Position numbers and translations under genes: made by a program. From IMG/VR virus record IMGVR_UViG_2837719392_000001: 64,000 nucleotides of DNA. One strand, 5' to 3'. Under the pieces are notes generated by a model that saw nothing but the letters and a program-made list of their open reading frames with translations, ran no database searches and had not been told where the DNA came from. The stretch comes from a virus. Its lineage: Duplodnaviria > Heunggongvirae > Uroviricota > Caudoviricetes. This document shows positions 1-64,000 of the stretch, one piece after another. The first letter of the stretch is position 1; each line of letters starts with the position of its first letter.

Positions 1-1180
1 TAGATGTATTATAGCTGAAAGCTGCAGCATACTTATATTGAGAAGGATAATCAATTAAATGCTCATCATTTTTTTTACTGCAAGAATGTTCTGTTACATC
101 CTCATCTACAAATTGATTGTATAATGTTTCTCCACACCAGTAATCATTGTTATCAATTCTATGATACGTAAGCTGAGTGCCAGGATTTGATGATATTCCC
201 ATTAATTTTGTAAAAGTATATTGTCCAATAGGTGTTCTCGTACTGTTTTCACTTCCTGTTCCTACTCCAGCCTTACCAAAATCAGCTGTTGTCTTTAGAA
301 CTTCCTTCCATTTTCCATTCACCTTCTGATAATAAATAAATGTTCCTTGTCTTGATGAACTTGATGGAGCTGATGCAATCATGATTTTCGAATAGCTCTT
401 AGCAACTTTTAAATTTGCTACCCATAAATCTTTTGACGATGCACTGGATGAACCAGATGTTCCGGTATTCTTATTTGAAGAGCTTGAAGAATTGCTACTT
501 GCTGTTTTGTTACTCGTAGAACTCCCCGTATGTGATGAGTTTGAGTTGTTTGTCTTGTTTGATGACGTAGTTGTTGAACTTGAGTTCTTTTGTGATGATT
601 GACTTGTAGTGCTTCCCTTTGAAGAACTCTTAGAAGTAGTATTCTTTGATGCCGTTACAGCCTTTTCTTTGACTGTCAAATCAATTTCCTTTTGAGCCTT
701 GTTCTGATATTTATCAGTAGCTGTGACCTTCACCTTATAATTTCCTGATTTTGTATAGTCAATTTGACTATCTTCAACTGTAATGGTTACATCAGACAAA
801 TCTGTTGCCGTAAATTTCTTTTTATTAATCTTTTCACCATTATCAACAGTGACCTTTGTTGTTCCATCGGTAAAGGTTGGAGCCTTTGTGTCTTCAACTT
901 TCACTGTCACTTCCTGATTCGTATTTCTGTGACTAATCTTTAATGAATATTGCCCAACGGCAGGGTATTCTTTCCCTTCTTCATTTTCTGGAATCCCTGT
1001 CATTGTTGAATTTTTCATATATTCATCACTGTTTTCTAGATACGTTTTCAAATCCGAAGAAATGATTTCTCCATATTCTACTGTTAATTCTTTATTCTTT
1101 AATTTCATTTGTTCCTGCTGGCATCCACTAACCATTAATGACACTAACAGTACCAAAAAAACTTGTAAACATTTTCTCAT
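1..1180 (-). CDS. surface lipoprotein, 3'-truncated by window edge. Signal peptide MRKCLQVFLVLLVSLMVSGC (lipobox), Ig-like repeat region, S/T/N-rich linker, C-terminal domain of unclear (possibly L,D-transpeptidase-like) type
   Basis: Reverse-strand translation from ATG at 1178-1180 preceded by GGAGGAAGAAA RBS. Open frame continues to position 1. The ORF track misses it because it has no stop in the window. Confidence 0.6.
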   Translation of the reverse strand, partial: MRKCLQVFLVLLVSLMVSGCQQEQMKLKNKELTVEYGEIISSDLKTYLENSDEYMKNSTMTGIPENEEGKEYPAVGQYSLKISHRNTNQEVTVKVEDTKAPTFTDGTTKVTVDNGEKINKKKFTATDLSDVTITVEDSQIDYTKSGNYKVKVTATDKYQNKAQKEIDLTVKEKAVTASKNTTSKSSSKGSTTSQSSQKNSSSTTTSSNKTNNSNSSHTGSSTSNKTASSNSSSSSNKNTGTSGSSSASSKDLWVANLKVAKSYSKIMIASAPSSSSRQGTFIYYQKVNGKWKEVLKTTADFGKAGVGTGSENSTRTPIGQYTFTKLMGISSNPGTQLTYHRIDNNDYWCGETLYNQFVDEDVTEHSCSKKNDEHLIDYPSQYKYAAAFSYNTS

Positions 1181-1204
1181 TTTCTTCCTCCTTGCAACAA
1201 AAAA

Positions 1205-1240
1205 AAGATGTGTAGCTTTGTACACATCTCCTTCGTATAT
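1205..1240 (-). terminator. rho-independent terminator of recJ
   Basis: Hairpin AGATGTGTA-n6-TACACATCT followed by a T8 run on the minus strand. Confidence 0.55.
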
Positions 1241-1284
1241 ATTTACATGATTATTTTATCATATCTTGTTATTCTTGGGATAAT

Positions 1285-3099
1285 CTAAGCTCTATCAACT
1301 TCTATAACATTGTATCTTGGTCCAACCCCATTAAAATCAGTATATCCGACTTCAATCAGATAATTGACATTGGCCTTTTTATCCTTCTTTCTTTGATATG
1401 TTTCGGCACGGATTTCTCTAGCTTCATTTTCTGTGACATTATCTCTTTCCATGATTCGCTGAACATTATCACTCATTGTAAATGACTCTTCATTACAAAT
1501 CGGTTTAACATTTTTTAATCCTCCAAACAACCACAATTCTAAAGCTGGGAAGGATTTCTTTCCATGGTCAAAGACCATTTCATATTGCGTCATTTTAGCG
1601 TGGTTAGACTTGTAATAGAGGTCAATTCTTGATACATTGAAACTCATTTTTGCTATAGGCAAAGGCAATCCGTTTCCAAATGGCTTCAATTTCTTAATCT
1701 CTTCTACAAAAGCCAATCTTTCCTTGCGATTATGGATTTGAACATAAGTCTTTTCAATAACCTTACCTTGTTCTTGCTTTTCCACACTCTCGCAAAACTC
1801 TTGTTTAAACTCTTCCAAATTTTCATCCAGCACGGTCAACCCTGCTGCATCGGCATGTCCTCCATATGCATATAGCAAATGTTTTCTGTCATCAATGTCT
1901 TGAAGAGTATCATACAAGTTGATAAGCGAGTTTCCTCTTGCTGAACCTTTCCAGGCCTTTTGACCATCCACCATACAGTCTGTCATGACTAGAGTCGTCT
2001 TATTATTTTCATTCATGTAAGCACCAGCCAAAATCCCAATAATTCCCTCATGGATTCCTTCTTGAGCAATAAAATTGACTGATGTTGATTCATCAAGATG
2101 GATTCTTTCCATAGTCTGTTTTTTGATGTCCTTTCTTTCTTCATTTAAAAAGACAATAAATGAGCAGGCTCTTCTGGCATCTTCTTTATTATCAGTCGTT
2201 AAGAAATCAACTGCCAACTTAGCATCATGTAAACGTCCAACAGCATTGATGGCTGGCGCAATGGAAAATCCAATGGACTGCTCATCAAATGTTTCCTGAT
2301 TCACTTCCTGATAATCCATAAGCATTTTAAGATGCCAGTCGGGTTCAGTCTGGATAGACTTGATTCCATCCTTTAACCATTTTCTATTCTCATTGACCTG
2401 TGATAAGTCTTCATCAGCTGATGCAATAGGCATGACGTCTGAAACAATGGTCAAAGCTGAAAGCTGTAATAGGTATTTTCGAAGATTGTCTTTCTTCTTC
2501 TTTAAAGCCTTGCTATTATCCAATAACAAGCTTGCAACCTTATATGCAACCTGTGCCCCACTGATGTATGGGAATGGATATGCTCCAATTTGAGGATGCA
2601 CGATGAGATTGGCATTTGGCAAGACTGATGATGGTGTATGATGGTCGGTAACGTATACATACAATCCTTTCTCTCTTGCATAGTCAATAACCTCATGACA
2701 GGCAATTCCATTATCACAGGTTAAGATAGCCTTGATATTATCATCTAGAGCCTTATCTATCATCTCCTTGCATAATCCATACCCATTTCTGATACGATGA
2801 GGGATATCATAATCCACTCTAGCATGAATGAATGTTAAAGCAAGGTATAAGATAGAAGTTGCTCCTACACCATCCATATCATAATCTCCCATAATTCTGA
2901 TTTTTTCATTGTTTTTGATGTGAGTTTGAAGAGCTTCGCATAACTCTACACAATTATCCAATAACTTTGGCGAATGCAACTCACAGGGGTTGTAGAGAGT
3001 TTGGATGGATTTTTGGGAGAATCCTAAATGCGTTAACCATTCATCCATCTGAACATTGTCTACAAGTCCGCTTGTTTTATCTAATTCCTTCCAGTTCAT
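1285..3099 (-). CDS. recJ: single-stranded-DNA-specific exonuclease RecJ (DHH/DHHA1 family)
   Basis: 604 aa. DHH motifs (IMGDYDMDGVGATSIL, VTDHH) and GGHADAAG. AGGAGGAG RBS. Confidence 0.9.
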   Translation of the reverse strand: MNWKELDKTSGLVDNVQMDEWLTHLGFSQKSIQTLYNPCELHSPKLLDNCVELCEALQTHIKNNEKIRIMGDYDMDGVGATSILYLALTFIHARVDYDIPHRIRNGYGLCKEMIDKALDDNIKAILTCDNGIACHEVIDYAREKGLYVYVTDHHTPSSVLPNANLIVHPQIGAYPFPYISGAQVAYKVASLLLDNSKALKKKKDNLRKYLLQLSALTIVSDVMPIASADEDLSQVNENRKWLKDGIKSIQTEPDWHLKMLMDYQEVNQETFDEQSIGFSIAPAINAVGRLHDAKLAVDFLTTDNKEDARRACSFIVFLNEERKDIKKQTMERIHLDESTSVNFIAQEGIHEGIIGILAGAYMNENNKTTLVMTDCMVDGQKAWKGSARGNSLINLYDTLQDIDDRKHLLYAYGGHADAAGLTVLDENLEEFKQEFCESVEKQEQGKVIEKTYVQIHNRKERLAFVEEIKKLKPFGNGLPLPIAKMSFNVSRIDLYYKSNHAKMTQYEMVFDHGKKSFPALELWLFGGLKNVKPICNEESFTMSDNVQRIMERDNVTENEAREIRAETYQRKKDKKANVNYLIEVGYTDFNGVGPRYNVIEVDRA

Positions 3100-3608
3100 C
3101 TTGACTCCTCCTTTATGATTCTTTTGAGTTCTGAAGCGAATATCCAGTCGGGAAGTTCATAGTGGACGGTATGCCCTTTCCATGTTCCCTTTGTAAAGTT
3201 AATATTGTTGACAAGTTTAATTCCTGTCATGTTATGTAAAGCAACATCTTCCAGATTCTTTGTATAGTCATCAAGCAAGTATGACTCATGTGAATTATCA
3301 CTTGAATTCATGTAATGGCTCTTTTGCTTGCCATAGGGAACATAGATTCTATCTTTTTTATCAATAAACGGTAGATATTTATCAACAAGCTGATTCTTTT
3401 CTTCCAGAATGTAATCTCTGTCCAGACATGATGACAATATCTTGAGTTTCACATCTGGATTCTCTTTATGGAAAGTCTTAATCCCTCTAATGACATTATC
3501 GAATGGATAAAGTGATGAGAAAAAGCCTCTTTCCAGTATTTCATCCAGTGATGCATCCTTTTTAAATTCAAAACATGTTCCATCTAAATCTATATATAAT
3601 GTTTTCAT
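3096..3608 (-). CDS. HAD-superfamily 5'(3')-deoxyribonucleotidase-like protein (NT5C family)
   Basis: MKTLYIDLDGT HAD motif I. Start moved to the Met with AGGAGAG RBS (ORF track start 3656 lacks an RBS). 4-nt overlap with recJ. Confidence 0.6.
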   Translation of the reverse strand: MKTLYIDLDGTCFEFKKDASLDEILERGFFSSLYPFDNVIRGIKTFHKENPDVKLKILSSCLDRDYILEEKNQLVDKYLPFIDKKDRIYVPYGKQKSHYMNSSDNSHESYLLDDYTKNLEDVALHNMTGIKLVNNINFTKGTWKGHTVHYELPDWIFASELKRIIKEESR

Positions 3609-3707
3609 ATCTTCTCTCCTTTCTGTAGTGACATTATTTTCATTTATCCATGACATTTTTTGCTTTTCGTCTTGTATCTTGTGACAATATTTTCTTTTGG
3701 TCTTGTA

Positions 3708-5954
3708 TTAGATATCATATTGCTTTAGCAGTTCAGTCAACATGGTATTTCTTTTTCTTTCCTTGTTGTCCAATGCATGTTGCATCATATCCTTTTGACC
3801 AACAATAAAAAGTTCGTTTTTGTTTCTTGTCATTCCTGTGTAAACAAGACGTTTCTTTATCATGAATCGGTGTAATCCATCCATAAGCATAATAGAGCAC
3901 TTGTATTCAGAACCCTGAGTTTTATGAATGGTCATAGCATAAGCCAAGCGCAATTCATCAAACTCTTCTCTTAGGTATGTATGCTCCATTCCATCATAAT
4001 CCACAACAATTCTATCTTCATTGCTATTCTTTGTATCTGAGTAAATACAATCAATCACATTTCCAACCATACCATTGAACAGATTAAATTCTGGATGGTT
4101 CTTCAACTGAAGAACTCTATCCCCTACCCTAATGATTTTCTTGAATCCAACTTTCATTTCAGGCTTGTCTTCATCATAGGGATTTAATATAGCCTGTATT
4201 TCCACGTTCATGACATCACAGCCAATATCACCTTTATTCTGTGGCTCCAGCAAGCAGACATTTTCAACACCCCACTGTGTCACTTTCTTGAGATAAAGCT
4301 GTAACACTTCATCTTTAGTCGCCTGAATATCACTTTCTGGTGTTTCAATGAATGCAAAATCTTGAGCATCAGTTAAATCTGGTACTCTTTCCTGAAAGTT
4401 GAAGTCAAGAGCTCTTGGCAATGTTGTACTCCCATCAACAGCTCGATAGATTTTTTCAAGGATTGTTTTTGGAATATAATCTACATCAATCAAATCCTCC
4501 AAGACTTGTCCTGGGTCAACAGATGGCAACTGGTCCTTATCACCTGTCAAGATGACGACAGTATCTGAAGAGATGGCTTTCATCAATCGTTCAAAAAGAA
4601 CAATATCAACCATTGAAAACTCGTCGACAATCAACAAATCAACCTGCAAAGGATTATGTTCATTGTATTTCCATCCCGTTTCAGGATTATATCCAAGTAA
4701 TCTATGGATTGTGCTTGCTTCCATTCCTGTAGCTTCTGACATTCTTGTAGCAGCCTTTCCTGCTAGCGCACATAACTTAATGTTGACTCGTTTCTTGCTG
4801 TTTTGGAATATATAGCAGATACAATCAATCAATGTTGTCTTTCCACTTCCTGGTGGACCAGATATTATGGAAAACTGATTAATAGATGAACGCTTGATTC
4901 CTTCTCTTTGTTTGTCAGCCAACTGAAAACCCTTCATTGACTCATACTGCTCAATCATTTCATCTACTTTGCTCTCTGCAACTATTCTGTTTTTGCGTAC
5001 TGCTGTAGCAACCATTTGAGCAACATTGTTTTCTGCTTTGTAGATATATGGCAGGTAGATGACAATATCTGTTTTCTTCAGCCTCTTATAAATCTTTCTA
5101 GAATCCAGCATCTTAATGATTGCTTCTCTGATAAGCGATTCATCTACATTTAATCCTCTCTCTGCCTGAACAATCAATTCTTCTAGAATCATGTAACAGT
5201 CACCTGTATATAGTTTTGCTTTTAGCAACGATATGATATATGCCTCTATTCTTCTTAAATCCTCTTTTGAATAGTTGTAATATCTTAAACCAATCCCATC
5301 AACAGTCTCAAAAGAAAATCCGTCAACATTAATCAGTTGATAGGGATTATCATCTATGATGCTTGATGCATTTGTTCCCCAGAGTTTTAAGAGTTTTAGT
5401 GCTGAGTTTAGTGAAACACCAAAACGAACAAATTTATAATAAAGAGAATCTATCGCCTGGTATTTTTTTTGTTTTTCAAGAGCTTTGTCAATGGTTTTCT
5501 GTCCAATCCCACTTACATCCTTCATATCCACTCTGAACTCCTCAATGTTTTGTTTGAAGGTGTTGATGGCATTTAGTGGGTTGCTATCATAATAGTCAAT
5601 CAGTCTTTCTGCTCTTTTAGGACCGAATAGAAATGCAAGCATTGACGTTGCTCCTACGATGTCATCATCAGCTCTGATAGCGTAAGTGAAATGAAATTCA
5701 TCTTTCCCGTTCTTCCCTTTCTTCCATTCTCCAATGAATTCCAGATAATCACCTACAGAATGATGATTTGTTGTACCGACGGCTTTGAACTTCTTATTTG
5801 TCAATGGGTCTCTAACGTTCAAAACACACCATAATAGTTCATCTGCTTCTAGAAAACCTTTAGGTACTATTACATAATCAATCCATCCTCTGATTCTTTC
5901 TAAATTCTCCTGACTCTCCATCTTCTTTTTTATAATTCTTTCTTTGAGTCCCAT
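3708..5954 (-). CDS. recD2: RecD2-like ATP-dependent DNA helicase (SF1B)
   Basis: 748 aa. Walker A GPPGSGKTT, LIVDEFSMVD, VLTGDKDQLPSV, TIHKTQGSEY. AAAGGAGG RBS. Confidence 0.85.
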   Translation of the reverse strand: MGLKERIIKKKMESQENLERIRGWIDYVIVPKGFLEADELLWCVLNVRDPLTNKKFKAVGTTNHHSVGDYLEFIGEWKKGKNGKDEFHFTYAIRADDDIVGATSMLAFLFGPKRAERLIDYYDSNPLNAINTFKQNIEEFRVDMKDVSGIGQKTIDKALEKQKKYQAIDSLYYKFVRFGVSLNSALKLLKLWGTNASSIIDDNPYQLINVDGFSFETVDGIGLRYYNYSKEDLRRIEAYIISLLKAKLYTGDCYMILEELIVQAERGLNVDESLIREAIIKMLDSRKIYKRLKKTDIVIYLPYIYKAENNVAQMVATAVRKNRIVAESKVDEMIEQYESMKGFQLADKQREGIKRSSINQFSIISGPPGSGKTTLIDCICYIFQNSKKRVNIKLCALAGKAATRMSEATGMEASTIHRLLGYNPETGWKYNEHNPLQVDLLIVDEFSMVDIVLFERLMKAISSDTVVILTGDKDQLPSVDPGQVLEDLIDVDYIPKTILEKIYRAVDGSTTLPRALDFNFQERVPDLTDAQDFAFIETPESDIQATKDEVLQLYLKKVTQWGVENVCLLEPQNKGDIGCDVMNVEIQAILNPYDEDKPEMKVGFKKIIRVGDRVLQLKNHPEFNLFNGMVGNVIDCIYSDTKNSNEDRIVVDYDGMEHTYLREEFDELRLAYAMTIHKTQGSEYKCSIMLMDGLHRFMIKKRLVYTGMTRNKNELFIVGQKDMMQHALDNKERKRNTMLTELLKQYDI

Positions 5955-5994
5955 TATAATCCTCCTTTTAAAGAAAGAGGCCTAATAGCCTCTT

Positions 5995-6627
5995 CTAATG
6001 ATTCTTGATATATGCAAGATAAATGAATTCTAACATGGCTACGAGTCTTTCTGTTCTGACAGGGACAGATACTCTAGCTGTTTTCCCATCTCTTGTTTCT
6101 GAAACACCAATCATCCAGTTTCCTTCACGATTTCCTGGAGTGACTGTAAATGTTCTTTGGAATGCCTTCCCTTCAAATTCGGGTTGTTTAAATTCACTAA
6201 AGACTGCTGAAGCGAATTTTTTCTTTCCATCTCTCATGGCTTCTCTTTCTGTTGCTTCTAAATCAAAGATATAGCCTGACGTAAAGGCCCATCTTAAGTA
6301 TAGTAAATTCTTAAAATCCAAATAGTAAGGGATGAACGCCTTTTGTTTGTTGGATTCATCTAATTCGACGAAGTTCATATGAACCTTACAGTCCATACCT
6401 GCATCATCATCAACCAAATTAAATCCATCCTGTAAAACTTCTAGGAATACATCTCCTCCTGTTTTTCTTTGAGCATATACTTTATCAATTTTCTTAGCAT
6501 ATTCTTTCTTATCTTCCTTTTCTTTGACTTCAGTTTTAACTTCTGAACTCATAGTTTTAGGAGTATATGTTTTCATTTCTACTCCCTTGTTTTCTTTGTT
6601 TGCTTTTGCTTTGTCTTTTAATCCCAT
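5995..6627 (-). CDS. hypothetical protein (Lys/Glu-rich N-terminus)
   Basis: 210-aa ORF. No recognisable motifs. Confidence 0.45.
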   Translation of the reverse strand: MGLKDKAKANKENKGVEMKTYTPKTMSSEVKTEVKEKEDKKEYAKKIDKVYAQRKTGGDVFLEVLQDGFNLVDDDAGMDCKVHMNFVELDESNKQKAFIPYYLDFKNLLYLRWAFTSGYIFDLEATEREAMRDGKKKFASAVFSEFKQPEFEGKAFQRTFTVTPGNREGNWMIGVSETRDGKTARVSVPVRTERLVAMLEFIYLAYIKNH

Positions 6628-6746
6628 AGTTTTCCTCCTTTAAACAAAAAAGACACACATCATGTGCGTCTTTTCTTTCGTATATGATTTACATATATAT
6701 TTTATCATAAATCATTATTTCATTGTAAAGATAAATAATAATAATT

Positions 6747-6762
6747 TGGTCACTAGTGACCA
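6747..6762. repeat. parS-like perfect palindrome TGGTCACTAGTGACCA (copy 1), extended to a 24-bp palindrome AATTTGGTCACTAGTGACCAAATT; 3' of parB
   Basis: Exact self-complementary 16-mer. One of 5 identical copies in the window. Confidence 0.8.
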
Positions 6763-6770
6763 AATTTCAG

Positions 6771-7820
6771 TTAGTCAGCAATTTTGGATTTTAGAGTATT
6801 TAAAACTGTTTCGATTTCCTGAATACTATCTAGAATTTCCTTTCTCTCATTTTCATCCACTGTTATTTTTATTCCATCCATTTGTTGTACCTGTTTTTTT
6901 ATCTTATCAATGTTCTTGATTGCTTCAAATCCTTTCATTCGAGAAACCTTTTTTGGTTTTGATTCTTTGAAAGTCTTCAGATAAGCCTTGAATTCCTTGT
7001 CTGTCATTTTATTAGATTTTTCTAAAACATTTTTCTGCATCTCAAGAGGCATATCAGACACTATAAGTGCCTCACTTTTTGAAATATATTCTTTTTCATA
7101 ATATTGTCTCAACATTGGATGTCCGTTGTAGATTTTGTAATATTGTTTAATTGCTGTTCGCCCGAAACTATACCCCATATCCTTAAAGGCGTATTGTATC
7201 TGTTCAATTTTTTCTTTTTTAGGATTGAAAGATACATAATTTCCTTCATCATCTTTTTCAAATATAATATCAAAGCAACTAAACAACTCATCTAGTTCAA
7301 TTTTTCTGTTGTATGCATTGGTTTCAACAATAACTTCTTGAATTTCCTGCTCAGTTGTTCCTAAAGGTAAAACTGTACACCATACCTGAGAAAAACGCTC
7401 TGCGACTTTTTCGTTTCCTTCATCAATTGCAGAATTATGAATATTTGTAATAGCTTTAAAACGTCTTGAACCAGCTTTGATTTCATATTTCCCAGAAGGT
7501 TTACCATCCTCATTTTGTAGCGTCAGAATAATGATGGGTTGTAACTGTCCTAGTTTTTTTATTGATTTTTCTAGATAATAAGTCCCTTTCACTTTAAATG
7601 GATTAGCTGTGTTATCGACCAATTTATCTAATGTAATATATCTCGCATTTAATCTGGTTGTTTCAGCTAATGTTTTTTCTATATTATCGGCGTCTATTGC
7701 CATTCTTTGTTGAGGTGAAAACAAACTTGTGCTATGTTGGCTTTTACCCATTGAATTTATCGACTTTCTCTGCTTAGCCATTGCTTTCATCTCCTTTCTC
7801 GTTTTCTTCATCTTGTTCAA
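6771..7820 (-). CDS. parB: ParB-like partition protein (ParB/Srx N-terminal domain)
   Basis: 349 aa. GxxQPIIxxx...YEIxAGSRRFKAI ParB box. Overlaps parA end. True start may be a downstream Met (7781-7811). Confidence 0.75.
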   Translation of the reverse strand: MNKMKKTRKEMKAMAKQRKSINSMGKSQHSTSLFSPQQRMAIDADNIEKTLAETTRLNARYITLDKLVDNTANPFKVKGTYYLEKSIKKLGQLQPIIILTLQNEDGKPSGKYEIKAGSRRFKAITNIHNSAIDEGNEKVAERFSQVWCTVLPLGTTEQEIQEVIVETNAYNRKIELDELFSCFDIIFEKDDEGNYVSFNPKKEKIEQIQYAFKDMGYSFGRTAIKQYYKIYNGHPMLRQYYEKEYISKSEALIVSDMPLEMQKNVLEKSNKMTDKEFKAYLKTFKESKPKKVSRMKGFEAIKNIDKIKKQVQQMDGIKITVDENERKEILDSIQEIETVLNTLKSKIAD

Positions 7821-8736
7821 TGATTTCTTTTGCTAAAGAATATATGGCTTGTCTATATGATTGCCAAGCTTTGCCATTTTGTTGAACAGCAATCTCACCT
7901 GTTCCTGATAACTCTTTTAGCTTCAAGTTTCTTGGTATGATTGTTTTAAACATGTGAAGATTATTGTTACTAGCATAATCTGAAACCTCATCATAGGTTC
8001 TCTTGTCAAAATTCGTTTTTGCGAATTCATTGAAAAGCACCCCTCTTATTTTGAACATAGGAAGCACCTGACCTAAATCCTGTAAATTATCAAGAACCAT
8101 ATCAATTCCTAATGTACTTAATTGGTCTGTAATTGTTGGGATAATAATAGAGTCACATGCTAATAATGTACTAGTTACCAAGTATCCTAAATTTGGTGGA
8201 CAGTCAATAAAGATATAATCATAATCATACATCTTCTTGATTCTATTCACAATCATAGCTAATACTGCAGTTCCATATTGTCTATTTTCAGGCTGTATAA
8301 TAAAGGCGTCAGGTGGAGCTGCTGAATATATAAGTTCTGCTAATGATAAATCCTTACCAACGCTTGGAATTAAATCAAAGTAGAATTCCGTTTCTTTATC
8401 TTCCCATTGAATAGTTCCTTCTTTTCTTTGACTTTTTAGATATGTTGGGCGTATGATAGTTTCTTCAAAATCTTCATACTCAGGCAATTCCCCGAACCAT
8501 TGATATTTTTGTTCTAAATACCCTAACGTGCTGACTCCATCATCAACCTCAACTCTTCCGTTTTCCTTAATTGACATATTTGCCAAAAAGCTTAATGAAC
8601 ATTGGACATCGTTATCAATAACCAACACCTTCTTATTAAAATCTCTACCTAACGTCTCCGCTAGATTTATGGTTAATGTGGTTTTCCCGACACCACCCTT
8701 TGAATTATACATAGTAATAACTTTTGTATCGCTCAT
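7774..8736 (-). CDS. parA: ParA/Soj-family partition ATPase
   Basis: 320 aa. Deviant Walker A KGGVGKTT at the N-terminus. Confidence 0.85.
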   Translation of the reverse strand: MSDTKVITMYNSKGGVGKTTLTINLAETLGRDFNKKVLVIDNDVQCSLSFLANMSIKENGRVEVDDGVSTLGYLEQKYQWFGELPEYEDFEETIIRPTYLKSQRKEGTIQWEDKETEFYFDLIPSVGKDLSLAELIYSAAPPDAFIIQPENRQYGTAVLAMIVNRIKKMYDYDYIFIDCPPNLGYLVTSTLLACDSIIIPTITDQLSTLGIDMVLDNLQDLGQVLPMFKIRGVLFNEFAKTNFDKRTYDEVSDYASNNNLHMFKTIIPRNLKLKELSGTGEIAVQQNGKAWQSYRQAIYSLAKEIIEQDEENEKGDESNG

Positions 8737-8936
8737 TTCTTATCTACCCTTTCTATTCATTAAATAATTATAGCGAAATTAAATTATATAATCAAACCTT
8801 TTTATATAATATAGACTGATTAAAAAAGTGACTTTTAGAATTTTTTTAGATATTTGCGATTTTACAAGGAAACACATAGAAATCTTCACTTAGCGTATTC
8901 CTTACTATAACCTATCCAAACTCCATATATTAAAAA

Positions 8937-8952
8937 TGGTCACTAGTGACCA
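8937..8952. repeat. parS-like palindrome TGGTCACTAGTGACCA (copy 2), upstream of parA
   Basis: Exact 16-bp palindrome, flanked by AAA/TTT making a 22-bp palindrome. Confidence 0.8.
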
Positions 8953-9047
8953 TTTTTGTTTATTATTTATTTATTGCTAATATTGATATTATCCTTGCTA
9001 TCTTCTTTAATATCTTTTTAATGTATTTGATTTGTACTTATTGGATT

Positions 9048-9063
9048 TGGTCACTAGTGACCA
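9048..9063. repeat. parS-like palindrome (copy 3)
   Basis: Exact 16-bp palindrome. Confidence 0.8.
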
Positions 9064-9160
9064 TTTTTGAAAACATCATTTTCGCGCCCTCTGTCATTTA
9101 TGACAGTTTCTATCTATACCCTATATAACTTCATATTTCATATCGCATACTTGTATAATA

Positions 9161-9176
9161 TTGTTTCTTGGTCACT
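9161..9176. repeat. parS-like palindrome (copy 4)
   Basis: Exact 16-bp palindrome. Confidence 0.8.
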
Positions 9177-9199
9177 AGTGACCAAATTGAATTTATGAA

Positions 9200-11175
9200 G
9201 AATAAAGCATTGACTTTTAAAGGACTTCTTCCTTATGTCATATAAATTATAACTTTATATTCTAGGACGATTTTTTATTGTTTTATAAGGTTTTTCGATA
9301 GGTTTTTTTTAGTATTTTTCTCTTCTCTATATTTCTTTGGTTTTTTATACGTTTTATTCCATTTTTCTTTAGTTTCTATAATCATCTATCAATAATACCC
9401 CCCCTATTCTCGTCCCATTCAAACCCTACTCATCTCCCATTAATTCAAATGTATTTAGATAGAATTTGAATAGCTTATTCATTTAGACTCATTATGTATT
9501 CAACCCCTATTTATCTTCTATCCAACCTCCTTCATCCTCACAATTCATATTCTCACCATATCTGTCGATATCTTTTTCTCTATCCTTTATCTTATCATAT
9601 CCATACCACATCATATATGACGAGGATTGAGATAGAGTTTTATTAGGATTGTATATAAACACTCGTCTCTACTTCTTCACAAAAGAAAAGAGATGAAATC
9701 CTATCATTCCCCTATCTATTCCCTACAAGCTCAAGCTATACTTTAGTTGATATCCAGTAACGTTGTAGAGTGATGATAGAATATGGATAGAAAGAAGTCG
9801 CTTCTGTGCTAATTATTACCCTATACAAAAAGAATCCACACCTATTCATATCCTATCCAATTCCCCATAAATAAAGTAATGCTTTATAAAAGGATATTGA
9901 TAGAATTGAAATAGTATATCTATAAAAAAAACTAATCATAGACTTTACAATTGTACATAATCAATCCTATTTATAATCTATCAAATATCCTATACGTATA
10001 AAGTATGATGAATTGAATATAGCAAGGTTTTAAATAGATGCTGTGATATTTCTTTACAAAAGTCGTGATTAAAAACCTTTCATAATCTTTTACAATTCCT
10101 TCAGAACGAATCAGGAGTTGAAGGAATAGAAAAGAATTATAAAAGAATCTATCTTCTTCCCTCATTCTAAAAAGACTCTTTTCATATCCAAATATCTACA
10201 CCTTGTACCAATCTAAACCCTATCCAAACTCATTCAAGAACTCATTACATTATGAAAAGTTAAATTTAGATTTTGGGAAGGATAATATCCAGCTAAATTA
10301 TTGCTAAAGTATAACTTGAGTCATAGAAGAATTCTATCAATAATCTTTCAAGCTTCTTTCAGAGCTTTTATATAAGATAGGGTTAGTAGAGATAATGGAT
10401 TTTGATAGATGATGGATAGTATTTAGCTATGACATATAAAAATTATTATTTTATCAAAAAAGAAAATCCTATCAACTCTCTATCAAAATTCCTTCAATCT
10501 CAATTTATATAAAGTATAGCTTTAGTTATATAAACAACAACCCCTCATAAATTCCATTCATCTCCCATTCTGAATATAAAAATCTTATCGCATAGAAATA
10601 GTTTTAATAGAAGATAAAAAGAATATGAGGAGATTAAATGTACTTGGTATAAAATTATCAAATACCAATGTAACACCATCTAAACTCTTTTCAAAACAAA
10701 AAGATAACGATATCAGTTGAATAAGATAATGATAGAAGTAGGAGGGATGTGCAAAGAATCTTAATACACCATCAAAACTCTATCAAAAGCCTAATGATAT
10801 TGAATTGTAAAAGTTTGGATGATGATAGACTTTAGATGGGGTTGAAAGGGTTAAATTGATGGAAGGGTTTGGAAAGAATGTGGAGGGGTTCATATGAGCC
10901 TAAGAATAGGATAATGAGGGATATAGATAGACTCGTATTGGAAAAACAGTAAAAAAATACGATAAATCGCATATTTATCAAGAAAATAGTATTTTTAAGG
11001 AAAAAGAGGGAAAACCAATTAAAAACTATTAAAAAAACCAATAAGAAATAGGATAAAACTTAAAGTTATTATTCTTATTGTATAAGGAAGAAGTCCTCTT
11101 AAAGTCACTTTCATCAAACACTTAATTTATCCATCACAAAGAAGAATATGATACAATAGATACGTAATCTAATAC
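9200..11175. other. about 2-kb non-coding region with degenerate iteron-like repeats (ATCCTATC / CTATCAA(A) / TATCCAAACTC). Pyrimidine-rich top strand 9300-10600 switches to purine-rich at 10700-11050. Candidate replication origin and/or long ncRNA.
   Basis: No ORF >70 aa on either strand. Repeated motifs visible by eye. Ends at a strong intrinsic terminator. Confidence 0.35.
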
Positions 11176-11208
11176 GAATGGAGACATGTCATCGGCATGT
11201 CTCTTTTT
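11176..11208 (+). terminator. rho-independent terminator closing the non-coding region
   Basis: GAGACATG-n8-CATGTCTC hairpin followed by a T7 run. Confidence 0.6.
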
Positions 11209-11232
11209 TTGTAAAATTAAAGGAGGAATACA

Positions 11233-11890
11233 ATGAAGAAAAAGAAATGTCCAGTCTGCGGTGCATTACTAGACGAGGACAATGAATTAAGATGCAGTCG
11301 CTTTCCCATCTGCACCTTTCAAGAATCTACAAACACAAATCTAGAAAGATATATCATGTATGACCTTGAAACATCAGGATTTAAGGATAGTGACCATATC
11401 ATAGAAATTGGAGCTATTTATGTAGAGGATGGAAAGGTTGTGGATGGGTTTGATAAATTATGCAACCCTGGAATTTTCATCAATCAGAGAATCACTCAAG
11501 TAACAAACATTACAAATGATATGTTAAAGGACAAGGAGTCTGAAGAAAGTGTACTGAAGGAGTTTATCGAATGGGTCCACTCAAAGAATACAGACGTCTG
11601 TGTCGGTCATAACATTGACGCGTTCGATAACAGAATGTTAAACGCAGCATGCAAAAAATACAGACAGCAAATGCCATTCCATAGAACACTAGACACCCTC
11701 AAAATGGCAAGGAATCTAAAATTAAAGGAAAGGGGGGGTAGTCCAAGATTATAAACAGGAAACATTGGCAAATGAATATTGTCATTTTACATATTCAGCC
11801 CATAGAGCAATCCAAGACGTAGAAGCATTATTTAGAATTTTTGAAGTTTTAAGAAAGGAATATCAACAACTTCCAATTATCAATATCTGA
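11233..11890 (+). pseudogene. DEDDh 3'-5' exonuclease (DnaQ-like) with N-terminal zinc ribbon (CPVCG...C..C). Frameshifted in a G7 run at 11732-11738.
   Basis: Exo I DLETSG and Exo II GHNIDAFD are in frame 1, ending at 11754. The Exo III motif YCHFTYSAHRAIQDV continues in the -1 frame to TGA at 11888-11890. Removing one G restores a 218-aa protein. Confidence 0.65.
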
Positions 11891-11893
11891 TAA

Positions 11894-12604
11894 ATGGGAT
11901 TAAAACAGAAGTGTCTAAATAATGCAAAGAAATCTAACTATCTTGGAGATAAATGTTTTGAAGAAACATCTATGCACTACCTTGAAAATACTCAGATATT
12001 CAAAGACATGAATATTAGAGAAGTCGTTCATGATAGGTCGAGACAATTAAAAGGTATTGATGCTATAGGAAGCATAGGAAATCACAGCATCAATGTCGAT
12101 GTCAAGGCTATTGCATCTCAATTAAATACATTCTGCTTTGAAATAAGCGGTAATGTATCAACAAATCAGGTGGGATGGCTGATTAATCCAAAACTAGAAA
12201 CAACACATTATCTGATTGTCTATCACACAGTGAAAGGAGCTGAAAGAAATTACAGATTAGGAAAAAGAATTATGACAGTCAATAACGTGATAGAAACAGA
12301 AGCGTTGTTAATAGAAAAAGAAAAACTGAAGTCATTCATTCAAAAGGAATTAGGACAGAATCTTGATAGTGTTGTCAAGGAAATCAGAAAACAGGACTTA
12401 GAGGGTAGGGGAGTTGTAAGATTCAATAAAGAAATGAACGTAGTCAAAGGTACAGTGAATCAAAAGGCTTATCCTACAATTTCTCTAGGTTTAAAAGAAC
12501 AGCCTATCAATGTCGTTGTCAGAAAAGAAAGCTTAAAAGAATTAGCTGACAAGCATTGGATTATAGAAGATGAAAAGAATATGGTCACTAGTGACCAAAT
12601 CTAA
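11894..12604 (+). CDS. hypothetical protein. Its 3' end contains parS-like palindrome copy 5.
   Basis: 236-aa ORF, no clear motifs. The last codons ATGGTCACTAGTGACCAAATCTAA encode the palindrome. Confidence 0.45.
   Translation: MGLKQKCLNNAKKSNYLGDKCFEETSMHYLENTQIFKDMNIREVVHDRSRQLKGIDAIGSIGNHSINVDVKAIASQLNTFCFEISGNVSTNQVGWLINPKLETTHYLIVYHTVKGAERNYRLGKRIMTVNNVIETEALLIEKEKLKSFIQKELGQNLDSVVKEIRKQDLEGRGVVRFNKEMNVVKGTVNQKAYPTISLGLKEQPINVVVRKESLKELADKHWIIEDEKNMVTSDQI
12582..12597. repeat. parS-like palindrome (copy 5)
   Basis: Exact 16-bp palindrome TGGTCACTAGTGACCA. Confidence 0.8.
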
Positions 12605-12689
12605 AATTCACCTATTATCTTGCTAAAAAACATGATTAACTTTCACACATCAAAGAAAATATATGATATACTTTATGTGTAAATATTAT

Positions 12690-12730
12690 ACGAGAAGAGA
12701 TTCCTATTTTTAGTGAATCTCTTTTTTATT
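12690..12730 (+). terminator. hairpin + T-run (terminator/attenuator) immediately upstream of the SpoVG-like RBS
   Basis: AGAGATTC-n12-GAATCTCT followed by TTTTTTATTT. Confidence 0.5.
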
Positions 12731-12747
12731 TGAAGGAGGAAAATTTA

Positions 12748-13401
12748 ATGCCAAGTTTAAAAGGTAGAGCAAAAGCTAAAACAGAATCACAAGAAAAAGA
12801 AACTAAAACAGTAGATGTAAGAATGAGAAAAGTGGAATTTGAAAACAACCCATCACTTAAAGCATTCTTTACGGCTACAGTAACAGGATATCCAGTAGCT
12901 ACTAGAGTTACATTCACTGAAAAAGAAAAAGAAGAATCAGACGATACGGAAGAAATCAATCCAGATGACTTCAATATCTTATTCCAATCAAAAGTAGGTA
13001 AGGATGGTAAGCGATATCCATTGTTACATCCAATTGATGCAGAAACAAGAAATGATATTAAGTTAAATGTTTTGAGTGCATTTAAGAGATTCTTTGAAGA
13101 TGAAAAAGATGTATTTGTAGATGAAAACGACATTGCAGTATCTCAAGTTGCAGAGAAAAATTACTTTAAAGGTCAAGTTGGTGACGCACTCGTTCAAACT
13201 ACAAGAACAATGGCTTTAAAAGATATGGAATTACATGTCAATAAAGATGGTAATTACTATATTACTTATCCAAGTTATCCAAGTAAGCAAAAAAATGCTG
13301 AAGGAAAATATGATAGATTTCCATATTATTGGCCACAAAAAGATAGTGATACAACACAAGCTATCTTAGAAGCTGCAGTCAAAGAATATGAAAAAGCTTA
13401 G
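12748..13401 (+). CDS. SpoVG-like protein with repeated SpoVG-type modules
   Basis: VDVRMRKVEF...FFTATV...YPVATRV resembles the SpoVG N-terminus. Second and third repeats (KRYPLLHPIDAETRNDIKLNVLSAF; YYITYPSYPS...). Start moved to ATG with GGAGG RBS. Confidence 0.55.
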   Translation: MPSLKGRAKAKTESQEKETKTVDVRMRKVEFENNPSLKAFFTATVTGYPVATRVTFTEKEKEESDDTEEINPDDFNILFQSKVGKDGKRYPLLHPIDAETRNDIKLNVLSAFKRFFEDEKDVFVDENDIAVSQVAEKNYFKGQVGDALVQTTRTMALKDMELHVNKDGNYYITYPSYPSKQKNAEGKYDRFPYYWPQKDSDTTQAILEAAVKEYEKA

Positions 13402-13414
13402 AGCTAAATAAACG

Positions 13415-13450
13415 ATAGAAAAGGGATGCTCTGGCATCTCTTTTTTTATT
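13415..13450 (+). terminator. rho-independent terminator
   Basis: GGGATGC-TCTG-GCATCTC hairpin + T9. Confidence 0.55.
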
Positions 13451-13459
13451 TAATCGGAG

Positions 13460-14031
13460 GTGTTTCGTATTAGCCTAAAAAAAGTTTCACGTGAAACGAA
13501 ATCCATCAAAAAACTCCCATCAATCCAACTTTTTTTAGACGTCTCCTCTACAAACACAGGAGTTGCTATCTTGTTGGAAGATGGAAGGGTGATGATGGAC
13601 TCAATCAACCTCAAAAGATTCCAAAGACCACCCTGTATGTCTTTGACAGATTATGAAAAGGTCAAGATAGGAGTCATCAAGGAATATCTAGATAAGCTTG
13701 AAGAGAAATACAGGATTGATTTGGTGTGTGTTGAGGGTATATTCATTCGCCCTGGATATAATCAATCTTCTCAAATCCTTCTCAAACTCCACGGATTTTT
13801 GATGGGATATTTTCTGGATACACCATTCATATCAATACCACCATCAAACATAAAAAAGCTATAGCAGGGAAGGGTAATGCAAAAAAGGAAGAAGTGAGAG
13901 GAAGATTAGAAGAGGTATATCAATATCATTTTCGAAGTGATGATGAAAGTGATGCAATGGCCCTGCTCGTTACTTACAAAGGCCATAGTCAATATCAAAT
14001 AGAACAGAAGGAGGATACTTATGGAATATGA
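13460..14031 (+). pseudogene. RuvC-family Holliday-junction resolvase (phage-type). Frameshifted in an A6 run at 13852-13857.
   Basis: N-terminal LDVSSTNTGVAIL (RuvC motif I) in frame 1, ending at 13864. The C-terminal KKAIAGKGNAKKEEV...SDDESDAMALLV (RuvC motif IV) continues in the +2 frame to TGA at 14029-14031. Confidence 0.65.
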
Positions 14032-14608
14032 TACATTATATAAAGAAGTGCTAGGTAGACTGGATGCTTATAAGGACAATGAAAAGAAGATAAAAGACAC
14101 AGATGTCAATAAAAAAGCTTTTAATAAGATGTTATATAAGTATGAGGTTAATAACCAGACAGAAGAATTATCTGATGAGTTCAAGGAAAGTATTCAGTTG
14201 TTAAAGGATTCTGGATTAAGCTTGAACGATATCTTAACTGTACTTACTGTTTCAAGCAAAGAGATGAAACCTTTTTTAACCGAGGCTAAAAATGAGTTAA
14301 AAACTTTAGCAGAAACGAATGAAGAATTATATCAGGAAATTGGAAAGGTCATGTTGGAAGATGACAAAATGACTGAAAGAAGTATGCACTTCCCACATAT
14401 TGGAACAGTCAAAGTTGTAAGAGAAAAAGAAGTTAACATCACAGATGAAGACAAACTGATTGTTGAATTAGCAAAGAATAAAGACTGGCGAAATAAATAT
14501 TTAAAGATTTCAAAGACTGTCACAAAATTACCAGAGGCAAAAGATGGATTAATTGATGGAATCTCAATTGAAGAGAAATTCAAGGTCACAGTGAAGGCAG
14601 ATAAATAA
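14021..14608 (+). CDS. hypothetical coiled-coil protein (phage recombination-module context)
   Basis: 195-aa ORF, K/E-rich. Confidence 0.45.
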   Translation: MEYDTLYKEVLGRLDAYKDNEKKIKDTDVNKKAFNKMLYKYEVNNQTEELSDEFKESIQLLKDSGLSLNDILTVLTVSSKEMKPFLTEAKNELKTLAETNEELYQEIGKVMLEDDKMTERSMHFPHIGTVKVVREKEVNITDEDKLIVELAKNKDWRNKYLKISKTVTKLPEAKDGLIDGISIEEKFKVTVKADK

Positions 14609-14964
14609 TGGGATTAAAAGAACGAGTCCAAAAGCAAAGACAAAAGACTGAACAGTCTCCATCAAAAACCCAACAAAACTCCCCAATAGGAAATGAACTT
14701 GCTGGATATGTGCAATCATATCTTGCCTGGTTAAAGGTTCAAAATCCTAACTTTGCCGAAAACCTAACAACAGAAGAATTAGCCAATTATTTTTATGGGA
14801 AGGTCAAATTACCAGAGGAAATAATGATATACATGGAAAGCCATCCTCTCCAGACTCTTTCTAAAGTCTATGAATATATAGACCGTTACAAGGATAAGAC
14901 TGATATGTTTGCAATCAATAAAAAAATAGAACCCAAAGATAGAGGAAACTACAAGGAGGTATAG
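14608..14964 (+). CDS. hypothetical protein
   Basis: 118-aa ORF. ATGA overlap with the upstream gene. Confidence 0.45.
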   Translation: MGLKERVQKQRQKTEQSPSKTQQNSPIGNELAGYVQSYLAWLKVQNPNFAENLTTEELANYFYGKVKLPEEIMIYMESHPLQTLSKVYEYIDRYKDKTDMFAINKKIEPKDRGNYKEV

Positions 14965-15951
14965 ATGTATAAGAAGAAAGATTTCAACTTCCTAGAGAAA
15001 TATGAAAAGATATCTTTTAAGACAGGAATTATCCTTTGTACAGGAGAGTGGATTCACATCATCATCAACAGCCTTCAAGAATCTCACAAAATACAAACAG
15101 AATGTAGTCAGGATGTCTATTTCGACCTTAGAGATTTTCTAGGTAAGTATAAAAAGATTCATGGAAGCAGACATGTGTTTACAATTGGGAATGATGGATT
15201 GCATATCCAAACAAAAAAGACAGGAGAAGAAGAAATCATTGAAGTAGAGGAGGGGATAAAAGTATCTCCTCTGGTTCCAAAAGAAAAAGGATGTTATCTC
15301 AATGATTGTAACTTTAAACAGTTTGATATTCTTAGCTCCATTAACATGGATTTGAGTTATATCAGTTTTTTAAAGGATGCCTCGTTGGTGATAGATGATG
15401 ATAAATCCTATATCTGGAAAACAAATGGAATTACTGATATCTATATACAGATACCTTCATTTTCTAAACCAATGGGATATATTCCTCATAGCTTAATTTC
15501 ATTATTTGCCAATTGGCAAGGTAAAGAAGCGTATATCAGCATTGAAAAGAATGTACCAGGTATTGGGGTGAATAATCTTGTGTTACATGATGATGAAAAC
15601 ATCTTAGCTGTAGCAATGAATAGAAATCAGGAATACAACACCTATGAACTTCCATCATCTTCTCAACAATACGTCTTAACCAATGAAGAGCTGAAAAACC
15701 TTCAAAGCATCAAGTTTAAGAAGTTATTAGCTCAGATAAAGAAGGAAAAGAATCTGAAAACAAGTTATGAAGTATATGTTGAGATTGTTGATGGGATTTG
15801 GTATATGAATGAAGAGAAATTCTTTGAAACAGAAGGGAAGATAACAACACGACGCTATGAAGGCTATAAACTTGCCACATTCATTAACAATGCTAAACAC
15901 TTAACAGTTCATGATACTTATCTACAAGATGGAAATATTTATTTCATATAA
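14965..15951 (+). CDS. hypothetical protein
   Basis: 328-aa ORF, tightly packed in an operon. Confidence 0.45.
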   Translation: MYKKKDFNFLEKYEKISFKTGIILCTGEWIHIIINSLQESHKIQTECSQDVYFDLRDFLGKYKKIHGSRHVFTIGNDGLHIQTKKTGEEEIIEVEEGIKVSPLVPKEKGCYLNDCNFKQFDILSSINMDLSYISFLKDASLVIDDDKSYIWKTNGITDIYIQIPSFSKPMGYIPHSLISLFANWQGKEAYISIEKNVPGIGVNNLVLHDDENILAVAMNRNQEYNTYELPSSSQQYVLTNEELKNLQSIKFKKLLAQIKKEKNLKTSYEVYVEIVDGIWYMNEEKFFETEGKITTRRYEGYKLATFINNAKHLTVHDTYLQDGNIYFI

Positions 15952-15954
15952 ACG

Positions 15955-15990
15955 AAAAAGTCCCCTTATTGGGGACCTCTTTTTTTATTT
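15955..15990 (+). terminator. rho-independent terminator
   Basis: GTCCCC-TTATT-GGGGAC + T9. Confidence 0.6.
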
Positions 15991-16455
15991 ACTGAAAGTT
16001 TTGACTGTTCCTTGTAATACCTCTAGCATCTTTCCAGAATCTGTATCTTTGGCGGCCGAAATAGAGGTTAGTTTGCTATTGCTAACTAATTCATTTCTTT
16101 CTTCAAGATATACTTCTGAATATGCCTGCATTGTTGCCACATAATCCATATACTTATCAGAAAAGGCATCTAATATTTCTAAATCTAGGTTAACTCGATT
16201 TGATGCAATCTGATAAACATCATCCAAATACTTAACAGTCACAACCTGTTTTTGAGTATTCGTATCTGCTTTTTTCATATTTGTTTCATAAATATCTTCT
16301 GCTTTTTGAATCAATTCATAATCGCTTTGAACATTACTTAATTCGACTTCACTATAATCCATTGTTTTGCTGGAATCTATACTTTGCTTACATCCTAGAA
16401 GAGAAAAACAGAGAAGTAAGCAAATCACAGCCTTGAATAATCTTGATATTTTCAT
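15985..16455 (-). CDS. lipoprotein (signal peptide + LLGC lipobox)
   Basis: N-terminus MKISRLFKAVICLLLCFSLLGC. Confidence 0.55.
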   Translation of the reverse strand: MKISRLFKAVICLLLCFSLLGCKQSIDSSKTMDYSEVELSNVQSDYELIQKAEDIYETNMKKADTNTQKQVVTVKYLDDVYQIASNRVNLDLEILDAFSDKYMDYVATMQAYSEVYLEERNELVSNSKLTSISAAKDTDSGKMLEVLQGTVKTFSK

Positions 16456-16457
16456 AA

Positions 16458-17434
16458 CTATTTCACTGACTTAATAATATTCTTGACTTTATTCTGATAG
16501 CTTTTAGATGTGCTAGCTGAATTACCAGCGGAACTAATAGCTTTCTGTGCTGAAATTATCTGTTTTCTTAATGTATTATAGTTCTTTTGAATTGTTGTAT
16601 TTTGTTTCGCTGCAGCAGAGCCAAAGGCAGAATTATTTTGTTTGCTATTAGCAATATTATTGTTATTTTGTGCTGTTGATGAATTTTTATCATTCTTCAT
16701 CTCATTATTCTTTTTATCTATTGCTTGTTGATTCGCTTGTTGCTTTGAAGCTGTATCGGATGCATTGTTTTGCGCATTTTCCTCACTTTTGGATAGACTC
16801 CCTCCAAATTCTTTTGATTGACTTTCCTTATCTGTTAATGATTGTTGTTTCTGTTGGTCTTTGATGGCATTATAATCATCTTTACTGGCTAAGCTTTCAT
16901 CACCAAAAGCCTCAGCAAATGTCTCATTACCATCCTCGATTTTCAGTATGCTGTCTTCTTCCTCTTTTTGACTAGCTTCCTGTTGTTCTAGTTCTTTAGC
17001 TTTTTCTTCATCACTGACTCCTCCAACTGCATCAGCAAGACTATTCATAGTACTCGTATTTGCGTTAACTGTATAATAGCCTTGAGCTATCTGATTGATT
17101 TCATTTTGTAAAGCCTGATTTTCTTTATCTGCCTGAATACTTTTCAAATACGCTTGAAATCCTTTGCCTGCATTTGTTTCTTCATCTAAAGACCCGTATT
17201 GTGCCTGAAGATTTTGAAAATTCTGTTTAGCTTCTCCAAATAGAGAATAAGCTTCTTCTTGTATATCAAAAGGTTGTTCCTTTCTTGCCTCATTGCTATT
17301 ATCTTCTGACTTGAATCTTTCCTCGGCAGATTGTGTTGCATTTGTCTGCGAACTTTCTAGGGGGTTTGTAGCAAAGACAGGGGTAGGGGCTATCATGAAT
17401 AGAGATAAAGCACCTGCAAAAAACTTTTTATTCA
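16458..17434 (-). CDS. secreted Q/N/S/K-rich low-complexity protein
   Basis: GTG start with GGAGGTGA RBS. Signal peptide KKFFAGALSLFMIAPTPVFA. Confidence 0.5.
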
Positions 17435-17591
17435 CCTGTATCACCTCCACACTTTATTTTATCATACATAGGCTTCAATTCGATTTTCCTCAGATTGATG
17501 AATAGTTGATACAATAGTGTAAGGATAAAAACTTGAGAAAGTCATGGAAATGAGTTTTTGTCACTACACCAATAACAAAAGAGGTGATGAA

Positions 17592-18344
17592 ATGAAACAG
17601 ATTTATTTTTATGGAAATACAGCACAATGCCAATGTGATAAACAGGAAGATGCTATCTTTATGAGTGAATTAGAAGATTATTACATACTGATGATTGCTG
17701 ATGGTAATGGAGAACAGGCAGGGGACATCAATACTGGTCAGCTTGCCATAAACATCATGTTCAACTATCTACAAAAAATCATTACACCTTATTCCTCTTT
17801 ACAGGATATTAGAGATTCGATGGATTTTGGCATGTTTATAGTATCGCAGTCATTTCTGTCAATTAATGCTATCTCTGAAAAATATAGAAACATCTATGCA
17901 TCATTGGCAGTTGTTATCATTTCTAAGACAACACAAAAAATGATGTTTGCCAGTACAGGGAATACTGAATTGCAATTGATACGCAATGGTAAACTTCAAA
18001 GAATCAACAGAATCTATTCAGATGCCTATGAAGCTCTGCAAAGAGGAGAGATAGAAGAAAGGGATTTCTATATTCATCCTGGCAGAAGTATGTTAACAAG
18101 TGCAATAGGAGTCTTTCCAGATGTCTCAGCTGATATCATGCTGTTTGGAGAATTACAGGAAAAAGATATCTTTATTTTAAGTACAGACGGTGTCTATCGT
18201 TATCTAAATCCTGATGAAGTCATTTCTATCCTTGGAGAAGCATCCAATATTCAGGAAGGAGTGAATCAAATCTTAACAGAAATAAATGATAAAGGTGGCG
18301 AAGACAATGCCTCTTTAATAGTGGGACATCTGTTCAATCAGTAA
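17592..18344 (+). CDS. PP2C-family Ser/Thr protein phosphatase
   Basis: IADGNGEQAGD, STDGVY, GGEDNASLIV PP2C motifs. GAGGTGA RBS. Confidence 0.7.
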   Translation: MKQIYFYGNTAQCQCDKQEDAIFMSELEDYYILMIADGNGEQAGDINTGQLAINIMFNYLQKIITPYSSLQDIRDSMDFGMFIVSQSFLSINAISEKYRNIYASLAVVIISKTTQKMMFASTGNTELQLIRNGKLQRINRIYSDAYEALQRGEIEERDFYIHPGRSMLTSAIGVFPDVSADIMLFGELQEKDIFILSTDGVYRYLNPDEVISILGEASNIQEGVNQILTEINDKGGEDNASLIVGHLFNQ

Positions 18345-18465
18345 AAATACGATTTTACACAACTTGAAAATGAAATGATATAATGATTGAGATGTCAGAT
18401 TTGTTTTAGGCAAATACAGATACATCAAAATTATTTATGTAGCAAAGGCTACGGAGGATTTACAA

Positions 18466-18753
18466 ATGAATAAAATTATGAAGATTGGAAGTGGTATTGA
18501 AAGAGTAGACGGAGAAGCAAGAGAAGTGACAGCTTATGTAAGTAAATGTAGCACTTCATTAACAAGATTGTTAGAAGGAAACGACCCGGTAACAATCAAA
18601 GCTATGGGAAATAGAGCCATTGCTAACACAATGAAAGTTATTGCTAGAGTTCACAAAACTGTCCCTTTAAAATTAGATGCTCCAGTGTTCTTAGATGAAC
18701 AGGTTGGCGAATCTGAATTAGCAGTATTCAACATCACAGTAGAAAAAGCATAG
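18466..18753 (+). CDS. SpoVS-like protein
   Basis: 95 aa with the SpoVS pattern (KIGSG...AMGNRAIANTMKVIARV...ELAVFNITVE). Extended -10 promoter TGATATAAT upstream. Confidence 0.5.
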   Translation: MNKIMKIGSGIERVDGEAREVTAYVSKCSTSLTRLLEGNDPVTIKAMGNRAIANTMKVIARVHKTVPLKLDAPVFLDEQVGESELAVFNITVEKA

Positions 18754-18757
18754 TTCA

Positions 18758-19135
18758 ATGGATAATGGACAGTTAGAAGACTGGGGACAAATCATTCTTA
18801 TTTGCCCTTGTCATATAAAAGAAGCGAAGGAATGTGAAGATATTAGAAAAATGAAAGATATGACCATGAAGATGGTCAATGGATATAGAAATGTCAATTT
18901 TCAATGTCCTTACTGCACAAACAGCTTTGATTATGAAGTGAAAATTAAACTCTTTGAACTTCTTAACAAATACTTTCAAAACAACCAGACATATGTGGGA
19001 TTTAACAAGTATGTAAGTAGGAAAGGGGAAAGGATTCGTTTAAGATATATCAAAGAAATGAAAACTAACACAGGAAAAGCAATCATTATCGAAGCGGCTA
19101 ATCTCACACAACATCCAAGCTTTAAAAATGCTTAG
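18758..19135 (+). CDS. hypothetical Cys-rich (CPCH...CPYC) zinc-finger protein
   Basis: 125-aa ORF. Confidence 0.4.
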   Translation: MDNGQLEDWGQIILICPCHIKEAKECEDIRKMKDMTMKMVNGYRNVNFQCPYCTNSFDYEVKIKLFELLNKYFQNNQTYVGFNKYVSRKGERIRLRYIKEMKTNTGKAIIIEAANLTQHPSFKNA

Positions 19136-19160
19136 GACTCTGATGAGTCCTTTTTTTGTT
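19133..19160 (+). terminator. rho-independent terminator
   Basis: GGACTC-TGAT-GAGTCC + T7. Confidence 0.6.
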
Positions 19161-19455
19161 GAAAAATGAGAAGAAGTCGTTTATAATAGTTATTGGGTAA
19201 ATAAAAAAACAAAACACAGCAAATTTTTCAATGAAAACTAGCTAAAACATCTTGATTTTTAAATAGCAAAGATGTATTATAGTTATGCATTGATAATGCT
19301 TTTACGTACAAATTAAAGATTATGAAAAGTGCATGTATGAAGGCATGACCATTATTCAATGGTGATGCTGTGTATCGCCTTATTTACCCAACAAATAGGT
19401 CGTGACTTCGTACATGCATTTTTATTTTATAAAAAAGAAAGGAGGATAGATATTC

Positions 19456-21078
19456 ATGGACAAATATTATAAATATGAAGACAAAATAGTCAATTCCTTT
19501 CTTTTTGTACCAAAGTTCTTGTTTTCTGACGAACGCTTTATGAAGTTAAGTGTCACAGAGAAACTGATTTATTCCTTATATCTACACAGATATACAATAA
19601 GCCAATATCATGACGAGATAGGACGATATATCATTTTTACTGATGATGATATTGTTGACAAACTTTACATCACTTCAAGGACTTGTATCAGAGCTAGAAA
19701 AAAACTCGAAGAAGCAAATCTCATCAAAATCCAAAAAACTCTAACATATAACAAAATCTATCTTGTTAATGTACTTAAAGCTTCTGAAAGTGAACATTTC
19801 TTTAACGAAAATGATTTGGAGGGATTAAAATTTTATCAGTTCCCAAGAGAATTCTTTGAAGATACTTATAAAAACTTAACACTGAATGCCAAGATGGTCT
19901 ATACAGTTTTTCTAGATACTTTAACTCTTAGTCAAATGAATTACTTTGTAGATTCTAACAAAAGGATTTATTTTCAGGAGAACATGGACATACAGATAAA
20001 AAAACTAAATCTAACAAAGCCAACAATACGTGAGGCAAGATACCTCTTGATGGTATGTGGATTGTTGTTAGAGTATAAAACATTCACTGAAGATATCAGA
20101 TATTATCCATTAAAGTTGTCTCACTTTACAGATAGAACTGCTGAATATAAAAAATGTAAAACAGCAAAAGAGAAGAAAGAATTTATAGAGATGACAACAA
20201 AACAAGACAAAGATGAGTTAATACTGAATCCATTAAAAATAGGTGTAAAACTTAAGGACTATAGAAAAGACGCAGGACTTACACAGACAAGACTAATCTC
20301 TTTATTAAGAGAAAAAAATGTAGATATTACTCAGCAGACTTATTCTTCATATGAAAATGGAAAGTTACATATCAAAAAAGAACTTTATGATATCTGTTTA
20401 GAGTGCATACAGGACGAAAAGAAAAAATTGTCTGAGTATACAAGACCAAAAGAAAATATTGTCATGAATGACAACTCTAAAGAAAAAAATTGTCATGACA
20501 TACAAGCTGAAAACAAAGAAATGTCATTAGTGGAAGAAAAATTATTCACGAATGAAAAGAAAGAATTGACATCTCCTGAAAGAAAAGAAAGTCATATAAA
20601 TTATACTTATACAAACAAAAAAGAAAATAATTATAATGAAAAATTAATAGAATTAATTAATTATATTAATAACATTATAAATACTTCACATATTCTTTTA
20701 GAAGAAAAAGATTACTTAACTGCATGTTTTGATAAGCTTCGTATATATAAACGATTCTATCTCAATACTTCACAAGAACTATTCACAACAGAAAGATTAT
20801 ATGAAGTCTTACAGAAGATGAATGAAAGAAATAAAGTTGAAGAGGTGTGTTTGAAGATTTTAGATAGAATTGAAACTAGCCATTATCAATTTAAGACACC
20901 TGATTCAGCCATCAATTGTTTTATTACTTTCTTGCTTAATGAACTAAAAGTAGAGGAAAAACAAGCTGATGATGTCCCAGAATGGTTTTCTAAAAAGAAA
21001 TTTCAGTTTGGTAGATTACCTGAACGTCATGTTGATGTATCTGATGATATAAAAAATTTAAAATGGTGGGAGGATTAA
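19456..21078 (+). CDS. RepA_N-family plasmid replication initiator. Duplicated RepA_N module plus central XRE-type HTH and long K/E/N-rich C-terminus.
   Basis: YKYEDKIVNSFLFVPKFLFSDERFMKLSVTEKLIYSLYLHRY matches the RepA_N signature. Second copy YQFPREFFEDTYKNLTLNAKMVYTVFLD. AAAGGAGG RBS. Confidence 0.7.
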   Translation: MDKYYKYEDKIVNSFLFVPKFLFSDERFMKLSVTEKLIYSLYLHRYTISQYHDEIGRYIIFTDDDIVDKLYITSRTCIRARKKLEEANLIKIQKTLTYNKIYLVNVLKASESEHFFNENDLEGLKFYQFPREFFEDTYKNLTLNAKMVYTVFLDTLTLSQMNYFVDSNKRIYFQENMDIQIKKLNLTKPTIREARYLLMVCGLLLEYKTFTEDIRYYPLKLSHFTDRTAEYKKCKTAKEKKEFIEMTTKQDKDELILNPLKIGVKLKDYRKDAGLTQTRLISLLREKNVDITQQTYSSYENGKLHIKKELYDICLECIQDEKKKLSEYTRPKENIVMNDNSKEKNCHDIQAENKEMSLVEEKLFTNEKKELTSPERKESHINYTYTNKKENNYNEKLIELINYINNIINTSHILLEEKDYLTACFDKLRIYKRFYLNTSQELFTTERLYEVLQKMNERNKVEEVCLKILDRIETSHYQFKTPDSAINCFITFLLNELKVEEKQADDVPEWFSKKKFQFGRLPERHVDVSDDIKNLKWWED

Positions 21079-21094
21079 ACCCACCTTTTCTTAT
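21063..21094 (+). terminator. rho-independent terminator after the initiator gene
   Basis: GGTGGGAGG-n-CCCACC + TTTTCTT. Confidence 0.5.
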
Positions 21095-21235
21095 ATTCCT
21101 AAATTTCGGATTTTCCTAAACTATCATAAATAATGGTATAATATAACTGTATTAATAAACGATTTCCAGAGATTACATTTTTGTAGTCTCTTTTTTCTTT
21201 TAGGAGGGAAAAGGAAAACGTGGAAAGGAGTAAAT

Positions 21236-21439
21236 ATGAAAACATTAAAGAAAATCAAATGGAATCATGTAGCATTAACTTTCATGACTCCAATGTTCAT
21301 TGGAGTAAACTTCTATTGTATCTGGAAATTAATGTTAGCTTTTTTAACAGCCAACGTAAACACTGGATATAATGCTTCTTGTTTTCTATTAATTGAAGCC
21401 ATTATTCTATTTCTTATTATTACAATTAGATTTAAATAA
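21236..21439 (+). CDS. small membrane protein
   Basis: 67 aa, two predicted TM helices. Confidence 0.35.
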   Translation: MKTLKKIKWNHVALTFMTPMFIGVNFYCIWKLMLAFLTANVNTGYNASCFLLIEAIILFLIITIRFK

Positions 21440-21466
21440 TGACCTATCTTGAAAGGAGGGATTGAG

Positions 21467-21727
21467 ATGATGGTCATAAAGAAAAACCGTATTTTTGTGG
21501 ATTTGAGTAGCATATCATACTCAATCCACTCACAAGAAAAAGGTAGAGAGAAAAGAATGTCTTATGTTGGAGACATTGCTTCCATGCATGTTCTCAAATC
21601 ATTTAGTGTTGATAGAGGTCATTTTGACGGACCGGAAATCCATCTAATTACAACAGATGGATATATCATCATTGTCAATGCTTGGACATTTAAGTTATGC
21701 ACAGTCTTGATAGCAAGACCAGGATAG
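21467..21727 (+). CDS. hypothetical protein
   Basis: AGGAGGGA RBS then ATGATG. Confidence 0.35.
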   Translation: MMVIKKNRIFVDLSSISYSIHSQEKGREKRMSYVGDIASMHVLKSFSVDRGHFDGPEIHLITTDGYIIIVNAWTFKLCTVLIARPG

Positions 21728-21846
21728 ATTGATAGATATTATAAAGCTATCAATCAAAAAGCACCAGTATGGTTGCTTGATAAGGCTTTTTACAATCAAA
21801 AAAGAAAATTAAACAAACTCTAGTCTGGCCAACTAGTTAAGAAAGG

Positions 21847-22080
21847 ATGAAAATTATGAGTTATTTAGGTGAAACAAAATTAATACGTGCAATAAGAAAG
21901 AGATTAGAAAGATATGGTTACATGGATGTAGAAGTCGCTTGTGCTGCAGAGCATCTTATAGACAATAGATGTGCAATAGAATCAATTATTGCTGATGTCT
22001 TAGATGAAGATATGACAGTTAATGAAGCTGTCAAAAAAGCAGTGAATGCGGAAGTTGAAAGAATGGAATGTATGGAATAG
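21847..22080 (+). CDS. hypothetical small protein
   Basis: 77 aa. Followed by hairpin GAGTGAT-TCTT-ATCACTC. Confidence 0.35.
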   Translation: MKIMSYLGETKLIRAIRKRLERYGYMDVEVACAAEHLIDNRCAIESIIADVLDEDMTVNEAVKKAVNAEVERMECME

Positions 22081-22132
22081 AGTGATTCTTATCACTCTAT
22101 TTTATCTTAAAATAAATAATATAATATAATTA

Positions 22133-22161
22133 TTGACACAATATCATTTATATGATATAAT
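22133..22161 (+). promoter_or_regulatory. consensus sigma-A promoter for the tRNA array: TTGACA - 17 nt - TGaTATAAT
   Basis: Exact -35 and -10 hexamers with 17-nt spacer and extended -10 TG. Confidence 0.7.
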
Positions 22162-22271
22162 GTGTGTACAGTGATGAAAGGAGAGAACATATTAAGACGA
22201 TTTGTGATAGACTTTTCAATATTTCTTAATTTGTCGCTTCTTGGTCACAAGAAGTTTTTATTTTGAAAAAA

Positions 22272-22354
22272 CGTCCTCGTGATGGAACTGGTAGACATGC
22301 ATGGCTTAGACCCATGTGCTTATGCGTAAGGGTTCGAATCTCTTCGAGGACACC
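22272..22354 (+). tRNA. tRNA-Leu (anticodon TAG), class II
   Basis: Acceptor GTCCTCG/CGAGGAC, anticodon stem CATGG/CCATG with loop CTTAGAC, T-loop TTCGAAT, CCA encoded. Confidence 0.75.
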
Positions 22355-22398
22355 AATATCACTCCAATTCTTGTAAAGAGTGAATATATGAAATTATA

Positions 22399-22471
22399 TG
22401 AACATCTAGCATAATGGAAATGCGTAGGGTTCAGCGCCCTTCATGATACTGGTTCAAGTCCAGTGGTGTTC
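22399..22471 (+). tRNA. tRNA-like gene with atypical anticodon arm (loop TTCAGCG, identity unresolved), no encoded CCA
   Basis: Acceptor GAACATC/GGTGTTC (7 bp incl. G-U), D-arm GCAT/ATGC, T-arm ACTGG-TTCAAGT-CCAGT. Anticodon stem has a mismatch and a 6-nt variable region. Confidence 0.4.
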
Positions 22472-22521
22472 AAATACCAGATTAGAAATAAGGCTAAAAC
22501 AGGGATAATCATATCCCTACA

Positions 22522-22661
22522 TGGTCCTTTAGCTCAGTAGGTAGAGCAGATGACTGTTATACATCACTACATCAAATAAAGACAGTTAAGTACGTGATGT
22601 ATGTCAACACTTTGTGTTGACAAATCATAGCTTGCAGGTTCGAATCCTGTAGGGACCACCA
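22522..22661 (+). tRNA. tRNA-Asn (GTT) gene interrupted by about 67-nt insertion at the 3' side of the anticodon loop (about 22559-22625)
   Basis: 5' half GGTCCTT-TA-GCTC-AGTAGGTA-GAGC-A-GATGA-CTGTTA. 3' half TCATA-GCTT-GCAGG-TTCGAAT-CCTGT-AGGGACC-A-CCA. Near-identical to the intact paralog at 23946. Insert has two perfect hairpins. Confidence 0.6.
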
Positions 22662-22688
22662 AATATACATTTTTTGTGACAAACAATA

Positions 22689-22766
22689 TTGGTGAGTAGC
22701 GTAGTTGGTTAGCGCAATCGGCTGTTAACCGATGGGTCGTGGGTTCAAGTCCCACCTCGCCAGCCA
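22689..22766 (+). tRNA. tRNA-Asn (GTT)
   Basis: U1-A72, loop CTGTTAA, T-arm GTGGG-TTCAAGT-CCCAC, discriminator G, CCA. Confidence 0.8.
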
Positions 22767-22767
22767 T

Positions 22768-22843
22768 GGCCTGTTCGTCTAAAGGTTAGGACACAACCCT
22801 TTCACGGTTGCAATGTTGAGTTCAAGTCTCACACAGGTCGCCA
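22768..22843 (+). tRNA. tRNA-Glu (TTC)
   Basis: Acceptor GGCCTGT/ACAGGTC, loop CTTTCAC, CCA. Confidence 0.8.
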
Positions 22844-22848
22844 AAAAT

Positions 22849-22925
22849 GGACATTTAGCTCAGGTGGTTAGAGCCATCGCCTCATAAGCGATTGGTCGGA
22901 GGTTCAAGTCCTTCAATGTCCACCA
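22849..22925 (+). tRNA. tRNA with CAT anticodon, elongator Met or Ile2 (lysidine) type
   Basis: Acceptor GGACATT/AATGTCC (G1-C72, so not initiator), loop CTCATAA, CCA. Confidence 0.75.
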
Positions 22926-22934
22926 TATAAAGAT

Positions 22935-23009
22935 GGTGAGGTTAGCTTAATGGTAAAGCGCTGGACTGTGGCCCCAGTTATACGAGTTCGATTCTCGTAC
23001 TTCACACCA
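22935..23009 (+). tRNA. tRNA-His (GTG) with encoded G-1
   Basis: G-1 then GTGAGGT acceptor, loop CTGTGGC, T-loop TTCGATT, CCA. Confidence 0.75.
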
Positions 23010-23014
23010 AAAAT

Positions 23015-23091
23015 TGGAAAGTAGCTCAGTTTGGTAGGGCGCACACTTTGGGAGCGTGAGGGCATGGGTTCAAATCCCATCTTTCCAACCA
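23015..23091 (+). tRNA. tRNA-Pro (TGG)
   Basis: Acceptor TGGAAAG/CTTTCCA, classic Pro loop TTTGGGA, one A-C mismatch in anticodon stem, CCA. Confidence 0.7.
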
Positions 23092-23105
23092 TATATTCCA
23101 CATAT

Positions 23106-23181
23106 GCCACCATAGCACAACTGGCAGTGCAACTGACTTGTAATCAGGAGGTTGGAGGTTCGACTCCTTCTGGTGGCACCA
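23106..23181 (+). tRNA. tRNA-Thr (TGT)
   Basis: Acceptor GCCACCA/TGGTGGC, loop CTTGTAA, CCA. Close to B. subtilis tRNA-Thr. Confidence 0.8.
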
Positions 23182-23186
23182 TATTT

Positions 23187-23271
23187 GGGGAAGTATTCCG
23201 TAACAGGTAGCGGGCTTGACTGTAAATCAGGTGTTTAAACTCAGAGTGTTCGAGTCACTCCTTCCCCACCA
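23187..23271 (+). tRNA. tRNA-Tyr (GTA), class II
   Basis: Acceptor GGGGAAG/CTTCCCC, loop CTGTAAA, long variable arm, CCA. Confidence 0.8.
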
Positions 23272-23283
23272 ATAAAATAATCT

Positions 23284-23372
23284 GCCCAAATGGTGAAATC
23301 AGGTAGACACACTGGACTTAAAATCCAGAGGAAGAAAATTCCGTGCCAGTTCGAGTCTGGCTTTGGGTACCA
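23284..23372 (+). tRNA. tRNA-Leu (TAA), class II
   Basis: Acceptor GCCCAAA/TTTGGGT, loop CTTAAAA, long variable arm, CCA. Confidence 0.8.
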
Positions 23373-23378
23373 TATTTT

Positions 23379-23453
23379 GCGGGTGTGATTCAACGGCTAG
23401 AATGTCAGCCTTCCAAGCTGACTACGTGGGTTCGATTCCCATCACCCGCTCCA
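23379..23453 (+). tRNA. tRNA-Gly (TCC)
   Basis: Acceptor GCGGGTG/CACCCGC, loop CTTCCAA, discriminator T, CCA. Confidence 0.8.
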
Positions 23454-23458
23454 TAAAT

Positions 23459-23548
23459 GGAAAGTAAATCCAAGAGGTTTTGGAACACGCCTGCTAAGCG
23501 TTGTGTGGGTATGACACCCATGAGTTTCGATTACTCTGCTTTCCGCCA
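23459..23548 (+). tRNA. tRNA-Ser (GCT), class II
   Basis: Acceptor GGAAAGT/GCTTTCC, loop CTGCTAA, long variable arm, discriminator G, CCA. Confidence 0.75.
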
Positions 23549-23551
23549 TAT

Positions 23552-23682
23552 ACGTCCTTAGCTCAGAGGAAAGAGCACGCGCCTTCTACATTGCAATCTG
23601 TAGATAGCAAGACATTGAAAATCAATCAAGTTGATTTTCATATAAGCGTGATGTCGAAGGTTCGACTCCTTCAGGGCGTACC
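23552..23682 (+). tRNA. tRNA-Arg (TCT) gene interrupted by a 55-nt insertion (about 23590-23644) between anticodon-loop position 38 and the 3' anticodon stem
   Basis: 5' exon ACGTCCT-TA-GCTC-AGAGGAAA-GAGC-A-CGCGC-CTTCTAC. 3' exon GCGTG-ATGTC-GAAGG-TTCGACT-CCTTC-AGGGCGT-A-CCA. All other arms canonical. Insert has hairpins TCTACA/TGTAGA (pairs with anticodon) and GAAAATCAA/TTGATTTTC. Confidence 0.65.
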
Positions 23683-23691
23683 AATTCAATA

Positions 23692-23768
23692 TCGCGGGGT
23701 AGAGCAGTTTGGTAGCTCGTCGGGCTCATTCCCCGAAGGTCGCAAGTTCAAATCTTGCCCCTGCAACC
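23692..23768 (+). tRNA. initiator tRNA-fMet (CAT)
   Basis: C1 x A72 mismatch (CGCGGGG...CCCTGCA-A-CCA). Near-identical body to E. coli tRNA-fMet, but anticodon loop reads CTCATTC (T37 instead of A, unusual). Confidence 0.7.
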
Positions 23769-23771
23769 AAA

Positions 23772-23848
23772 TGGTCTGGTAGTTCAGTTGGTTAGAACGC
23801 CGCCCTGTCACGGCGGAGGTCGCGGGTTCGAGCCCCGTCCAGACCGCC
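23772..23848 (+). tRNA. tRNA-Asp (GTC)
   Basis: Acceptor GGTCTGG/CCAGACC, stem CCGCC/GGCGG, loop CTGTCAC, discriminator G, CCA. Confidence 0.8.
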
Positions 23849-23853
23849 ATAAA

Positions 23854-23941
23854 CGCTTGCGTGTGATAATTGGTAGTCGCGCGGTCTTGAAAACCGTTGA
23901 CGGGAAACCGTTTGAGAGTTCGAGTCTCTCCGCAAGCGCCA
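23854..23941 (+). tRNA. tRNA-Ser (TGA), class II
   Basis: Acceptor GCTTGCG/CGCAAGC, loop CTTGAAA, long variable arm, CCA. Confidence 0.8.
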
Positions 23942-23945
23942 ATAA

Positions 23946-24021
23946 GGTTCCTTAGCTCAGTAGGTAGAGCGGATGACTGTTAATCATTAGGCCGCAGGTT
24001 CAAGTCCTGCAGGGACCGCCA
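23946..24021 (+). tRNA. tRNA-Asn (GTT), intact paralog of the interrupted gene at 22522
   Basis: Acceptor GGTTCCT/AGGGACC, stem GATGA/TCATT, loop CTGTTAA, CCA. Confidence 0.8.
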
Positions 24022-24022
24022 C

Positions 24023-24097
24023 GGCCCGTTCGACAAGTGGTTAAGTCACTACCCTTTCACGGTAGTATCGTGGGTTCAAATCCCGCACGGGTCACCA
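24023..24097 (+). tRNA. tRNA-Glu (TTC), second copy
   Basis: Acceptor GGCCCGT/ACGGGTC, loop CTTTCAC, CCA. Confidence 0.8.
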
Positions 24098-24100
24098 TAT

Positions 24101-24176
24101 GGACATTTAGCTCAGGTGGTAGAGAGGATGATTATTAAAAATCATCAAGTCGGAGGTTCAAATCCTCCAATGTCCA
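24101..24176 (+). tRNA. tRNA-like gene. Paralog of the CAT tRNA at 22849 but with an enlarged anticodon loop (GATGA-TTATTAAAAA-TCATC) and no encoded CCA. Possible pseudogene or unconventional decoder.
   Basis: Acceptor GGACATT/AATGTCC, T-arm GGAGG-TTCAAAT-CCTCC. 10 nt between the 5-bp anticodon stem halves. D-stem has one mismatch. Confidence 0.4.
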
Positions 24177-24186
24177 CTTCTTTCGT

Positions 24187-24262
24187 GGTTTCGTAGCTCA
24201 ATAGGTAGAGCGCTTGGCTGAAGACCAAGGCAGTATTGGTTCAATTCCAGTCGAAACCACCA
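24187..24262 (+). tRNA. tRNA-Phe (GAA)
   Basis: Acceptor GGTTTCG/CGAAACC, stem CTTGG/CCAAG, loop CTGAAGA, CCA. Confidence 0.8.
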
Positions 24263-24267
24263 TAAAT

Positions 24268-24346
24268 GGGGAATGGGAATGCTAGGAGTGTTCACCTGCC
24301 TTGCAAGCAGGAATGCAGATGGGTTCAAATCCCATATTCTCCACCA
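24268..24346 (+). tRNA. tRNA-Ala (TGC)
   Basis: G3-U70 identity pair, stem CCTGC/GCAGG, loop CTTGCAA, slightly long variable region, CCA. Confidence 0.7.
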
Positions 24347-24353
24347 AAAATCT

Positions 24354-24429
24354 AGGAGCGTAGCACAAAGGTGAATGCACACGACCGATAATCGTGCGAC
24401 TGCAAGTTCGAGTCTTGCCGTTCCTACCA
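24354..24429 (+). tRNA. tRNA-Ile (GAT) with C at position 33
   Basis: Acceptor AGGAGCG/CGTTCCT, stem CACGA/TCGTG, loop CCGATAA, CCA. Confidence 0.65.
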
Positions 24430-24432
24430 TAT

Positions 24433-24504
24433 CATCTGTAGCTTATATGGTAAAGCCACAGCCGTTAGTGCTGGGGAAGTTTGGTTCGACTCCAGACCAG
24501 ATGC
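24433..24504 (+). tRNA. tRNA-like gene with aberrant anticodon loop (CGTTAGT, G at position 33, possible TTA/TAG-type anticodon). No CCA.
   Basis: Acceptor CATCTGT/CCAGATG (6 bp), D-arm GCTT/AAGC, T-arm TTTGG-TTCGACT-CCAGA. Anticodon stem has only 4 bp. Confidence 0.35.
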
Positions 24505-24918
24505 CGGAGTTAAGGATTCTCTGAGAAAAATCTATATTGGAAAGGACCACGGTGAGGAATTGTACGCGAAAGCCATGCAACACTATTCCAAATCCGAAAG
24601 CATCTAGCTAATGCCTTGTTGGTCTGAGTTTCAAGTGCGAGGTTGGGGCAGCTTGAACAAGAAATCGTATGGGAATAAAAAATCTGACGACAGCCGGATT
24701 GACAATATATTTCCGTCCTGTATAGGTAAAAGTGGTTTGATGTGAACCGTCAAAAGAAAAAACATCGCTGTCAAATACCGAACAAAGGAGAAGAGTAGGT
24801 AAAAGACAAACCAGAATCCTTGAGGCTATTAACCTCTATTTGAATATCATTGAATAAGTTAATGGTCGACAGTCCATTGGGTAACTCCATAGGAGCACTG
24901 TTAGGTCTTTTCTTTTAT
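24505..24918 (+). ncRNA. candidate structured non-coding RNA (about 410 nt) between tRNA genes. Identity unknown.
   Basis: No plausible ORF on either strand. GC content clearly above flanking DNA. Many short complementary segments. Lies inside the tRNA transcription unit. Confidence 0.3.
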
Positions 24919-24995
24919 AGCAGAATGGCGAAAATGGTAGACGCACAGGACTTTGACTCCTGCATTTGGAGGTTCGAACCCTTCTTCTGCTGCCA
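24919..24995 (+). tRNA. tRNA-Gln (TTG)
   Basis: Acceptor AGCAGAA/TTCTGCT, stem CAGGA/TCCTG, loop CTTTGAC, discriminator G, CCA. Confidence 0.8.
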
Positions 24996-25017
24996 AAATA
25001 CTCAAATGGGGTGATAG

Positions 25018-25604
25018 ATTTGTCAACTTATTATGATTATTATGTTTTTATTAAAAAGGATAATGAGTTTAAGTATGCTGGATACTATGATATTTCTGGC
25101 AAACCCCTTCCCATATATTATCATACCCGTAGCTTCTCATACGGTTTCTTAGATTATGGACAATATGTCGATGACCCAGATAAATATGGTATCCATTTAC
25201 CAAACGAAGGTGATGAGGAAGATGAAGCCAGATTCGGTTACGTTTTCCAATTACCAGATATAGAAGCCATTCCAGACAGAAGCCATAAAGAAGCCTATAT
25301 ATATAAAACACTGAAAAGAGATATGGAAATTAATCATTTCGAATATGACATAGAAGAATATTTGGAAAATGATGAAGAATCTGTCGATGGACATTCACTT
25401 GTTATTTGCAAGAGTGAATTTGATAGACTATCCATAGAAGAACAAAAGAAATACTTTTATTATAAGTGGATTGATTATGAAGATATGTCCTACCATAGAA
25501 ATATTCTATGCACCATCATCAATAACTGGATAAATATAAGACAATTCAAAGAATTTAAAGATATAGATAAAAAGGACATATATGTCATTGCCTTTGGAGG
25601 ATAG
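25018..25604 (+). CDS. hypothetical acidic protein (D/E/Y-rich)
   Basis: ORF 24966..25604, trimmed so it does not overlap tRNA-Gln. Probable TTG/GTG start after a GGGGTGA RBS. Start uncertain. Confidence 0.35.
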
Positions 25605-25617
25605 GGAGGTGATGTAA

Positions 25618-26340
25618 GTGCAATGTAAAATTTATAGACGCACTTGGTCGTTGAAAAGAAAGTATCAACAAGAAGCTTTATTTTTTGACATTGATTCCTT
25701 CTTTCTTCCATATTATAAAAGATGCCATTTAAAAGCGTACAATCGTCCCCAATTTTGGTGGGCAACAGAATGGAATCTTATCTGTGATGAATTCAATCCT
25801 GAAGAATATAAAGATATTGAGTGGTTTCGAAAGAATGTTGCGGGACGCTTTGTGTCTCCTAAAGCGCTTAAATATATTCCATTTGCCAAATCAGATGATG
25901 ATTTCCCTGTACATGAAATAGATGAAATAGAAGTGGTACAATATAAGGTTGTTGATGAATATGGATATCCTATAAGTATGGATGTCTATATTAGTGATTA
26001 TATTGAAGAAAATATCAAAAGATACAAGAACTCATATAGTTTAAACAATCATCATTGTTATCCATCTCTACGCTACTACTGGCGACATCCTCAAACGACA
26101 AATGAAAAAAGACAACAGTTATCTAAAGAAGAAAAAAGATATTATCAAGAAAATGGATGGCATATGAAAGAGCGTTCTAAAAGAAATGCAAGAAATCTGC
26201 CAGATTTATTCGATGATAAATTCATTCATGTTGACAAATGCTGGAAATCTCAGACTCGTCAGCCTCGACAATATTTGAGAAACAAAAGAGCCAAAAGAAA
26301 AAGAATTCATGGAGAGGAATACAGGAATTTTATGGGGTGA
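25618..26340 (+). CDS. hypothetical basic protein
   Basis: GTG start after GGAGGTGA RBS. 240 aa, K/R/Y/W-rich. Confidence 0.4.
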   Translation: MQCKIYRRTWSLKRKYQQEALFFDIDSFFLPYYKRCHLKAYNRPQFWWATEWNLICDEFNPEEYKDIEWFRKNVAGRFVSPKALKYIPFAKSDDDFPVHEIDEIEVVQYKVVDEYGYPISMDVYISDYIEENIKRYKNSYSLNNHHCYPSLRYYWRHPQTTNEKRQQLSKEEKRYYQENGWHMKERSKRNARNLPDLFDDKFIHVDKCWKSQTRQPRQYLRNKRAKRKRIHGEEYRNFMG

Positions 26341-26349
26341 TAAGTAAAC

Positions 26350-26643
26350 TTGTCGTACACTCAAAAACGTCATACAAAAAGCCATATTCGACATGAATTA
26401 TATACTCATATAAAAAGAAAAGAAAAAATATTAAAGAATGTTTACGATGCAGGCTATGGATACTGTAAAAACAATGAAAAACTTGGCTCTTATTATGGAT
26501 ACACGAAAGGACAACCGCATCGTCTTTCAAAAGAAAAGATTCATTGCTCTTGTCCAATGTGTAGAGAAAAGACGAGAGAAAGAGGCTGGAAACACAGTGA
26601 TTTAGTTAATATGATGAAAGGAATTGAAGATGAGAGAGAATAG
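26350..26643 (+). CDS. small basic Cys-containing protein, paralog of 28623..28880
   Basis: MSYTQKRHTK... with ...IHCSCPMCREKT. Shares the MSYxxKRH N-terminus and K-x-HKSCP motif with the ORF at 28623. Confidence 0.45.
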   Translation: MSYTQKRHTKSHIRHELYTHIKRKEKILKNVYDAGYGYCKNNEKLGSYYGYTKGQPHRLSKEKIHCSCPMCREKTRERGWKHSDLVNMMKGIEDERE

Positions 26644-26808
26644 CCAATGTGAATGATGGATAATTCTAGAAAAAATCCGTCAAGACTCTACTCCTATTGA
26701 GGATGGGAAAAACTCAAGCTGAAAGATGCACCAATAACCAAGTATAAGAGGAAGGCTATCAATAGAATGTCATGCTACAGACAGAGGATGTTCATTTGTA
26801 ATAAATAA

Positions 26809-26883
26809 CCGTCTGTAGTCTAATGGATAGGACACGGAGCTACGGACTCCGGGGTGGTGGTTCGATTCCATTCAGGCGGGCCA
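26809..26883 (+). tRNA. tRNA-Arg (ACG)
   Basis: Acceptor CCGTCTG/CAGGCGG, stem CGGAG/CTCCG, loop CTACGGA, discriminator G, CCA. Confidence 0.8.
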
Positions 26884-26896
26884 GTGAGGTAGAAAG

Positions 26897-27508
26897 ATGA
26901 TTAGAGAATTTGTTTATCAAAGGCTTAACTTTCTGATAAATAATGTACAGGTAGAACATTCATCTTTTCTTAATCAATATGCAAAAGATTTTATAAAAGG
27001 AATACAAGAGAAATGTGATGTTAACATGTCGCATGTGTTTATCGAGAATTTTCCTATAATTGTAGCCATACATGATATAGGAAAGAAACATATTCCAGAT
27101 TATATTTTAGAAAAAAAAACTCAGTTGACGGATGATGAATATGAATGTGTACAACGTCATTGCATTTTAGGATATGAAGACTTGCAAGAAGCTTTCAACA
27201 ACATACCTCTGAATGAAGAAGAAAAGGAGTTGATTAAATTATGCAAGGAATCATGTTTATATCATCACGAAAGACTTGATGGGAGCGGATATCCTTATGG
27301 TTATAAACAAATCCCTCTTATCGCTCAGATGGTAGGAATTCTTGATAGTTTTGATGCTATGACTGTAAACAGATGCTATAAGAAAGCCATGAGCAAAGAA
27401 GAAGCTATCAAAAATCTTATTCAATCAGACAAATATAATGAGGAATTTCTTTATGTATTATCGGAGGTGATAGAAGATGAAAATGAAACTAGAAATTCAG
27501 ACAAATGA
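26897..27508 (+). CDS. HD-GYP/HD-domain phosphohydrolase
   Basis: HDIGK...HHERLDGSGYPYGY motif. 203 aa. Confidence 0.65.
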   Translation: MIREFVYQRLNFLINNVQVEHSSFLNQYAKDFIKGIQEKCDVNMSHVFIENFPIIVAIHDIGKKHIPDYILEKKTQLTDDEYECVQRHCILGYEDLQEAFNNIPLNEEEKELIKLCKESCLYHHERLDGSGYPYGYKQIPLIAQMVGILDSFDAMTVNRCYKKAMSKEEAIKNLIQSDKYNEEFLYVLSEVIEDENETRNSDK

Positions 27509-27683
27509 ATTGAATGTAACTTATGAAGAATTAGTCAATCATGTTAAAGACTCTTTAAAAATGAAGAATGTCCCTTTAACAAAAGTGAAAGATGTAAAAG
27601 CATATTATGTTCCTAACACAAAAGTTTTGTATTACACAGCCATGTATAATGGTGAAGAAATCAAAGGAGAAAAATACTTGTAG
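27477..27683 (+). CDS. hypothetical small protein
   Basis: 68-aa ORF overlapping the HD gene's 3' end. Confidence 0.3.
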   Translation: MKMKLEIQTNELNVTYEELVNHVKDSLKMKNVPLTKVKDVKAYYVPNTKVLYYTAMYNGEEIKGEKYL

Positions 27684-28129
27684 TTTTATACTTACAGTTT
27701 TCTCTTTATGCCAGCATTGTGATGAAACCTCCTCGTGGTTGCTGGTGGGTCGCGCTAATATCATCACAAGAAACAGACATATGGCTGAAAATCCTTTCAA
27801 CGGGATAAGGCACACTTGCTTCATGGTGGGTGGAATTCCCATTATAGAAACTCGATTGAGATATAACATAAAGTGGTTCCAAGATGAACAATGCCGTTTG
27901 TAAATTGGCTGTGCGGACAAGGCTTTCCTATCCGGGTAACAAGGAAAGGGAAATCCTTCTGGTGATGCAAATGTCGAGGCACAGGCTCCATGGTAGAAAA
28001 ATCCAGAGAAGAAAAACATATGGTGATATATTCTGTAGTTGATGCCATGGTTGGAGGTCACAGAGTCCTTCTTTTATGCAATGAAAGCAAACGAGGAGCA
28101 GCTTGTTGAGGTATGTACGTCTGTTTTAT
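27684..28129 (+). ncRNA. candidate structured non-coding RNA (about 440 nt) upstream of tRNA-Gln(CTG). Identity unknown.
   Basis: Only Cys/His-rich nonsense ORFs on both strands. GC-rich relative to flanks. Adjacent to tRNA. Confidence 0.3.
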
Positions 28130-28204
28130 ATCGGGATAGCATAATGGTAATGCGCATGGCTCTGAACCATGTCAGTGGAGGTTCGAATCCTTCTCCCGAT
28201 GCCA
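28130..28204 (+). tRNA. tRNA-Gln (CTG)
   Basis: Acceptor ATCGGGA/TCCCGAT, stem CATGG/CCATG, loop CTCTGAA, discriminator G, CCA. Confidence 0.8.
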
Positions 28205-28282
28205 AAAAAATTTCAAAATTAGCAATTCATGATAAAATGATAGTGGTAATCCTAATATCAGGAGCCACTATAATAGAAGATG

Positions 28283-28446
28283 GTAGCAGGGAACTATCAT
28301 CTTCACTATTACATTAAAAAAAAGGAGAAAGATGATAGAAAACCACTATCATCTTAACTACTCTATTATAAAAGAGATGATAGAAGGTCACTATCATCTT
28401 CACTATACTATGACATTATTGATGATAGAAAACCAGTATCATCTTC
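28283..28446. repeat. tandem hairpin repeats: three 45-bp units (28331, 28376, 28421) each containing GATGATAGAAAACCACTATCATCTT (stem GATGATAG/CTATCATC), plus a degenerate copy at about 28283
   Basis: Direct inspection shows a 45-nt period. Repeat about 25 nt, inter-repeat 20 nt. Confidence 0.6.
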
Positions 28447-28450
28447 AAAT

Positions 28451-28525
28451 ATCTCCATAGTTTAGTTGGTAGAACGTCGGTCTCCAAAACCGAAAGCAGA
28501 TGTTCGAGTCGTCTTGGAGGTGCCA
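28451..28525 (+). tRNA. tRNA-Trp (CCA)
   Basis: Acceptor ATCTCCA/TGGAGGT, stem TCGGT/ACCGA, loop CTCCAAA, discriminator G, CCA. Confidence 0.8.
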
Positions 28526-28526
28526 T

Positions 28527-28600
28527 GGTTTCTTGGCAGATTGGTTATGCGCAGGACTGCAACTCCTGTCAAGCTGGTTCGATTCCAGCAGAAATCTCCA
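28527..28600 (+). tRNA. tRNA-Cys (GCA)
   Basis: Acceptor GGTTTCT/AGAAATC, stem CAGGA/TCCTG, loop CTGCAAC, U73 discriminator (Cys identity), CCA. Confidence 0.8.
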
Positions 28601-28622
28601 TAAATTCTATTGAGGTGATTTT

Positions 28623-28880
28623 ATGTCTTATATGAGAAAAAGACACGACAGAGCTACAAAGCTTCGTAATGATTACAAGCACATGGCTCGCAAGAAAGAA
28701 ATCATCCGTAATACATATACGGATAGCTTTTGGAGGGATGAAAGAGCAAAGAAAAGACTCTTTACGCATCGTCTAAGCGATGCCAAGATACACAAAAGCT
28801 GTCCTTTGCTTCAAAGGAAAACAAATAAACTTGGATATTCATATTCAGACAAGAAAAGAATGAAGCCTATTGAAGCGTAA
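28623..28880 (+). CDS. small basic protein, paralog of 26350..26643
   Basis: MSYMRKRHDR...KIHKSCPLLQRKT. GAGGTGA RBS. Confidence 0.45.
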   Translation: MSYMRKRHDRATKLRNDYKHMARKKEIIRNTYTDSFWRDERAKKRLFTHRLSDAKIHKSCPLLQRKTNKLGYSYSDKKRMKPIEA

Positions 28881-29159
28881 AGAAAATTTCAAGCGTGAAG
28901 GGTATCTCTTGCAGATAGCATCCTTTTAAAAAGTAAGTCATATTATAAAGTATATAAGGATACTCTTTTACTCGCTATCAGATAGCTTGAAATTTGTGAA
29001 CGTACTTTTCTGTTGTGTGCTTTCCTTGGAAAGCATTTGATGTAGCATCCTTTTAATTCTAAAAAACGGAAGATTGGGGAAGCAGAAAAGCTTATTGCTA
29101 CAAGATAGTTCGCATGGGGCTTTATGCCCCTTTTCTTTGTATATAAGGAGGTATAAAAC

Positions 29160-31121
29160 ATGGAATTAAAGAACAATTATCAGTATTTATTACTTTCACA
29201 ATATAGAATGGCTGTTTATGATGATACAGAATTGCCATTAACTCATGAAAATCTCATTAAAGCCATCACATTGAATGAGAATCTATTATCTCTCGGTTAT
29301 ACTTTAACAGCTAAGGATATCATTACATTAGCAACTTCTCCATCATTAGACACCTTTTACTCCTCAATCAAATCCATCATCCCAAATATCAAAGCTAAGC
29401 CAATGTATCCAAACTTTCCTCAACAGGTCATGAAGATGGATGAGGCAACATATCGCTTCCATCAAATGGTTCACTATTTTTCGACATATGGACTCGAATC
29501 TATGTTGCCAATTGAGATTTGTAAAGGATGGTTGCCTAGCGTTGAAGACACAGAAAAGATTAAAGAGGATGATACGTTATTAGAAGCCAAGGTACTAAGA
29601 CTTTTACCTTGTAAACTCCAATATCAAACTCCTTACACATTATCTGTATCAAAGACTGAAAGAATGACTGCCATGGAAAGAGAAATTGTCAGACATGCGT
29701 GTACAGAAATTCCTTTAAAAATCCTTCAGCAAACACCTATCCCATTTAAGGAGAATTTATTGGAATTATCATGGATTCTTTTCAATACATTAGAAAAACA
29801 ATCATTTCAGGATACACTTTCAAAAATCTGCAAACATACCGGAGATGTGTTAAGAGTCATCGCATACATCTATAAAAGAAATCATTACCATTTCAAGACA
29901 AGTCAGAAAAGAATGTTTGTGCAGGTTCTGGAAAGATATTCCCCTGCAGACCTTGAAATAAACCTGATGCTTTCTTGGAAGAAAAGAGAGGGAAATATCA
30001 AGGTTTTACAGGGGATTGATTATCAGAACTACTCTCGCTCATTACCTCATATGAATGCTGTCAAAAAGCTAAGAAACAAGGAGTTGCGTTCATGGAATGG
30101 ACAGGTTGATGCTATGCTTAAGATAAAGGATGAAAAGGCCGTCTCTTACATTGGTCAAAGACCAGGAATGCTACTGAGAATGATGGCATGGTTGATGAGA
30201 CTAGGATATGATAAAGAATCAATCAAGAAGGAACTGATGTATCATCGTGAAGACTTATCTATGCCAACTCTTATAACAGTCTTGACGTATTTCGGGGGAC
30301 ATGAGGAAAGAGAAGAGGCTGAAGGAATTTATGAAGTTTTAAGTGAGGTTCTTTTTGAAAAGATGAAATATCTCAAAACACCTCTACAGAACAAGAAAGT
30401 CTATGTGGATGAAGGAAACTTCTCCATGATAGATTCCATTGTTGAGTGTTCATCAAAATCTGATGAGGGAGGATACATCAGAAGTGGACTTGCCATCAAG
30501 ATTCCAGAGAATGTAAAGAGATTACGTTTCTTTGTCTACTGGAATGACAAGAAGAGAGTGGATATTGACCTCCACGCTGATGCCTTTGATAAGGAAGGAA
30601 ATGCATTTCATGTTGGATGGTATGGAGAATATCATAAAAATGGTATTGTGACATCAGGAGATATCACACATAGCAACGCTGCAGAATATATTGATATTGA
30701 TATGACAAAGAATGTAGCTCGTGTCGATGCTCAAATTGATATCTACGATGGAAAGAGAAGTTTCAAGGAAATAGAAGAGTGTTTTGTTGGAATGATGGCT
30801 GTCAATCAATTAGGAGAAGACGTGAAGCTATATAATCCAAAGAACTGCTTCTTCTCACATTATCTAAGAAGTCAGCTGGACTATATGAACTATGGATTTA
30901 TTGCTGTAGACAAAAGACTTCTAATCTTTGGAGGAAAGAATAGAATAGAAGACTTGTACTCATCAAAGTTCAATCTTAAAGTCTATGTGGATTTGCTTTG
31001 CTTGGCACAAGGGGCAACAATGGTTTCCAATAGAGAGGAAGCTGAAATCATCTTAAGTGTAGATAAGAGAGAAGAAGAGAATAGTGTATCTCTGATAGAT
31101 AATAACTTTTTTGTTGAATAG
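29160..31121 (+). CDS. large hypothetical protein with C-terminal TerD-like domain
   Basis: C-terminal VDIDLHADAFDKEGNAFHVGWYGE...SGDITHSNAAEYIDIDM matches the TerD fold pattern. AAGGAGG RBS. Confidence 0.5.
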   Translation: MELKNNYQYLLLSQYRMAVYDDTELPLTHENLIKAITLNENLLSLGYTLTAKDIITLATSPSLDTFYSSIKSIIPNIKAKPMYPNFPQQVMKMDEATYRFHQMVHYFSTYGLESMLPIEICKGWLPSVEDTEKIKEDDTLLEAKVLRLLPCKLQYQTPYTLSVSKTERMTAMEREIVRHACTEIPLKILQQTPIPFKENLLELSWILFNTLEKQSFQDTLSKICKHTGDVLRVIAYIYKRNHYHFKTSQKRMFVQVLERYSPADLEINLMLSWKKREGNIKVLQGIDYQNYSRSLPHMNAVKKLRNKELRSWNGQVDAMLKIKDEKAVSYIGQRPGMLLRMMAWLMRLGYDKESIKKELMYHREDLSMPTLITVLTYFGGHEEREEAEGIYEVLSEVLFEKMKYLKTPLQNKKVYVDEGNFSMIDSIVECSSKSDEGGYIRSGLAIKIPENVKRLRFFVYWNDKKRVDIDLHADAFDKEGNAFHVGWYGEYHKNGIVTSGDITHSNAAEYIDIDMTKNVARVDAQIDIYDGKRSFKEIEECFVGMMAVNQLGEDVKLYNPKNCFFSHYLRSQLDYMNYGFIAVDKRLLIFGGKNRIEDLYSSKFNLKVYVDLLCLAQGATMVSNREEAEIILSVDKREEENSVSLIDNNFFVE

Positions 31122-31270
31122 ACTGCTCATATAGGGTAGTCTATTTTTTATAAAGAAACGGATATGTTAATAATAGGAAAATCATAAAATTATTTAGAAA
31201 AATAACAAATATTTATAAAAATATGTTATTATAGAGAAGTCAAAAATAGTAAAGAAAGGAGGTTGGATGA

Positions 31271-32734
31271 ATGTTAAATACTATTTTATCGCCAGGAATT
31301 ATTATAGGAGCCATCGTTATTATCATTATTGTTTTGATTATGTTGACTGGTTATGTCAAGGCATCACCAGATACGGCGTATATTATATCTGGATTGAGAA
31401 AAGAACCAAAAGTTTTGATTGGTAAAGCAGGAATTAAAATACCTTTCCTAGAAAAGAAAGATGAATTGAATTTACAATTAATTCCTATTGATGTACAAAC
31501 TTCTAACGCTGTACCAACAGCCGATTATATCAATATTAATGTCGATGCTACAGTGAATGTAAAAATCAGTGACAAAACAGAATTATTGAATTTAGCTGCA
31601 CAAAACTTTTTAAATAAATCGACAGAATATATTGCAAGAGTAGCACGAGAAGTCCTTGAGGGAAACGTTCGTGAAATTGTCGGCCGAATGAATTTGGAAG
31701 AAATGGTTTCTGATAGACAAAAATTTGCTGAATTGGTTAAGGAAAATGCAGAACCAGATTTGGCAAAAATGGGACTAGATATCGTTTCTTTTAATGTTCA
31801 GAATTTCATGGATGACCAACAAGTTATTGAAAACCTTGGTGTTGATAATATTGTAAAAATTCAAAAGAATGCAGCCATTTCTAGAGCAGTGAGCGAACGA
31901 GACATTGCAGAAGCCCAATCAAAAGCTTCACAAGAAGCCAATGATGCTAGAATTGAAGCGGAAACAAAAATTGCAGAAAGAAATAATGAATTAGCCATTA
32001 AACAGGCAGAATTAAAGAAGGTTTCTGATGCAAAGAAAGCAGAAGCAGATGCTGCTTATAAGATTCAAGAAGAACAATCTCGTAAGTCTATTGAAATTGC
32101 CACTGCAGATGCCAACATTATGCGCCAAGAAAAGGAAATTGAATTAAGAAGAAAAGATGTAGAAGTCACTGAACAAGAATTAGAAGCCAAAATCAAAAAA
32201 CAGGCAGAAGCTGAAAAATTTGCTGCTCAACAAAAAGCTGATGCTGAATTGTATAAGCGTCAAAAAGAAGCTGAAGCAAGATTCTTTGAGACTCAAAAAG
32301 AAGCCGAAGCTCAAAAGGCTAAAGCAGAAGCTATCAAATATCAAATGGAACAGGAAGCTGCTGGTATTGCAGCCAAAGGTGAGGCTGAAGCCAAAGCCAT
32401 TGAAGCAAAAGGTATTGCTGAAGCTCAAGCTCTTGATAGAAAAGCAGAAGCTATGAAAAAATATGGAGAAGCTGCCATTGCTGAAATGTATTTCAATGCT
32501 TGGCCAAAAGCTGTTGAAGCAGCTGCAAAACCTCTTGAAAAGGTTGGTAATATTACTATGTATGGTGAAGGAAACAGTGCAAAGCTTATTGAGGACGTTA
32601 TGAAAAGTACAACTCAAGTCAATTCAGGTTTAGAAGGAAGTATCGGCATGGGATTAAATCCAATGTTATCTAGTTTGCTTGGAATCAAAGCAATGTCAAC
32701 TTTATCTGATAATCAGACTAATGAAGGAGAGTAA
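31271..32734 (+). CDS. flotillin-like SPFH/band-7 membrane protein
   Basis: N-terminal TM helix, SPFH region, long EA/AK coiled-coil repeats (AEAEKFAAQQKADAE...). Confidence 0.7.
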   Translation: MLNTILSPGIIIGAIVIIIIVLIMLTGYVKASPDTAYIISGLRKEPKVLIGKAGIKIPFLEKKDELNLQLIPIDVQTSNAVPTADYININVDATVNVKISDKTELLNLAAQNFLNKSTEYIARVAREVLEGNVREIVGRMNLEEMVSDRQKFAELVKENAEPDLAKMGLDIVSFNVQNFMDDQQVIENLGVDNIVKIQKNAAISRAVSERDIAEAQSKASQEANDARIEAETKIAERNNELAIKQAELKKVSDAKKAEADAAYKIQEEQSRKSIEIATADANIMRQEKEIELRRKDVEVTEQELEAKIKKQAEAEKFAAQQKADAELYKRQKEAEARFFETQKEAEAQKAKAEAIKYQMEQEAAGIAAKGEAEAKAIEAKGIAEAQALDRKAEAMKKYGEAAIAEMYFNAWPKAVEAAAKPLEKVGNITMYGEGNSAKLIEDVMKSTTQVNSGLEGSIGMGLNPMLSSLLGIKAMSTLSDNQTNEGE

Positions 32735-32881
32735 TCCCCTTCATTTTTTTTCTGTATTTTTCGCACAAAGCAACATTTATATGATAAAATATAGACAATT
32801 TGAAATAGGTGTAGACACCTGGAGGGCAGAGAAGATACGTATTCATTTATGTGTTTTCTCTGTCTTTTTATGGAGGTAGAA

Positions 32882-33181
32882 ATGATAAGAGTTAATTACG
32901 ATTTTACTATCAAATCTTATTCACAGGGATATAAGGTTTATCGTGAGTTACATAAGATTGATAAAAAGGGAAACCCATTATATGATTTTTTAGGATATGC
33001 TACTGATATTCCACATGCTCTGGGAATGATTCAAAAACGCATGGAAAGAGAAAAGGTAGATGAAGGTGATTGGACATTAAAAGAAGCAATTGAACAATTC
33101 AAGGCAATTCATGATGATTTATATAAGGATTTTTTAAGTATTGAACAAACTATCAAAAACCATGAAAACACTCACTCATAA
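32882..33181 (+). CDS. hypothetical protein
   Basis: ATG with GGAGGT RBS (MIRVNYDF...). Confidence 0.4.
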   Translation: MIRVNYDFTIKSYSQGYKVYRELHKIDKKGNPLYDFLGYATDIPHALGMIQKRMEREKVDEGDWTLKEAIEQFKAIHDDLYKDFLSIEQTIKNHENTHS

Positions 33182-33401
33182 TTGGATAAGATTTTGGATT
33201 GGCTACATAGCCCTGTTTATGATTTTATGCATGGCTGATGTAAAAACTGGATTGTTCTTTTATGGCCCCATCGGGATTATGCATGGAATGTTGATAGGAT
33301 ATATCATATATCCAAATATGAATGATAAGAAGTTTTATATTCCATACTATTTGTATTATATTTGGACATTTGTTAACTGTTTATTGTTTATATACTTGTA
33401 A
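33141..33401 (+). CDS. hypothetical small membrane protein
   Basis: 86-aa ORF with hydrophobic segments. Confidence 0.3.
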   Translation: MNKLSKTMKTLTHNWIRFWIGYIALFMILCMADVKTGLFFYGPIGIMHGMLIGYIIYPNMNDKKFYIPYYLYYIWTFVNCLLFIYL

Positions 33402-33496
33402 AATAAAAACAACAAAAAGTAGATAATAGCATATCTATATTGACTTAAAACAGTTAATATGATATAATATGTATACATTTGAAGGAGGTATGATAG

Positions 33497-34390
33497 ATGG
33501 CTAATAAAAGTTTTATTATTAATAAATTAAAAGAAAGATTAGCATGGATGAAGGAAAATACTGACTATAATGTGGCATTTATCTGTCTTCAGGGAAGCCA
33601 AAATTATGCTATGGATACAAAAAAAAGTGATGTTGACGTTAAGTGCTTTATAGTTCCTACGCTAAAGGACATGGTAAGCAATAAACAACCAGTCAGCAAA
33701 ATTTATACTATGGATGATAACAGCATCATTGATGTTAAAGATATAAGACTGTTACCTTCATTGCTACATAAATGCAATCCATCTTATCTTGAACTTTTGT
33801 ATTCTGATTATTTTTTAACAAACAATTCTTATCATCGCGTACCAACTTTAAGATTGAAAAAACAATTAAAGAAAGTTCGTCATGATATTTGCAATAGAGA
33901 TGTTATGCGTTTTATGAAATGCTTAAAAGGCAATGTACATGATAGACGTAAACATATGGAAAAAGAAACAGAAACGACTGCTAAGGACATTGAAATCTAT
34001 GGATATGTTCCTAAGGACTTTCATCATTTATTGAGATATACTTACATGATTGAAGAAATCAATAGACTTGGTAAAATCAAGTTTGAGTCATTAATGTCTC
34101 TTGATTTTTTAACAAGACCGAAATTCAATGAATTAAAGCTCTACAAGACAAATCCTGTTTCAAAAGTGGAAGCCATGAGATTAGCAGATATGTATGTCAA
34201 TAAAGCGGATAGAATTGTAGAAGAATTTGAAGCAAACTATAGTGGCAATATTAATGATGAAATTGATGAAAAAGTGAAACATTATGTCAATGAGTATGTA
34301 GAGTTCTGTATTGAACGTGATGTGATTACAGAATTCGTTGACAAGGTTCAACAAAAGAAATTAAAAGAAGTAGAAAGAGAAAGGAGCTAA
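33497..34390 (+). CDS. pol-beta-superfamily nucleotidyltransferase (GS-x10-DVDV motif). CD-NTase- or AbiEii-like.
   Basis: CLQGSQNYAMDTKKSDVDVKCF is the GS...[DE]h[DE]h NTase signature. Third acidic motif IIDVKDI. GAAGGAGG RBS. Confidence 0.5.
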   Translation: MANKSFIINKLKERLAWMKENTDYNVAFICLQGSQNYAMDTKKSDVDVKCFIVPTLKDMVSNKQPVSKIYTMDDNSIIDVKDIRLLPSLLHKCNPSYLELLYSDYFLTNNSYHRVPTLRLKKQLKKVRHDICNRDVMRFMKCLKGNVHDRRKHMEKETETTAKDIEIYGYVPKDFHHLLRYTYMIEEINRLGKIKFESLMSLDFLTRPKFNELKLYKTNPVSKVEAMRLADMYVNKADRIVEEFEANYSGNINDEIDEKVKHYVNEYVEFCIERDVITEFVDKVQQKKLKEVERERS

Positions 34391-34459
34391 GTTATAATTT
34401 TATAGAATCTGAAAAGCTACCTTTTATGGTGGCTTTTTTTTCTTAGGAGGGATACAAGC

Positions 34460-34960
34460 ATGACTTTAGAAGAATTAAAAAATATTAGTAATGAAATCAA
34501 GATAAGAAATAGTACAGGTACTCATATGATAAAGCATGTTTTTATTTATAAACCTTCAAAGAAAACATTTAAGACCTTTCAAAAATTAAATTTACCTTAT
34601 ATAAGTGACTTAATTCTTTCAATAGATGAGGACAAAAAATCATGCTTTCAGTTCTACTATGAGTCTCATCTAGAGAATGAGTTTCACGGTGTTATAGATA
34701 TAGAATGCAATGAAAATGGTTTTTGTTCCTATGTCTGTTTTAAAACAAGATACTTGAGAAAGAAATCTCCTAATAAGTATAGAGATTTAGGCAATTTTGA
34801 AATATATGGCGTCATAAGGGGTGGGAAGTTATTTCAATATCAGGTTTATACATCGATAGCTTTTTATAAAGATGCTGATATTTGTCCGGGTTGTGGAAAT
34901 ATTAATTATTTAAGCTATCAAGAAGCGTTAAAAAAAAGAAATAGCTATTTACATGAATAA
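34460..34960 (+). CDS. hypothetical protein, tandem paralog A
   Basis: MTLEELKNISNEIKIRN... about 40% identical to the next gene. Confidence 0.45.
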   Translation: MTLEELKNISNEIKIRNSTGTHMIKHVFIYKPSKKTFKTFQKLNLPYISDLILSIDEDKKSCFQFYYESHLENEFHGVIDIECNENGFCSYVCFKTRYLRKKSPNKYRDLGNFEIYGVIRGGKLFQYQVYTSIAFYKDADICPGCGNINYLSYQEALKKRNSYLHE

Positions 34961-35006
34961 CCCAGATTTTGGGCTAAGAAGAATGTATACACTGAAATAA
35001 AAGGAG

Positions 35007-35495
35007 TTGAAAAATATGACTTTAGAAGAATTCAAAAGCATCAGCAATGAAATTAAATTAAGAAATATGACATCTCAAAATATGATTCGACATTGCTTTA
35101 TTTATAATCCAACAGAGGAAGATTTTCAAAATCTTGTTAAGATGAAACTCATATATCATGAGCATAAGGATTCAGATTTCTTTACATTTGGAAAGTGGAA
35201 GCGTCCAAACAATGAAATGATTTCCTTTTTGAATGTAAAGATAGATATTCAATGCAATGAAGAAGGATTTGTAGCTTATACATGCTTCTTTGCTACTGAA
35301 GGAGGAAATAATAATAATCGAGGATATCTGAATTTAAAAGAAAACGAAATCATAGGAGTTATTCATAATCATCAATTTGGTTATTCAAAGTATGAGTCAC
35401 TTAATTTTTATTTAGATATGTTATGTAGAGATAGAGAAACAAGACCTGATTTTTCTATATATCAAGAAATTCAAAAGGCGACAGCTTTATGTTAG
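35007..35495 (+). CDS. hypothetical protein, tandem paralog B
   Basis: MTLEEFKSISNEIKLRN... Confidence 0.45.
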   Translation: MKNMTLEEFKSISNEIKLRNMTSQNMIRHCFIYNPTEEDFQNLVKMKLIYHEHKDSDFFTFGKWKRPNNEMISFLNVKIDIQCNEEGFVAYTCFFATEGGNNNNRGYLNLKENEIIGVIHNHQFGYSKYESLNFYLDMLCRDRETRPDFSIYQEIQKATALC

Positions 35496-35531
35496 AAATT
35501 TTATTGGGATTTTACCCAGGAGTGAAAGGAG

Positions 35532-36026
35532 TTGGAATTAAGAAATCTATTCCCTAATGAAGCTTTGGATTTTACACCATGGCTAGCAAAAAACAATTTA
35601 ATACCAGATATCATTCATACCCTCAACCTCTTTGATAATCCTATCCATCTCTATAAGACTGAAGTTTCAGTAGGAGACTATCGTTTAGATATGATTTACA
35701 AAGAATCTGGAGGGAAGGGGAGTCTGATAGTAGAAAATCAATATGGCAACAGTGACTCCCGACATCTCGGACAAATCATCGTTTATTCCAAGCTGACTCA
35801 TATACCTAAAATACTGTGGATATGTGATAAGGTGTGCTTGGAGCATCGAAGAATATCCGAGAGTTTGAATGGTATCGAGATAATCCCAGTGTCTATGGAG
35901 ATTGTTCCTAGAGCAGAGAGAAGATACTTCCTTAAATCTCACATATATGGCAACTATAACCGAGTTATCACTTATCGACTTGGGGAAGATTGTGAGGTTT
36001 TGGGAAGGATTATAAATGGAGTGTAG
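35532..36026 (+). CDS. putative PD-(D/E)xK-fold nuclease-like protein
   Basis: GDYRLDMIY...LIVENQYG arrangement resembles the D...ExK/Q restriction-endonuclease core. Low certainty. Confidence 0.35.
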   Translation: MELRNLFPNEALDFTPWLAKNNLIPDIIHTLNLFDNPIHLYKTEVSVGDYRLDMIYKESGGKGSLIVENQYGNSDSRHLGQIIVYSKLTHIPKILWICDKVCLEHRRISESLNGIEIIPVSMEIVPRAERRYFLKSHIYGNYNRVITYRLGEDCEVLGRIINGV

Positions 36027-36066
36027 ATATAAATTTCTTTGAAAAAAAGCATGAGGAGGTAGAAGA

Positions 36067-36507
36067 ATGGAAATTACAGTCAATTCAAATATTTTATTTG
36101 GAAGTATTATTGCAATTATAGTCATTATTGTTAGTCTAATAGGATTATTTTGTGATGAAGATGAAAAACATCTGACTCATATGGGATATTTTGCTTGTTT
36201 CTTTTTTGGAACAACAGCGTTAGCGTTAGTCCTTTTTGGAAACAGTGTATCATATTCTGAAAATACGGTATTTCTAACAGAAATTCCTAATACTCATGAA
36301 TATTACATCTATCATCAAGGAGATGAACAAAGTTCATTGCAGTATATGGCAGGAAATAAATTGATAACTGACAAAGTCAATGATTTAGAGATTATCTATG
36401 ATGCCAAAGATGAACCTTATATGGAAATAGAGGAAGGGAAAAGCATCATCAATCAGACAATAGAAAAAAATGTAACTATTCATATGACTATTGAGGGAAA
36501 TGAATAG
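36067..36507 (+). CDS. membrane-anchored protein, tandem paralog 1 of 4
   Basis: N-terminal TM helix. Conserved C-terminal motif PYMEIEEGKS...VTIHMTIEGNE. Confidence 0.45.
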   Translation: MEITVNSNILFGSIIAIIVIIVSLIGLFCDEDEKHLTHMGYFACFFFGTTALALVLFGNSVSYSENTVFLTEIPNTHEYYIYHQGDEQSSLQYMAGNKLITDKVNDLEIIYDAKDEPYMEIEEGKSIINQTIEKNVTIHMTIEGNE

Positions 36508-36552
36508 ACTTGAGATGCCAAAATGGCATTTCAAGATGTGAGGAGGTAATAG

Positions 36553-37014
36553 ATGGCAAATGTAATTATTATACTCGGAATAATTTTTTTAATCATTGGA
36601 TGCGTTTATGCTATATATTGTTTCATAAATGAAATGGACTTATATATGACGATATTCTTTTCTGTGTTTTGTTTGGTCATAGGTGGGATACTCATAAAAG
36701 ATGGAATAGATAGGAAGAACGCTAAAGAACAAGAACAAATGAGAAACGAGATTGTTGATATTGATGAAAGAACTGTTGTTCTCAAAGAATTACCAGAGCA
36801 ATCATCGTATTATGATGTTCAGAATTTGTCTGGTGGTACAAAGATAAAATATTTGGATGGCAAAGAATTAGTGACCTTAAATATTGATAATTATAGAGAA
36901 TTTTATGATGCCGAGAATCAACCATATATTGAAATCAAAGAGAGCAAAAATACATACGGTGACGTGCTAGAAACAAATGTTGTTATTCATTTGAAGGTGC
37001 TAGAAGATGACTAA
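36553..37014 (+). CDS. membrane-anchored protein, tandem paralog 2 of 4
   Basis: TM helix + QPYIEIKESKNTYGDVLETNVVIHLKVLEDD. Confidence 0.45.
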   Translation: MANVIIILGIIFLIIGCVYAIYCFINEMDLYMTIFFSVFCLVIGGILIKDGIDRKNAKEQEQMRNEIVDIDERTVVLKELPEQSSYYDVQNLSGGTKIKYLDGKELVTLNIDNYREFYDAENQPYIEIKESKNTYGDVLETNVVIHLKVLEDD

Positions 37015-37447
37015 TAATGAGCTTTTCCTTTATATAGGATTCGCATGTTTCTTCTTTGCGTTTATAGCTTTCTTGCAATTTCTTTGGGATGATTACGATG
37101 TTGTTATGAAGGAGTTTAGAGAAAGAGTATCCTTTTTTGCCATTTCCATAATCGTAGGATTCTTATGTTTTATTCCTGTGACGACATCTACTCAGGAAAA
37201 CACTATCAAACTCAAGCCTATACCTGAACAAGGAACTTATTACACGTATCAAGAGAGTGATAAAACAATACGATATTTAGATGGAAGTGAATTAAAGAGC
37301 ATGAAAGCAAATAGCTGTAAGGTTCTTTTTGATATTAATGATGATAAGCAGCCATATATGGTGAAAACTGATAATTACAATGTTTATGGCAATAAAATTC
37401 AGACAGAAGTAGTTGTACATTTGAATAGTTTAGAAACCCAAGAGTAA
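37007..37447 (+). CDS. membrane-anchored protein, tandem paralog 3 of 4
   Basis: TM helix + QPYMVKTDNYNVYGNKIQTEVVVHLNSLETQE. Confidence 0.45.
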   Translation: MTNNELFLYIGFACFFFAFIAFLQFLWDDYDVVMKEFRERVSFFAISIIVGFLCFIPVTTSTQENTIKLKPIPEQGTYYTYQESDKTIRYLDGSELKSMKANSCKVLFDINDDKQPYMVKTDNYNVYGNKIQTEVVVHLNSLETQE

Positions 37448-37458
37448 CGGAGGTATAT

Positions 37459-37884
37459 ATGATAATAGCATTTAGTCTTATATTGATAGGAATATTATTG
37501 TTTTGCTTAGGTTTATATTTGATGGAAGATTTTCATCCTGCATTATCATTATTATGCATTATTTTATGTTCAATTTCTGTGGCAGTAGGAGTTTTCTTTC
37601 CAATTGATAAGACAACAACAAAATATTATATTGCTGAAGAAATGAAAAATAACGAGGCTATTGCCTTACTAGAGAAAAACTGTGATGAATATACAATGAA
37701 GTATATAGAAGAAAATGAATTGAAGACAATAGATGAAGACAAGTCTGATACCAAAATTTACTTTGATGCTGAAAAGCCGTTTATCGAGGTGGAAAGAATA
37801 CAAACTCTATTCTTTAGTGGGACGTCTATGAGCTTGCATTTTCAAACACAAGAACAGATGGAAAAATTGATAGAAAATGAATAA
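37459..37884 (+). CDS. membrane-anchored protein, tandem paralog 4 of 4
   Basis: TM helix + KPFIEVERIQ... Confidence 0.45.
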   Translation: MIIAFSLILIGILLFCLGLYLMEDFHPALSLLCIILCSISVAVGVFFPIDKTTTKYYIAEEMKNNEAIALLEKNCDEYTMKYIEENELKTIDEDKSDTKIYFDAEKPFIEVERIQTLFFSGTSMSLHFQTQEQMEKLIENE

Positions 37885-37911
37885 CCTTATTTTAAATAGG
37901 AGGAGTAATAT

Positions 37912-38229
37912 ATGGATAAAACAAATCAAAACATTGAGCAGATATTTACTGACCCAAAAAAACTTGATAACTTCTTAGAAAATCCCAAGGAGTTAGAATA
38001 TGTATTATATGAATGTCTGACTCAAAAAGATAATACACGTTTTATTCAAATACTGACATTATTAAAAAGAAGGTTAAATCAAAGAACTAGAATGTCTGAA
38101 GATAATAATGAAAAAGCATATAAAATTGGATATGCTAAAGGAATGTTAAATCTCTGCATGAAAATGGCTACTATTAAGTCAGAAAATGAAATGAAAGAAT
38201 TAAATTCTTCAGATATAAAACAGAGGTGA
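37912..38229 (+). CDS. hypothetical protein
   Basis: 105-aa ORF with GGAGG RBS. Confidence 0.4.
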   Translation: MDKTNQNIEQIFTDPKKLDNFLENPKELEYVLYECLTQKDNTRFIQILTLLKRRLNQRTRMSEDNNEKAYKIGYAKGMLNLCMKMATIKSENEMKELNSSDIKQR

Positions 38230-38238
38230 TAAGGAAAA

Positions 38239-38634
38239 ATGACTGACAATTCAAAACACAAAATGAATTATGAAATTAAAACGGATGAAGATTATAACGT
38301 ATATATATTAGCTACAACAAATGACATCGATGTCCTTATTAAAATGAAAAATGGGCTTTTGCCGAATCCACATGGATATTCTAAAACGGAATTGTCCAGG
38401 GCAATAGAACTTTATAATACAGAAGAGTTTGTAAATACAAGAGAAGAACTTTTGAAAGATAATATTGAAGCATCCTATGAAGTAACACTGATTATTGATG
38501 ATTTTGGTAAAGACTTTTATTCAATTTATGGCGAACCAGAGATAGACGAATATTTAAAAAGTTTTTCAAATGAAAGATTTCGTATAAAGGATATAAAACA
38601 TTTAAAGGCTTTGAAAAGATATAAAAATTACTAA
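38239..38634 (+). CDS. hypothetical protein
   Basis: 131-aa ORF. Confidence 0.4.
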   Translation: MTDNSKHKMNYEIKTDEDYNVYILATTNDIDVLIKMKNGLLPNPHGYSKTELSRAIELYNTEEFVNTREELLKDNIEASYEVTLIIDDFGKDFYSIYGEPEIDEYLKSFSNERFRIKDIKHLKALKRYKNY

Positions 38635-38696
38635 TTGGTTTCAATCAAAAATAAGTATTAACAAAAACAAAAAAACAAAATATCAGAGGTGATACA

Positions 38697-38849
38697 ATGA
38701 CTATAGGAGATATAATACCTTTATTTCTTAAGCTATTTGCTCAATCGTGGGGACTCTGCTTTTTGGCTGTTTTTGCATGTATGAGCCTAAGTTTGTTGTT
38801 TTTGATTTTGATGGAACCAGTATTTCGAAAGTTAGATAAGAATACCTAA
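38697..38849 (+). CDS. small hydrophobic membrane peptide (50 aa)
   Basis: GAGGTGA RBS. MTIGDIIPLFLKLFAQSWGLCFLAVFACMSLSLLFLILMEPVFRKLDKNT. Confidence 0.4.
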   Translation: MTIGDIIPLFLKLFAQSWGLCFLAVFACMSLSLLFLILMEPVFRKLDKNT

Positions 38850-38883
38850 CCAAAAGTAGATAGAATTTTTGAAAGGTGATGAA

Positions 38884-39027
38884 ATGAATTATGTTTTGAT
38901 GATGATAGTTTGTGGAATGGTTGTTAATGGGTTTAGATTGACCATCAATAAAAAAATGGCTAAGGGCATGATAATGTACGCCTTAGCTATTGTTCTAACT
39001 GTATATAGTATTTCATGGCTTGGATAA
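38884..39027 (+). CDS. small hydrophobic membrane peptide (47 aa)
   Basis: MNYVLMMIVCGMVVNGFRLTINKKMAKGMIMYALAIVLTVYSISWLG. Confidence 0.35.
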   Translation: MNYVLMMIVCGMVVNGFRLTINKKMAKGMIMYALAIVLTVYSISWLG

Positions 39028-39055
39028 AAAAAGAGATGGCAAGCTATTTGCCATC
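39023..39055 (-). terminator. hairpin terminator (GATGGCAA-GCTATT-TTGCCATC) serving the minus-strand gene
   Basis: Hairpin followed on the minus strand by a T7 run. Confidence 0.5.
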
Positions 39056-39535
39056 TTCTTCACCTGTAAAGAAACCATCTAATAAACTATCAATTTCTTT
39101 ATCAAGTTTAGCATCGTCTTCAACTATAGGAGTATAGTTAGAAGTTGATACTTTTTGCTGAGTGTCTTTATTGACATCATTCAACATTGCCAAAAGCTCC
39201 TCTTTAGAGAAGTTTGACATGAGTGCTCTAAGTAATGGAGCATTTTGTTGGTCAGCAGCCTTAATATGTGCTTCCAACATATCTGCATTTGCAGAAATTT
39301 TGGCTTGTTCAACTTTAGCTCTTTCAACCTTAACTTTTTCTCTGTGAGCAAGTAAGTTAAGAACTGCACTTCCAATAATAGCAAAGATAGCCATTATGAA
39401 TAAGATAATTAGTGCAATTTGTACCAAGTTAAACATTCCTTCAACATTGTTCATGGCAGCAGTATTTTCTGCGTATGCCTGTTCGTACTGTGATGCTAAA
39501 TCTGCATATGAAGATAAAGTTATAAAGTTTGCCAT
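39044..39535 (-). CDS. membrane protein with coiled-coil C-terminus
   Basis: 163-aa ORF with central TM helix IALIILFIMAIFAIIGSAVLNLL. Confidence 0.45.
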   Translation of the reverse strand: MANFITLSSYADLASQYEQAYAENTAAMNNVEGMFNLVQIALIILFIMAIFAIIGSAVLNLLAHREKVKVERAKVEQAKISANADMLEAHIKAADQQNAPLLRALMSNFSKEELLAMLNDVNKDTQQKVSTSNYTPIVEDDAKLDKEIDSLLDGFFTGEEDGK

Positions 39536-39873
39536 AATATTCTCCCTTCCGATACATTCAAATGAATATACCTCACCCTGGCAAAGAATATATATTTTAT
39601 AGTTTATATATTCAGGTGGCCTAAATTTATTAGGACTTGAAATGAATAGTTGATATTTAATCCATAAATGATGTGAAGTGAAGAAAGATAAATATCAGAC
39701 TCCCAAAACACAAAAAAGAGACTTTGAAATAAAGTCTCAAGTCGGAATAAATATACATATATATTATAGCATCAACATTGCTATTTGTAATAAAACGAAA
39801 TATTTTAAATATATATTTAGAAAATAACTAAAGTCATGCTTGATATGATAAAATAAAGATGTGGAGGTGGAAC

Positions 39874-40524
39874 ATGACAGTAAATAAAATCATAAAAAAA
39901 ATCATTATTTATACTTTCTTCTTCTCTTTAATCTTTTCAACTGTTTATTTCATTAAAGACAATGTAGAAAAACAAAAAGAAATTAAGGAAACGATAGCCT
40001 TTTTGTTCGACAACTGGCACAGTCAGAACATGGAGGGTATCTATGATATTTCAAAGACAAAGGCAGAGGACAATATATTCCAATATAAGACTGGATTCGA
40101 AGAGAACGAAGTCATTAGTGATATTATTAATAAACATATATATGAAGGACCTGAGTATGACTTAGATAGAGATATTGTTATAGATGGTATAGGAAAAAAA
40201 GATGCAAAGGCTTCTGTCACAATAAGTCTGCGTACATATAATAATCTTGAAGTTATAGATACTGTTATAGAAACGTTACTCAATGATAATAGTAAAATTA
40301 CAAAAGATTATCAACATGACAAATTTGTCGAAAGCAACGAAGACAGTATTTTGAAAGCTACACAAGAGGTAGAAAAGACATCGCAGAAGAAAATGATTAT
40401 TTATATGGAGTGTGAAGATAATAAATGGACAATTCCTTATCAAAATAATAAAAATTTCTATGATGCTATGAGTGGTGGAATGATAACATTCAGTGAATCA
40501 GTTAATACTGAGGTTGATATATAA
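39874..40524 (+). CDS. membrane-anchored hypothetical protein
   Basis: GGAGGTGG RBS. N-terminal TM helix IIIYTFFFSLIFSTVYF. Confidence 0.45.
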   Translation: MTVNKIIKKIIIYTFFFSLIFSTVYFIKDNVEKQKEIKETIAFLFDNWHSQNMEGIYDISKTKAEDNIFQYKTGFEENEVISDIINKHIYEGPEYDLDRDIVIDGIGKKDAKASVTISLRTYNNLEVIDTVIETLLNDNSKITKDYQHDKFVESNEDSILKATQEVEKTSQKKMIIYMECEDNKWTIPYQNNKNFYDAMSGGMITFSESVNTEVDI

Positions 40525-40815
40525 AAAAGGCCTCCCATCTGGGAGACCTGTTCGTATGAGATAGATTTTCATAACATGATAAGATGAAATTCCTATCTCT
40601 AAAATCAAATATCAACTATATTCATTTTTTACTGAAATAATAAGGGAGAAAAAAATTTCAGCAGTCTTATTTTTTATCCTGACAGAAAAAATGGAGGGAG
40701 GTGGTCTGCATACAATGCAATCTGCCAAGACATTATTATATTATCGGTTAATTAAGACAATATTATTGTAGCATATAAATTGGATTTTGTAGGAAATCAT
40801 AAGAGGTGGTTATAT

Positions 40816-41061
40816 ATGGGAAAAAAAAGACATCCATTAACAGTTTTAAAGTCCATTAGGGAACAAAGGGGCATCACTCAAGCCGAATTAGCTAAAGAAT
40901 TGCTTGTCACTCCACAGTATTACAGTGCTCTGGAAAGAGGATTGAATGAACTGACATATTATGATGCCTATTTGATAGCAAGAAAATTAGGAATGCCTCC
41001 AGATGCATTGTTTATGGAAGATGCTATTGATAGATTGAGAGGAGAAGGGGGAAGAAGGTAG
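40816..41061 (+). CDS. XRE-family helix-turn-helix transcriptional regulator
   Basis: LTVLKSIREQRGITQAELAKELLVTPQYYSALERG HTH_3 pattern. Confidence 0.65.
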   Translation: MGKKRHPLTVLKSIREQRGITQAELAKELLVTPQYYSALERGLNELTYYDAYLIARKLGMPPDALFMEDAIDRLRGEGGRR

Positions 41062-41141
41062 CAAAAATTAATTAGATATAATAATTTGGTTAGAATGGAT
41101 TATCATTATTGAATATGATATGATATAGCAAAAGAAAAGAG

Positions 41142-42098
41142 TTGAGAAAAATGTTTAAAATGAATTACAATGGAGGACTATTAGGGGTAATCATAGATGA
41201 AAACATAAACTTTAATTCTAGATTTTTAAAAGAAGTATCTAGGATTTTCCCTATAGTTGATAAGAATGATGAAATAACGCAAATAGTAATTACACAGTTA
41301 GGGTCTATATATATTGATAATATATCATTGACATATTTATATAATATTTGTGCCTATTTCTACAAAAAGAAAGGAATAAAATGTATGGTACAAAAAATTT
41401 TATATAACAGAATCGATAATACTATTAAATCTTATGATGCTGATAAATATAATTTTATTGAAATGAATGAAATATATGTTGGAAAAATAAATTATTATAC
41501 ATTGTATGGAGAAAATGAATTTACTCATGTTGTAAAAGGAATAACGGATTATATTTTAAGTAAAAGTATTGTACATAAGAAAAATAAAATTGAAGAATTT
41601 CTAAAAACAACAATTGGAGAAATATTTTCAAATGCAAGTTATCATAATCAGATAAAAGAATATTATTTTTTTCAGGACTCGAGTTTAATCGAAGGAGAAA
41701 TATATCTTACGGTTAATGTTATAGATTATGGGAATACTATAATTGCAAATGTAAACAAGTATTTTAAAGAAAATAATATAGTTGAAAAAACCAGAGAAAA
41801 AAGAATAGACTGGGCTATTAAGCAAGGAAATACAACTCGCATAGGTAGTGGAGGATATGGGTTGAGTACATTAATTCAATATTTAAAAAATGTAAATGGT
41901 AAACTAATAATTCTTTCTGGCAATGAAATATATGAATTGTCACCAAAAAGTGCTAATACCACAAACCTAGAAAATGCTTCATTTCCCGGCACAATTGTGT
42001 CGTTTACAGTACATCTTTATGATTTGGATAATTACTTGGAATATGATACTGATAGAAACACAATTCAAACTAGAAGTATTAATTTAAATGATATATAA
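41142..42098 (+). CDS. GHKL-type (histidine-kinase-like) ATPase domain protein
   Basis: C-terminal N-box/G-box: IGEIFSNASYHNQ...VIDYGNTI...IGSGGYGLSTL...NGKLIILSG. Confidence 0.5.
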   Translation: MRKMFKMNYNGGLLGVIIDENINFNSRFLKEVSRIFPIVDKNDEITQIVITQLGSIYIDNISLTYLYNICAYFYKKKGIKCMVQKILYNRIDNTIKSYDADKYNFIEMNEIYVGKINYYTLYGENEFTHVVKGITDYILSKSIVHKKNKIEEFLKTTIGEIFSNASYHNQIKEYYFFQDSSLIEGEIYLTVNVIDYGNTIIANVNKYFKENNIVEKTREKRIDWAIKQGNTTRIGSGGYGLSTLIQYLKNVNGKLIILSGNEIYELSPKSANTTNLENASFPGTIVSFTVHLYDLDNYLEYDTDRNTIQTRSINLNDI

Positions 42099-42122
42099 TA
42101 TAAATGATAATGGGGTGAGAAG

Positions 42123-42425
42123 ATGATTATAAAGATTAAAGATTTTGCACAAGGAGATACAGCTGTCTCTTATGAAGAAGGAAGAAAATGTTATGATTTA
42201 ATGAAGGAAGGCTTAAATAGAGGCGAAAAAATAGTTTTAGATTTTAATGATGTCAAGTATGTTATAACAGCTTTTTTGAATCCAGTTATCGGCGATGCAA
42301 TATTAAATTATGATAAAAACATTATGAATAAAATAGATATAAATAATGCTTCTACAGATATTATAGAGAAAATAAAACTTGTAAAAGAAGGTGCTTTAAT
42401 TAAAAGAGAGGATTTAGATGAGTAA
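42123..42425 (+). CDS. STAS-like (DUF4325-type) small protein, partner of the GHKL ATPase
   Basis: 100 aa. Operon context. Pattern resembles anti-sigma-antagonist-like STAS. Confidence 0.4.
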   Translation: MIIKIKDFAQGDTAVSYEEGRKCYDLMKEGLNRGEKIVLDFNDVKYVITAFLNPVIGDAILNYDKNIMNKIDINNASTDIIEKIKLVKEGALIKREDLDE

Positions 42426-42930
42426 AGTATTTTTAGATACATGTGTATGGTTTGAGTTAGTAGCTGGAGCAAATCCAACTTCTGCTCATCAGATATTACA
42501 AACTCAAAAAGCAACAGATTTATTAAATAATATATTAAGTAGTAATGATGAAATAATTACATTAGATATTCAATTAATCGAATTAACTCAAACTATAATT
42601 AAAGCAAAATTAAAAGAATGTAATAGAGATTTAAAACAAAATGGGCAATCAGGAATTGGAAATATAAAACAATTTAGAAATGACCCTACATGCCATCAAT
42701 ATTATTCTAATGCAATAAATGTGTGTTCACATGCAATCAATGATATTAGAGCATTTTCTAAAAAAATTGAAATATATCATAGTGATATTGATAAAATATT
42801 ATGTAATTTAATTAAAGCGGATATAAATGACTATATATATTATGAATTTTGTCAAAAAAATGATATAAGACTATACACATTTGACCAAGATTTTAATGAC
42901 TTTGAATATCAATACTTAAATATACTTTAG
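42418..42930 (+). CDS. PIN-domain nuclease-like protein
   Basis: N-terminal VFLDTCVWFELVAG (PIN acidic motif 1). 8-nt overlap with the upstream gene. Confidence 0.45.
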   Translation: MSKVFLDTCVWFELVAGANPTSAHQILQTQKATDLLNNILSSNDEIITLDIQLIELTQTIIKAKLKECNRDLKQNGQSGIGNIKQFRNDPTCHQYYSNAINVCSHAINDIRAFSKKIEIYHSDIDKILCNLIKADINDYIYYEFCQKNDIRLYTFDQDFNDFEYQYLNIL

Positions 42931-43104
42931 AAAGCTTATTTTAGTTTCTACGCAGAAAAAATAATATGAGCAAGTTTATGGTAAAATATAAATGTAAATA
43001 TAAACGAAACAGGACATGTCAACAGATATGTCTTTTTTTATTGCTCATATTTACGAAAATAATGGAAAGGAGCTCTTCAATAAGCAAGAGAAAGTGACAA
43101 AAAA

Positions 43105-44490
43105 ATGAAAAAAGAACAATTCAAATCAGTGGAGATAGGACAATCTCGAAATAAAGCAATGATTATAGGATATCTGCCAGAATTTGATAAGATTTCAATT
43201 TATAACCATGTACAGGAAATTAAATTAAAAGCAACAGATGTTGAATATCAGTTTAATTTTAATCCTAGATATGTTCATATGAAAGAAAGTATCTATAGTG
43301 GGAGTGAAGAAGAACAAATCTGCAAAAAATCCAACAATAATCTCAAAAGATTATCTCAAATCATTAATAATACTAATAAAGACTTTAAAACGAATCATCA
43401 ATTTATAGTCTTTCATTACTCATTAATTGATTCTATTAATAAATGGTTAGACGATTTATGGGAATCAACCAAATATATGAAATATGGAAATTTGAAGAAT
43501 GATGTTGGGTTATTGCATGACGTTTTTCATAATACTGAAAAAGAATGGGTTGTGATTGATGGTAATAGTTACTTTTCATCAATTCATCAAAGTTATTTAG
43601 CAAGGAAACAATTAAAGAATGTCCCAGATGAAATTAAGGAATGGTCAAAGTATTATAATGTCAGAAAATCATTAGAAAAAGCTTATACAAAAGATATGCT
43701 GTCAACGCAAAGTGATGAATATGACATACAGATGATTCAATTGATTGCTTTGGTTATGGAAAAGAATATGAGTTCATGGAATCAAAGTGATAAAATAGAT
43801 TTTATGAAGATTTTGTATAGATTATTATTTGCCATTACTTATAGAAATAAGGATAAATGGATAAATGCTAATGATATGTTTGTTTATATACAAGCAATAA
43901 GATATCTTACATTGCCATTTGATAAGACAACAACATTTAAACAGACAAATAGAATGAATTATATTCTTTTGACTGCATTATATGAAAAGGATAAGAATCT
44001 AGAAAAAACAACTTTTAATATCAAGATGTTTAGAAACCTTATTGAGGGATTAATTTCAAAGAATGAACGAAAAGAGAAATTAGATTATGTCTTAGATGGT
44101 TTAAATGAAGTGTATAATGCGATGATTTACTATCAGAACGAATCTCTTCATATTTTAAAGGATATTGACGGACAATCTGCACGAGACAGATTGACAAAGA
44201 TTGATTCTTTATGTGCAAATGGAGTTATGAAATATACTTCAAAGTGTAGAGACAAGATTATTAATGATGATATTGATATTGTTCAGATGCGTAAGAAATT
44301 AAAACAAATGGCTGATAATATGATAAAAGTTTATCAAAATTATCTTAATAATAATGTAACAAAATTATTGCACAATAATCCCAAATTAGCGAGCAACATT
44401 TCAAATATTTATAAGCTTGGACACTTTGAAGACAACCTAACAGAAAGAGATTTTTTCTTATTGGTTATGGATGCTTTGAAATGTTCTTGA
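43105..44490 (+). CDS. hypothetical protein (very AT-rich gene)
   Basis: 461-aa ORF. Confidence 0.4.
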   Translation: MKKEQFKSVEIGQSRNKAMIIGYLPEFDKISIYNHVQEIKLKATDVEYQFNFNPRYVHMKESIYSGSEEEQICKKSNNNLKRLSQIINNTNKDFKTNHQFIVFHYSLIDSINKWLDDLWESTKYMKYGNLKNDVGLLHDVFHNTEKEWVVIDGNSYFSSIHQSYLARKQLKNVPDEIKEWSKYYNVRKSLEKAYTKDMLSTQSDEYDIQMIQLIALVMEKNMSSWNQSDKIDFMKILYRLLFAITYRNKDKWINANDMFVYIQAIRYLTLPFDKTTTFKQTNRMNYILLTALYEKDKNLEKTTFNIKMFRNLIEGLISKNERKEKLDYVLDGLNEVYNAMIYYQNESLHILKDIDGQSARDRLTKIDSLCANGVMKYTSKCRDKIINDDIDIVQMRKKLKQMADNMIKVYQNYLNNNVTKLLHNNPKLASNISNIYKLGHFEDNLTERDFFLLVMDALKCS

Positions 44491-44504
44491 AAGGAAGTGA
44501 TTAT

Positions 44505-45062
44505 ATGAATTTAAGAAAGAAAATAGAGGAAACGAAGAATTGTATTGAAAAAGATAATTATGCAAATAGAAATTATGAGATTTGCTGCAGTTATCTAGAA
44601 TCTATAAAACTCAGAATTCAAGATAAAGAAAGAGGTGAAGATAACCATTACACTGTTATGATGTGCCCACCTAAAACCCCAAACATTGATTCATACCTTA
44701 TATGTTCCAAACAACATAATGATTATGCTATTCAGATAAAGCAAGGAAAGAATAAGGATAAGGAATCAAAAAATAGAATGTGGCATAACAAATACAAAAA
44801 TATTATGAATACTGATAATTATCTCTATCTTACATATGAAAAAGAATCAGATAGAATAAGCTATAATAGCCAATGGCATGTTCAAGAAGATAATACAGTA
44901 GAAACAATTCAATATATCGAAAAAAGAAAGCAAGATAATCCAAAAGAATATAAGTTTCTGAAAAAGATGATGGAAAATCTTGCTTTTTCTAATGCAAATG
45001 AAGATGAGATGGATTGGATATTATTAAATAGATTCTATGCATATCTATTTCAAAATAACTAA
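44505..45062 (+). CDS. hypothetical protein
   Basis: Start moved to MNLRKK with RBS GGAAGTGA. ORF track start 44481 overlaps the upstream gene. Confidence 0.4.
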   Translation: MNLRKKIEETKNCIEKDNYANRNYEICCSYLESIKLRIQDKERGEDNHYTVMMCPPKTPNIDSYLICSKQHNDYAIQIKQGKNKDKESKNRMWHNKYKNIMNTDNYLYLTYEKESDRISYNSQWHVQEDNTVETIQYIEKRKQDNPKEYKFLKKMMENLAFSNANEDEMDWILLNRFYAYLFQNN

Positions 45063-45123
45063 TCCTCTTTATCCATTATCTATTTAAATATGATATACTA
45101 TTAATGTAATCTTAATACGAATA

Positions 45124-45155
45124 AAAGACACGTCATTTCGATGTGTCTTTTTTGT
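45124..45155 (+). terminator. rho-independent terminator
   Basis: AGACAC-n11-GTGTCT + T6. Confidence 0.55.
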
Positions 45156-45196
45156 TTAGGAGAAAAAATTAAAACAAGAAAGGATGAAACAAAATT

Positions 45197-47014
45197 ATGG
45201 CAAAAACATTAAAAAAACCAAAGTATGATGCATTAACATTTGCATATTCAAAAAAAGAAGCAGGGAAAATGATTCCTAATACAACTTTTACAGCAGGAGG
45301 AGAAGATGAAAGATTCTATAGTATTAAAAACAAGACAATCTTGCCATCTACTGGAAAAGTAGCATCTATATTATCTGATAAGATTGCAAAAGCAATTTTA
45401 GAATCTCAGTTAACAAATGATGAAACGATGATAGGATGGGGTAAAAATGGAACTGAGCAATTTATTTATGGAGAATTGCCTGGTGGTTCTGCAAGTGATA
45501 TAGAAAAATTCATTATTAACTTAGATGAAAAGAAAATCTATGCAACGAATATCTATTCACATCTTTTATATAAAGTTATCCTAGCATATGACTTATTGCA
45601 ATTTGTCTTAGCTGGTGAAAAAGCAACAGATGAACAAAGAGAGGCTTATGAGATTTTAGCAGGTATTAACTATTTACCTACTGAACCTTTTGATGAAACA
45701 TCTATTTTAGTAGATTCGGCTGAAAAAGAAAGTTTTGTCACTTTATGTGATAGTATTTTACAAACAGCATCAATGTTTAATGGTTATGAGTTTGATACTG
45801 AAATACCTAATAAAGATAAGGACTTTGATATCTATGCTAATAAGATTAAATATAATCTTTTGCCATTAGTTGCTATGCATAATAAGGTTGATGATATGTC
45901 TATTGATACTGGAGAAGAAGATGAAGATGGAAATCCTATCTATATTCCGGAAATCAAACCTCTCAAAGTCAAAAGAAAGAAAAAAGGAGCGAAATCTAAA
46001 GCAAACTCATCTATTCCGTATAAAGATAGAGATTATACGTTAATGACTGATGAAGAAGCTGAAGATTTACCTGAAGAATTAAAGATTCAAAGAGATGCAT
46101 GTATTGAACTTTATGAAAGAAATAAAGAGTTTATGGATGATAATGATGAGCTTTGGGAATGTATCTTAAGCTTCTATCATGGAAACATCTGGAAAATGGG
46201 ATTCTTTGGACCATCTGCTTCTGGGAAAACAACGTTTGTCAGAATGATGGCAGGAGCATTAAAATTACCTTTCGCACTGGTAACAGGTAATAGAGATACA
46301 GAAACAGCACAGTTGTTTGGACATATGACAATCAAAGATGGAGATATGGTCTTCGTTGATGGCCCATTGACTCAAATTGCGAGATACGGTGGTATCTTCT
46401 TATTTGATGAAAGAAATATGGTCAACGCTGGTGTCGTGTCAGCGACAAACAACTTGCTTGATGATACTCGTATGTGTACAATTCCTCAAACTGGAGAAAC
46501 TATCAGAGCTCATAAAAACTTCAGATATTGTGAAGCTTTCAATATTGGATATGAAGGGACAAAAGAAGACAACTTGTCACATATTTCACGTATTGATGAA
46601 TTCCATAAATTGGCACATACAGATGAAACAGAAGCTAAAATCGTCGTTGCGAATTCTGGAATTGAATTAGGAGTAGCCAAAACGATGATTCAAGTCAAAA
46701 ACAATATCACAAAAGAAATCATAGAAGACGGGGATGAAACTACTCAAAGAGTAGATTTACGTTCTTGTATTTCATGGGCTAAAAAGACAATGGATTTGGA
46801 AGGTAATGCATTAAGAGCAGCACTTTCTACAATCTTAACACCTCTATCAAAAGAAGTTGATACAGTTTTAAGCAGTAATAATATCAAGAACTTCTCTGCT
46901 ACAGGGGACCCTGTCGTAGATTATGCTTCTAATGAGATTAGAAAATATTTCGATGAAAGTGTTAAAAAGAAAGTCATCAAGAAAGAATATGAATTTGAAA
47001 AATATGAACTTTAA
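45197..47014 (+). CDS. MoxR/CbbQ-like AAA+ ATPase (AAA_5) with about 300-aa N-terminal extension
   Basis: Walker A FFGPSASGKTTFV, Walker B IFLFDE, sensor residues. Confidence 0.65.
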   Translation: MAKTLKKPKYDALTFAYSKKEAGKMIPNTTFTAGGEDERFYSIKNKTILPSTGKVASILSDKIAKAILESQLTNDETMIGWGKNGTEQFIYGELPGGSASDIEKFIINLDEKKIYATNIYSHLLYKVILAYDLLQFVLAGEKATDEQREAYEILAGINYLPTEPFDETSILVDSAEKESFVTLCDSILQTASMFNGYEFDTEIPNKDKDFDIYANKIKYNLLPLVAMHNKVDDMSIDTGEEDEDGNPIYIPEIKPLKVKRKKKGAKSKANSSIPYKDRDYTLMTDEEAEDLPEELKIQRDACIELYERNKEFMDDNDELWECILSFYHGNIWKMGFFGPSASGKTTFVRMMAGALKLPFALVTGNRDTETAQLFGHMTIKDGDMVFVDGPLTQIARYGGIFLFDERNMVNAGVVSATNNLLDDTRMCTIPQTGETIRAHKNFRYCEAFNIGYEGTKEDNLSHISRIDEFHKLAHTDETEAKIVVANSGIELGVAKTMIQVKNNITKEIIEDGDETTQRVDLRSCISWAKKTMDLEGNALRAALSTILTPLSKEVDTVLSSNNIKNFSATGDPVVDYASNEIRKYFDESVKKKVIKKEYEFEKYEL

Positions 47015-47024
47015 GAATTGAAAA

Positions 47025-47052
47025 GGCTGGTATTTCAGCCTTTTTATTTTAA
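47025..47052 (+). terminator. rho-independent terminator
   Basis: AAGGCTG-n7-CAGCCTT + TTTATTTT. Confidence 0.5.
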
Positions 47053-47066
47053 GGAAGGAGTAAATT

Positions 47067-49334
47067 ATGAAAAGAAAAACAGGAAAATTAATGAAAAAGA
47101 AGGTTAAGAAGATTTTAACTGGCATTGAGTTGCTTACAAGTAAAGGTTATAGAGCCAGCTATAAAAGTATGGCTGAAACTTATTGTAAACAGCCTCTTCA
47201 ATTTAAAATGCTTTTAAATGCAGGAAGTTTTACAAGTGTTAATGATAAAGGTCAGACATTGATGAATATTGACTTGAATATGTTTAGAGATGATAAGTTT
47301 TCAACATCTCACTATCATCTGTTTGCTAAAGGCGTGATTTTACATGAATCCGGTCATGTTTTATATAGTGATTTTGATGTGATTAGAAAAAACGCAGATA
47401 ATGTGAATCAGTTAAGAAATCAAATCAAGGCAATCGGAGAGGCATACTATCAAGAATCTGACCCTATTCTCAAACAGGACTGTGAAACAAAATTGTATGA
47501 TGCCATTTTAGAATTTACTAAGGCAAGTAATCTACCAGATGTCCTAAACTCTTTTGAAGATGCTGCAGTAGAGAGAGTCATGTCAGAAATGGGTAAAGAT
47601 GAAAATGGAAGCATTGCTTTTACAAGAAATTATATTGTAGAAAAAGATACACAACATAAATTAGATGGCATCAATAACGATGCGATTCCATTGGATTCAG
47701 ACAACTGGAATCAAGCCACTTTGGATGGAATTATCACTGAAGCCAGATTAATGGCTACAGCAGGATATAGAATGGCTATTGATATGACTATCATATCGCA
47801 TACTTTTGAGCCTGCAGAAATCAATCAGATTAAGGATATCTGTCAATATGTGAGATTTATGTCCAATACAACAGAAGATAGAAATATTTCCAGTGAAGTC
47901 TTCTTGGATATGTGTCAACCAATTATCGAGAAGATAGCGCAAGACTTAACAAACGCTTATATCAGAGATATTGATTATGCTGAAGACCAGTTGAACAACA
48001 TGCAACAAAACGCAAATGCATCTACTCAATCAACAGGTGGTCCAGGAAGCCAGCCAACTCAAGCAGGAGGAAATGGATTGCCTGGGCAAAAAGGAGGAAG
48101 TCAACCTCAGCCTACATCAAATAAGAATAGTTTACCTCTGCCTGATAGCCTAAAGAAACAATTACAAAACAAAGCCAATCAAACAGGGCAGCTATTAAGT
48201 GTTGGTGGACAGGGTTCAAACCAAGGAGACGCTTCACATGATGGACAGGGAGCAGATGGCGCAGGCACAGGAAATGAAAATAATAATGCTACATCAGGAG
48301 GAGGTTCAGGTGATGGGCCAAATGGAACATCAATCCCTAATGCGACAAAAACAAGTGAAGAGTTAAGTGATGAAAGTGTTACTGATATGACAGAGGCATT
48401 AAATAATGCAAAAAAGACTTTTCAGCGAAATGAAGATATGGTTCAAGATTCATTAATTAAAAGCGACCATAATATCAGAGCAGCCGAAGGACGCTGTCAT
48501 AAAGGTATTGGAATCAGCATAACAGACATCAATGATGTTTTGGATTTATCAGATTCTCGTGAAGGAAAAGAAGCCCAAAAAACAATTCAAAAAGATAATT
48601 TGAACATCTATGTTAATGAATTATCTAAAAAAATTAAAAAAGTTCTTATGAGAAAAGGCATGGATGATACATCAAGAGGACGTTATGAAGGAGATATTGA
48701 TTTCTCAAATCTTCATAGAATCAAAACAGACTGCCAGTTATTTAAAAAGGATATCGAAGGTAAGACAAACAAAATAAGATTTGCTATTCTTGTAGACGAA
48801 TCTGGAAGCATGTATGGTACAGAACTGTATAATGCCATATTAGGATGTTGGATGATTGCAAAAGCTGCACAAAAACTCAAAATCCCATTTGCTGTTTATG
48901 GCCATGATGAAGATGATGAGTTTGAACTCAGAAAGTACATCTCATATGAAAAATGTAAGAAAAATACAGCATTGAACTCATTATTTAAAATGAGTTCTAG
49001 AGGATGCAACAGAGATGGCCTGGCAATTTTCCATGTTTGTAGAGAATTAATTAAACATGCACAAGATGACGAGGATTTGTATTTTATCATCTTGAGTGAT
49101 GGACAACCAAATGGACACAATTATGGTGGACAACCGGCAATCGATGACATGAGAGAAGTTATCAATACTTTCAAAAAGCATTACAACGTCCATTCAATTG
49201 GAATTGGGATTGGAGATTTTAATTTTGAAAATATTGGCGTCATCTATGATAATCATGTCTGCGTAAAAGACGTGAAAGAATTGCCTAATGAGATGTTCAA
49301 GATTTTTAAACAGATTTTAAAAGTAGAAAGATAG
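47067..49334 (+). CDS. von Willebrand factor A (VWA) domain protein, CobT-like partner of the AAA+ ATPase
   Basis: C-terminal MIDAS motif ILVDESGSM. Central G/Q/S/P-rich low-complexity linker. Confidence 0.65.
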   Translation: MKRKTGKLMKKKVKKILTGIELLTSKGYRASYKSMAETYCKQPLQFKMLLNAGSFTSVNDKGQTLMNIDLNMFRDDKFSTSHYHLFAKGVILHESGHVLYSDFDVIRKNADNVNQLRNQIKAIGEAYYQESDPILKQDCETKLYDAILEFTKASNLPDVLNSFEDAAVERVMSEMGKDENGSIAFTRNYIVEKDTQHKLDGINNDAIPLDSDNWNQATLDGIITEARLMATAGYRMAIDMTIISHTFEPAEINQIKDICQYVRFMSNTTEDRNISSEVFLDMCQPIIEKIAQDLTNAYIRDIDYAEDQLNNMQQNANASTQSTGGPGSQPTQAGGNGLPGQKGGSQPQPTSNKNSLPLPDSLKKQLQNKANQTGQLLSVGGQGSNQGDASHDGQGADGAGTGNENNNATSGGGSGDGPNGTSIPNATKTSEELSDESVTDMTEALNNAKKTFQRNEDMVQDSLIKSDHNIRAAEGRCHKGIGISITDINDVLDLSDSREGKEAQKTIQKDNLNIYVNELSKKIKKVLMRKGMDDTSRGRYEGDIDFSNLHRIKTDCQLFKKDIEGKTNKIRFAILVDESGSMYGTELYNAILGCWMIAKAAQKLKIPFAVYGHDEDDEFELRKYISYEKCKKNTALNSLFKMSSRGCNRDGLAIFHVCRELIKHAQDDEDLYFIILSDGQPNGHNYGGQPAIDDMREVINTFKKHYNVHSIGIGIGDFNFENIGVIYDNHVCVKDVKELPNEMFKIFKQILKVER

Positions 49335-49467
49335 TATAGGCTGGGACGAATCATTATTTATTATTCGTTCCGACCTTTTCTTTTTTAAATATGTTATACT
49401 ATACATGTAGAAATAAACGATGAATGTATCTCACTGATACATTTTTTTTATAAAGGAGAGTGAAAGA

Positions 49468-50001
49468 ATGTCAGACAGATTAGATGGACAATATATCGTA
49501 TTGGACATTGAATTTACGAAATCTAAAGAAAGGACAGAAATTATTGAAATTGGAGCTCAAAGGCTTTTATCATACAACTATGGAACTCGGGTAAAAGAAA
49601 GCGACTCTTTCAATAAACTTGTCAAACCCCTTCATTTACCAAAACAATCTCTTTTGGATTTGCTAGGAATGAAGAAGGAAGACTTACAAGAAGCACAAAA
49701 CTTTGCTAATGTCTTTCAAGAATTCTTAGAATGGGTAGGCGATGAAAATACTTTTTATGTTGTATGGGGAACAAGAGACCCTAAGATTATAGAAAAGGAG
49801 TGCAAAAATTATCATTTAGTTAAAGAATTTCAAAGTATGGATTTCATCGATATTCAATCATATACGATGTTACAGGACAAAATAAAAAACTTGCCATCAT
49901 TAGCAAGCATGGTTAAGAAGTATGGAGAATTTGAAGGGAAACAACATAACGCATTAAACGACGCTGTCAATACAAGTAAAATTCTAAAGAATATTATTTA
50001 A
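49468..50001 (+). CDS. DEDDh 3'-5' exonuclease (DnaQ/epsilon-like)
   Basis: Exo I VLDIEFT, Exo II VVWGTRD, Exo III HNALNDAVNT. Confidence 0.7.
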   Translation: MSDRLDGQYIVLDIEFTKSKERTEIIEIGAQRLLSYNYGTRVKESDSFNKLVKPLHLPKQSLLDLLGMKKEDLQEAQNFANVFQEFLEWVGDENTFYVVWGTRDPKIIEKECKNYHLVKEFQSMDFIDIQSYTMLQDKIKNLPSLASMVKKYGEFEGKQHNALNDAVNTSKILKNII

Positions 50002-50158
50002 TTGCATGAAAAAGGAGGGTGGGAAGATAACGAATATGAATATTTTAAACTCTAGCAAAGCGTTCCACCCACTTTTTCATTTCTATATTGATATAATTTA
50101 GGAATAGGAATATAATTATATTAGATATAGATAACAAACGATAGAAAGGAGAATAATT

Positions 50159-50278
50159 ATGAATGGAAAACGTGTATTAAAATCTGTAAAGAAAAGAGTT
50201 TCAATTGCTGAGAAAAATTCCAAAATTTCTAGAAATATGCAGTATACAAATGGAGCATGGAATGATTCTCATAGATAG
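50159..50278 (+). CDS. candidate RiPP precursor peptide (39 aa): MNGKRVLKSVKKRVSIAEKNSKISRNMQYTNGAWNDSHR
   Basis: AAAGGAG RBS 7 nt upstream. Followed by hairpin + T-run, then modification-enzyme genes. Not in the ORF track (<60 aa). Confidence 0.45.
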   Translation: MNGKRVLKSVKKRVSIAEKNSKISRNMQYTNGAWNDSHR

Positions 50279-50286
50279 AATTTAAA

Positions 50287-50320
50287 GAGCTGTAACGATT
50301 ATTACGTTACAGCCTCTTTT
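50287..50320 (+). terminator. hairpin + T-run (attenuator/terminator) between precursor and enzyme genes
   Basis: GAGCTGTAACG-ATTATTA-CGTTACAGCCTC + TTTT. Confidence 0.55.
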
Positions 50321-50327
50321 CACATAT

Positions 50328-51050
50328 ATGAATTATATTTTTTTATTACCATTTGCTTTTGGTGGAAATCCTGCATGTGAATCAGGCCCTAGAGCTGCAT
50401 ATAATATAATAAAGGATAACTTCTCTACTCAGAAATACTCTGTTTTTATTATTGAACAAAAAATCAATGAAAGTCCGGAAAATTATTTATTAAAAGTAGA
50501 AGATATTATTGATAAAGAGGTTATAGATAATTCAAAATGTTGTGTAATTGGTGGAAATCATCTTTCTATATTACCTGTTTATAAACATATAATTAAATCT
50601 AACTTGTTATCTAATTTTTTAATATTAGATGCTCATCGAGATTTTTATCCTCAAAACGATTTATCCCATTCTACTTTTTTAAAATACATATCTCATGATA
50701 ATAATTTTTTGTTGGTGGGTTGTAGAGATAAAAATAGACATCATTCATTTATTAGAAATACAAAAGTGATTTTTAAAGAAGATTATAAAGAGTTATTACA
50801 AATAGATATGAATAAAATAAATATGATAGATATAGATTTAGATGTAATAGATGAAAGTGAATTTGCCAGTTATTCAGATTATATCCCAAATGGGCTTTCG
50901 CTAAATCAAATTCGTGAAATAATTTCATTATCTAAAAACAGGGAGGCACAGTTTTTATCAATTTCAGAATATAATCCTATTTTTGATTATGGACAAAAGG
51001 ATTTACTAAAAATAATTGATTTAATTAATCTATTTTTTGATGATTATTAA
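50328..51050 (+). CDS. arginase/agmatinase-family (ureohydrolase) enzyme, short form. Candidate peptide arginase.
   Basis: Ureohydrolase motifs GGNHLS, LDAHRD, DIDLDVIDES. N-terminal GGNPACESGPRAAY resembles the arginase N-terminal loop. Confidence 0.55.
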   Translation: MNYIFLLPFAFGGNPACESGPRAAYNIIKDNFSTQKYSVFIIEQKINESPENYLLKVEDIIDKEVIDNSKCCVIGGNHLSILPVYKHIIKSNLLSNFLILDAHRDFYPQNDLSHSTFLKYISHDNNFLLVGCRDKNRHHSFIRNTKVIFKEDYKELLQIDMNKINMIDIDLDVIDESEFASYSDYIPNGLSLNQIREIISLSKNREAQFLSISEYNPIFDYGQKDLLKIIDLINLFFDDY

Positions 51051-51069
51051 TAATAGGAGGTAAAATGAT

Positions 51070-52140
51070 ATGTTAATGCAGAGTTTTATCATACCCATAA
51101 TTAAAGTAACTGATTCATGTAACTTTAATTGTGAATTTTGTTATTATTCACAAAAAAAATTACATTCAGAATTAATGACACTCGAATTATGTAAGAAAAT
51201 AATAAAAGAAACATTTGAATATAATGCTAAGATGGGAAATAAAAGAATGAGAATAATTTTTCATGGTGGAGAGCCTTTACTTCAACCCATAACCTTTTAT
51301 AAAGAGTTATATAATTTTGAAAATGAGTTAAAACATAACTATCAAATGGATATTTTACATTCAATTCAAACGAATGGTTACAATATTAATAATCAATGGA
51401 TTGAATTATTTCAAATAATGAATATGGATGTTGGAATTAGTATTGATGGCCCTGATTTTCTTAATTTCCATTATAATGAATTAGGTCAGAAAAAGTGCAC
51501 TGATAAAGTTTTAGAGAATATACAATTATTAAATCAGAATAACATCTCTTATGGAATAATTAGTGTAATTACAAATTCTCATCTTAATTATGCAAAAGAA
51601 ATGTATGATTTCTGTATTAAAAATGATATACATAATCTAAGTCTTAATTATTGTTATAATGATGACTCAGATGATAGTGTTGATACGAAAGAATTAGTTT
51701 TTTTCCTAAAAGAACTTTTTGATTTATATTTTAATGGTGATTATGAGTTAAATATTAGAGAATTTAATGAGTCTATTGCAAAAATACTAGGGTATTGTAG
51801 TGATACATGTGCAACATGTAGTAGGGAAAATTGTGGGCAGTATATGTCTTTTGATTCCTATGGAAATGTATTCTTTTGTGATAATGCATATGATAAAAAT
51901 AATGCAATTGGAAATTTATATAATTCTTCATTATATGATATTATTGACTCCTCAAGATATTTAACAGAAATAATTAAATCAAGACGAAATTATGAAGAAA
52001 ACTGTAAAAATTGCTCACTATCTTTTGTGTGTGGAAGTGGATGTTATAGATATGATAACAACCTTGGAGTTAATTATTTTTGTCCAACCATGAAAGCGAT
52101 TAACAATTATATTATAAATAAAATAAATAATAATGATTAA
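51070..52140 (+). CDS. radical SAM enzyme with C-terminal SPASM domain (peptide-modifying maturase type)
   Basis: CNFNCEFC (CxxxCxxC). C-terminal Cys cluster CATCSRENCGQ...FFCDN...CKNCSLSFVCGSGCY. Confidence 0.7.
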   Translation: MLMQSFIIPIIKVTDSCNFNCEFCYYSQKKLHSELMTLELCKKIIKETFEYNAKMGNKRMRIIFHGGEPLLQPITFYKELYNFENELKHNYQMDILHSIQTNGYNINNQWIELFQIMNMDVGISIDGPDFLNFHYNELGQKKCTDKVLENIQLLNQNNISYGIISVITNSHLNYAKEMYDFCIKNDIHNLSLNYCYNDDSDDSVDTKELVFFLKELFDLYFNGDYELNIREFNESIAKILGYCSDTCATCSRENCGQYMSFDSYGNVFFCDNAYDKNNAIGNLYNSSLYDIIDSSRYLTEIIKSRRNYEENCKNCSLSFVCGSGCYRYDNNLGVNYFCPTMKAINNYIINKINNND

Positions 52141-52167
52141 AAAAAGTTGAAAAAAAATCAACTTTTT

Positions 52168-52638
52168 TTAATGAGTAATTACTAACAGTATCATTAGAAA
52201 TATAATATATCCAATCAACATCATCAAAGCCAGAGGAATCATAATGCTCTGTTTTTCTTTTAAGCTTCCACCATGATTCTTTCTTTTTTGCATAAATTTA
52301 TATAAGCAATAGAACCATGAAACAACAAATGTGATAAGAAAGAGTAGGAGGCTGTTTTCCATACCTAATAGAGAACCTACTGCTAACATCAGTTTGGCAT
52401 CTCCGCCTCCTATTTGGTGGAGTTTAAAAAGGATGAAACATATAATAAATAATGGAATCAACCATATCTGATTTTTCAATCCTTCCAACCATCCATATAA
52501 AAACATGCTATTGATAATACCTATAGGAATAAATGGTAATGTCATATAATTGGGTATGATTCGTTTCCTTGCATCGCTGTAGGCTGTTAATACCAGTAAG
52601 ATAAAAGTCAATATAATATCTAAATAAAGCATATACAC
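52168..52638 (-). CDS. A24-family prepilin/leader peptidase-like membrane protease
   Basis: DARKRIIPN and IGGGDAKLM motifs. Multiple TM helices. Confidence 0.6.
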   Translation of the reverse strand: MYMLYLDIILTFILLVLTAYSDARKRIIPNYMTLPFIPIGIINSMFLYGWLEGLKNQIWLIPLFIICFILFKLHQIGGGDAKLMLAVGSLLGMENSLLLFLITFVVSWFYCLYKFMQKRKNHGGSLKEKQSIMIPLALMMLIGYIIFLMILLVITH

Positions 52639-52657
52639 CTCCTAAAAAGAGACTGTC

Positions 52658-54298
52658 TTAGGCAGCCTCTTTTACATTTATATATAATTTTTCGATATCC
52701 TGTGCTAATAAGGTTTCTTTTTCTAGAAGACTTTTAGCAATGGTATCTAAAAGTGATTGATTTTCCTTGATAATATGAGTTGCTTCTTCATGGCATTGTT
52801 TTAAAAGGGTATTCACTTCCTCATCAAGTTTCTTTTGAGTTTCTTGAGAGGCTTGGTTATCAACTTTCATCAATCCCATTTTCCCCATCCCAAAAGAGCC
52901 AACATATCTTCTGGCAAGATTCGTAGCTTTTTCAATGTCATTGGATGCACCAGCCGTTATATCATCGAAGAAAAGTTCCTCTGCGACACGACCTGATAAT
53001 AACCCAACGATTTCATCATGAATAGAGCCTTTTGTAGGGAAAAATGTTTCTTCTTTTGGCATCATGAGGTTGTATCCTCCAGCTTCTCCACGAGGAATGA
53101 TTGTGACTTTTTCTACCTTCTTTGCATTTTCCAGGACAAGACCAGCAACGGCATGACCTGCTTCATGATAAGCGACAATTTTTCTTTCTTTATCAGTATA
53201 CTGATGTGTTGTTTTTGATGGTCCCATCAAGACTCTATCCACAGCTTCATCAATAAGGGAATCATTGATAGCATTTTGATGGAATCTGACAGCTAAAAGT
53301 GCCGCTTCATTCATAAGTGCAGCTAATTCAGCATTAGAAAATCCCTGTGTTTTCTTAGCAATACTTTCAAAATTCAAATTATCAATCTTTTTATTCTTTG
53401 CGTGCAACTTAAGGACATCAATGCGTTCTTCATATGTTGGTAAACCGACATAAATTTGTCTATCGAATCGTCCAGGACGAAGCAATGCAGAATCTAACAT
53501 ATCCTTACGATTTGTGGCAGCAATGACAATGTAGTTATTATCTTTGGTAAATCCATCCATCTCAACCAATAACTGATTAAGCGTATGTTCACTTTCTTTG
53601 TTATAACCGTTACTGCTTCTTTTTCCTCCCATTGCATCAATCTCATCAATGAAGATAATGCATGGTTCCTTGCTTTCTCTTGCAGAGTCAAATAGCTTTC
53701 TCACTCTTTCAGCTCCAACTCCAACAAACTTTTCAACGAATTCAGAACCTGAAGTATATAAAAACTTCACACCTGCTTCACCAGCTACAGCTCTGGCAAG
53801 TAATGTTTTCCCTGTGCCTGGAGGGCCTTCAAATAGGATTCCATGAGGAATTGTTGCTCCCATACTATGATATTTTGAGGGCTGCTTTAAAAAGTCGATG
53901 ATTTCGTATAATTCATCCTTTACTTCTTTAAATCCGGCGATGTCGTTTAAAGTGATATCGCTATGAGAAGGAGTAAATTCATTGCCAACATTTTTTTCAG
54001 TCATCTTTTCATTAATCATATCTTTAATTTTATTACTGTCAGCAGAAGAATTGACTGCTGTTTTCTTAGTTTCCTGTAAATAAGCAGTTGCAATCAGTTT
54101 GGCTTTATCCTTATATTCATTTCTTTCAATCTCAATAGTCTTCATTTTATAATAATATAAGCCTATGATGACAAAACTGGCAATGCCAATTAATGTCATC
54201 ATAATAAAACCAATCATAGAAATAGATGTAAAAAAATATATAAATAACAGTGCTAGAATATAAATGACACCGTAAATTTTAATGTATGTGTTTTTCAT
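52658..54298 (-). CDS. FtsH-like AAA+ zinc metalloprotease (short form)
   Basis: N-terminal TM, Walker [19 protein letters not shown] zinc motif. Start trimmed to the Met with AAGAGG RBS. Confidence 0.75.
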
Positions 54299-54427
54299 AT
54301 CATAACCTCTTTTCCCTGCTAATAGCATTTGTCTTTAGCTTTTTCACAAGTCTATTTTACCATAAATCCTAAAAAATATCAAGAAAAATTTAGGGAAATA
54401 ACAAAAAAGAGAATTTTTCATTCTCTT

Positions 54428-54934
54428 TTACTTTTTATATAGCTTATGAAATAGAGAGGATATGAAATCATTTTCGTATACGACTTTGGCATAAACGTCC
54501 TCTACATTAATTTCACCAATAATTCTAGAATCAATAGAATTATTTCTATTATCACCCATGACAAATACGCAGTCTTGAGAAACAGTCACTTCTTCCATGT
54601 CAGAATACATCTGTTCACTGATATAGGATTCTTCTTGTTTTTCTCCATTGATATAAAGATATCCATCCATAATAGCGACTGTATCGCCAGCAACAGCAAT
54701 GACTCTTTTAATGATATATTCTGCTCCTATGTTGTATTGGGAACAGTCAACAATAACGACATCCTGACGGGCATAGTTTCTATCTATTTTAACGCCTAGA
54801 ACGACATCCCTGTCTTCGTAAGTGGGATGCATTGATTCTCCTGATACTATGGCAGTAGCAAATGTCACTTGTACACCAAAAAAAACAGCTAAACATAAAA
54901 GAACAAATCCAATTTTTTCAATTATCTTTTTCAT
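54428..54934 (-). CDS. lepB: signal peptidase I (S26)
   Basis: SGESMHPT and GDNRNNSIDSR boxes. N-terminal TM. Confidence 0.8.
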   Translation of the reverse strand: MKKIIEKIGFVLLCLAVFFGVQVTFATAIVSGESMHPTYEDRDVVLGVKIDRNYARQDVVIVDCSQYNIGAEYIIKRVIAVAGDTVAIMDGYLYINGEKQEESYISEQMYSDMEEVTVSQDCVFVMGDNRNNSIDSRIIGEINVEDVYAKVVYENDFISSLFHKLYKK

Positions 54935-54937
54935 GTT

Positions 54938-55414
54938 TTATCCCTCCAGTCGTGTTGCTGAGAATTCTTCGTTGGTGTTGAGATTGACTATGCTTAAGCT
55001 ATTGATACCATTCATCTGAAAAGCAAATTCACTGCTTTGCTTAGATAATGAAGAAGAATAGTTTTCACCATTCAAAATAAAGGTATCATAATTCATTTTA
55101 TAATAATAGATATGTTTTTCTAATAGACTTGCTTTATTGGATTCTGGTGCTTGAATGGCTTCTAATGCATCTTCTTGTGTTAAAACAGTAGGGGAAGTGG
55201 CATGATAATAACTCTCTTTTGTGTTGTCCTGATACCAGTAAAATTCATCTTCAGATATCACCATGACACTTCCATTGTTCAATATCCATTCTCCTTCAAT
55301 CCCTGGTACATGTTGGGTACAGCCTATTAGCAAAAGGCTTAGTAAAAAGAAGAGACTAATCCTTTTGAAGTACCCAATGTTCAATTTCTTTAGCGAGTTC
55401 ATTATTTTTCTCAT
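54938..55414 (-). CDS. lipoprotein (LIGC lipobox)
   Basis: N-terminus ...ISLFFLLSLLLIGCTQ. Confidence 0.45.
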   Translation of the reverse strand: MRKIMNSLKKLNIGYFKRISLFFLLSLLLIGCTQHVPGIEGEWILNNGSVMVISEDEFYWYQDNTKESYYHATSPTVLTQEDALEAIQAPESNKASLLEKHIYYYKMNYDTFILNGENYSSSLSKQSSEFAFQMNGINSLSIVNLNTNEEFSATRLEG

Positions 55415-55775
55415 ATACACGATAAAATTTATAAGATTTTCCTTCTGCAGTGATTTTGAAGTATCTTGGAGCTATGTGTATTTTATCAATGGAATGAAAC
55501 GTATATTCTTTATCATTAACATGGAATGTAATAGCATCATCTATCACAACACTATCATTATGCCTTTTCATAATGTCTGAAATAGGGTGAGTGTAGATAG
55601 TATGTCCTATGATTATCAAGATGACTGCTAGGAAGATGAGAATCAAACCTTGCCAAATGGCCATATACCTTAAGACTGTGATACTGAATAAAAGTAATGT
55701 AAATAATGTGGCGAATGATATTTTTTTTAATCCCATAGCCTGTTTTTCATCATATAAATATGTCACTCCCTTCAC
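55356..55775 (-). CDS. membrane protein with bacterial PH-like domain
   Basis: Two TM helices then a small soluble domain. 139 aa. Confidence 0.4.
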   Translation of the reverse strand: MKGVTYLYDEKQAMGLKKISFATLFTLLLFSITVLRYMAIWQGLILIFLAVILIIIGHTIYTHPISDIMKRHNDSVVIDDAITFHVNDKEYTFHSIDKIHIAPRYFKITAEGKSYKFYRVYEKNNELAKEIEHWVLQKD

Positions 55776-55777
55776 CT

Positions 55778-64000: not shown

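What the first reader, a model, noticed from the sequence alone, without database searches (positions are those of the whole stretch)
5995..21100. Plasmid-type maintenance/replication module (ParA, ParB, RepA_N initiator) alongside phage-type recombination genes: phage-plasmid hypothesis
ParA (deviant Walker A), ParB, parS-like sites and a RepA_N-family initiator (with duplicated N-domain plus HTH) sit next to a RuvC-like resolvase, SpoVG-like and SpoVS-like genes and DnaQ-like exonucleases. A tRNA array and intron-containing dnaE are on the same contig. Together these suggest an extrachromosomally replicating large phage (phage-plasmid) or megaplasmid rather than host chromosome.
Basis: inference. 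Interest (0 to 1): 0.6.

Follow-up and report, generated by a model that had tools for sequence, protein, structure and literature searches.

The report
Replication-partition core of giant plasmid-like element
This stretch is the replication-and-segregation core of a roughly 256-kb circular extrachromosomal element of gut Firmicutes that is missing from the plasmid and phage reference collections searched here; it works like a classic Gram-positive RepA_N/ParABS plasmid, and no virus-particle genes turned up in the 40% of the element I could read.

Summary
ParA (deviant Walker A), ParB, five copies of a perfect 16-bp palindrome, a RepA_N initiator (two winged-helix domains plus an HTH), a RuvC-like resolvase, DnaQ-like exonucleases, a 26-28 tRNA array and a split dnaE are all present. 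The SpoVG-like label is weak and the SpoVS-like label is unconfirmed.

New here:
- repA carries four iteron-like repeats, phased at exactly 31 bp and read in three frames. They are followed by a ~90% A+T tract and lie in the DNA encoding a disordered, hypervariable linker. This is the pSK41/RepA_N "origin inside the rep gene" layout. All five lineages examined have such repeats, each with its own core sequence.
- Third-codon-position GC skew switches near repA and the tRNA array, not at the parA-exonuclease spacer.
- Two independent assemblies give contigs of 256,567 and 256,509 nt with different start points, which indicates a circular map.

DnaE is at most 35% identical to any cellular, phage or plasmid DnaE. 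The RepA family occurs only in unannotated metagenome assemblies. About 104 kb was inspected. It holds no terminase, capsid, portal or credible tail gene, and no VirB4, VirD4 or relaxase gene.

Verdict: an extrachromosomal giant plasmid-like element that resembles the oral "Inocles". The phage-plasmid reading is neither supported nor excluded.

The parts
5995..6627 (-). Conserved 210-aa protein of unknown function, immediately downstream of parB
   Evidence: No Pfam or PHROG hit. Present in every assembly of this lineage.
6747..6762 (.). parS-like palindrome 1 (TGGTCACTAGTGACCA), just downstream of parB
6771..7820 (-). parB. The true start is probably the internal ATG near 7781, since other assemblies-339 aa.
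   Evidence: ParB_N 25.1 bits; phrog_4715 1.2e-14; GSRRFKA motif at residue 117.
7774..8736 (-). parA, a deviant-Walker-A ATPase
   Evidence: AAA_31 3e-30; phrog_164 1.5e-43; KGGVGKT at residues 13-19. At most 31% identical to any PLSDB or phage ParA.
8937..9184 (.). Three parS-like palindromes upstream of parA (8937-8952, 9048-9063, 9169-9184), spaced 111 and 121 bp
   Evidence: Identical in L004, L005 and L006.
9211..11107 (.). About 1.9 kb of non-coding DNA, bracketed by a 54-nt inverted repeat (9211-9264 / 11054-11107). It holds an array of the 8-mer YCTATCHA, with several pairs 11 bp apart.
   Evidence: 17 copies in 8737-11232 against 30 in the other 61.5 kb. A Markov simulation gives 1.3 +/- 1.1, maximum 8. 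The motif is kept in the 68% lineage L017 and replaced by TACCTATA in the 47% lineage L016. No Rfam hit and no DnaA boxes.
11150..11232 (+). Conserved promoter-like block and a hairpin followed by a T-run (11180-11204), ahead of the exonuclease gene
11233..11900 (+). DnaQ-like 3'-5' exonuclease with an N-terminal Zn-ribbon. Frameshifted in this window by one extra G; intact at 218 aa elsewhere.
   Evidence: RNase_T 2.3e-22. Comparison with L001.
11894..12604 (+). Conserved 236-aa protein of unknown function. Its 3' end carries parS-like palindrome 5 (12582-12597).
12730..13401 (+). Weakly SpoVG-like protein
   Evidence: PF04026 27.3 bits, below the cut-off of 29.6. 'Faint' in the precomputed tables.
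13460..13864 (+). RuvC-like Holliday-junction resolvase. Its first codons contain GTTTCACGTGAAAC (13484-13497), the 14-bp core of the canonical chromosomal parS.
   Evidence: phrog_159 2e-8. The palindrome is identical in L078, L017, L016 and L079.
14021..19135 (.). Conserved syntenic block: three proteins of unknown function (+); two (-) genes of unknown function, one with a predicted signal peptide (my reading of its sequence); a weak PP2C/SpoIIE-like protein (17544-18344); a 95-aa weakly Alba-like protein (18466-18753); and a 125-aa Cys-rich protein
   Evidence: The same order is kept in lineages with 38-68% RepA identity.
19456..21078 (+). repA, the RepA_N initiator. WH1 19495-19767, WH2 19792-20130, XRE-type HTH 20239-20379, disordered linker 20413-20631, conserved helical C-terminal domain 20632-21075.
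20415..20540 (.). Iteron-like array inside repA. Four A-tract + TTGTCAT(GA) semi-palindromic repeats, with cores at 20429, 20460, 20491 and 20522 (exactly 31 bp apart), read in frames 1, 2, 0, 1.
   Evidence: Equivalent arrays with lineage-specific cores occur in L017, L077, L016 and L076.
20596..20700 (.). A+T-rich tract inside repA (90% overall, 95% in a 40-nt window), a candidate DNA-unwinding element
   Evidence: Conserved in all five lineages.
22273..28600 (+). tRNA array downstream of repA and three small ORFs. This arrangement is conserved across the family.

Best explanation
The region is the replication and segregation core of a giant plasmid-like element. The element maps as a circle of about 256.5 kb, has about 32% G+C, and comes from gut Bacillota. 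One of its contigs was binned with Candidatus Massilimicrobiota merdigallinarum.

Replication (inferred by analogy with pSK41):
1. RepA binds, through its RepA_N winged-helix domain(s), to four 31-bp-phased, A-tract-containing semi-palindromic iterons.
2. These iterons lie inside its own gene, in the DNA that encodes a dispensable disordered linker.
3. RepA melts the adjacent 90-95% A+T tract.
4. The conserved C-terminal domain recruits priming and helicase-loading functions.
5. Theta replication follows, probably using the element's own DnaE, DnaQ-like exonuclease and SSB.

Segregation (inferred): ParB loads at the element-specific parS palindromes TGGTCACTAGTGACCA. There are five copies within 5.9 kb around parAB. 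The Walker-type ParA ATPase then separates the copies.

Other parts (inferred): the RuvC-like resolvase, RecJ and RecD2 process recombination intermediates and multimers. The 1.9-kb YCTATCHA array next to parS is most likely an additional protein-binding platform, for partition-complex architecture, copy control or handcuffing, and not the origin.

Shown here: the domains, the sites, their statistics, their conservation and co-variation across lineages, and the circular map. Inferred: every binding and functional step.
For: - Domain evidence.
- Iterons are exactly 31 bp apart and read in three reading frames, so the conservation is at the DNA level.
- The linker they encode is hypervariable and disordered, pLDDT about 25.
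- Four other lineages (39-68% RepA identity) keep a repeat array at the same place, with cores that differ from or vary on the window's, and all keep the A+T tract.
- This matches pSK41, where four Rep boxes sit centrally in rep, the central domain is dispensable and the C-terminal domain is host-specific (PMC5703833). It also matches the RepA_N iteron description: semi-palindromic repeats with a poly-A tract (PMC7145576).
- Third-codon-position GC skew of the top strand changes sign best at 19-28 kb. A switch at 10 kb is 5-8 lnL units worse. The 68% lineage shows the same pattern.
- parS statistics.
- Circular map: contigs of 256,567 and 256,509 nt with the same gene at about 137.7 kb and at 2.3 kb.
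- Not a chromosome.
- No virion genes in about 104 kb.
- Plasmid-type accessory genes: type I restriction-modification, YoeB/Phd in variants, Topo III with Toprim_Crpt/DUF3945, signal peptidase, FtsH, and SpaA- and Big_2-type surface proteins.
Against: - Nothing here is experimental.
- About 60% of the element was not readable, so a virion module could exist.
- No VirB4, VirD4 or relaxase gene was found either.
- Bulk GC skew and gene orientation flip at the parA-exonuclease spacer. That spacer carries a highly significant motif array, so it could be the real origin or a second one.
- The GC3-skew optimum (25.6 kb) is about 5 kb from the iterons. It depends partly on one gene, and the 47% lineage does not show the pattern.
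- A large tRNA array, an intron- or intein-split dnaE and nrdD, and an own replisome are also typical of huge phages.
- A circular assembly is equally expected from a circularly permuted phage genome.
Confidence: 0.6

Rival explanations
1. Phage-plasmid or temperate huge phage. The element is a jumbo virus that persists as a low-copy plasmid prophage using RepA_N and ParABS, and it packages a circularly permuted genome. Its virion and lysis genes would lie in the unread 150 kb.
For: - Phage-like traits: 26-28 tRNAs.
- dnaE split by inserts that carry HNH and GIY-YIG endonucleases, with presence or absence varying between assemblies.
- nrdD with an intein and a LAGLIDADG endonuclease.
- Own DnaE, SSB, RecJ, RecD2, RuvC and exonucleases.
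- Many ORFs without known relatives.
- The permuted 256.5-kb contigs are equally consistent with headful packaging.
- The RepA_N family includes some phages (PMC7145576).
Against: - No terminase, portal, capsid, sheath or baseplate gene in 104 kb by Pfam or PHROGs. The only hits are an Ig-domain match at 6e-6 and a 'tail' match at 6e-4.
- No relatives in INPHARED or IMG/VR for RepA or DnaE.
- Accessory genes are of the plasmid and cell-envelope type.
- Comparable giant elements first taken for huge phages proved to be megaplasmids (PMC12934698). Comparable GC-32% elements are intracellular and carry VirB4/VirD4 (PMC12340149).
Confidence: 0.25
2. The origin of replication is the 2.5-kb non-coding spacer between parA and the exonuclease gene. 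The YCTATCHA boxes would be the initiator's iterons, and the repeats inside repA would be incidental or regulatory.
For: - It is the largest non-coding stretch, at 28% G+C.
- Bulk GC skew and transcription diverge there.
- The motif is enriched 14-fold, with pairs one helical turn apart.
- The motif changes along with RepA divergence.
- parS sites flank it on both sides, at 6747-9184 and at 12582.
- RepA has three DNA-binding modules and could read two kinds of site.
Against: - Bulk skew follows the coding strand: GC12 skew is about +0.19 in every gene group.
- Third-position skew disfavours a switch at 10 kb by 5-8 lnL.
- The minus-strand genes at 16-17.5 kb look like leading-strand genes.
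- There is no DnaA box.
- The RepA_N precedent places the origin inside rep (PMC5703833).
Confidence: 0.3
3. The window is part of the host chromosome or a chromid, near its origin, and the parAB genes are the chromosomal soj/spo0J pair.
For: - ParAB lies next to a skew switch.
- A canonical-type parS core is present at 13484.
- Cell-type genes are present: FtsH, signal peptidase, DnaE, Topo, NrdD.
Against: - No DnaA, DnaN, rRNA or ribosomal-protein genes in 104 kb, and no DnaA boxes.
- The initiator is RepA_N.
- DnaE is at most 35% identical to all genomes searched.
- The genome maps as a 256.5-kb circle.
- The RepA family is absent from NCBI-derived proteins.
- A genuine chromosomal context looks quite different.
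Confidence: 0.03

Closest known systems
RepA_N theta replicons of Gram-positive bacteria (pSK41, pSK1, pTZ2162, pAD1)
   Same: - The initiator has a RepA_N winged-helix DNA-binding domain, shown by sequence and by fold.
- Direct repeats with A-tracts and partial dyad symmetry lie centrally inside the rep gene.
- That DNA encodes a variable linker.
- The C-terminal domain is conserved within the lineage.
- The initiator is associated with a Walker-type partition system.
   Different: - RepA is 540 aa, against about 320 aa.
- The winged-helix domain is duplicated and there is an extra XRE-type HTH.
- Identity to staphylococcal RepA is only about 28%.
- repA lies about 10.7 kb from parAB, not adjacent to it.
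- The replicon is about 256 kb and encodes its own DnaE, exonuclease and SSB.
- No antisense-RNA control region was identified.
Inocles, giant plasmid-like elements of oral Streptococcus (Kiguchi et al. 2025, PMC12340149)
   Same: - Circular, hundreds of kb (245-395 kb against 256.5 kb here).
- 32% G+C.
- Variable numbers of tRNAs.
- Pol III alpha, an exonuclease, a RecD-like helicase and a signal peptidase S26 (PF10502).
- Cell-wall and surface proteins.
- Absent from isolate genomes and from reference plasmid and phage collections.
- Most genes are unannotated.
   Different: - Gut samples (chicken and human), not saliva.
- Binned with an Erysipelotrichales MAG, not with Streptococcus.
- The marker InoC (454 aa, Replic_Relax PF13814), VirB4 and VirD4 were not found in the 104 kb examined.
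Hodor conjugative megaplasmids of the human gut (Yuan et al. 2026 preprint, PMC12934698)
   Same: - Elements of more than 200 kb from gut Bacillota that tend to be taken for huge phages.
- ParA/ParB and a large A+T-rich non-coding region near the replication genes.
- Surface-protein modules.
   Different: [quoted passage not shown]
- The present element uses RepA_N, has 32% G+C, and shows no detectable sequence relationship to them.
Chromosomal and plasmid type I ParABS systems (Soj/Spo0J-parS; P1 and F)
   Same: - Deviant Walker A ParA.
- ParB with a ParB_N arginine motif.
- 16-bp palindromic centromere sites clustered around the par operon.
   Different: - The centromere TGGTCACTAGTGACCA differs from the canonical TGTTNCACGTGAAACA: related half-sites, with a 2-bp central spacer.
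- ParA is 320 aa, with an insertion of about 50 aa and no N-terminal HTH.
- Identity is at most 31% to any database ParA.
- One conserved copy of the canonical parS core is also present.

Membership tests
RepA_N replication initiators / replicons | RepA_N domain (PF06970) above Pfam's gathering score | tested here: met
   61.2 bits against a cut-off of 30, in two stretches. Precomputed PF06970 hit in all 11 family clusters.
RepA_N replication initiators / replicons | Winged-helix N-domain fold like pSK41/pTZ2162 RepA | tested here: met
   phmmer against 4PT7, 4PQL and 5KBJ, 2.5e-8. Foldseek probability 1.0, TM 0.61-0.65, 28% identity. The whole-model pLDDT is only 69.
RepA_N replication initiators / replicons | Origin (Rep boxes or iterons) located centrally inside the rep coding sequence, encoding a dispensable variable linker | tested here: met
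   Four repeats exactly 31 bp apart, read in three frames. The linker is hypervariable and disordered. All five lineages show repeat arrays. Function was not tested.
RepA_N replication initiators / replicons | Iterons semi-palindromic with an A-tract | tested here: met
   AAAAGAAAATATTGTCATGAATGACAA and AAAGAAAAAAATTGTCATGACA, compared with the description in PMC7145576.
RepA_N replication initiators / replicons | Supports autonomous theta replication; C-terminal domain contacts host primase or loader | not testable with these tools
   Needs a mini-replicon assay and interaction assays.
Type I ParABS partition system | ParA with a deviant Walker A motif, KGGxxK[ST] | tested here: met
   KGGVGKT at residues 13-19; AAA_31 3e-30.
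Type I ParABS partition system | ParB with a ParB_N domain and arginine (GxxRxxA-type) motif | tested here: inconclusive
   ParB_N 25.1 bits, below the cut-off of 26.3. However, phrog_4715 gives 1.2e-14 over residues 14-332, and the GSRRFKA motif is present. There is no significant PDB sequence match.
Type I ParABS partition system | Palindromic centromere sites clustered at the par operon | tested here: met
   5 perfect copies within 5.9 kb, against 0.14 expected. Positions are conserved in L004-L006 and present in L017 and L078.
Phage-plasmid | Virion structural and packaging genes (terminase, portal, capsid, tail) on the same replicon as the plasmid maintenance genes | tested here: inconclusive
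   None in about 104 of 256.5 kb.
Inocle | InoC marker gene (about 454 aa, N-terminal Replic_Relax PF13814) | tested here: inconclusive
   No PF13814 hit among the proteins scanned or in the precomputed tables for the 104 kb.
Inocle | Circular giant element (245-395 kb), about 32% G+C (alpha to gamma groups) | tested here: met
   Permuted contigs of 256.5 kb. G+C is 30-35% in the window and in all loci.
Inocle | Oral habitat, Streptococcus host | tested here: not met
   One contig lies in a chicken-gut MAG named Candidatus Massilimicrobiota merdigallinarum. From their labels, which I could not look up, the other samples also appear to be gut-derived.
Conjugative megaplasmid | Type IV secretion ATPases (VirB4, VirD4) and a relaxase | tested here: inconclusive
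   Not seen in the 104 kb. Only a conjugative-type Topo III (Toprim_Crpt, DUF3945) was found.
Bacterial chromosome origin region | DnaA-box cluster, dnaA/dnaN, and core genes nearby | tested here: not met
   DnaA boxes occur at chance frequency, with none in the spacer or at repA. No core genes are present.

The most novel reading that the evidence does not exclude
The element would be the first jumbo (about 256 kb) phage-plasmid of Bacillota, or else a new family of giant autonomous elements. Either would combine a plasmid-type RepA_N/ParABS core with its own replisome and a near-complete tRNA set. It would also recruit the host's Spo0J/SMC machinery through a canonical parS core that is strictly conserved inside the RuvC-like gene.
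Probability: 0.2. Interest if true: 0.75.

Novelty: new variant of a known kind. Interest (0 to 1): 0.55.

Why it matters
Giant extrachromosomal elements of Gram-positive commensals have been recognised only recently (Inocles in 2025, Hodors in 2026), and virus-detection tools often mistake them for huge phages.

This locus gives a concrete, testable maintenance mechanism for one such family from the gut:
- a RepA_N initiator with an origin inside its own gene;
- an element-specific parS;
- a possible link to the host's segregation system.

It also supplies markers (RepA, the parS palindrome, the iterons) for finding relatives, for assigning incompatibility groups, and for building mini-replicons for Erysipelotrichales, a group for which I know of few genetic tools.

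Finally, it shows that bulk GC skew can misplace the origin in these purine-loaded genomes.

Tried and rejected
- Megablast of 25 kb against GenBank phages matched only tRNAs.
- RepA, DnaE and ParA searched against phages and plasmids gave at most 39% identity over short stretches and 28-34% over long alignments, with no leaning towards either collection.
- IMG/VR scans with RepA, with DnaE and with the RepA alignment found nothing.
- The GTDB scan with RepA found nothing. With DnaE it found one MAG contig plus ordinary chromosomal DnaEs at 28-35% identity.
- The JGI scan found two contigs, at 94% and 38% RepA identity.
Neither kind of gene was found.
- A search for an InoC-like Replic_Relax protein found none in reach.
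- DnaA boxes are at chance level.
- Rfam matched nothing in the spacer or in the dnaE inserts.
- I first read the bulk GC-skew switch at 10 kb as the origin. I dropped that once codon-position analysis showed it tracks the coding strand.
- The AAA_14 ATPase gave no host clue. Its 87% homologue sits in an unrelated 43%-G+C chromosome.
- Hodor membership is rejected: Hodors use Rep_3 and have 45% G+C.
- No dispersed paralogues exist that could have been used to sample the rest of the element.

Full report
**1. What is in the window**

The window has about 32% G+C and is densely coded. Within and around the stated coordinates I confirmed the following.
- On the minus strand: RecJ (1285-3099), an NT5C-like protein, RecD2 (3708-5954), a protein of unknown function (5995-6627), ParB (6771-7820) and ParA (7774-8736).
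- A 2.5-kb non-coding spacer (8737-11232).
- On the plus strand:
  - a DnaQ-like exonuclease (11233-);
  - a protein of unknown function (11894-12604);
  - a weakly SpoVG-like protein;
  - a RuvC-like resolvase (13460-13864);
  - several proteins of unknown function;
  - a weak PP2C-like protein;
  - a 540-aa RepA_N protein (19456-21078).
- Downstream: 26 tRNAs by ARAGORN, plus two insertion-bearing tRNAs seen only by Rfam.

Further along are flotillin, a MoxR/VWA pair, a radical-SAM/SPASM enzyme, a prepilin peptidase, FtsH, signal peptidase S26, and a Topo III with Toprim_Crpt. There is also a dnaE cut into three collinear pieces by inserts that encode HNH and GIY-YIG endonucleases. A second DnaQ-like exonuclease lies at 49468-50001.

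**2. Partition system**

- ParA has the deviant Walker A motif KGGVGKT.
- ParB scores just under Pfam's ParB_N cut-off. It matches a phage/plasmid ParB profile at 1e-14 and keeps a GSRRFKA arginine motif.
- A perfect 16-bp palindrome, TGGTCACTAGTGACCA, occurs five times against 0.14 expected. Three copies lie upstream of parA, 111 and 121 bp apart. One lies just after parB. One lies in the 3' end of ORF 11894-12604.
- The sites are identical in other assemblies of this lineage and are present in the 94% and 68% RepA lineages.

This is a standard ParABS layout with an element-specific centromere.

**3. Initiator and origin**

RepA meets Pfam's RepA_N threshold (61 bits against 30, in two stretches). 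It matches the solved N-domains of staphylococcal RepA proteins both by sequence (2.5e-8) and by fold (probability 1.0, TM 0.61-0.65). The AlphaFold model built on 11 homologues shows two winged-helix domains, an HTH, a disordered segment at residues 329-391, and a helical C-terminal domain. The family alignment shows that this segment is hypervariable while both flanks are conserved.

The DNA that encodes the start of this segment holds four repeats.
- Their TGTC(A/T) cores lie at 20429, 20460, 20491 and 20522, exactly 31 bp apart.
- They are read in frames 1, 2, 0 and 1, so the repeat is maintained at the DNA level and not at the protein level.
- Each unit is an A-tract followed by a partial dyad (TTGTCATGAATGACAA or TGTCATGACA).
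- A tract of 90-95% A+T follows about 75 bp downstream.

Lineages with 68%, 61%, 47% and 39% RepA identity each carry a repeat array at the same place.
- Spacing is near 31-33 bp in the 68% and 47% lineages. In the 61% lineage this is my own reading of the sequence. In the 39% lineage the three repeats lie 52 and 73 bp apart.
- The 68% lineage keeps a variant of the window's core, (A/T)TGTC. The others have their own: TTGNCAY, TGAAACAAT and AATCGCAA.
- All keep the A+T tract.

This is the architecture described for pSK41: four Rep boxes centrally within rep, a dispensable central domain encoded by the origin, and a host-specific C-terminal domain that binds DnaG (PMC5703833). It also fits the general description of RepA_N iterons as semi-palindromic repeats around a poly-A tract (PMC7145576). 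I therefore place the most likely origin at about 20.4-20.7 kb.

**4. The spacer**

The 2.5-kb spacer holds the three parS sites. Next comes a 1.9-kb stretch bracketed by a 54-nt inverted repeat and packed with the 8-mer YCTATCHA.
- There are 17 copies in the spacer against 30 in the remaining 61.5 kb. A Markov simulation gives 1.3 +/- 1.1, with a maximum of 8.
- Several pairs lie 11 bp apart.
- The motif is retained in the 68% lineage and replaced by TACCTATA in the 47% lineage.
- The spacer has no DnaA boxes and no Rfam match.

Bulk GC skew and gene orientation flip here, which at first suggested the origin. Splitting by codon position changes that reading.
- Positions 1 and 2 carry a constant coding-strand G excess of about +0.19 in all gene groups.
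- Third-position skew on the coding strand behaves differently by group:
  - about +0.10 to +0.12 for genes left of 8.7 kb and for plus-strand genes beyond 25 kb;
  - -0.06 for minus-strand genes at 52-64 kb;
  - about 0 for plus-strand genes at 11-21 kb;
  - +0.16 for the two minus-strand genes at 16-17.5 kb.
- A change-point scan puts the switch at 19-28 kb. A switch at 10 kb is 5-8 log-likelihood units worse.
- The 68% lineage repeats the pattern and the 47% lineage does not.

This favours an origin near repA, but only moderately. I regard the spacer array as a protein-binding platform of unknown partner, and I keep "spacer = origin" as a live rival.

**5. What the element is**

Identical or near-identical proteins occur on dozens of ENA and Logan metagenome contigs. 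Two independent assemblies give contigs of 256,567 and 256,509 nt. The same 536-aa gene sits at about 137.7 kb in one and at 2.3 kb in the other. This is the signature of a circular or circularly permuted genome of about 256.5 kb.

One contig lies in the chicken-gut MAG Candidatus Massilimicrobiota merdigallinarum. Judging by its label, which I could not look up, another sample is from a human-gut study.

The element's DnaE is at most 35% identical to every cellular, phage and plasmid DnaE found. The RepA family comprises only 11 clusters, all from unannotated metagenome assemblies. It is absent from IMG/VR and from GTDB representative genomes, and the JGI metagenome scan found only two contigs.

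The gene order from the exonuclease through RepA to the three small ORFs and the tRNA array is conserved down to 38% RepA identity.

**6. Phage or plasmid**

I could read window coordinates -8.7 to +95 kb, about 40% of the element.
- Precomputed Pfam tables and PHROG scans of 96 proteins found DNA-metabolism families only. Among the 57 unannotated proteins, the only structural-category hits were an Ig-domain match (6e-6) and a 'tail' match at 6e-4.
- No terminase, portal or capsid gene was found, and no VirB4, VirD4, relaxase or Replic_Relax gene either.
- Plasmid-like accessory content:
  - a type I restriction-modification system;
  - a YoeB/Phd pair in some variants;
  - NERD and Mrr nucleases;
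  - YkuD-, Big_2-, CAP- and SpaA-type surface proteins;
  - signal peptidase and FtsH.
- Phage-like traits are the homing endonucleases in dnaE and an intein in nrdD.

The closest described elements are the Inocles of oral Streptococcus. They are circular, 245-395 kb, with 32% G+C and variable tRNA numbers. They carry Pol III alpha, an exonuclease, a RecD-like helicase, signal peptidase S26 and cell-wall genes. They are intracellular and carry VirB4/VirD4 (PMC12340149).

Hodor megaplasmids are analogous but use Rep_3 and have 45% G+C. That study shows that such elements are routinely mistaken for huge phages (PMC12934698).

**7. Verdict**

This is an extrachromosomal replicon whose maintenance core works like a RepA_N/ParABS plasmid. 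Nothing found so far makes it a phage, but 60% of it is unread.

The module is a known kind. Its variant features and its carrier are new:
- a duplicated winged-helix domain plus an HTH in the initiator;
- a separate motif array next to the centromere;
- a conserved canonical parS core;
- a 256-kb genome with its own replisome and a tRNA array.

Noticed in passing
window 13484-13497 (also L078:4027, L017:4074, L016:3992, L079:3822): GTTTCACGTGAAAC is the 14-bp core of the canonical Firmicute chromosomal parS (TGTTNCACGTGAAACA, from my own knowledge). It sits in the first codons of the RuvC-like gene. It is nucleotide-identical, synonymous positions included, in lineages down to 38% RepA identity. 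It may recruit host Spo0J/SMC, or it may be a second site for the element's own ParB.
   Followed up: partly
window 11233-11900: The DnaQ-like exonuclease gene carries one extra G, near 11732, relative to other assemblies (L001). This cuts the protein at 173 aa instead of 218 aa and removes the C-terminal catalytic motif. It is either a pseudogene or an assembly error.
   Followed up: yes
window 22523-22658, 23552-23680 and 24433-24505: Two tRNA genes with insertions of about 55-60 nt after the anticodon are detected by Rfam but not by ARAGORN. A putative UAA-suppressor tRNA (anticodon tta) is called by ARAGORN but not by Rfam, and recurs in the 94% lineage (L078). Stop-codon use in the window is TAA 33, TAG 19, TGA 6.
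   Followed up: partly
window 5954(-), 6627(-), 11894(+), 14608(+), 55736(-): Five otherwise unrelated proteins, RecD2 among them, begin with MGLK (ATGGGAYTNAAA). This is far more than chance would give, and only the 118-aa protein keeps it in distant lineages. It could be a translation-initiation preference or a shared N-terminal tag.
   Followed up: partly
window 58065-63994 (-); L011, L012: dnaE is split into three collinear ORFs by inserts that carry HNH and GIY-YIG endonuclease genes. The assemblies behind L011 and L012 show no GIY-YIG domain at that position (L012 has no gene called there), so the inserts look mobile. No Rfam group I or group II intron model matches them, even at E <= 1.
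   Followed up: partly
L073:14905-18285 (about window +89 to +92 kb): The anaerobic ribonucleotide reductase NrdD is interrupted by an intein with a LAGLIDADG endonuclease. An HNH endonuclease gene and an Mrr-type restriction gene follow.
   Followed up: no
window 28294-28447: Four copies of a small hairpin unit (GATGATAG-N7-CTATCATC, 45-bp period) lie between tRNA genes. Related lineages have only one or two copies.
   Followed up: partly
window 41142-42930; L070:2717-4500: A three-gene module (a 318-aa protein of unknown function, a DUF4325/STAS-like protein of 100 aa, and a 170-aa protein) sits at a different position in another assembly of the same element. This suggests a mobile, possibly defence-related, cassette.
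   Followed up: no
L069:10001-11326 (about window +73 kb); L080: The element's AAA_14/DUF4143 ATPase has thousands of homologues at about 86% identity. One such homologue, the only one I looked up, sits in an ordinary bacterial chromosome context of 43% G+C. The element's own copy has drifted to 31.5% G+C, so this looks like an old acquisition from a cellular genome.
   Followed up: yes
window 34460-37884: Two small tandem paralogue families: 34460/35007, and 36067/36553/37007. By my reading of their sequences, the latter are short membrane proteins.
   Followed up: no

What the first reader, a model, noticed from the sequence alone, without database searches (positions are those of the whole stretch)
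6747..12597. Five exact copies of a 16-bp palindrome (TGGTCACTAGTGACCA) clustered around parAB: candidate parS centromere
Identical perfect palindromes occur at 6747, 8937, 9048, 9161 and 12582. Three are packed within 240 bp immediately upstream of parA. One is at the 3' end of parB as part of a 24-bp perfect palindrome. One is embedded in the last codons of a downstream gene. A 16-bp inverted repeat matches the architecture of ParB-binding parS sites, though its sequence differs from the chromosomal consensus TGTTNCACGTGAAACA. This suggests an element-specific ParB-parS pair. The repeat contains an ACTAGT (SpeI) core.
Basis: seen in the sequence. Interest (0 to 1): 0.6.

Follow-up and report, generated by a model that had tools for sequence, protein, structure and literature searches.

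The report
Element-specific parS centromere sites around parAB
Five identical 16-bp palindromes next to a parA-parB gene pair are very probably the docking sites (a centromere) that let a large gut-bacterial phage- or plasmid-like DNA element be shared out at cell division: an ordinary mechanism with a previously undescribed site sequence.

Summary
No copy with up to 3 mismatches occurs elsewhere in the 64 kb. The sites bracket an overlapping parA-parB operon and a 2-kb ORF-free stretch where gene orientation and GC skew switch, a candidate replication origin.

The interpretation as an element-specific parS is supported in silico.
- ParA has a deviant Walker A motif.
- ParB has the GxxRxxA box, and its predicted fold matches the CTP-dependent ParB/Noc/KorB proteins.
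- Four independent syntenic relatives (ParB 57-80% identical) carry 5-8 TGGTC-N6-GACCA sites at the same positions.
- Their arms are invariant (aTTTGGTCR....YGACCAAAt) but the centre varies, so the SpeI core is not the conserved part.
- More distant family members, mostly RepA_N plasmids, keep the layout with other half-sites: TGGTTA, TGGGTTA, TGGGCA, GGGTAC.
- Outside this element family the 16-mer occurs only as rare singletons in public genome and virus collections.

This is a new member of a known kind. ParB binding is inferred, not shown. A host-type parS core (GTTTCACGTGAAAC) lies 0.9 kb beyond the outermost site, and 3 of the 4 syntenic relatives that cover this position keep it.

The parts
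6747..6762 (.). parS-1. 16-bp palindrome inside a 24-bp perfect palindrome (6743-6766) that begins 5 nt after the parB stop codon.
   Evidence: A site at the equivalent position, 0-10 nt after the parB stop, is present in L001, L003, L004, L012 and L050.
8937..8952 (.). parS-2. Inside a 26-bp perfect palindrome (8932-8957), 201 nt upstream of the parA start.
   Evidence: Identical 26-mer in L004 and L005.
9048..9063 (.). parS-3, 312 nt upstream of the parA start.
9169..9184 (.). parS-4. Inside an 18-bp palindrome (9168-9185), 433 nt upstream of the parA start, at the left edge of the ORF-free region.
12582..12597 (.). parS-5, embedded in the last codons of ORF 11894-12604 (236 aa, no family hit).
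   Evidence: A site at the same codons is present in L001, L003, L004 and L012. In L012 the centre changes (TS to GG) while the arms are kept.
6771..7781 (-). parB, 336 aa from the ATG at 7781. The 100%-identical database cluster P0001 is 346 aa long, consistent with the in-frame upstream ATG at 7811. The protein has a ParB/Srx N-domain with the GxxRxxA box (KAGSRRFKA), an ETN..R box, an HTH region (MGYSFGRTAIKQYYKIY), a helical C-terminus and a basic N-terminal peptide (MAKQRK).
   Evidence: - Pfam ParB_N: 25.1 bits, just below the gathering score of 26.3.
- NCBIfam Noc/ParB N-terminal hits, below their cutoffs.
- PHROG ParB-like, 6e-15.
- PDB sequence alignment to the Caulobacter ParB box II.
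- Family invariants.
- AlphaFold2 model, pLDDT 75.9.
- Foldseek top 29 hits are all ParB/Noc/KorB/Spo0J/pNOB8-like ParB.
7774..8736 (-). parA, 320 aa. It has a deviant Walker A motif (KGGVGKT at residues 13-19) and no N-terminal HTH. Its 3' end overlaps the parB start by 8 nt.
   Evidence: - Pfam AAA_31 3e-30 and CbiA 4e-19.
- PHROG ParA-like, 1.5e-43.
- NCBIfam ParA/PrgP partial hits, below their cutoffs.
- Translation.
9185..11232 (.). ORF-free, AT-rich 2-kb region and candidate replication origin. Genes diverge from it, and the GC skew changes sign inside it at about 10.25-10.5 kb. Short CTATCMA/TKGATAG motifs are enriched. No DnaA boxes, no Rfam hit, and not coding under any single stop-codon recoding.
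   Evidence: skew; motifs, DnaA boxes; recoding; Rfam. An equivalent ORF-free stretch is present in all syntenic relatives, but its core is not conserved by blastn.
9211..9264 (.). Left arm of a 54-nt inverted repeat (80% complementary) that bounds the ORF-free region. The partner arm is 11054-11107.
   Evidence: I1. Both arms are conserved in L001, L003, L004 and L012 although the interior is not. Function unknown.
11054..11107 (.). Right arm of the bounding inverted repeat.
13483..13498 (.). Host-type parS-like site AGTTTCACGTGAAACG. The central 14 of 14 positions match the chromosomal parS consensus. It lies at the 5' end of, or just upstream of, the RuvC-like gene, 0.9 kb beyond parS-5.
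   Evidence: The expected count of the exact 14-mer in the window is 2e-4. It is conserved in L001, L003 and L004 but not in L012, and it sits in a generally conserved block.

Best explanation
The five palindromes are the parS centromere sites of a ParABS partition system carried by a large extrachromosomal element. By its closest relatives the host is an Erysipelotrichaceae gut bacterium (Massilimicrobiota).

Inferred mechanism:
1. A ParB dimer places one helix-turn-helix on each TTGGTCR half-site. The half-sites sit about one helical turn apart and the central 4 bp are not read.
2. parS binding together with CTP closes the N-terminal gate, so ParB clamps slide off and accumulate over the roughly 6 kb spanned by the sites.
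3. This 6-kb stretch brackets the ORF-free region, which is the probable replication origin.
4. The basic N-terminal peptide of ParB stimulates the nucleoid-bound Walker ATPase ParA, and this drives sister copies apart.
5. The three sites 200-450 nt upstream of parA probably also let ParB autoregulate the operon.

Shown here: the existence, number and clustering of the sites; the identity of ParA and ParB; conservation of site position and arms in relatives; and family-wide change of half-site with ParB clade.

Inferred: ParB binding, CTP dependence, spreading, partition activity, autoregulation, and the assignment of the origin.
For: Site statistics
- Five exact copies lie within 5.85 kb and none in the other 58 kb, even with 3 mismatches allowed. 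0 of 100 shuffles reach 5.
- GGTC-N6-GACC gives 5 observed against 0.19 expected.

Genes
- ParA hits AAA_31/CbiA and has the KGGVGKT motif. It hits PHROG ParA at 1.5e-43.
- ParB aligns its GxxRxxA box to Caulobacter ParB.
- The family alignment has invariant EIKAGSRR, GQLQP and N..R motifs.
- Foldseek gives ParB-CDP/CTPgS, Noc-NBS and KorB hits with E from 3.5e-7 to 3e-5 over about 230 columns, covering the N-domain and the DNA-binding domain.

Comparative evidence
- Four independent syntenic relatives (L001, L003, L004, L012) carry 5-8 TGGTC-N6-GACCA sites each, against an expected 0.01-0.04. L002 and L005 repeat L001 and L004.
- The sites sit at the same landmarks: 3-5 in the stretch between the ORF-free region and parA, one 0-10 nt after the parB stop, and one in the tail of the 236-aa ORF.
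- In 60 half-sites, T-G-G-T-C is invariant. The next base is always a purine (A or G), the flank is A/T-rich and the centre is free.
- ParB family members at 32-40% identity, mostly on RepA_N plasmids, keep the same layout with other half-sites:
  - L006: TGGTTA-N4-TAACCA, 7 dispersed sites
  - L008 and L010: GGTTA-type
  - L048 and L046: TGGGCA/TGGACA
  - L050: TGGGTTA
  - L051: GGGTAC

- The HTH segment of ParB differs between these clades.
- Some plasmid relatives have a separate hairpin followed by a T-run next to the sites (L010, L048). The sites are therefore not merely the operon terminator.

Public collections: the 16-mer occurs only as singletons with no parAB nearby.

Precedent: replicon-specific 16-bp palindromic parS families are known (PMC5450999). 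Single dispersed IR centromere sites with a variable centre are known in prophage-plasmid N15 (PMC7205306).
Against: - No binding or stability data exist.
- ParB is very divergent. Pfam ParB_N is just below its gathering score, and the best PDB sequence hit for ParB has E = 0.87. CTP binding and the residues that contact DNA are therefore inferred from motifs and from a medium-confidence model (pLDDT 75.9).
- All five sites also pass a loose hairpin-plus-T-run screen.
- A second candidate centromere, the host-type parS core at 13483, is conserved nearby. I cannot show which protein binds which site.
- Only 64 kb of an element that may be about 230 kb was available, so restriction of the sites to the parAB/ori neighbourhood is shown only for this window and for loci of about 21 kb or less in relatives.
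- A RepA_N-type initiator is also present both in this element and in the plasmid relatives. parAB is therefore not strictly the only shared candidate binder.
Confidence: 0.8

Rival explanations
1. The palindromes are mainly transcriptional operators. ParB would act like KorB of RK2, or another repressor would bind them, to control the divergent early and maintenance genes that flank the ORF-free region. Partition would then be secondary or absent.
For: - Three sites lie in the parA upstream region, 201-448 nt from the start codon.
- KorB is among the structural matches (8qa8, E 2e-5).
- The dispersed single sites resemble the dispersed KorB operators (my own knowledge of RK2).
Against: - Two of the five sites lie at the 3' ends of genes: after the parB stop and in the last codons of ORF 11894-12604. 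These positions are conserved in relatives and are poor places for operators.
- The best promoter-like match for parA (8795-8767) is about 140 nt from the nearest site.
- An intact partner ParA ATPase is encoded and co-conserved.
- Regulation and partition are not mutually exclusive. Autoregulation by ParB is already part of the best explanation.
Confidence: 0.08
2. The palindromes are binding sites of the replication machinery. They could be sites for the RepA_N-type initiator at 19456-21078, or boundary or termination elements of the origin, rather than for ParB.
For: - The sites flank the ORF-free region where the GC skew flips.
- A RepA_N-domain protein is encoded in the window, and RepA_N genes sit next to parAB in the plasmid relatives.
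Against: - The most consistently conserved landmark is a site at or shortly after the parB stop. It is there in all four independent phage-like relatives and in L050, and downstream of parB in the plasmid-type loci L006, L010, L046 and L048; none was found there in L008.
- No site lies in or next to the RepA_N gene in the window. In L006 the 7 sites are spread over 12 kb, not centred on repA.
- RepA_N origins are typically iterons inside the rep gene (my own knowledge).
- The ORF-free core between the sites is not conserved among relatives, while the sites are.
Confidence: 0.07
3. The palindromes are RNA hairpins acting as intrinsic, partly bidirectional transcription terminators.
For: - All five are picked up by the terminator-like scan. 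Site 1 follows the parB stop, and site 2 has an A-tract/T-tract arrangement (AAAAATGGTCACTAGTGACCATTTTT).
- Positions 6 and 11 mostly change together, A..T to G..C.
Against: - The stems are short (6-7 bp, 3 G-C pairs).
- T-runs are absent or weak at sites 4 and 5, and AT-rich flanks make the screen unspecific.
- Three to five copies in a row in a promoter-side intergenic region have no terminator logic.
- Several relatives have asymmetric sites (TGGTCACTAGCGACCA) that break the closing pair but keep the TGGTCR half-sites.
- The flanks are conserved symmetrically (aTTT...AAAt), as expected for a dimeric protein site.
- Plasmid relatives carry a separate hairpin followed by a T-run beside the site.
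Confidence: 0.04
4. The 16-mer is a generic dispersed repeat or a chance cluster with no specific function.
For: None found.
Against: - 0 of 100 shuffles reach 5 copies.
- The 16-mer occurs as singletons only in 596 Gb of genomes and in IMG/VR.
- Similarity between copies does not extend beyond about 24-26 bp, so the copies are not a mobile element.
- Position is conserved in orthologous loci.
Confidence: 0.01

Closest known systems
Replicon-specific 16-bp palindromic parS families of secondary replicons and large plasmids (Bsr systems of Burkholderiales; PMC5450999)
   Same: - 16-bp palindromes are read by an HTH ParB dimer, one arm per monomer.
- Several copies lie near parAB.
- Specificity is narrow and differs between related ParB clades.
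- Some positions tolerate change.
   Different: - The sequence is unrelated. Bsr sites have a T-rich 5' end and a conserved central CG. Here the arms (TGGTCR) are read and the centre is free.
- The ParB here is a separate, rare subfamily: 19 clusters at 50% identity with E below 1e-30 among 1.84 billion representatives.
- The lineage is Bacillota and phage- or plasmid-like.
Chromosomal ParABS (Spo0J/ParB with TGTTNCACGTGAAACA sites clustered around oriC)
   Same: - Single 16-bp palindromes are dispersed over several kb around the (candidate) origin, some inside coding sequence.
- The ParA has no N-terminal HTH.
- The ParB has the CTP-binding boxes.
- The best structural matches are chromosomal ParB and Noc.
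   Different: - Only 6 of 16 positions match the consensus.
- ParB is 15-18% identical to the solved ParBs in the structural alignments.
- ParA is 320 aa with an insertion.
- A separate canonical-type site (13483) sits next to the element-specific ones.
Sop system of prophage-plasmid N15 (four separate IR centromere sites; PMC7205306 and Ravin & Lane 1999, cited there)
   Same: - A phage-related extrachromosomal element is partitioned through a few single inverted repeats rather than a tandem array.
- The N15 IRs (GTGCGACC-NN-GGTCGCAC) likewise have constant arms and a variable centre.
   Different: - There is no detectable SopB relationship.
- ParA gives only a 25-bit partial hit to the SopA model, whose cutoff is 725, and lacks the type Ia N-terminal HTH.
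- The sites here cluster within 6 kb around parAB and the candidate origin. I did not verify where the N15 IRs lie in its genome.
KorB-OB of IncP plasmid RK2
   Same: A CTP-dependent ParB-family protein binds dispersed palindromic sites and serves both partition (with the ParA homologue IncC) and transcriptional control. It is a structural match (8qa8).
   Different: - The OB sequence is unrelated (my own knowledge: TTTAGCSGCTAAA).
- There is no evidence here for regulation at a distance or for a KorA-like partner.
- The sites here are confined to the par/ori neighbourhood in the 64 kb seen.

Membership tests
ParABS partition system with HTH-type (CTPase) ParB | Walker-type ParA ATPase with a deviant Walker A motif (KGGxxK[ST]) | tested here: met
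   KGGVGKT at residues 13-19. Pfam AAA_31 3e-30 and CbiA 4e-19. PHROG ParA-like 1.5e-43.
ParABS partition system with HTH-type (CTPase) ParB | ParB with a ParB/Srx N-terminal domain carrying the GxxRxxA (box II) and ENxxR-like (box III) nucleotide-binding motifs | tested here: met
   - KAGSRRFKA aligns to AGERRWRAA of Caulobacter ParB 6t1f.
- EIKAGSRR and N..R are invariant across the family; the ET before N is invariant in the first alignment (A1) but is DL in P0019.
- Pfam ParB_N scores only 25.1 bits against a gathering score of 26.3.
- The fold matches CDP/CTPgS-bound ParB structures.
- CTP binding itself was not tested.
ParABS partition system with HTH-type (CTPase) ParB | Central helix-turn-helix DNA-binding domain following the N-domain | tested here: met
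   Foldseek alignments of about 200-245 columns to ParB, Noc-NBS and KorB chains that contain the N-domain plus the DNA-binding domain. The model has helices H191-256 at pLDDT 81-90. This rests on a medium-confidence model only.
ParABS partition system with HTH-type (CTPase) ParB | parA and parB form one operon | tested here: met
   The genes are on the same strand with an 8-nt overlap. The same arrangement is found in every relative.
ParABS partition system with HTH-type (CTPase) ParB | Repeated inverted-repeat sites in cis next to the operon, absent elsewhere on the replicon | tested here: met
   Five sites lie within 5.85 kb around parAB and none in the remaining 58 kb. The rest of the replicon, possibly about 170 kb more, was not available.
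ParABS partition system with HTH-type (CTPase) ParB | Sites conserved in position and co-varying with ParB in related systems | tested here: met
   Same landmarks and arms in L001, L003, L004 and L012, the four independent syntenic loci (L002 and L005 repeat L001 and L004). Different half-sites in more distant ParB clades with the same layout.
ParABS partition system with HTH-type (CTPase) ParB | Specific ParB binding to the site, and site-dependent stabilisation or incompatibility | not testable with these tools
   Needs EMSA, BLI or ChIP-seq, plus plasmid-stability assays.
Canonical chromosomal parS (TGTTNCACGTGAAACA) | Match to the 16-bp consensus | tested here: not met
   The five palindromes share only 6 of 16 positions with the consensus (read directly). 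A different site, at 13483-13498, matches the central 14 of 14.
Type Ia plasmid partition (P1 ParAB, F/N15 SopAB) | Large ParA (about 390-420 aa) with an N-terminal HTH autorepressor domain, and a SopB/P1-ParB-type centromere-binding protein | tested here: not met
   - The Walker A motif starts at residue 13, so there is no N-terminal domain.
- The SopA model scores 25 bits against a cutoff of 725.
- There is no SopB or P1 ParB hit.
Type Ib partition (small ParA plus ribbon-helix-helix ParB/ParG, parC upstream) | Small RHH centromere-binding protein | tested here: not met
   ParB is 336 aa with a ParB/Srx plus HTH fold.

The most novel reading that the evidence does not exclude
The element carries two centromere types side by side. 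One is its own TTGGTCR-N4-YGACCAA sites for its private ParB. The other is a conserved host-type parS (AGTTTCACGTGAAACG at 13483) that recruits the host chromosome's ParB/Spo0J, and through it SMC condensin. A large phage- or plasmid-like replicon would then combine private partition with use of the host's origin-organising machinery, or would titrate it. A second possibility is that its ParB acts like KorB as a regulator of the genes flanking the origin.
Probability: 0.15. Interest if true: 0.6.

Novelty: new member of a known kind. Interest (0 to 1): 0.3.

Why it matters
This is a textbook mechanism with a new site sequence, so the biology is not surprising.

Its value is practical.
- It assigns a centromere to a rare, unannotated ParB subfamily found so far only in metagenome-derived assemblies (one contig sits in a Massilimicrobiota MAG), on large tRNA-rich elements and on RepA_N plasmids.
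- It indicates that the 64-kb window belongs to an extrachromosomally maintained replicon, and it marks the likely origin.
- It yields a natural series of related ParB-parS pairs that could serve as orthogonal DNA-labelling pairs or as material for studying how ParB specificity evolves. The half-sites in the series are TGGTCR, TGGTTA, TGGGTTA, TGGGCA and GGGTAC.

The neighbouring host-type parS is the one element that could lead to something less ordinary.

Tried and rejected
- Megablast of 6000-13000 against the annotated phage and plasmid collections found no match.
- tblastn of ParB found no phage hit. Against plasmids it found only 26-32%-coverage N-domain hits in alphaproteobacterial plasmids, so no annotated relative with a known parS exists.
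- A profile-based locus search in IMG/VR found nothing. JGI metagenomes gave only 4 loci, 2 of them too short to use.
- The literature search for the 16-mer returned 0 papers.
- The ORF-free region as a known RNA: no Rfam hit, even at E up to 1.
- The ORF-free region as coding under stop-codon reassignment, prompted by the tRNA with anticodon TTA: the longest open stretch under any single recoding is 375 nt. Rejected.
- DnaA boxes in the ORF-free region: none within 1 mismatch.
- The CTATCMA/GATAG motif as a conserved iteron: enriched in the window, L004 and partly L001, but not in L003 or L012. Left open.
- Deciding between phage and plasmid. The window contains replication and maintenance genes and tRNAs but no recognisable virion gene. 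The strongest PHROG hit turned out to be an FtsH-like ATPase, which is uninformative. Left undecided.
- The single 16-mer hit in a Massilimicrobiota MAG contig (L017) shows no similarity to the window and no parAB. It is a chance copy.

Full report
**Observation**

A pattern search finds exactly five copies of TGGTCACTAGTGACCA, at 6747, 8937, 9048, 9169 and 12582. Allowing up to three mismatches adds none in the whole 64-kb window. Dinucleotide-preserving shuffles give 0.14 matches on average, and none of 100 reaches five.

Three copies sit inside longer perfect palindromes: 24 bp at 6743-6766, 26 bp at 8932-8957 and 18 bp at 9168-9185. The ACTAGT hexamer occurs seven times in the window, five of them inside these sites.

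**Gene context**

- ORF 7774-8736 (minus strand) is a ParA. It hits AAA_31 at 3e-30 and CbiA at 4e-19, and PHROG ParA-like at 1.5e-43. Its Walker A motif KGGVGKT starts at residue 13, so there is no N-terminal HTH domain.
- ORF 6771-7781 (minus strand) overlaps the end of parA by 8 nt and is a divergent ParB.
  - Pfam ParB_N scores 25.1 bits, just under the gathering score.
  - PHROG ParB-like scores 6e-15.
  - The best PDB sequence alignment (E = 0.87) is to Caulobacter ParB and aligns KAGSRRFKAI with AGERRWRAA, the CTP-binding box II.
- An AlphaFold2 model built on 12 homologues has mean pLDDT 75.9. Its 29 Foldseek hits below E = 1e-3 are all ParB-family proteins: ParB bound to CDP or CTPgS, Noc bound to its site, KorB, Spo0J and pNOB8-like ParB. 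The alignments run over about 200-270 columns, covering the N-domain and the DNA-binding domain.
- Site 1 starts 5 nt after the parB stop codon. Sites 2-4 lie 201-448 nt upstream of the parA start.
- Site 5 is in the last codons of ORF 11894-12604, which has no family hit.

Between sites 4 and 5 lies a 2-kb ORF-free, AT-rich stretch (9185-11232) from which genes diverge. The GC skew changes sign inside this non-coding stretch at about 10.25-10.5 kb. It is the best candidate for the replication origin. It has no DnaA boxes, no Rfam hit and no coding potential under stop-codon recoding.

**Comparative evidence, which carries most of the weight**

A search of 5.8 billion proteins found only 12 clusters related to this ParB. 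A profile search of 1.84 billion representatives found 19 clusters with E below 1e-30.

Contigs encoding ParBs of 57-80% identity are syntenic with the window. These are the independent loci L001, L003, L004 and L012; L002 and L005 repeat L001 and L004. The shared gene order is RecD2 helicase, a 210-aa ORF, parB, parA, the ORF-free stretch, an exonuclease, the 236-aa ORF, a SpoVG-like gene and a RuvC-like gene.
- Each carries 5-8 matches to GGTC-N6-GACC, against 0.01-0.04 expected.
- The matches fall at the same landmarks: a group in the stretch between the ORF-free region and parA, one 0-10 nt after the parB stop, and one in the tail of the 236-aa ORF.
- In the 60 half-sites from the window and these four loci, TGGTC is invariant. 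This includes the leading T, which the search pattern did not require.
- The next base is always a purine (A or G), the outer flank is A/T-rich (aTTT) and the central four bases are free.
- The centre is ACTAGT in the window and L004; AGTAGT, ACTAGC or AGTAGC in L001; and GC-rich (GGGTCC, GCCGGC, GCCGCC and others) in L003 and L012.
- The SpeI core is therefore incidental. The site is TTGGTCR-N4-YGACCAA, two half-sites about one helical turn apart, as expected for a dimeric HTH protein.
- L003 is a mosaic. Its right-hand module is 90% identical to the window while its parAB is 69% identical. It keeps an ACTAGT-centred site in that module alongside GC-centred sites near parAB. This fits arm-only recognition.
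- In the coding site 5, the arms (encoding V and DQ) are kept while the centre changes from TS to GG in L012.

More distant family members (32-40% identity) sit mostly on RepA_N plasmids (L006, L008-L011) or on short contigs (L045, L046, L048, L051). One more is a phage-like syntenic locus (L050). None has TGGTC-N6-GACCA. Most have another palindrome of the same 14-16-bp format in the same places; none was found in the short locus L049.
- L006: TGGTTA-N4-TAACCA, seven dispersed sites, including one between repA and parA and one about 70 nt after parB.
- L008: GGTTATCGGTAACC upstream of parA.
- L010: GGTTACCGGTATC both upstream of parA and downstream of parB.
- L048: TGGGCA-N4-TGCCCA upstream of parA and downstream of parB.
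- L046: TGGACACCGATGCCCA downstream of parB.
- L050: TGGGTTATCTAACCCA-type sites, including one 10 nt after the parB stop.
- L051: GGGTAC-N4-GTACCC, three times downstream of parB.

The putative recognition segment of ParB differs between these clades: GRTAIKQYYKIY, SPASVKDYMAIY, SASTVKEYLTIY and others. parA-parB is the only module seen next to the sites in every locus.

**Specificity in public data**

The exact 16-mer occurs in four IMG/VR contigs and in 27 stretches of the 596-Gb species-representative genome set, always once. No parA or parB homologue lies nearby in any of them. One hit is in a Massilimicrobiota MAG but is unrelated to the window. The 16-mer appears in no paper of the searchable library.

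**Mechanism (inferred)**

- ParB dimers load at the palindromes.
- The conserved GxxRxxA and ETN..R motifs and the ParB-CTP-like fold suggest CTP-dependent clamp closure and sliding. This would coat the roughly 6 kb that brackets the candidate origin.
- The conserved basic N-terminal peptide (MAKQRK) would stimulate ParA.
- The upstream trio of sites plausibly also gives autoregulation.

None of these steps was, or could be, tested here.

**Rivals**

- Terminator hairpins. All five sites pass a loose hairpin-plus-T-run screen. Against this: the stems are short, T-runs are inconsistent, and tandem copies lie on the promoter side. Asymmetric variants keep the half-site but break the stem. Plasmid relatives also have a separate hairpin followed by a T-run next to the site.
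- Initiator or origin-boundary sites. A RepA_N-domain protein is encoded at 19456-21078. However, the most consistently conserved landmark is a site at or shortly after the parB stop, and no site lies near the RepA_N gene.
- Operator-only function. This is hard to reconcile with two conserved sites at gene 3' ends.
- Generic repeat or chance. Excluded.

**Comparison with known systems**

In kind this is a ParABS system with 16-bp palindromic sites. It resembles three known arrangements:
- the replicon-specific Bsr parS families (PMC5450999);
- the chromosomal arrangement of dispersed sites around the origin;
- the single inverted-repeat centromere sites of prophage-plasmid N15, which have constant arms and a variable centre (PMC7205306).

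It is not a member of the canonical parS family (6 of 16 matches). It is not a type Ia Sop/P1 system, because ParA has no N-terminal HTH and the SopA model scores 25 bits against a cutoff of 725. It is not type Ib, because ParB is not a ribbon-helix-helix protein. I therefore file it as a new member of a known kind.

**Nature of the element**

The window has 26 tRNA genes. It also encodes RecD2, RecJ, an exonuclease, a RuvC-like protein, a type IA topoisomerase, an interrupted DNA polymerase III alpha gene and a RepA_N initiator. No recognisable virion gene was found. One relative is a 231-kb contig binned with Massilimicrobiota timonensis. Whether this is a jumbo phage-plasmid or a megaplasmid remains open. 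Either way, parABS implies extrachromosomal maintenance.

**Side observation with some potential**

AGTTTCACGTGAAACG at 13483 matches the central 14 of 14 positions of the chromosomal parS. The expected count in the window is 2e-4. It is kept in L001, L003 and L004 but not in L012, and it lies within a generally conserved block at the 5' end of the RuvC-like gene. It may recruit the host ParB, but this is untested.

**Verdict**

The mechanism is ordinary and the site sequence and ParB subfamily are new. Interest is 0.3.

Noticed in passing
window 13483-13498: AGTTTCACGTGAAACG carries the exact central 14 bp of the canonical chromosomal parS. It lies 0.9 kb beyond the outermost element-specific site. 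The expected count per window is 2e-4. It is conserved in L001, L003 and L004 but not in L012. It is a possible host-ParB/SMC recruitment site.
   Followed up: partly
window 9185-11232 (inverted-repeat arms 9211-9264 and 11054-11107): A 2-kb ORF-free region is bounded by a 54-nt inverted repeat that is conserved in all syntenic relatives, while the interior is not. The GC skew flips inside it, and CTATCMA/GATAG motifs are enriched in some relatives only. It has no DnaA boxes and no Rfam hit. It is a candidate origin; the role of the repeat is unexplained.
   Followed up: partly
window 22273-28600: An array of 26 tRNA genes includes one with anticodon TTA (24433-24505), which would read the UAA stop codon. 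ARAGORN calls it, but it is not in the Rfam gathering list. Two Rfam tRNA hits are about 130 nt long (22523-22658, 23552-23680), suggesting inserts or introns. TAA is nevertheless the commonest stop codon of long ORFs (31 of 50).
   Followed up: no
window 58065-63994 (- strand): The DNA polymerase III alpha gene is split into three ORFs: 62636-63994, 60590-61393 and 58065-59522. Two insertions separate them, each encoding a homing endonuclease: HNH at 61547-62275 and GIY-YIG at 59622-60425. These are probably introns or inteins.
   Followed up: no
window 19456-21078 (+): A 540-aa protein has a RepA_N plasmid-initiator domain (8.8e-17) and a DnaD-like PHROG hit. It lies about 10 kb from parA. 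In the plasmid relatives of the ParB family, the RepA_N gene lies directly divergent from parAB.
   Followed up: partly
window 11233-11890 (+): The RNase T/DnaQ-like exonuclease gene is interrupted by a frameshift at a run of G at about 11733-11739. It reads as 173 aa plus a continuation in another frame. It is an intact 218-aa ORF in L001, L003, L004 and L012. This is either a sequencing error or a slippery site.
   Followed up: no
window 34460-37884 (+): Seven consecutive ORFs of similar size (141-166 aa); the three that were scanned have no PHROG hit, and the two of those also scanned against Pfam have no Pfam hit. They may be a tandem paralogue array.
   Followed up: no
L001 6645-6660: The relative L001 carries an extra 16-bp palindrome, AGGTTCACGTGAACCT, in its ORF-free region. 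Its TTCACGTGAA core resembles the canonical parS core.
   Followed up: no
window 31271-32734, 45197-49334 and 52658-54328: The element encodes unexpected cellular-type proteins: a flotillin/SPFH protein, a MoxR/CobT-like ATPase pair and an FtsH-like AAA protease, which is 46-52% identical over about three-quarters of its length to sequences in various phage records.
   Followed up: no

What the first reader, a model, noticed from the sequence alone, without database searches (positions are those of the whole stretch)
22133..28600. Element-borne tRNA array (about 25 genes clustered at 22.2-24.5 kb, five more scattered to 28.6 kb, 29 tRNA/tRNA-like genes in all) behind a single consensus promoter; Asn and Glu duplicated; no Lys, Val or elongator-Met
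A perfect TTGACA-17-TGaTATAAT promoter (22133-22161) precedes a dense run of tRNAs, many separated by only 1-6 nt. They cover Leu(UAG,UAA), Asn x3, Glu x2, CAU x2, fMet, His, Pro, Thr, Tyr, Gly, Ser(GCU,UGA), Arg(UCU,ACG), Asp, Phe, Ala, Ile, Gln(UUG,CUG), Trp and Cys. Such arrays are typical of large phages that compensate for codon-usage differences or host anticodon-nuclease defences. The two intron-bearing genes and the aberrant ones sit inside this same transcription unit.
Basis: partly seen in the sequence, partly recalled or inferred. Interest (0 to 1): 0.5.

Follow-up and report, generated by a model that had tools for sequence, protein, structure and literature searches.

The report
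Plasmid-like element's conserved tRNA operon
A large AT-rich, plasmid-like DNA element from gut or rumen bacteria carries a real, conserved operon of 29 tRNA and tRNA-like genes; such arrays are well known, but this one also holds mini-introns, a self-cleaving ribozyme and odd anticodon loops.

Summary
There are 29 tRNA or tRNA-like genes on the + strand between 22273 and 28600: 23 canonical, 2 with short inserts in the anticodon loop, and 4 aberrant. The TTGACA-17-TGnTATAAT promoter at 22133-22161 is the only perfect match in the window and is conserved in relatives. Lys and Val are absent.

Three corrections apply:
- Only two CAU genes exist: one initiator and one Met/Ile2-type.
- A conserved hairpin plus U-run lies between the promoter and the first tRNA.
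- Nothing shows the element is a phage. About 84 kb encode RepA_N, ParA/ParB, topoisomerase III, a toxin-antitoxin pair and type I restriction-modification genes, but no virion genes.

The anticodon set matches the element's A/U-ending codons (GC3 27%), so codon supply is the best-supported role. Non-U33 and pyrimidine-37 loops recur and are conserved per isotype, tRNA-like genes have fast-changing anticodon loops, and no related array has tRNA-Lys. These point to added selection by tRNA-targeting nucleases.

The same unit also holds an HDV-like ribozyme (27710-27769) and two strongly conserved non-coding RNAs, each ending at a tRNA-Gln.

Verdict: a new member of a known kind, with several unexplained embedded features.

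The parts
22133..22161 (+). Sigma-70/sigma-A type promoter: TTGACA, 17-nt spacer, TG-extended TATAAT
   Evidence: Only 12/12 match in the window. The hexamers and the TG are conserved in L008, L001, L002, L007, L005, L006 and L010 while the spacer varies.
22176..22183 (+). Shine-Dalgarno-like box GAAAGGAG in the leader, with no start codon at a usable distance
   Evidence: GAAAGGAG or GAAAGGAAG is conserved about 15-20 nt after the -10 in seven relatives. A role as a 5' stabiliser (STAB-SD-like) or anti-terminator partner is inference only.
22236..22265 (+). Leader hairpin plus U-run (intrinsic-terminator-like attenuator) between the promoter and the first tRNA
   Evidence: Found by the terminator scan. 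Present in all relatives with different stem sequences that keep the pairing, always followed by TTTTTCTTTTG-type runs. Four variants fold at -7.5 to -10.3 kcal/mol, z -2.8 to -3.5.
22273..22355 (+). tRNA-Leu(UAG)
   Evidence: ARAGORN; Rfam 50.5 bits.
22399..22473 (+). Aberrant tRNA-like 'x2': Gln-like body, loop UUCAGCG (C37), no long variable arm, no CCA
   Evidence: ARAGORN calls it 'Leu(cag)'; Rfam 47.1 bits. The body is near-identical in L001 and L007, but there the loop is the 8-nt UUAAUCAG. A paralogue in L008, L099 and L100 has loop UUAAUUA.
22523..22661 (+). tRNA-Asn(GUU) interrupted by a 64-nt two-hairpin insert at 36/37 or 37/38
   Evidence: Rfam 51.5 bits; ARAGORN with introns allowed. 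The insert is present in L008, L099 and L100. At the same slot L001 has an uninterrupted Val(UAC) gene with the same flanks, acceptor arm and T arm.
22690..22766 (+). tRNA-Asn(GUU)
   Evidence: 68 bits.
22768..22843 (+). tRNA-Glu(UUC)
   Evidence: 48.4 bits.
22849..22925 (+). tRNA with CAU anticodon, non-initiator (elongator Met or lysidine-dependent Ile2; undecided)
   Evidence: 67.4 bits. ATA makes up 27% of Ile codons and has no other decoder in the array.
22936..23009 (+). tRNA-His(GUG)
   Evidence: 64.9 bits.
23015..23091 (+). tRNA-Pro(UGG)
   Evidence: 60.9 bits.
23106..23181 (+). tRNA-Thr(UGU)
   Evidence: 66.8 bits.
23187..23271 (+). tRNA-Tyr(GUA)
   Evidence: 30.8 bits, just above the gathering score of 29.
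23284..23372 (+). tRNA-Leu(UAA)
   Evidence: 57.8 bits.
23379..23453 (+). tRNA-Gly(UCC)
   Evidence: 67.1 bits.
23459..23548 (+). Aberrant Ser(GCU)-like tRNA-like gene: good acceptor stem, anticodon arm, long variable arm and CCA; weak D and T stems
   Evidence: Read by eye from the sequence. No ARAGORN call and no RF00005 match even at E<=10. 100% conserved in L008 and L099. Canonical Ser(GCU) genes occur in L005, L006 and L101.
23552..23683 (+). tRNA-Arg(UCU) interrupted by a 56-nt two-hairpin insert at 35/36 to 37/38 (TA ambiguity)
   Evidence: Rfam 48.8 bits; ARAGORN with introns allowed. L099, L103 and L001 carry the same gene without the insert; in L099 the flanks are identical, so the indel is precise.
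23693..23769 (+). Initiator tRNA-fMet(CAU) with U37 (loop CUCAUUC)
   Evidence: 56.6 bits. C1:A72, GGG/CCC and A11:U24 are seen. U37 is conserved across relatives.
23773..23849 (+). tRNA-Asp(GUC)
   Evidence: 70.4 bits.
23855..23941 (+). tRNA-Ser(UGA)
   Evidence: 47.4 bits.
23946..24021 (+). tRNA-Asn(GUU), third copy
   Evidence: 73.7 bits. The Asn-Glu-x19 triple is absent from L008, L099 and L001.
24023..24097 (+). tRNA-Glu(UUC), second copy
   Evidence: 59.4 bits.
24101..24177 (+). Aberrant tRNA-like 'x19': body of the CAU gene at 22849, Asn-type anticodon stem, 8-10-nt AU-rich loop, no CCA
   Evidence: ARAGORN calls it 'Phe(aaa)'; Rfam 54.5 bits; alignment.
24187..24262 (+). tRNA-Phe(GAA)
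   Evidence: 69.1 bits.
24268..24346 (+). tRNA-Ala(UGC)
   Evidence: 40.4 bits.
24354..24429 (+). tRNA-Ile(GAU) with C33 (loop CCGAUAA)
   Evidence: 59.2 bits. C33 is conserved in six arrays.
24433..24505 (+). Aberrant tRNA-like 'x23': loop CGUUAGU (G33), no CCA; abuts non-coding RNA A
   Evidence: ARAGORN calls it 'Stop(tta)'. Rfam gives 24.2 bits, below the gathering score of 29. Conserved in L008, L099 and L103; L001 has a 3-nt deletion in the anticodon arm.
24506..24918 (+). Conserved non-coding RNA 'A' between x23 and tRNA-Gln(UUG)
   Evidence: No ORF, and no Rfam family at E<=10. Conserved in L008, L099, L103 and L001, with indels. Its 3' domain is also found in L010, L101 and L102, with some compensatory pairs. 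A predicted terminal helix joins its 5' and 3' ends.
24919..24995 (+). tRNA-Gln(UUG)
   Evidence: 58.2 bits.
25011..26643 (+). Three ORFs restricted to this element family (197, 240 and 97 aa), inside the unit
   Evidence: ORF list. Called genes in L001, L008 and L103. No Pfam, NCBIfam or PHROG function. The 240-aa protein has only 13 homologues, all from this family. Its AlphaFold model is unusable at pLDDT 50.
26644..26808 (+). Conserved non-coding stretch 'C' before tRNA-Arg(ACG)
   Evidence: nhmmer matches in L008 and L001.
26809..26883 (+). tRNA-Arg(ACG)
   Evidence: 54.9 bits.
26897..27683 (+). HD-domain protein (HD_5, HD-GYP-like, 203 aa) and an overlapping 68-aa ORF
   Evidence: Pfam PF13487 at 1.7e-19; NCBIfam. 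Syntenic in L001, L008, L010 and L103.
27710..27769 (+). Minimal HDV-like self-cleaving ribozyme candidate; cleavage expected 5' of G27710
   Evidence: Helices: P1 GCCAGCA/UGCUGGU, P2 UUGUGAUGA/UCAUCACAA, P3 ACC/GGU, L3 UCCUCGU, then GG for P1.1 and J4/2 GCUAAUA. Rfam RF02682 gives 16.9 bits, E=1.3, below its gathering score. My own strict descriptor gives 1 hit in the window and 0 in 200 randomised windows. Conserved in L008, L099, L103 and L001, with one A-U to G-U change in P1.
27770..28129 (+). Conserved non-coding RNA 'B', ending just before tRNA-Gln(CUG)
   Evidence: About 95% identical to L001, where RepA is only 68% identical at the protein level. 1-nt indels in L008 and L001 rule out coding. 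No Rfam family. A 5'/3' terminal helix is predicted, with an unremarkable z of -0.9.
28130..28204 (+). tRNA-Gln(CUG)
   Evidence: 67.6 bits. The orthologue in L008 reads UUG.
28205..28450 (+). Hairpin-repeat region: 4 tandem GATGATAG-N7-CTATCATC hairpins
   Evidence: Sequence. Copy number varies: 4 in the window, 3 in L008, 2 in L099, about 1.5 in L001. The overlapping 42-aa ORF is not conserved.
28451..28525 (+). tRNA-Trp(CCA)
   Evidence: 61.4 bits.
28527..28600 (+). tRNA-Cys(GCA)
   Evidence: 55.5 bits.
28623..28880 (+). 85-aa ORF, the last gene of the putative unit
   Evidence: ORF list. Syntenic in L001, L008, L009 and L103.
29116..29140 (+). First G+C-rich intrinsic-terminator-like site downstream of the array (GGGGC-loop-GCCCC plus T-run)
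   Evidence: It is the only 5/5 G-C stem on the + strand between 22266 and 29500.

Best explanation
This is a genuine tRNA operon maintained by selection. It belongs to a large (at least 167 kb), AT-rich (33% GC), plasmid-like extrachromosomal element of gut or rumen Bacillota.

How it most likely works:
1. Transcription starts at a strong housekeeping-type promoter with an extended -10 (22133-22161).
2. The transcript passes a conserved leader. This holds a Shine-Dalgarno-like box and a terminator-like hairpin, which probably gates how much read-through reaches the genes.
3. It then runs through 24 tightly packed tRNA or tRNA-like genes. It probably continues through five further tRNAs interleaved with small ORFs and non-coding RNAs, as far as the terminator at about 29.1 kb.
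4. The precursor is cut into pieces. RNase P cuts at each tRNA 5' end. Exonucleases trim back to the encoded CCA. An HDV-like ribozyme cuts at one point (27710).
5. The mature tRNAs form a near-complete one-per-box set of U34/G34 decoders. These read the A/U-ending codons that dominate the element's genes, so the element's translation depends less on the tRNA pool of a probably more G+C-rich host.

Superimposed on this, the anticodon loops appear to be under selection by enzymes that target tRNA. The signs are C33 and U37 variants conserved per isotype, tRNA-like genes with fast-changing loops, and the lack of tRNA-Lys in every related array.

Shown: the genes, their order, the promoter, leader and hairpin and their conservation, the codon match, and the loop oddities. 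Inferred: co-transcription, attenuation, the processing route, ribozyme activity, the host, and the anti-nuclease role.
For: - Genes.
- Conservation of the array, promoter, leader box and leader hairpin in relatives whose RepA is 38-97% identical.
- One strand throughout, with no strong terminator until 29116.
- Codon usage: GC3 is 27%. Array tRNAs read 71.5% of codons under strict wobble. AGA, TTA, GGA, ACA, CCA, CAA and GAA are the preferred synonyms, and each has a Watson-Crick cognate tRNA.
- Comparison with 339,000 codons from 51%-GC Clostridia contigs: the four most enriched codons all have a cognate tRNA, and GTA is not enriched, which fits the absent Val tRNA. Cognate versus non-cognate enrichment gives p=0.044.
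- Plasmid-like backbone and an origin-like GC-skew switch about 12 kb upstream, with the array co-oriented with replication.
- Loop oddities: 27 of 203 tRNAs are non-U33 and 26 of 203 have a pyrimidine at 37. Each oddity is conserved per isotype across clades. Six tRNAs from the non-family contigs have none, which is too few to serve as a control.
- The bodies of the aberrant tRNA-likes are conserved while their loops change.
- Ribozyme fold.
Against: - There are no expression data, so the transcription start, read-through of the leader hairpin and co-transcription of the distal five tRNAs are all untested.
- The host is unknown. The codon comparison uses proxy contigs chosen only because they encode a distant homologue of one element protein. 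Any AT-rich genome would show much the same enrichment.
- AAA (Lys) is the second most used codon and about 3-fold enriched, yet has no tRNA. Pure codon compensation does not explain this.
- Two genes are interrupted by inserts with no known removal route in bacteria, and four are aberrant, so up to 6 of the 29 may not yield working tRNAs.
- C33 and U37 could instead reflect different modification or decoding needs rather than nuclease evasion. I have no host tRNAs for comparison.
Confidence: 0.6

Rival explanations
1. Mainly a counter-defence kit. The array exists to replace host tRNAs destroyed by anticodon nucleases or other tRNA-targeting toxins. These could be host defence systems or competing elements. 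The array's tRNAs would carry loop variants that resist cleavage. The aberrant tRNA-likes would act as decoys or spare variants. Lys would be left out because no resistant version is possible.
For: - C33 and U37 loops are conserved per isotype: Ile CCGAUAA, fMet CUCAUUC/A, Asp CUGUCUA, Glu CUUUCUA, and Gln, Thr and Pro with C33.
- The tRNA-like genes keep their bodies while their loops change.
- No array has Lys, despite heavy AAA use.
- Published precedent for both loop mutation and avoidance of tRNAs that are cut within the anticodon: PMC10264068.
- Gene content turns over quickly between 95-97% relatives.
Against: - The set is almost exactly the minimal decoder set for A/U-ending codons, which codon supply explains without any nuclease.
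- No anticodon nuclease, host or target specificity is known here.
- No RNA ligase or kinase repair genes were found in the window. Only an RlaP-family nucleotidyltransferase (33497-34390) and an HD protein are present.
- The two roles are not mutually exclusive.
Confidence: 0.3
2. A tRNA cluster of a very large ('jumbo' or 'mega') phage. On this reading the virion genes simply lie outside the 84 kb examined.
For: - Phage-typical items are present: HNH and GIY-YIG homing endonucleases splitting DnaE, its own Pol III alpha, distant PHROG hits, and one weak match to a 485-kb uncultured phage.
- Short unexplained tRNA introns were first reported in Lak megaphages (PMC6784885).
- HDV-like ribozymes are concentrated in gut phages (PMC10879173).
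Against: - No capsid, portal, terminase, tail or lysis gene was found among about 75 ORFs scanned, nor in the flanks.
- The replication and partition module is of plasmid type (RepA_N, ParA/ParB, parS-like palindromes), and toxin-antitoxin and restriction-modification genes are present.
- No relative turned up in IMG/VR or in the INPHARED phage collection at the DNA level.
Confidence: 0.2
3. A horizontally spread 'L-array' type accessory tRNA operon. It would be normally silent, switched off by the leader terminator, and induced under translational stress to help the host cell rather than the element.
For: - It meets the array-unit definition.
- A conserved terminator-like leader suggests conditional expression.
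- Precedent in Anabaena: PMC8421152.
Against: - The promoter is a perfect constitutive-type consensus, not a repeat-regulated one.
- The array is fixed next to the replication gene of one element family, and its anticodons match that element's own codon bias.
- No array was found in the chromosomal-looking contigs of possible host lineages.
Confidence: 0.1
4. Largely decaying or selfish DNA: tRNA genes captured and duplicated by recombination, with many of them non-functional.
For: - Four genes are aberrant and two are interrupted.
- There are duplications (Asn x3, Glu x2) and chimeric genes (x19).
- Gain and loss is rapid between close relatives.
Against: - 23 genes score 30.8-74 bits, with intact cloverleaves and encoded CCA.
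- Orthologues stay canonical in relatives whose RepA is down to 38% identical.
- tRNA and non-coding RNA sequences are far better conserved than the neighbouring proteins.
Confidence: 0.04

Closest known systems
tRNA array units and L-arrays on mobile elements (Tran et al. 2016, PMC4758250; Mycobacterium arrays on plasmids and phages, PMC5966550, PMC12803027; Anabaena L-array, PMC8421152)
   Same: - At least 20 tRNA genes at well above 2 per kb.
- One orientation, operon-like.
- Carried on a horizontally moving replicon.
- A near-complete isotype set with some duplicates and pseudo-tRNAs.
- Protein genes embedded in or linked to the array.
   Different: - The host lineage is gut or rumen Bacillota, and the replicon is an undescribed RepA_N element.
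- The leader holds a conserved SD-like box and a terminator-like hairpin.
- Lys is missing throughout the family.
- Mini-inserts sit in two anticodon loops.
- An HDV-like ribozyme and two strongly conserved non-coding RNAs lie inside the unit.
Phage tRNA clusters (T4, T5, cluster C1 mycobacteriophages; Lak megaphages, PMC6784885)
   Same: - Preference for U34 decoders of A-ending codons, as in T4 (from my own knowledge).
- Anticodon-loop variants and avoidance of certain isotypes, as in PMC10264068.
- Short non-group-I inserts in the anticodon loop with strain-level presence or absence, as in Lak phages.
   Different: - No evidence that the carrier is a virus.
- The inserts here are 56-64 nt two-hairpin sequences, not the tRNA-like insert described for Lak.
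- No stop-codon recoding: ORFs are intact under code 11, and TAA is the commonest stop.
Minimal HDV-like ('theta') ribozymes of gut phages (PMC10879173) and drz-Fpra (Rfam RF02682)
   Same: - Compact nested double-pseudoknot layout.
- G1, a 7-bp P1, a 3-bp P3, the L3 motif UCCUCG and a GCUAA J4/2.
- Gut origin, in a non-coding position, in the same sense as neighbouring genes, and inside a tRNA-rich region.
   Different: - It does not abut the 3' end of a tRNA. It sits 26 nt after an ORF stop and heads a roughly 360-nt non-coding RNA.
- It scores below the Rfam gathering threshold (16.9 against 44 bits).
- Its activity is untested.

Membership tests
tRNA array unit (Tran et al. 2016) | At least 20 tRNA genes at a density of at least 2 per kb | tested here: met
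   24 tRNA or tRNA-like genes in 22273-24505 (2.23 kb). 21 of them pass the Rfam gathering score without an insert.
tRNA array unit (Tran et al. 2016) | Genes fit the tRNA covariance model | tested here: met
   27 of 29 reach RF00005's gathering score. The failures are x23 (24.2 bits) and the Ser(GCU)-like gene (no match).
Phage-encoded tRNA cluster | The carrier genome encodes virion and packaging proteins (major capsid, portal, terminase, tail) | tested here: not met
   None found in the 64-kb window or in 20 kb of flanks by Pfam or PHROGs. The rest of the element (at least 167 kb in total) was not seen, so this is not final.
Phage-encoded tRNA cluster | Relatives present in viral sequence collections | tested here: not met
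   Four IMG/VR scans gave nothing. INPHARED megablast matched only single conserved tRNAs.
Plasmid (RepA_N replicon of Bacillota) | RepA_N initiator plus a partition system and an origin-like region | tested here: met
   - PF06970 at 8.8e-17.
- 28% identity to staphylococcal RepA.
- ParA and ParB-N domains.
- Three TTGGTCACTAGTGACCA palindromes and iteron-like repeats.
- A GC-skew minimum at 8-10 kb.
Circularity and autonomous replication were not testable.
HDV-like / theta ribozyme | P1, P2, P3, P1.1 and a short P4 in the nested double pseudoknot, with G1 and a cytosine at the start of J4/2 | tested here: met
   Descriptor match at 27710-27769, with 0 hits in 200 randomised windows. The helices are kept in L001, L008 and L099, apart from one C-A mismatch in P2 of L099.
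HDV-like / theta ribozyme | Reaches a curated family threshold (RF02682) | tested here: not met
   16.9 bits against a gathering score of 44; E=1.3.
HDV-like / theta ribozyme | Cleavage site within 5 nt of a tRNA 3' end (the tRNA-associated theta subclass) | tested here: not met
   The nearest upstream tRNA ends at 26883. The ribozyme follows the ORF that ends at 27683.
HDV-like / theta ribozyme | Self-cleavage activity | not testable with these tools
   Needs in vitro transcription and a cleavage assay.
Bacterial group I intron in a tRNA anticodon loop | Conserved P1-P9 core, length above about 200 nt | tested here: not met
   The inserts are 56 and 64 nt. There is no Intron_gpI match even at E<=1.
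Archaeal/eukaryal protein-spliced tRNA intron | Position 37/38 | tested here: inconclusive
   Alignment with insert-free copies allows 36/37 or 37/38 for both genes. For Arg the ambiguity is a TA dinucleotide.
Archaeal/eukaryal protein-spliced tRNA intron | Bulge-helix-bulge motif at the splice sites | tested here: not met
   The predicted folds place the 5' junction inside or at the base of a helix with the insert. A 9-bp hairpin lies 1-5 nt before the 3' junction. There are no 3-nt bulges 4 bp apart. No splicing endonuclease or RtcB was found in the window.
Suppressor tRNA / stop-codon recoding | A functional tRNA reading a stop codon, and ORFs interrupted by that stop | tested here: not met
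   The 'UUA' gene has G33, lacks CCA and scores 24.2 bits. ORFs are long and dense under code 11. TAA is the commonest stop, at 33 of 56.
Intrinsic terminator / attenuator in the leader | Stable hairpin directly followed by a U-run, conserved with compensatory changes | tested here: met
   Termination or regulated read-through itself is not testable here.

The most novel reading that the evidence does not exclude
The array may be an integrated system for protecting and processing tRNA, not just a supply of decoders. On this reading:
- C33 and U37 loops make the tRNAs resistant to anticodon nucleases.
- The tRNA-like genes with hypervariable or oversized loops serve as decoys, or as processing punctuation.
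- The 56-64-nt inserts pair with the anticodon and mask the loop until they are removed by a so-far unknown bacterial or element-encoded splicing route.
- The two non-coding RNAs, trimmed precisely by a ribozyme or tRNA-like at the 5' end and by RNase P at a tRNA-Gln at the 3' end, are new functional RNAs tied to this system.
Probability: 0.2. Interest if true: 0.75.

Novelty: new member of a known kind. Interest (0 to 1): 0.45.

Why it matters
- tRNA arrays on mobile elements are established, so the array itself adds another example. What is new is the setting: an abundant, undescribed family of large AT-rich plasmid-like elements in gut and rumen Clostridia.
- The family offers natural experiments for the open question of why mobile elements carry tRNAs. 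Close relatives differ by the precise presence or absence of mini-inserts, by swaps of whole anticodon arms (Asn to Val at one slot), and by loop changes in otherwise frozen tRNA-like genes.
- U33 and a purine at 37 are near-universal in tRNAs. The recurrent, conserved C33 and U37 can be tested directly for resistance to anticodon nucleases.
- The conserved leader hairpin suggests that tRNA supply from such elements is regulated.
- The ribozyme and the two highly conserved non-coding RNAs are candidates for new RNA classes.

Tried and rejected
- Close relatives in public phage and plasmid collections: megablast matched only single conserved tRNAs.
- IMG/VR scans with two array ORFs and two RNA patterns: nothing.
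- Exact-protein look-up of the HD protein: not on record.
- Rfam at permissive thresholds on non-coding RNAs A and B: no family apart from the weak HDV-like match.
- Folding energies of A and B are unremarkable, z about -0.9. I therefore claim conservation for them, not structure.
- RNAalifold on the leader hairpin failed because MAFFT misaligned the short stems. I folded each variant separately instead.
- The inserts as multi-copy miniature transposons: no other copy in 1.6 Mb of related sequence. They have no terminal inverted repeats, and only the Arg insert has a TA ambiguity.
- The inserts as group I or bulge-helix-bulge introns: rejected (see the membership tests).
- x23 as a UAA suppressor, and stop-codon recoding in general: rejected.
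- The hairpin-repeat region as a 42-aa repeat peptide: the ORF is not conserved.
- Function of the array-embedded ORFs: no family hits. The AlphaFold model of the 240-aa protein was too poor (pLDDT 50) for a fold search.
- My first ribozyme descriptor had a regex bug and missed the true site. It was corrected.
- Whether 22849 is Met or Ile2: no isotype-specific model is available. The L005/L006 UAU tRNAs are not orthologous to it.

Full report
**1. The observation**

ARAGORN finds 26 tRNA genes in the window, all on the + strand between 22273 and 28600. It finds 28 when introns are allowed. Rfam's tRNA model gives 27 matches above its gathering score and nothing elsewhere in the 64 kb.

A 29th gene, Ser(GCU)-like at 23459-23548, has a good acceptor stem, anticodon arm, long variable arm and CCA. 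It fails both programs, even at E<=10. It is 100% conserved in close relatives.

The tally is:
- 23 canonical uninterrupted genes.
- 2 interrupted genes: Asn-GUU at 22523-22661 and Arg-UCU at 23552-23683.
- 4 aberrant genes:
  - x2 at 22399-22473 has loop UUCAGCG and no CCA.
  - The Ser-like gene is described above.
  - x19 at 24101-24177 has the body of the CAU gene but an 8-10-nt AU loop.
  - x23 at 24433-24505 has G33, no CCA and 24.2 bits.

24 genes lie in 2.23 kb, and five are scattered out to 28600. 26 of the 29 encode CCA.

One claim is wrong. There are two CAU genes, not three: an initiator at 23693 and a Met/Ile2-type gene at 22849.

**2. Promoter and leader**

TTGACA-17-TGaTATAAT at 22133-22161 is the only perfect match in the window. 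By chance alone it is not rare: 11 of 100 shuffles gave at least one match.

Conservation makes the case instead. The -35, the TG and the -10 are kept in seven relatives while the spacer sequence changes.

Two more leader elements are conserved:
- A Shine-Dalgarno-like GAAAGGAG box (22176-22183) with no usable start codon after it.
- A 7-10-bp hairpin followed directly by a U-run (22236-22265), just before the first tRNA.

The hairpin stem differs between clades but always pairs. Every variant folds much better than shuffled sequence. It lies downstream of the promoter, so it is a leader attenuator or checkpoint, not the terminator of the upstream genes. What overrides it is unknown.

From my own knowledge, a 5'-proximal SD-like box without a start codon resembles the STAB-SD stabilisers of Bacillus mRNAs. 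That is a lead, not a test.

**3. Extent of the unit**

Everything from 22273 to 28880 is on the + strand. The first G+C-rich terminator-like site on that strand is at 29116-29140. A single unit of about 7 kb is plausible but unverified.

**4. Relatives**

The RepA_N protein 1.2 kb upstream has homologues at 38-100% identity. The 653-aa protein just downstream has more than 1,000 homologues.

The fetched contigs (L001, L005-L010, L099-L103) carry syntenic arrays behind the same promoter and leader. Gene content turns over quickly:
- The Arg insert is present in the window and in L008. It is precisely absent from L099, L103 (95-97% relatives) and L001.
- The Asn insert is in the window, L008, L099 and L100. 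At that slot L001 has an uninterrupted Val(UAC) gene with the same flanks, acceptor arm and T arm.
- The second Asn-Glu-x19 triple is unique to the window.
- No array or array fragment among the ten has tRNA-Lys. Only L001 has Val.

**5. The carrier**

The window (33% GC) and 20 kb of flanks encode:
- RepA_N, ParA and a ParB-like protein.
- RecD2, RecJ and SSB.
- A Pol III alpha split by HNH and GIY-YIG endonuclease ORFs.
- Topoisomerase III, FtsH and a flotillin.
- Signal peptidase and prepilin peptidase.
- YoeB/YefM and type I restriction-modification genes.

No virion gene was found.

A gene-poor 2.5-kb region at 8.7-11.2 kb holds three parS-like palindromes and iteron-like repeats. It coincides with the GC-skew minimum. 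The array lies about 12 kb away and is co-oriented with replication.

RepA is distantly related to staphylococcal plasmid initiators. No relative is in IMG/VR. Contigs of the family reach 167 kb. I therefore call the carrier a large plasmid-like element. A giant phage is not excluded.

**6. What the tRNAs match**

In 15,905 codons, GC3 is 27%. Under strict wobble the array reads 71.5% of codons. The preferred synonyms AGA, TTA, GGA, ACA, CCA, CAA and GAA each have a Watson-Crick cognate tRNA.

Distant homologues of the 653-aa protein sit on contigs of about 51% GC from Oscillospiraceae, Ruminococcus and Lachnospiraceae. These contigs have no arrays. I used them as a rough proxy for host-lineage genomes:
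- The four most enriched codons (TTA 11x, CTA 8x, CAA 6.8x, CCA 3.7x) all have cognate tRNAs.
- GTA is not enriched, which fits the missing Val tRNA.
- AAA is 3-fold enriched and has no tRNA.

This supports codon supply. The test is weak, because the host is unknown and any AT-rich genome would behave similarly.

**7. Anticodon-loop oddities**

Across the family, 27 of 203 tRNAs lack U33 and 26 of 203 have a pyrimidine at 37. Each oddity is tied to an isotype and conserved across clades:
- Ile CCGAUAA.
- fMet CUCAUUC/A.
- Asp CUGUCUA.
- Glu CUUUCUA.
- Gln, Thr and Pro with C33.

In the window itself this applies to tRNA-Ile (C33) and the initiator (U37). From established knowledge, U33 and a purine at 37 are near-universal, so these are selected variants, not decay.

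Two further points fit the published idea that element-borne tRNAs evolve to escape anticodon nucleases and avoid isotypes that cannot escape (PMC10264068). The tRNA-like genes keep their bodies while their loops change. Lys is absent throughout the family. I rate this as a likely second layer, not the sole purpose.

**8. Embedded RNA features**

(a) HDV-like ribozyme, 27710-27769.
- It has a 7-bp P1, a 9-bp P2, a 3-bp P3 and L3 UCCUCGU. GG follows for P1.1, and J4/2 reads GCUAAUA.
- Rfam gives only a sub-threshold match to the F. prausnitzii HDV-like family.
- A strict descriptor of my own finds it once in the window and never in 200 randomised windows.
- It is conserved in four relatives.
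- It does not abut a tRNA 3' end, unlike the tRNA-associated theta ribozymes (PMC10879173).

(b) Non-coding RNA B, 27770-28129.
- It follows the ribozyme and ends just before tRNA-Gln(CUG).
- It is about 95% identical between elements whose RepA proteins are 68% identical.
- It carries 1-nt indels, so it does not code for protein.

(c) Non-coding RNA A, 24506-24918.
- It lies between x23 and tRNA-Gln(UUG).
- Its 3' domain is conserved in more distant arrays, with a few compensatory pairs.

Neither A nor B matches any Rfam family. Both look as if their ends are set by neighbouring processing signals: a ribozyme or tRNA-like at the 5' end, and RNase P at the tRNA at the 3' end. That is inference.

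**9. The inserts**

- They are 56 and 64 nt long and each forms two hairpins.
- Each sits at 36/37 or 37/38.
- The first helix of each involves the anticodon or the 5' junction.
- They are too short for group I introns and lack a bulge-helix-bulge motif.
- They have no Rfam match and are single-copy in the sequence I hold.
- In the Arg insert, the loop of the second hairpin is inverted between the window and L008.

Lak megaphages have comparably 'enigmatic' tRNA introns (PMC6784885). Whether these inserts are spliced is unknown.

**10. Verdict**

The finding is real and the basic reading, an element-borne tRNA array, is right. The carrier looks like a plasmid, not a phage.

The array is a new member of a known kind. 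Interest comes from the conserved leader checkpoint, the C33/U37 loops, the strain-level turnover of inserts and anticodon arms, the ribozyme and the two conserved non-coding RNAs. None of these is explained yet.

Noticed in passing
window 58065-63994 (- strand): The DNA polymerase III alpha gene is in three pieces (62636-63994, 60590-61393, 58065-59522). They are separated by an HNH/NUMOD ORF (61547-62275) and a GIY-YIG ORF (59622-60425). This suggests introns or inteins with homing endonucleases. Relatives L096-L098 differ in which inserts they carry.
   Followed up: partly
window 8737-11232: A 2.5-kb gene-poor region lies next to ParA/ParB. It holds three copies of the palindrome TTGGTCACTAGTGACCA (8936, 9047, 9168), which look like parS sites, and many CCTATC-type iteron-like repeats. 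The cumulative GC skew has its minimum here and genes diverge from it, so it is probably the replication origin and partition site.
   Followed up: partly
window 28205-28450: Four tandem hairpins (GATGATAG-N7-CTATCATC) lie between tRNA-Gln(CUG) and tRNA-Trp. The copy number is 4 in the window, 3 in L008, 2 in L099 and about 1.5 in L001. An overlapping 42-aa repeat ORF is not conserved.
   Followed up: partly
window 34460-38634: A run of about nine similar-sized ORFs (105-166 aa) on the + strand lies downstream of an RlaP-family nucleotidyltransferase (33497-34390). None has a Pfam hit, and the run is syntenic in relatives.
   Followed up: partly
window 23588-23643 versus L008 4755-4810: The loop of the second hairpin in the Arg insert is inverted between two 97%-identical elements (TCAAG versus CTTGA), while the stem is unchanged.
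   Followed up: no
L005 12950-13044; L006 12904-12998: More distant relatives start their arrays with a 95-nt tRNA that has a UAU anticodon (reading AUA) and a 20-nt insert in the variable region.
   Followed up: no
L001 13985-14214: In L001 the 3' end of the Ser(GCU)-like gene is replaced by, or interrupted with, about 230 nt of unrelated sequence ahead of tRNA-Arg(UCU).
   Followed up: no
window 26644-26808: A 165-nt non-coding stretch ahead of tRNA-Arg(ACG) is conserved in L008 and L001. Each of the scattered tRNAs is thus preceded by a conserved non-coding segment.
   Followed up: no
window 45197-49334: An AAA_5 (MoxR/CobS-like) ATPase is followed by a CobT/VWA-like protein. This pair is often seen in large phages and plasmids. 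A radical SAM/SPASM protein (51070-52140) and an arginase-family protein (50328-51050) lie nearby.
   Followed up: no

What the first reader, a model, noticed from the sequence alone, without database searches (positions are those of the whole stretch)
22399..24504. Three tRNA-like genes with non-canonical anticodon arms (22399, 24101, 24433)
The gene at 22399-22471 has a good cloverleaf frame but anticodon loop UUCAGCG with a mismatched stem. The gene at 24101-24176 is a paralog of the CAU tRNA but has 10 nt (UUAUUAAAAA) between its stem halves, which gives an 8-10-nt loop. The gene at 24433-24504 has loop CGUUAGU (G33) with potential UUA/UAG-type anticodon. All three lack encoded CCA, whereas every canonical tRNA in the array encodes it. 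They could be decaying duplicates or sequencing errors. Alternatively they could be unconventional decoders (frameshift or nonsense suppressors, which phages use to manipulate host translation).
Basis: seen in the sequence. Interest (0 to 1): 0.55.

Follow-up and report, generated by a model that had tools for sequence, protein, structure and literature searches.

The report
Conserved CCA-less tRNA-shaped genes, probably non-decoding
Three odd tRNA-like genes in a mobile element's 26-gene tRNA array are real and conserved, but relatives keep only the tRNA body and let the anticodon loop drift, so they look like tRNA-shaped RNAs rather than stop-codon or frameshift suppressors.

Summary
Genes at 22400-22472, 24101-24176 and 24432-24505 fold as cloverleaves, have the abnormal anticodon arms described, and are the only 3 of 26 ARAGORN-called genes without an encoded CCA (Fisher p=4e-4).

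They are not sequencing errors. Genes 1 and 3 recur, identical or 97% identical, in independent metagenome assemblies.

They are not freely decaying. Each family shows 2-3 doubly compensated stem pairs, and divergence (86-87%) lies within the range of neighbouring canonical tRNAs (84-100%).

The anticodon loops are not conserved:
- Gene 3: CGUUAGU, CGGAGC or CAUAAC (7, 6 and 6 nt).
- Gene 2: UUUUAAA or UUUUAUA in sister lineages (anticodon UUA), and UUAUUAAAAA here (minimum-energy fold: 7-bp stem, 6-nt loop).
- Gene 1: UUCAGCG, against CUAAUUA in its paralogue.

TAA is the main stop codon in the window and in a relative that carries the UUA form. No recoded genes were found.

Gene 3 scores below the Rfam tRNA threshold. 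It always follows tRNA-Ile(GAU) and precedes a covarying hairpin and a very conserved ~115-nt RNA-like core.

Best reading: CCA-less tRNA-shaped RNAs whose body, not their decoding parts, is under selection. Their role is unproven. Suppressor function is unsupported for gene 3 and for this window's gene 2.

The parts
22133..22161 (+). Consensus sigma-70-type promoter (TTGACA, 17 nt, TG-TATAAT) just upstream of the tRNA array. It is the likely start of the polycistronic array transcript that includes the three genes.
   Evidence: 12 of 12 hexamer matches with an extended -10. No G+C-rich terminator-like site lies between the three genes up to 25100.
22400..22472 (+). Gene 1: a CCA-less tRNA-like gene with a 7/5 cloverleaf, U8, A73 and a short variable region. 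The loop is UUCAGCG ('CAG', C37) and the stem has U27.U43.
   Evidence: 47.1 bits; cloverleaf is the minimum-energy fold, z=-2.0. It is 100% identical in L011 and L012. Paralogue B in L011/L012 has loop CUAAUUA and two doubly compensated T-stem pairs. Paralogue B is absent from the window.
22849..22925 (+). Canonical CAU tRNA with encoded CCA. It is the parent-type paralogue of gene 2.
24101..24176 (+). Gene 2: a CCA-less tRNA-like gene whose 3' end reads ...AATGTCC-A-CTT. The body is that of the CAU paralogue. The anticodon arm is GATGA-TTATTAAAAA-TCATC (minimum-energy fold: 7-bp stem, 6-nt loop).
   Evidence: (54.5 bits). Orthologues between tRNA-Glu and tRNA-Phe in L001-L009 have loop UUUUAAA (anticodon UUA), and L016 has UUUUAUA. 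Two anticodon-stem pairs are doubly compensated and one mismatch is repaired. 9 of 20 arm columns differ, against 2 of 56 elsewhere (p=5e-5).
24354..24429 (+). tRNA-Ile(GAU) with C33 and encoded CCA. It is the invariant 5' neighbour of gene 3 in every lineage that has gene 3.
24432..24505 (+). Gene 3: a tRNA-like element with 6 good acceptor pairs plus a mismatch or bulge, D and T arms, a 4-bp 'anticodon' stem and loop CGUUAGU. It scores below the Rfam tRNA threshold.
   Evidence: 24.2 bits, below 29. Orthologues occur in L011, L012, L103, L001-L009, L016 and L102. The loop varies: CGUUAGU, CGGAGC, CAUAAC. Three pairs are doubly compensated; 91.5% of cells are paired, against 52% or less when the 3' partners are slid.
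24514..24533 (+). Hairpin directly 3' of gene 3: a 5-bp stem and a conserved 10-nt loop, CUCUGAGAAA.
   Evidence: The loop is invariant. One stem pair changes U-A to A-U and another changes G.U to A-U across lineages.
24544..24657 (+). Very conserved RNA-like core (predicted three-way junction plus a hairpin). It is downstream of gene 3 but separable from it.
   Evidence: It is shared with few substitutions by all lineages, including L101, whose neighbouring protein is only 43% identical. In L101 the core follows a tRNA-Leu directly, with no gene 3. L001 has a ~420-nt insertion between the hairpin and the core. One pair covaries (U-A, C-G, A-U). No Rfam family matches.

Best explanation
The three genes belong to a small class of CCA-less, tRNA-shaped RNAs. 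They are probably co-transcribed with the array from the promoter at 22133.

Selection maintains their L-shaped body: the acceptor, D, T and anticodon stems. It does not maintain the two features that decoding needs, namely a fixed 7-nt anticodon loop and a genomically encoded CCA end. I therefore read them as non-decoding tRNA-like RNAs, not as suppressor or frameshift tRNAs.

Proposed mechanism (inferred, not shown):
- RNase P should recognise the tRNA-shaped body and cut at its 5' end.
- RNase Z acts on CCA-less tRNA-like substrates in Bacillota. It should cut after the discriminator base, because these genes lack CCA.
- For gene 3, this cut would release the RNA that carries the conserved hairpin and core.
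- For genes 1 and 2, the product would be a free tRNA-shaped RNA. Its anticodon-position loop is free to vary. It could serve as an inert structural relic or as a decoy for proteins that bind tRNA anticodon arms.

The window's gene 2 is a derivative of a UUA-anticodon tRNA that has lost a decoding-competent loop.
For: Shown:
1. All three fold as cloverleaves as their minimum-energy structure.
2. Stems are kept by compensation.
   - Gene 1 against paralogue B: two double changes in the T stem, 96.8% of cells paired.
   - Gene 2: two double changes plus one repaired mismatch in the anticodon stem.
   - Gene 3: three double changes, 91.5% paired, against 52% or less in slid controls.
3. Divergence of genes 2 and 3 between lineages (86-87%) is within the range of canonical tRNAs (84-100%).
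4. The loops are unconstrained in sequence and in length. Differences concentrate in the loop or arm (p=0.003 for gene 1, 5e-5 for gene 2's arm, 0.005 for gene 3). Canonical orthologues change only 4 of 56 and 5 of 140 loop positions and never the anticodon.
5. The CCA-less state is shared by both lineages of gene 2 (ACTT), by both paralogues of gene 1 and by all gene 3 copies. It therefore predates the compensatory changes and is a stable trait, not a decay step.
6. Gene 3 scores below the Rfam tRNA threshold, and gene 2's arm folds as 7 bp plus a 6-nt loop.
7. There is no sign of TAA recoding.
8. A consensus promoter precedes the array, and no strong terminator separates the genes.

Inferred from established knowledge: RNase Z in Bacillus acts on CCA-less precursors, and an encoded CCA is an anti-determinant.
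Against: - Only two to four diverged lineages are available. Covariation counts are small, and shuffle controls reach the observed values in 2-59 of 500 trials.
- The genes are dispensable in some relatives. Paralogue B is missing from the window, gene 2 is missing from L011/L012/L103, gene 1 is missing from the L001 lineage, and L008 has a 3'-acceptor deletion in gene 2. This fits relics as well as it fits functional RNAs.
- Genes 1 and 2 sit between ordinary tRNAs, so they are not needed as processing punctuation.
- Gene 1 keeps a 7-nt loop with U33. Deviant positions 33 and 37 also occur in CCA-bearing tRNAs of the array, so gene 1 could still decode.
- CCA-less genes can be matured by the host CCA-adding enzyme.
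- The core occurs without gene 3 in L101, so the two are not obligatorily linked.
- There are no expression data.
Confidence: 0.45

Rival explanations
1. At least some of them are working but unconventional decoders. The gene 2 family would be an ochre (UAA) suppressor, probably charged with Lys or Gln by host enzymes that read U35. Gene 1 would be a decoder with a pyrimidine at position 37, perhaps resistant to host anticodon nucleases or prone to frameshifting. The CCA end would be added by the host enzyme.
For: - The L001-lineage orthologue of gene 2 has a textbook loop, UUUUAAA (U33, anticodon UUA, A37), and scores 62.3 bits.
- Gene 1 scores 47.1 bits and has a 7-nt loop with U33.
- Deviant loop positions also occur in CCA-bearing tRNAs of the same array: Ile has C33 and the initiator-like tRNA has U37. 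This fits the published idea that phage tRNAs mutate loop positions to evade anticodon nucleases (PMC10264068).
Against: - TAA is the main terminator in the window (37 of 63) and in L001 (10 of 16).
- No TAA-interrupted genes were found.
- Phage recoding in the survey read here involves only TAG and TGA (bioRxiv 10.1101/2021.08.26.457843).
- The loop of gene 2 differs in three sub-lineages. The window form has 10 nt between the stem halves, and its minimum-energy fold has a 6-nt loop.
- Gene 3's loop is 6 nt in two lineages and never keeps an anticodon.
- Gene 1's two paralogues share no anticodon.
Confidence: 0.2
2. They are plain pseudogenes: duplicated tRNAs that stopped working and are on their way out. 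Their good stems would be explained by youth, or by gene conversion from neighbouring functional tRNAs.
For: - Presence/absence polymorphism among close relatives, and the L008 truncation.
- Loss of CCA and erosion of the loop are the expected first lesions.
- The window's gene 2 stem, GATGA/TCATC, matches the stem of tRNA-Asn(GUU) two genes upstream (GATGA/TCATT). A conversion patch could mimic compensation.
Against: - The CCA-less state is ancestral to lineages or paralogues that then accumulated only stem-preserving changes.
- Gene 3 is kept next to tRNA-Ile(GAU) in every lineage sampled that has that region, across neighbours whose proteins have fallen to 73% identity.
- Divergence is no higher than in canonical tRNAs. 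Flanking non-coding DNA between the two lineages is unalignable outside the conserved blocks.
Confidence: 0.25
3. They are decoys. These tRNA-shaped RNAs would soak up host anticodon-arm nucleases or other tRNA-targeting defence proteins. The variable loops would track the specificity of the host enzymes. Lack of an encoded CCA would limit their entry into translation.
For: - A conserved scaffold with hypervariable loops.
- Selection also acts on the anticodon stem, which RNase P and RNase Z do not need.
- The element carries RNA-repair-type genes near the array: an HD-domain protein at 26897-27508 and an RlaP-family nucleotidyltransferase at 33497-34390.
- tRNA arrays are discussed as anti-defence devices (PMC10264068, PMC12803027).
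Against: - There is no direct evidence.
- Loop variation is equally explained by absence of constraint.
- 6-nt and 10-nt loops do not mimic any real tRNA target.
- The host and its nucleases are unknown.
Confidence: 0.1

Closest known systems
Pseudo-tRNA and tRNA-like genes in phage or plasmid tRNA arrays. From my own knowledge: the phage T4 tRNA cluster with its two co-processed stable RNAs of unknown function. From a paper read here: tRNA array units of Bacillota, cyanobacteria and mycobacteria (PMC4758250).
   Same: They are embedded head-to-tail among bona fide tRNAs, presumably co-transcribed and processed with them. They have a tRNA-like fold but non-standard features, and their presence varies between relatives.
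   Different: Here the odd members form a consistent class. All are CCA-less in an array that otherwise always encodes CCA, and they show compensatory stem evolution with unconstrained loops. The survey in PMC4758250 reported no TTA or CTA suppressor-type tRNAs inside array units.
Phage suppressor tRNAs used for stop-codon recoding (TAG to Gln, TGA to Trp; bioRxiv 10.1101/2021.08.26.457843)
   Same: A mobile-element tRNA with an anticodon complementary to a stop codon (the L001-type orthologue of gene 2; ARAGORN also calls gene 3 'Stop(tta)').
   Different: The codon would be TAA, which is the dominant terminator here. No in-frame TAA was found in genes. The anticodon is not conserved in gene 3 and is lost in the window's gene 2.
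Phage tRNAs with anticodon-loop mutations proposed to evade host anticodon nucleases (van den Berg et al. 2023, PMC10264068)
   Same: Deviations at loop positions flanking the anticodon (32, 33, 37, 38) in tRNAs of a mobile element. CCA-bearing members of this array also show them (Ile C33, initiator-like U37).
   Different: Those tRNAs keep a 7-nt loop and their anticodon. Here loop length changes (6 and 10 nt) and the anticodon itself is not kept.
Allo-tRNAs and other irregular cloverleaf tRNAs (Mukai et al. 2017, PMC5389517)
   Same: Non-canonical tRNAs found in bacteria, phages and rumen Clostridia. Some have highly diverse anticodons and are suggested to be regulatory RNAs rather than decoders. 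The window does hold an 8/4-type tRNA-Ser(GCU) at 23459-23548.
   Different: Genes 1-3 do not have the 8/4 or 9/3 acceptor/T configuration or the long variable arm.
tRNA-like processing modules at the ends of longer RNAs (for example the mascRNA element of MALAT1), cut by RNase P and RNase Z. This comparison rests on my own knowledge.
   Same: Gene 3 is a sub-threshold tRNA-like fold without a standard CCA. It is placed directly 5' of a conserved hairpin and RNA core, where RNase Z cleavage would define the downstream RNA's 5' end.
   Different: This is a bacterial mobile element. The element is 5' of the partner RNA, not 3' of it. The core can occur without it (L101). No processing data exist.

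Membership tests
Canonical decoding tRNA (Rfam RF00005) | Covariance-model score at or above the gathering score (29 bits) | tested here: inconclusive
   Gene 1 scores 47.1 and gene 2 scores 54.5, so both pass. Gene 3 scores 24.2 and fails.
Canonical decoding tRNA (Rfam RF00005) | 7-nt anticodon loop with U33 and a purine at position 37 | tested here: not met
   Gene 1 has U33 but C37. Gene 2 has 10 nt between the stem halves (minimum-energy fold: 6-nt loop). Gene 3 has G33, and its orthologues have 6-nt loops. Two CCA-bearing tRNAs of the array also deviate at position 33 or 37.
Canonical decoding tRNA (Rfam RF00005) | Anticodon conserved among orthologues | tested here: not met
   Gene 3: UUA, against no definable anticodon in L001 and L102. 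Gene 2: UUA in L001 and L016, against an expanded loop in the window. Gene 1: CAG, against AAU in the paralogue. Canonical orthologues never change their anticodon.
Canonical decoding tRNA (Rfam RF00005) | Mature 3' CCA end and aminoacylation | not testable with these tools
   CCA is not encoded. Addition by a host enzyme cannot be judged from sequence.
Nonsense-suppressor tRNA / stop-codon recoding system | Anticodon complementary to a stop codon, kept across relatives | tested here: not met
   This holds only for gene 2's orthologues in the L001 lineage. It fails for the window's gene 2 and for gene 3.
Nonsense-suppressor tRNA / stop-codon recoding system | In-frame occurrences of that stop codon inside genes, and its depletion as a terminator | tested here: not met
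   TAA terminates 37 of 63 ORFs in the window and 10 of 16 genes in L001. Only two TAA-separated in-frame ORF pairs exist, and both look like ordinary adjacent genes. The one such pair in L001 has its own ribosome-binding site. Only 64 kb of the element was available.
Frameshift-suppressor tRNA | 8-nt anticodon loop on an otherwise normal anticodon stem | tested here: inconclusive
   A register with a 6-bp stem and an 8-nt loop is possible for gene 2. The predicted fold is 7 bp with a 6-nt loop (85% of the ensemble for the isolated arm). No orthologue shares it.
tRNA pseudogene (neutral decay) | Stem-disrupting substitutions and divergence at the rate of non-coding flanks | tested here: not met
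   91-97% of stem cells are paired, each family has 2-3 doubly compensated pairs, and divergence equals that of canonical tRNAs. Sample size is small.
Allo-tRNA (8/4 or 9/3) | 12-bp acceptor branch split 8/4 or 9/3, long D stem with tetraloop, long variable arm | tested here: not met
   Genes 1-3 have 7/5-type branches and short variable regions. The neighbouring gene at 23459-23548 does meet these features.
tRNA-like RNase P / RNase Z processing module | Cleavage by RNase P and RNase Z at the borders of the tRNA-like fold | not testable with these tools
   Only the prerequisites are shown: an acceptor/T minihelix, no standard CCA, and a conserved RNA immediately downstream of gene 3.

The most novel reading that the evidence does not exclude
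A previously undescribed class of CCA-less tRNA-scaffold RNAs carried by large mobile elements of ruminant-gut Bacillota. The tRNA body is conserved and the anticodon-position loop is hypervariable. They would act as decoys for host tRNA-targeting defence nucleases. In the case of gene 3, the element would act as the RNase P/Z-processed 5' module of a new structured RNA, made of the hairpin with loop CUCUGAGAAA and the very conserved ~115-nt core.
Probability: 0.2. Interest if true: 0.7.

Novelty: new variant of a known kind. Interest (0 to 1): 0.42.

Why it matters
Gene finders label such genes 'tRNA-Stop', 'tRNA-Leu' or 'tRNA-Phe'. Those labels feed claims of suppressor tRNAs and of recoding in mobile elements.

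Comparative data here show that the label is wrong or unsupported for at least two of the three genes. They also show that the genes are not junk: a tRNA-shaped body is being kept without a decoding loop.

If these RNAs are decoys or processing modules, they would add a non-translational function to the tRNA arrays of phages and plasmids, which are currently discussed as anti-defence devices.

The work also exposed a very conserved, unclassified RNA-like element next to gene 3 that deserves its own study.

Tried and rejected
- **Known phages, plasmids and IMG/VR.** No relatives were found in the INPHARED phage records, the PLSDB plasmid records or the IMG/VR viral contigs. The single IMG/VR hit (L099) was a chance match inside a coding region.
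- **Metagenome scan.** It gave one more L012-like locus (L103) and no new diversity.
- **Genome scan with the 653-aa neighbouring protein.** It gave 78 loci, nearly all ruminant-gut MAGs, but these have no related tRNA arrays.
- **Exact-protein look-ups.** Look-ups for two window proteins and for P0001 did not yield an independent copy of the window-type gene 2.
- **TAA recoding.** Rejected from ORF statistics and inspection of in-frame ORF pairs.
- **Rfam families for the region downstream of gene 3.** These included large phage-associated RNAs, RNase P RNA, tmRNA and introns. No match was found. A resemblance I noted by eye to RNase P conserved regions did not survive a pairing check.
- **Whole 413-nt spacer as one structured RNA.** Not supported (z=-0.86). 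Only the hairpin and the core are conserved.
- **Gene conversion of gene 2's arm from tRNA-Asn.** The stem is identical, but the overall match is not exceptional.
- **Function of the array-embedded 240-aa protein.** The AlphaFold model had pLDDT 66 and there was no PDB fold match.
- **Archaeal-type bulge-helix-bulge motif for the two insert-bearing tRNAs.** Not evident in the folds.
- **8/4 or 9/3 registers for genes 1 and 3.** They do not fit.

Full report
**Observation**

ARAGORN finds 26 tRNA-type genes on the + strand between 22273 and 28600.

- Gene 1 (22399/22400-22472/3) has loop UUCAGCG, so position 37 is C, and a U27.U43 mismatch.
- Gene 2 (24101-24176) has a perfect stem GATGA/TCATC around 10 nt, UUAUUAAAAA. 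ARAGORN can call it 'Phe(aaa)' only by accepting a mismatched register. RNAfold gives a 7-bp stem with a 6-nt loop.
- Gene 3 (24432/3-24505) has loop CGUUAGU, so position 33 is G.

Rfam's tRNA model scores gene 1 at 47.1 bits and gene 2 at 54.5 bits. Gene 3 reaches only 24.2 bits, below the 29-bit threshold.

Every other ARAGORN gene ends in CCA and these three do not (Fisher p=3.8e-4). Gene 2 shares its first 20 nt and 27 of its last 29 nt with the CAU tRNA at 22849.

Two qualifications apply.
- In most relatives, the acceptor strand of gene 3 is followed directly by CCA with no discriminator base.
- Two CCA-bearing tRNAs also have deviant loops: Ile(GAU) has C33 and the initiator-like CAU tRNA at 23693 has U37 and C38.

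**Context**

The window has about 32% G+C. Identified genes include:
- RepA_N, ParA/ParB, RecD2, RecJ, topoisomerase and an FtsH-like protease;
- a Pol III alpha gene interrupted by HNH and GIY-YIG endonuclease ORFs;
- an HD-domain protein inside the array and an RlaP-family nucleotidyltransferase nearby.

The 8.7-11.3 kb region holds three copies of the palindrome TGGTCACTAGTGACCA and iteron-like repeats, at the GC-skew minimum. I identified no capsid or terminase gene among the ORFs I searched. The 'phage' label is therefore unverified, and a large plasmid or a phage-plasmid is equally possible.

A perfect consensus promoter lies at 22133-22161, just upstream of the array. No strong terminator separates the genes up to 25100.

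**Relatives**

Known phage and plasmid records and IMG/VR hold nothing similar. The array-embedded 240-aa protein (25618-26340) has 13 homologues in metagenomes. Their contigs gave two main lineages.
- Window type: L011, L012, L103 and L102 (neighbouring protein 73-80% identical).
- L001 type: L001-L010 and L016-L020 (87% identical, with a different array order).
- L101 is a distant locus (43% identical).

Homologues of the neighbouring 653-aa protein occur in many ruminant-gut Bacillota MAGs, but without such arrays.

**Gene 3**

A homologue sits directly after tRNA-Ile(GAU) in both lineages and in L102.

The 'anticodon' loop is not conserved:
- CGUUAGU in the window type;
- CGGAGC (6 nt) in the L001 type;
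- CAUAAC (6 nt) in L102.

The stems are kept. Three pairs changed on both sides (acceptor G-C to A-U, anticodon stem C-G to U-A, hairpin U-A to A-U), and several others changed through G.U intermediates. 91.5% of cells are paired, against 52% or less when the 3' partners are slid. A stop-codon decoder would keep its anticodon, and this element does not.

Gene 3 is followed by a hairpin (24514-24533) with an invariant loop, CUCUGAGAAA, and a covarying stem. Further downstream lies a ~115-nt core (about 24544-24657). Only a few of its positions vary across all lineages, including L101, where the neighbouring protein has fallen to 43% identity.

The L001 lineage has a ~420-nt insertion between the hairpin and the core. 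In L101 the core follows a tRNA-Leu directly, without gene 3. The two are therefore neighbours but separable modules. No Rfam family matches the core.

**Gene 2**

In the L001 lineage, the gene between tRNA-Glu and tRNA-Phe is the orthologue. It has the same acceptor, D and T arms and the same CCA-less 3' end, A-CTT. Its loop is a canonical 7-nt UUUUAAA with anticodon UUA, and it scores 62.3 bits. L016 has UUUUAUA, and L008 lacks part of the 3' acceptor strand.

Between the window and L001, 9 of 20 columns of the anticodon arm differ, against 2 of 56 elsewhere (p=5e-5). All five stem substitutions preserve or improve pairing: two pairs are doubly compensated and one A.C mismatch is repaired. 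This cannot be a read error.

It could reflect selection on the stem. It could also be a conversion patch, because the window stem equals that of tRNA-Asn(GUU) two genes upstream. I could not obtain an independent assembly of the window-type loop.

**Gene 1**

Gene 1 is 100% identical in L011 and L012. Those loci also carry a paralogue between tRNA-Glu and the CAU tRNA, which ARAGORN calls 'Ile(aat)'. It has loop CUAAUUA (U37) and is again CCA-less. It is absent from the window.

The two paralogues differ at 5 of 7 loop positions and at 10 of 66 other positions (p=0.003). They show two doubly compensated T-stem pairs, and 96.8% of cells are paired.

**Controls**

Canonical orthologues change only 4 of 56 loop positions (window against L001) and 5 of 140 (window against L012), and never the anticodon. 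Overall divergence of genes 2 and 3 between lineages (86-87%) lies inside the range of canonical tRNAs (84-100%).

**Recoding test**

- TAA ends 37 of 63 ORFs of at least 100 aa in the window and 10 of 16 called genes in L001, which carries the UUA form.
- Only two TAA-separated in-frame ORF pairs exist in the window, and both look like ordinary neighbouring genes.
- The one such pair in L001 has a strong ribosome-binding site before the second start codon.
- The published survey of phage recoding that I read reports only TAG and TGA reassignment, in phages that prefer TAA as their stop codon.

Nothing here supports TAA suppression as a system. However, only 64 kb of the element could be examined.

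**Interpretation**

The pattern is consistent across three or four families:
- a CCA-less state that predates lineage or paralogue divergence;
- stems maintained afterwards by compensation;
- loops free to change in sequence and in length.

This argues that the tRNA-shaped body is under selection and the decoding parts are not. I therefore favour non-decoding tRNA-like RNAs (confidence 0.45).

Their processing by RNase P and RNase Z is inferred from what is known of CCA-less precursors in Bacillus. For gene 3, that processing would define the 5' end of the downstream conserved RNA. For genes 1 and 2, no specific role is shown. They may be structural relics or decoys.

The rivals are:
- unconventional decoders (0.2), supported mainly by the L001-type UUA loop and by gene 1's intact 7-nt loop;
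- plain young pseudogenes (0.25), supported by presence/absence polymorphism and a possible conversion patch;
- decoys for tRNA-targeting defences (0.1), a more specific form of the favoured reading.

**Comparison with known systems**

Pseudo-tRNAs and tRNA-like RNAs in phage or plasmid arrays are known, as are predicted suppressor tRNAs, nuclease-evading loop mutations (PMC10264068) and irregular cloverleaf tRNAs (PMC5389517). Two things appear new here. The first is the consistency of the class: CCA-less, a compensated scaffold and an unconstrained loop. The second is the fixed placement of gene 3 beside a very conserved, unclassified RNA element. I rate this a new variant of a known kind, of moderate interest.

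Noticed in passing
window 23459-23548 (+): An unannotated tRNA-Ser(GCU)-like gene. It has an 8-bp acceptor stem, a 4-bp T stem, a 6-bp D stem with a tetraloop, a long variable arm and an encoded CCA (the minimum-energy fold gives exactly this; z=-2.7). Both ARAGORN and the Rfam tRNA model miss it. It is identical in L011 and L103. It fits the '(8/4) tRNA-Ser' class reported from phages and rumen Clostridia (PMC5389517).
   Followed up: partly
window 22523-22661 (+); also L011 3143-3290 and L012 ~122-265: A tRNA-Asn(GUU)-like gene with encoded CCA, interrupted after A37 by a ~70-nt insert that forms two 8-bp hairpins. The insert is conserved in L011 and L012. It is far too short for a group I intron, and no bulge-helix-bulge motif is evident.
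   Followed up: partly
window 23552-23683 (+): tRNA-Arg(UCU) carries a 56-nt insert at the 37/38 position of the anticodon loop. The otherwise identical genes of L011, L012 and L103 lack it. This is a recent insertion of a small hairpin-rich element into an anticodon loop.
   Followed up: partly
window 24514-24533 and ~24544-24657 (+); L001 8459-8581; L101 358-472; L102 232-350: A hairpin with invariant loop CUCUGAGAAA, and a ~115-nt RNA-like core (predicted three-way junction plus a hairpin with one covarying pair). The core varies at only a few positions across lineages whose neighbouring protein is only 43% identical. No Rfam family matches. This is a candidate new structured RNA or cis-regulatory element inside tRNA arrays.
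   Followed up: partly
window 24354-24429 and 23693-23769 (+): CCA-bearing, high-scoring tRNAs with deviant loop positions. tRNA-Ile(GAU) has C33 (CCGATAA) in all lineages. The initiator-like CAU tRNA has U37 and C38 (CTCATTC) in the window lineage but AA in L001. tRNA-Phe has C33 in L001 and L012.
   Followed up: partly
window 58065-63994 (-): The Pol III alpha (dnaE-type) gene is split into three coding pieces: 62636-63994, 60590-61393 and 58065-59522. Two inserts separate them, and each encodes a homing-type endonuclease: HNH/NUMOD at 61547-62275 and GIY-YIG at 59622-60425. Rfam detects no group I intron there at its gathering thresholds.
   Followed up: partly
window 8700-11300: A ~2.5-kb stretch with no ORF of 90 aa or more, next to ParA/ParB. 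It holds three copies of the palindrome TGGTCACTAGTGACCA (parS-like) and many CTATC-type iteron-like repeats. It coincides with the cumulative GC-skew minimum and the switch of coding strand. This is probably a plasmid-type origin and partition region.
   Followed up: partly
window 22236-22255 (+): A terminator-like hairpin with a T-run lies between the consensus promoter (22133-22161) and the first tRNA (22273). It may be an attenuator or a leader structure for the array.
   Followed up: no
window array 22273-28600 compared with L001 5689-11444: The window's array has no tRNA-Lys or tRNA-Val gene, although the genome is AT-rich. The L001 lineage has both Lys(UUU) and Val(UAC). The two lineages share blocks (Met-Asp-Ser-Asn-Glu-X-Phe-Ala-Ile) but are otherwise rearranged.
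   Followed up: no
L001 6591-6677: A Ser(UGA)-like duplicate that scores 33 bits on the Rfam tRNA-Sec model, below its threshold of 47. This is another irregular tRNA-like gene in the sister lineage's array.
   Followed up: no
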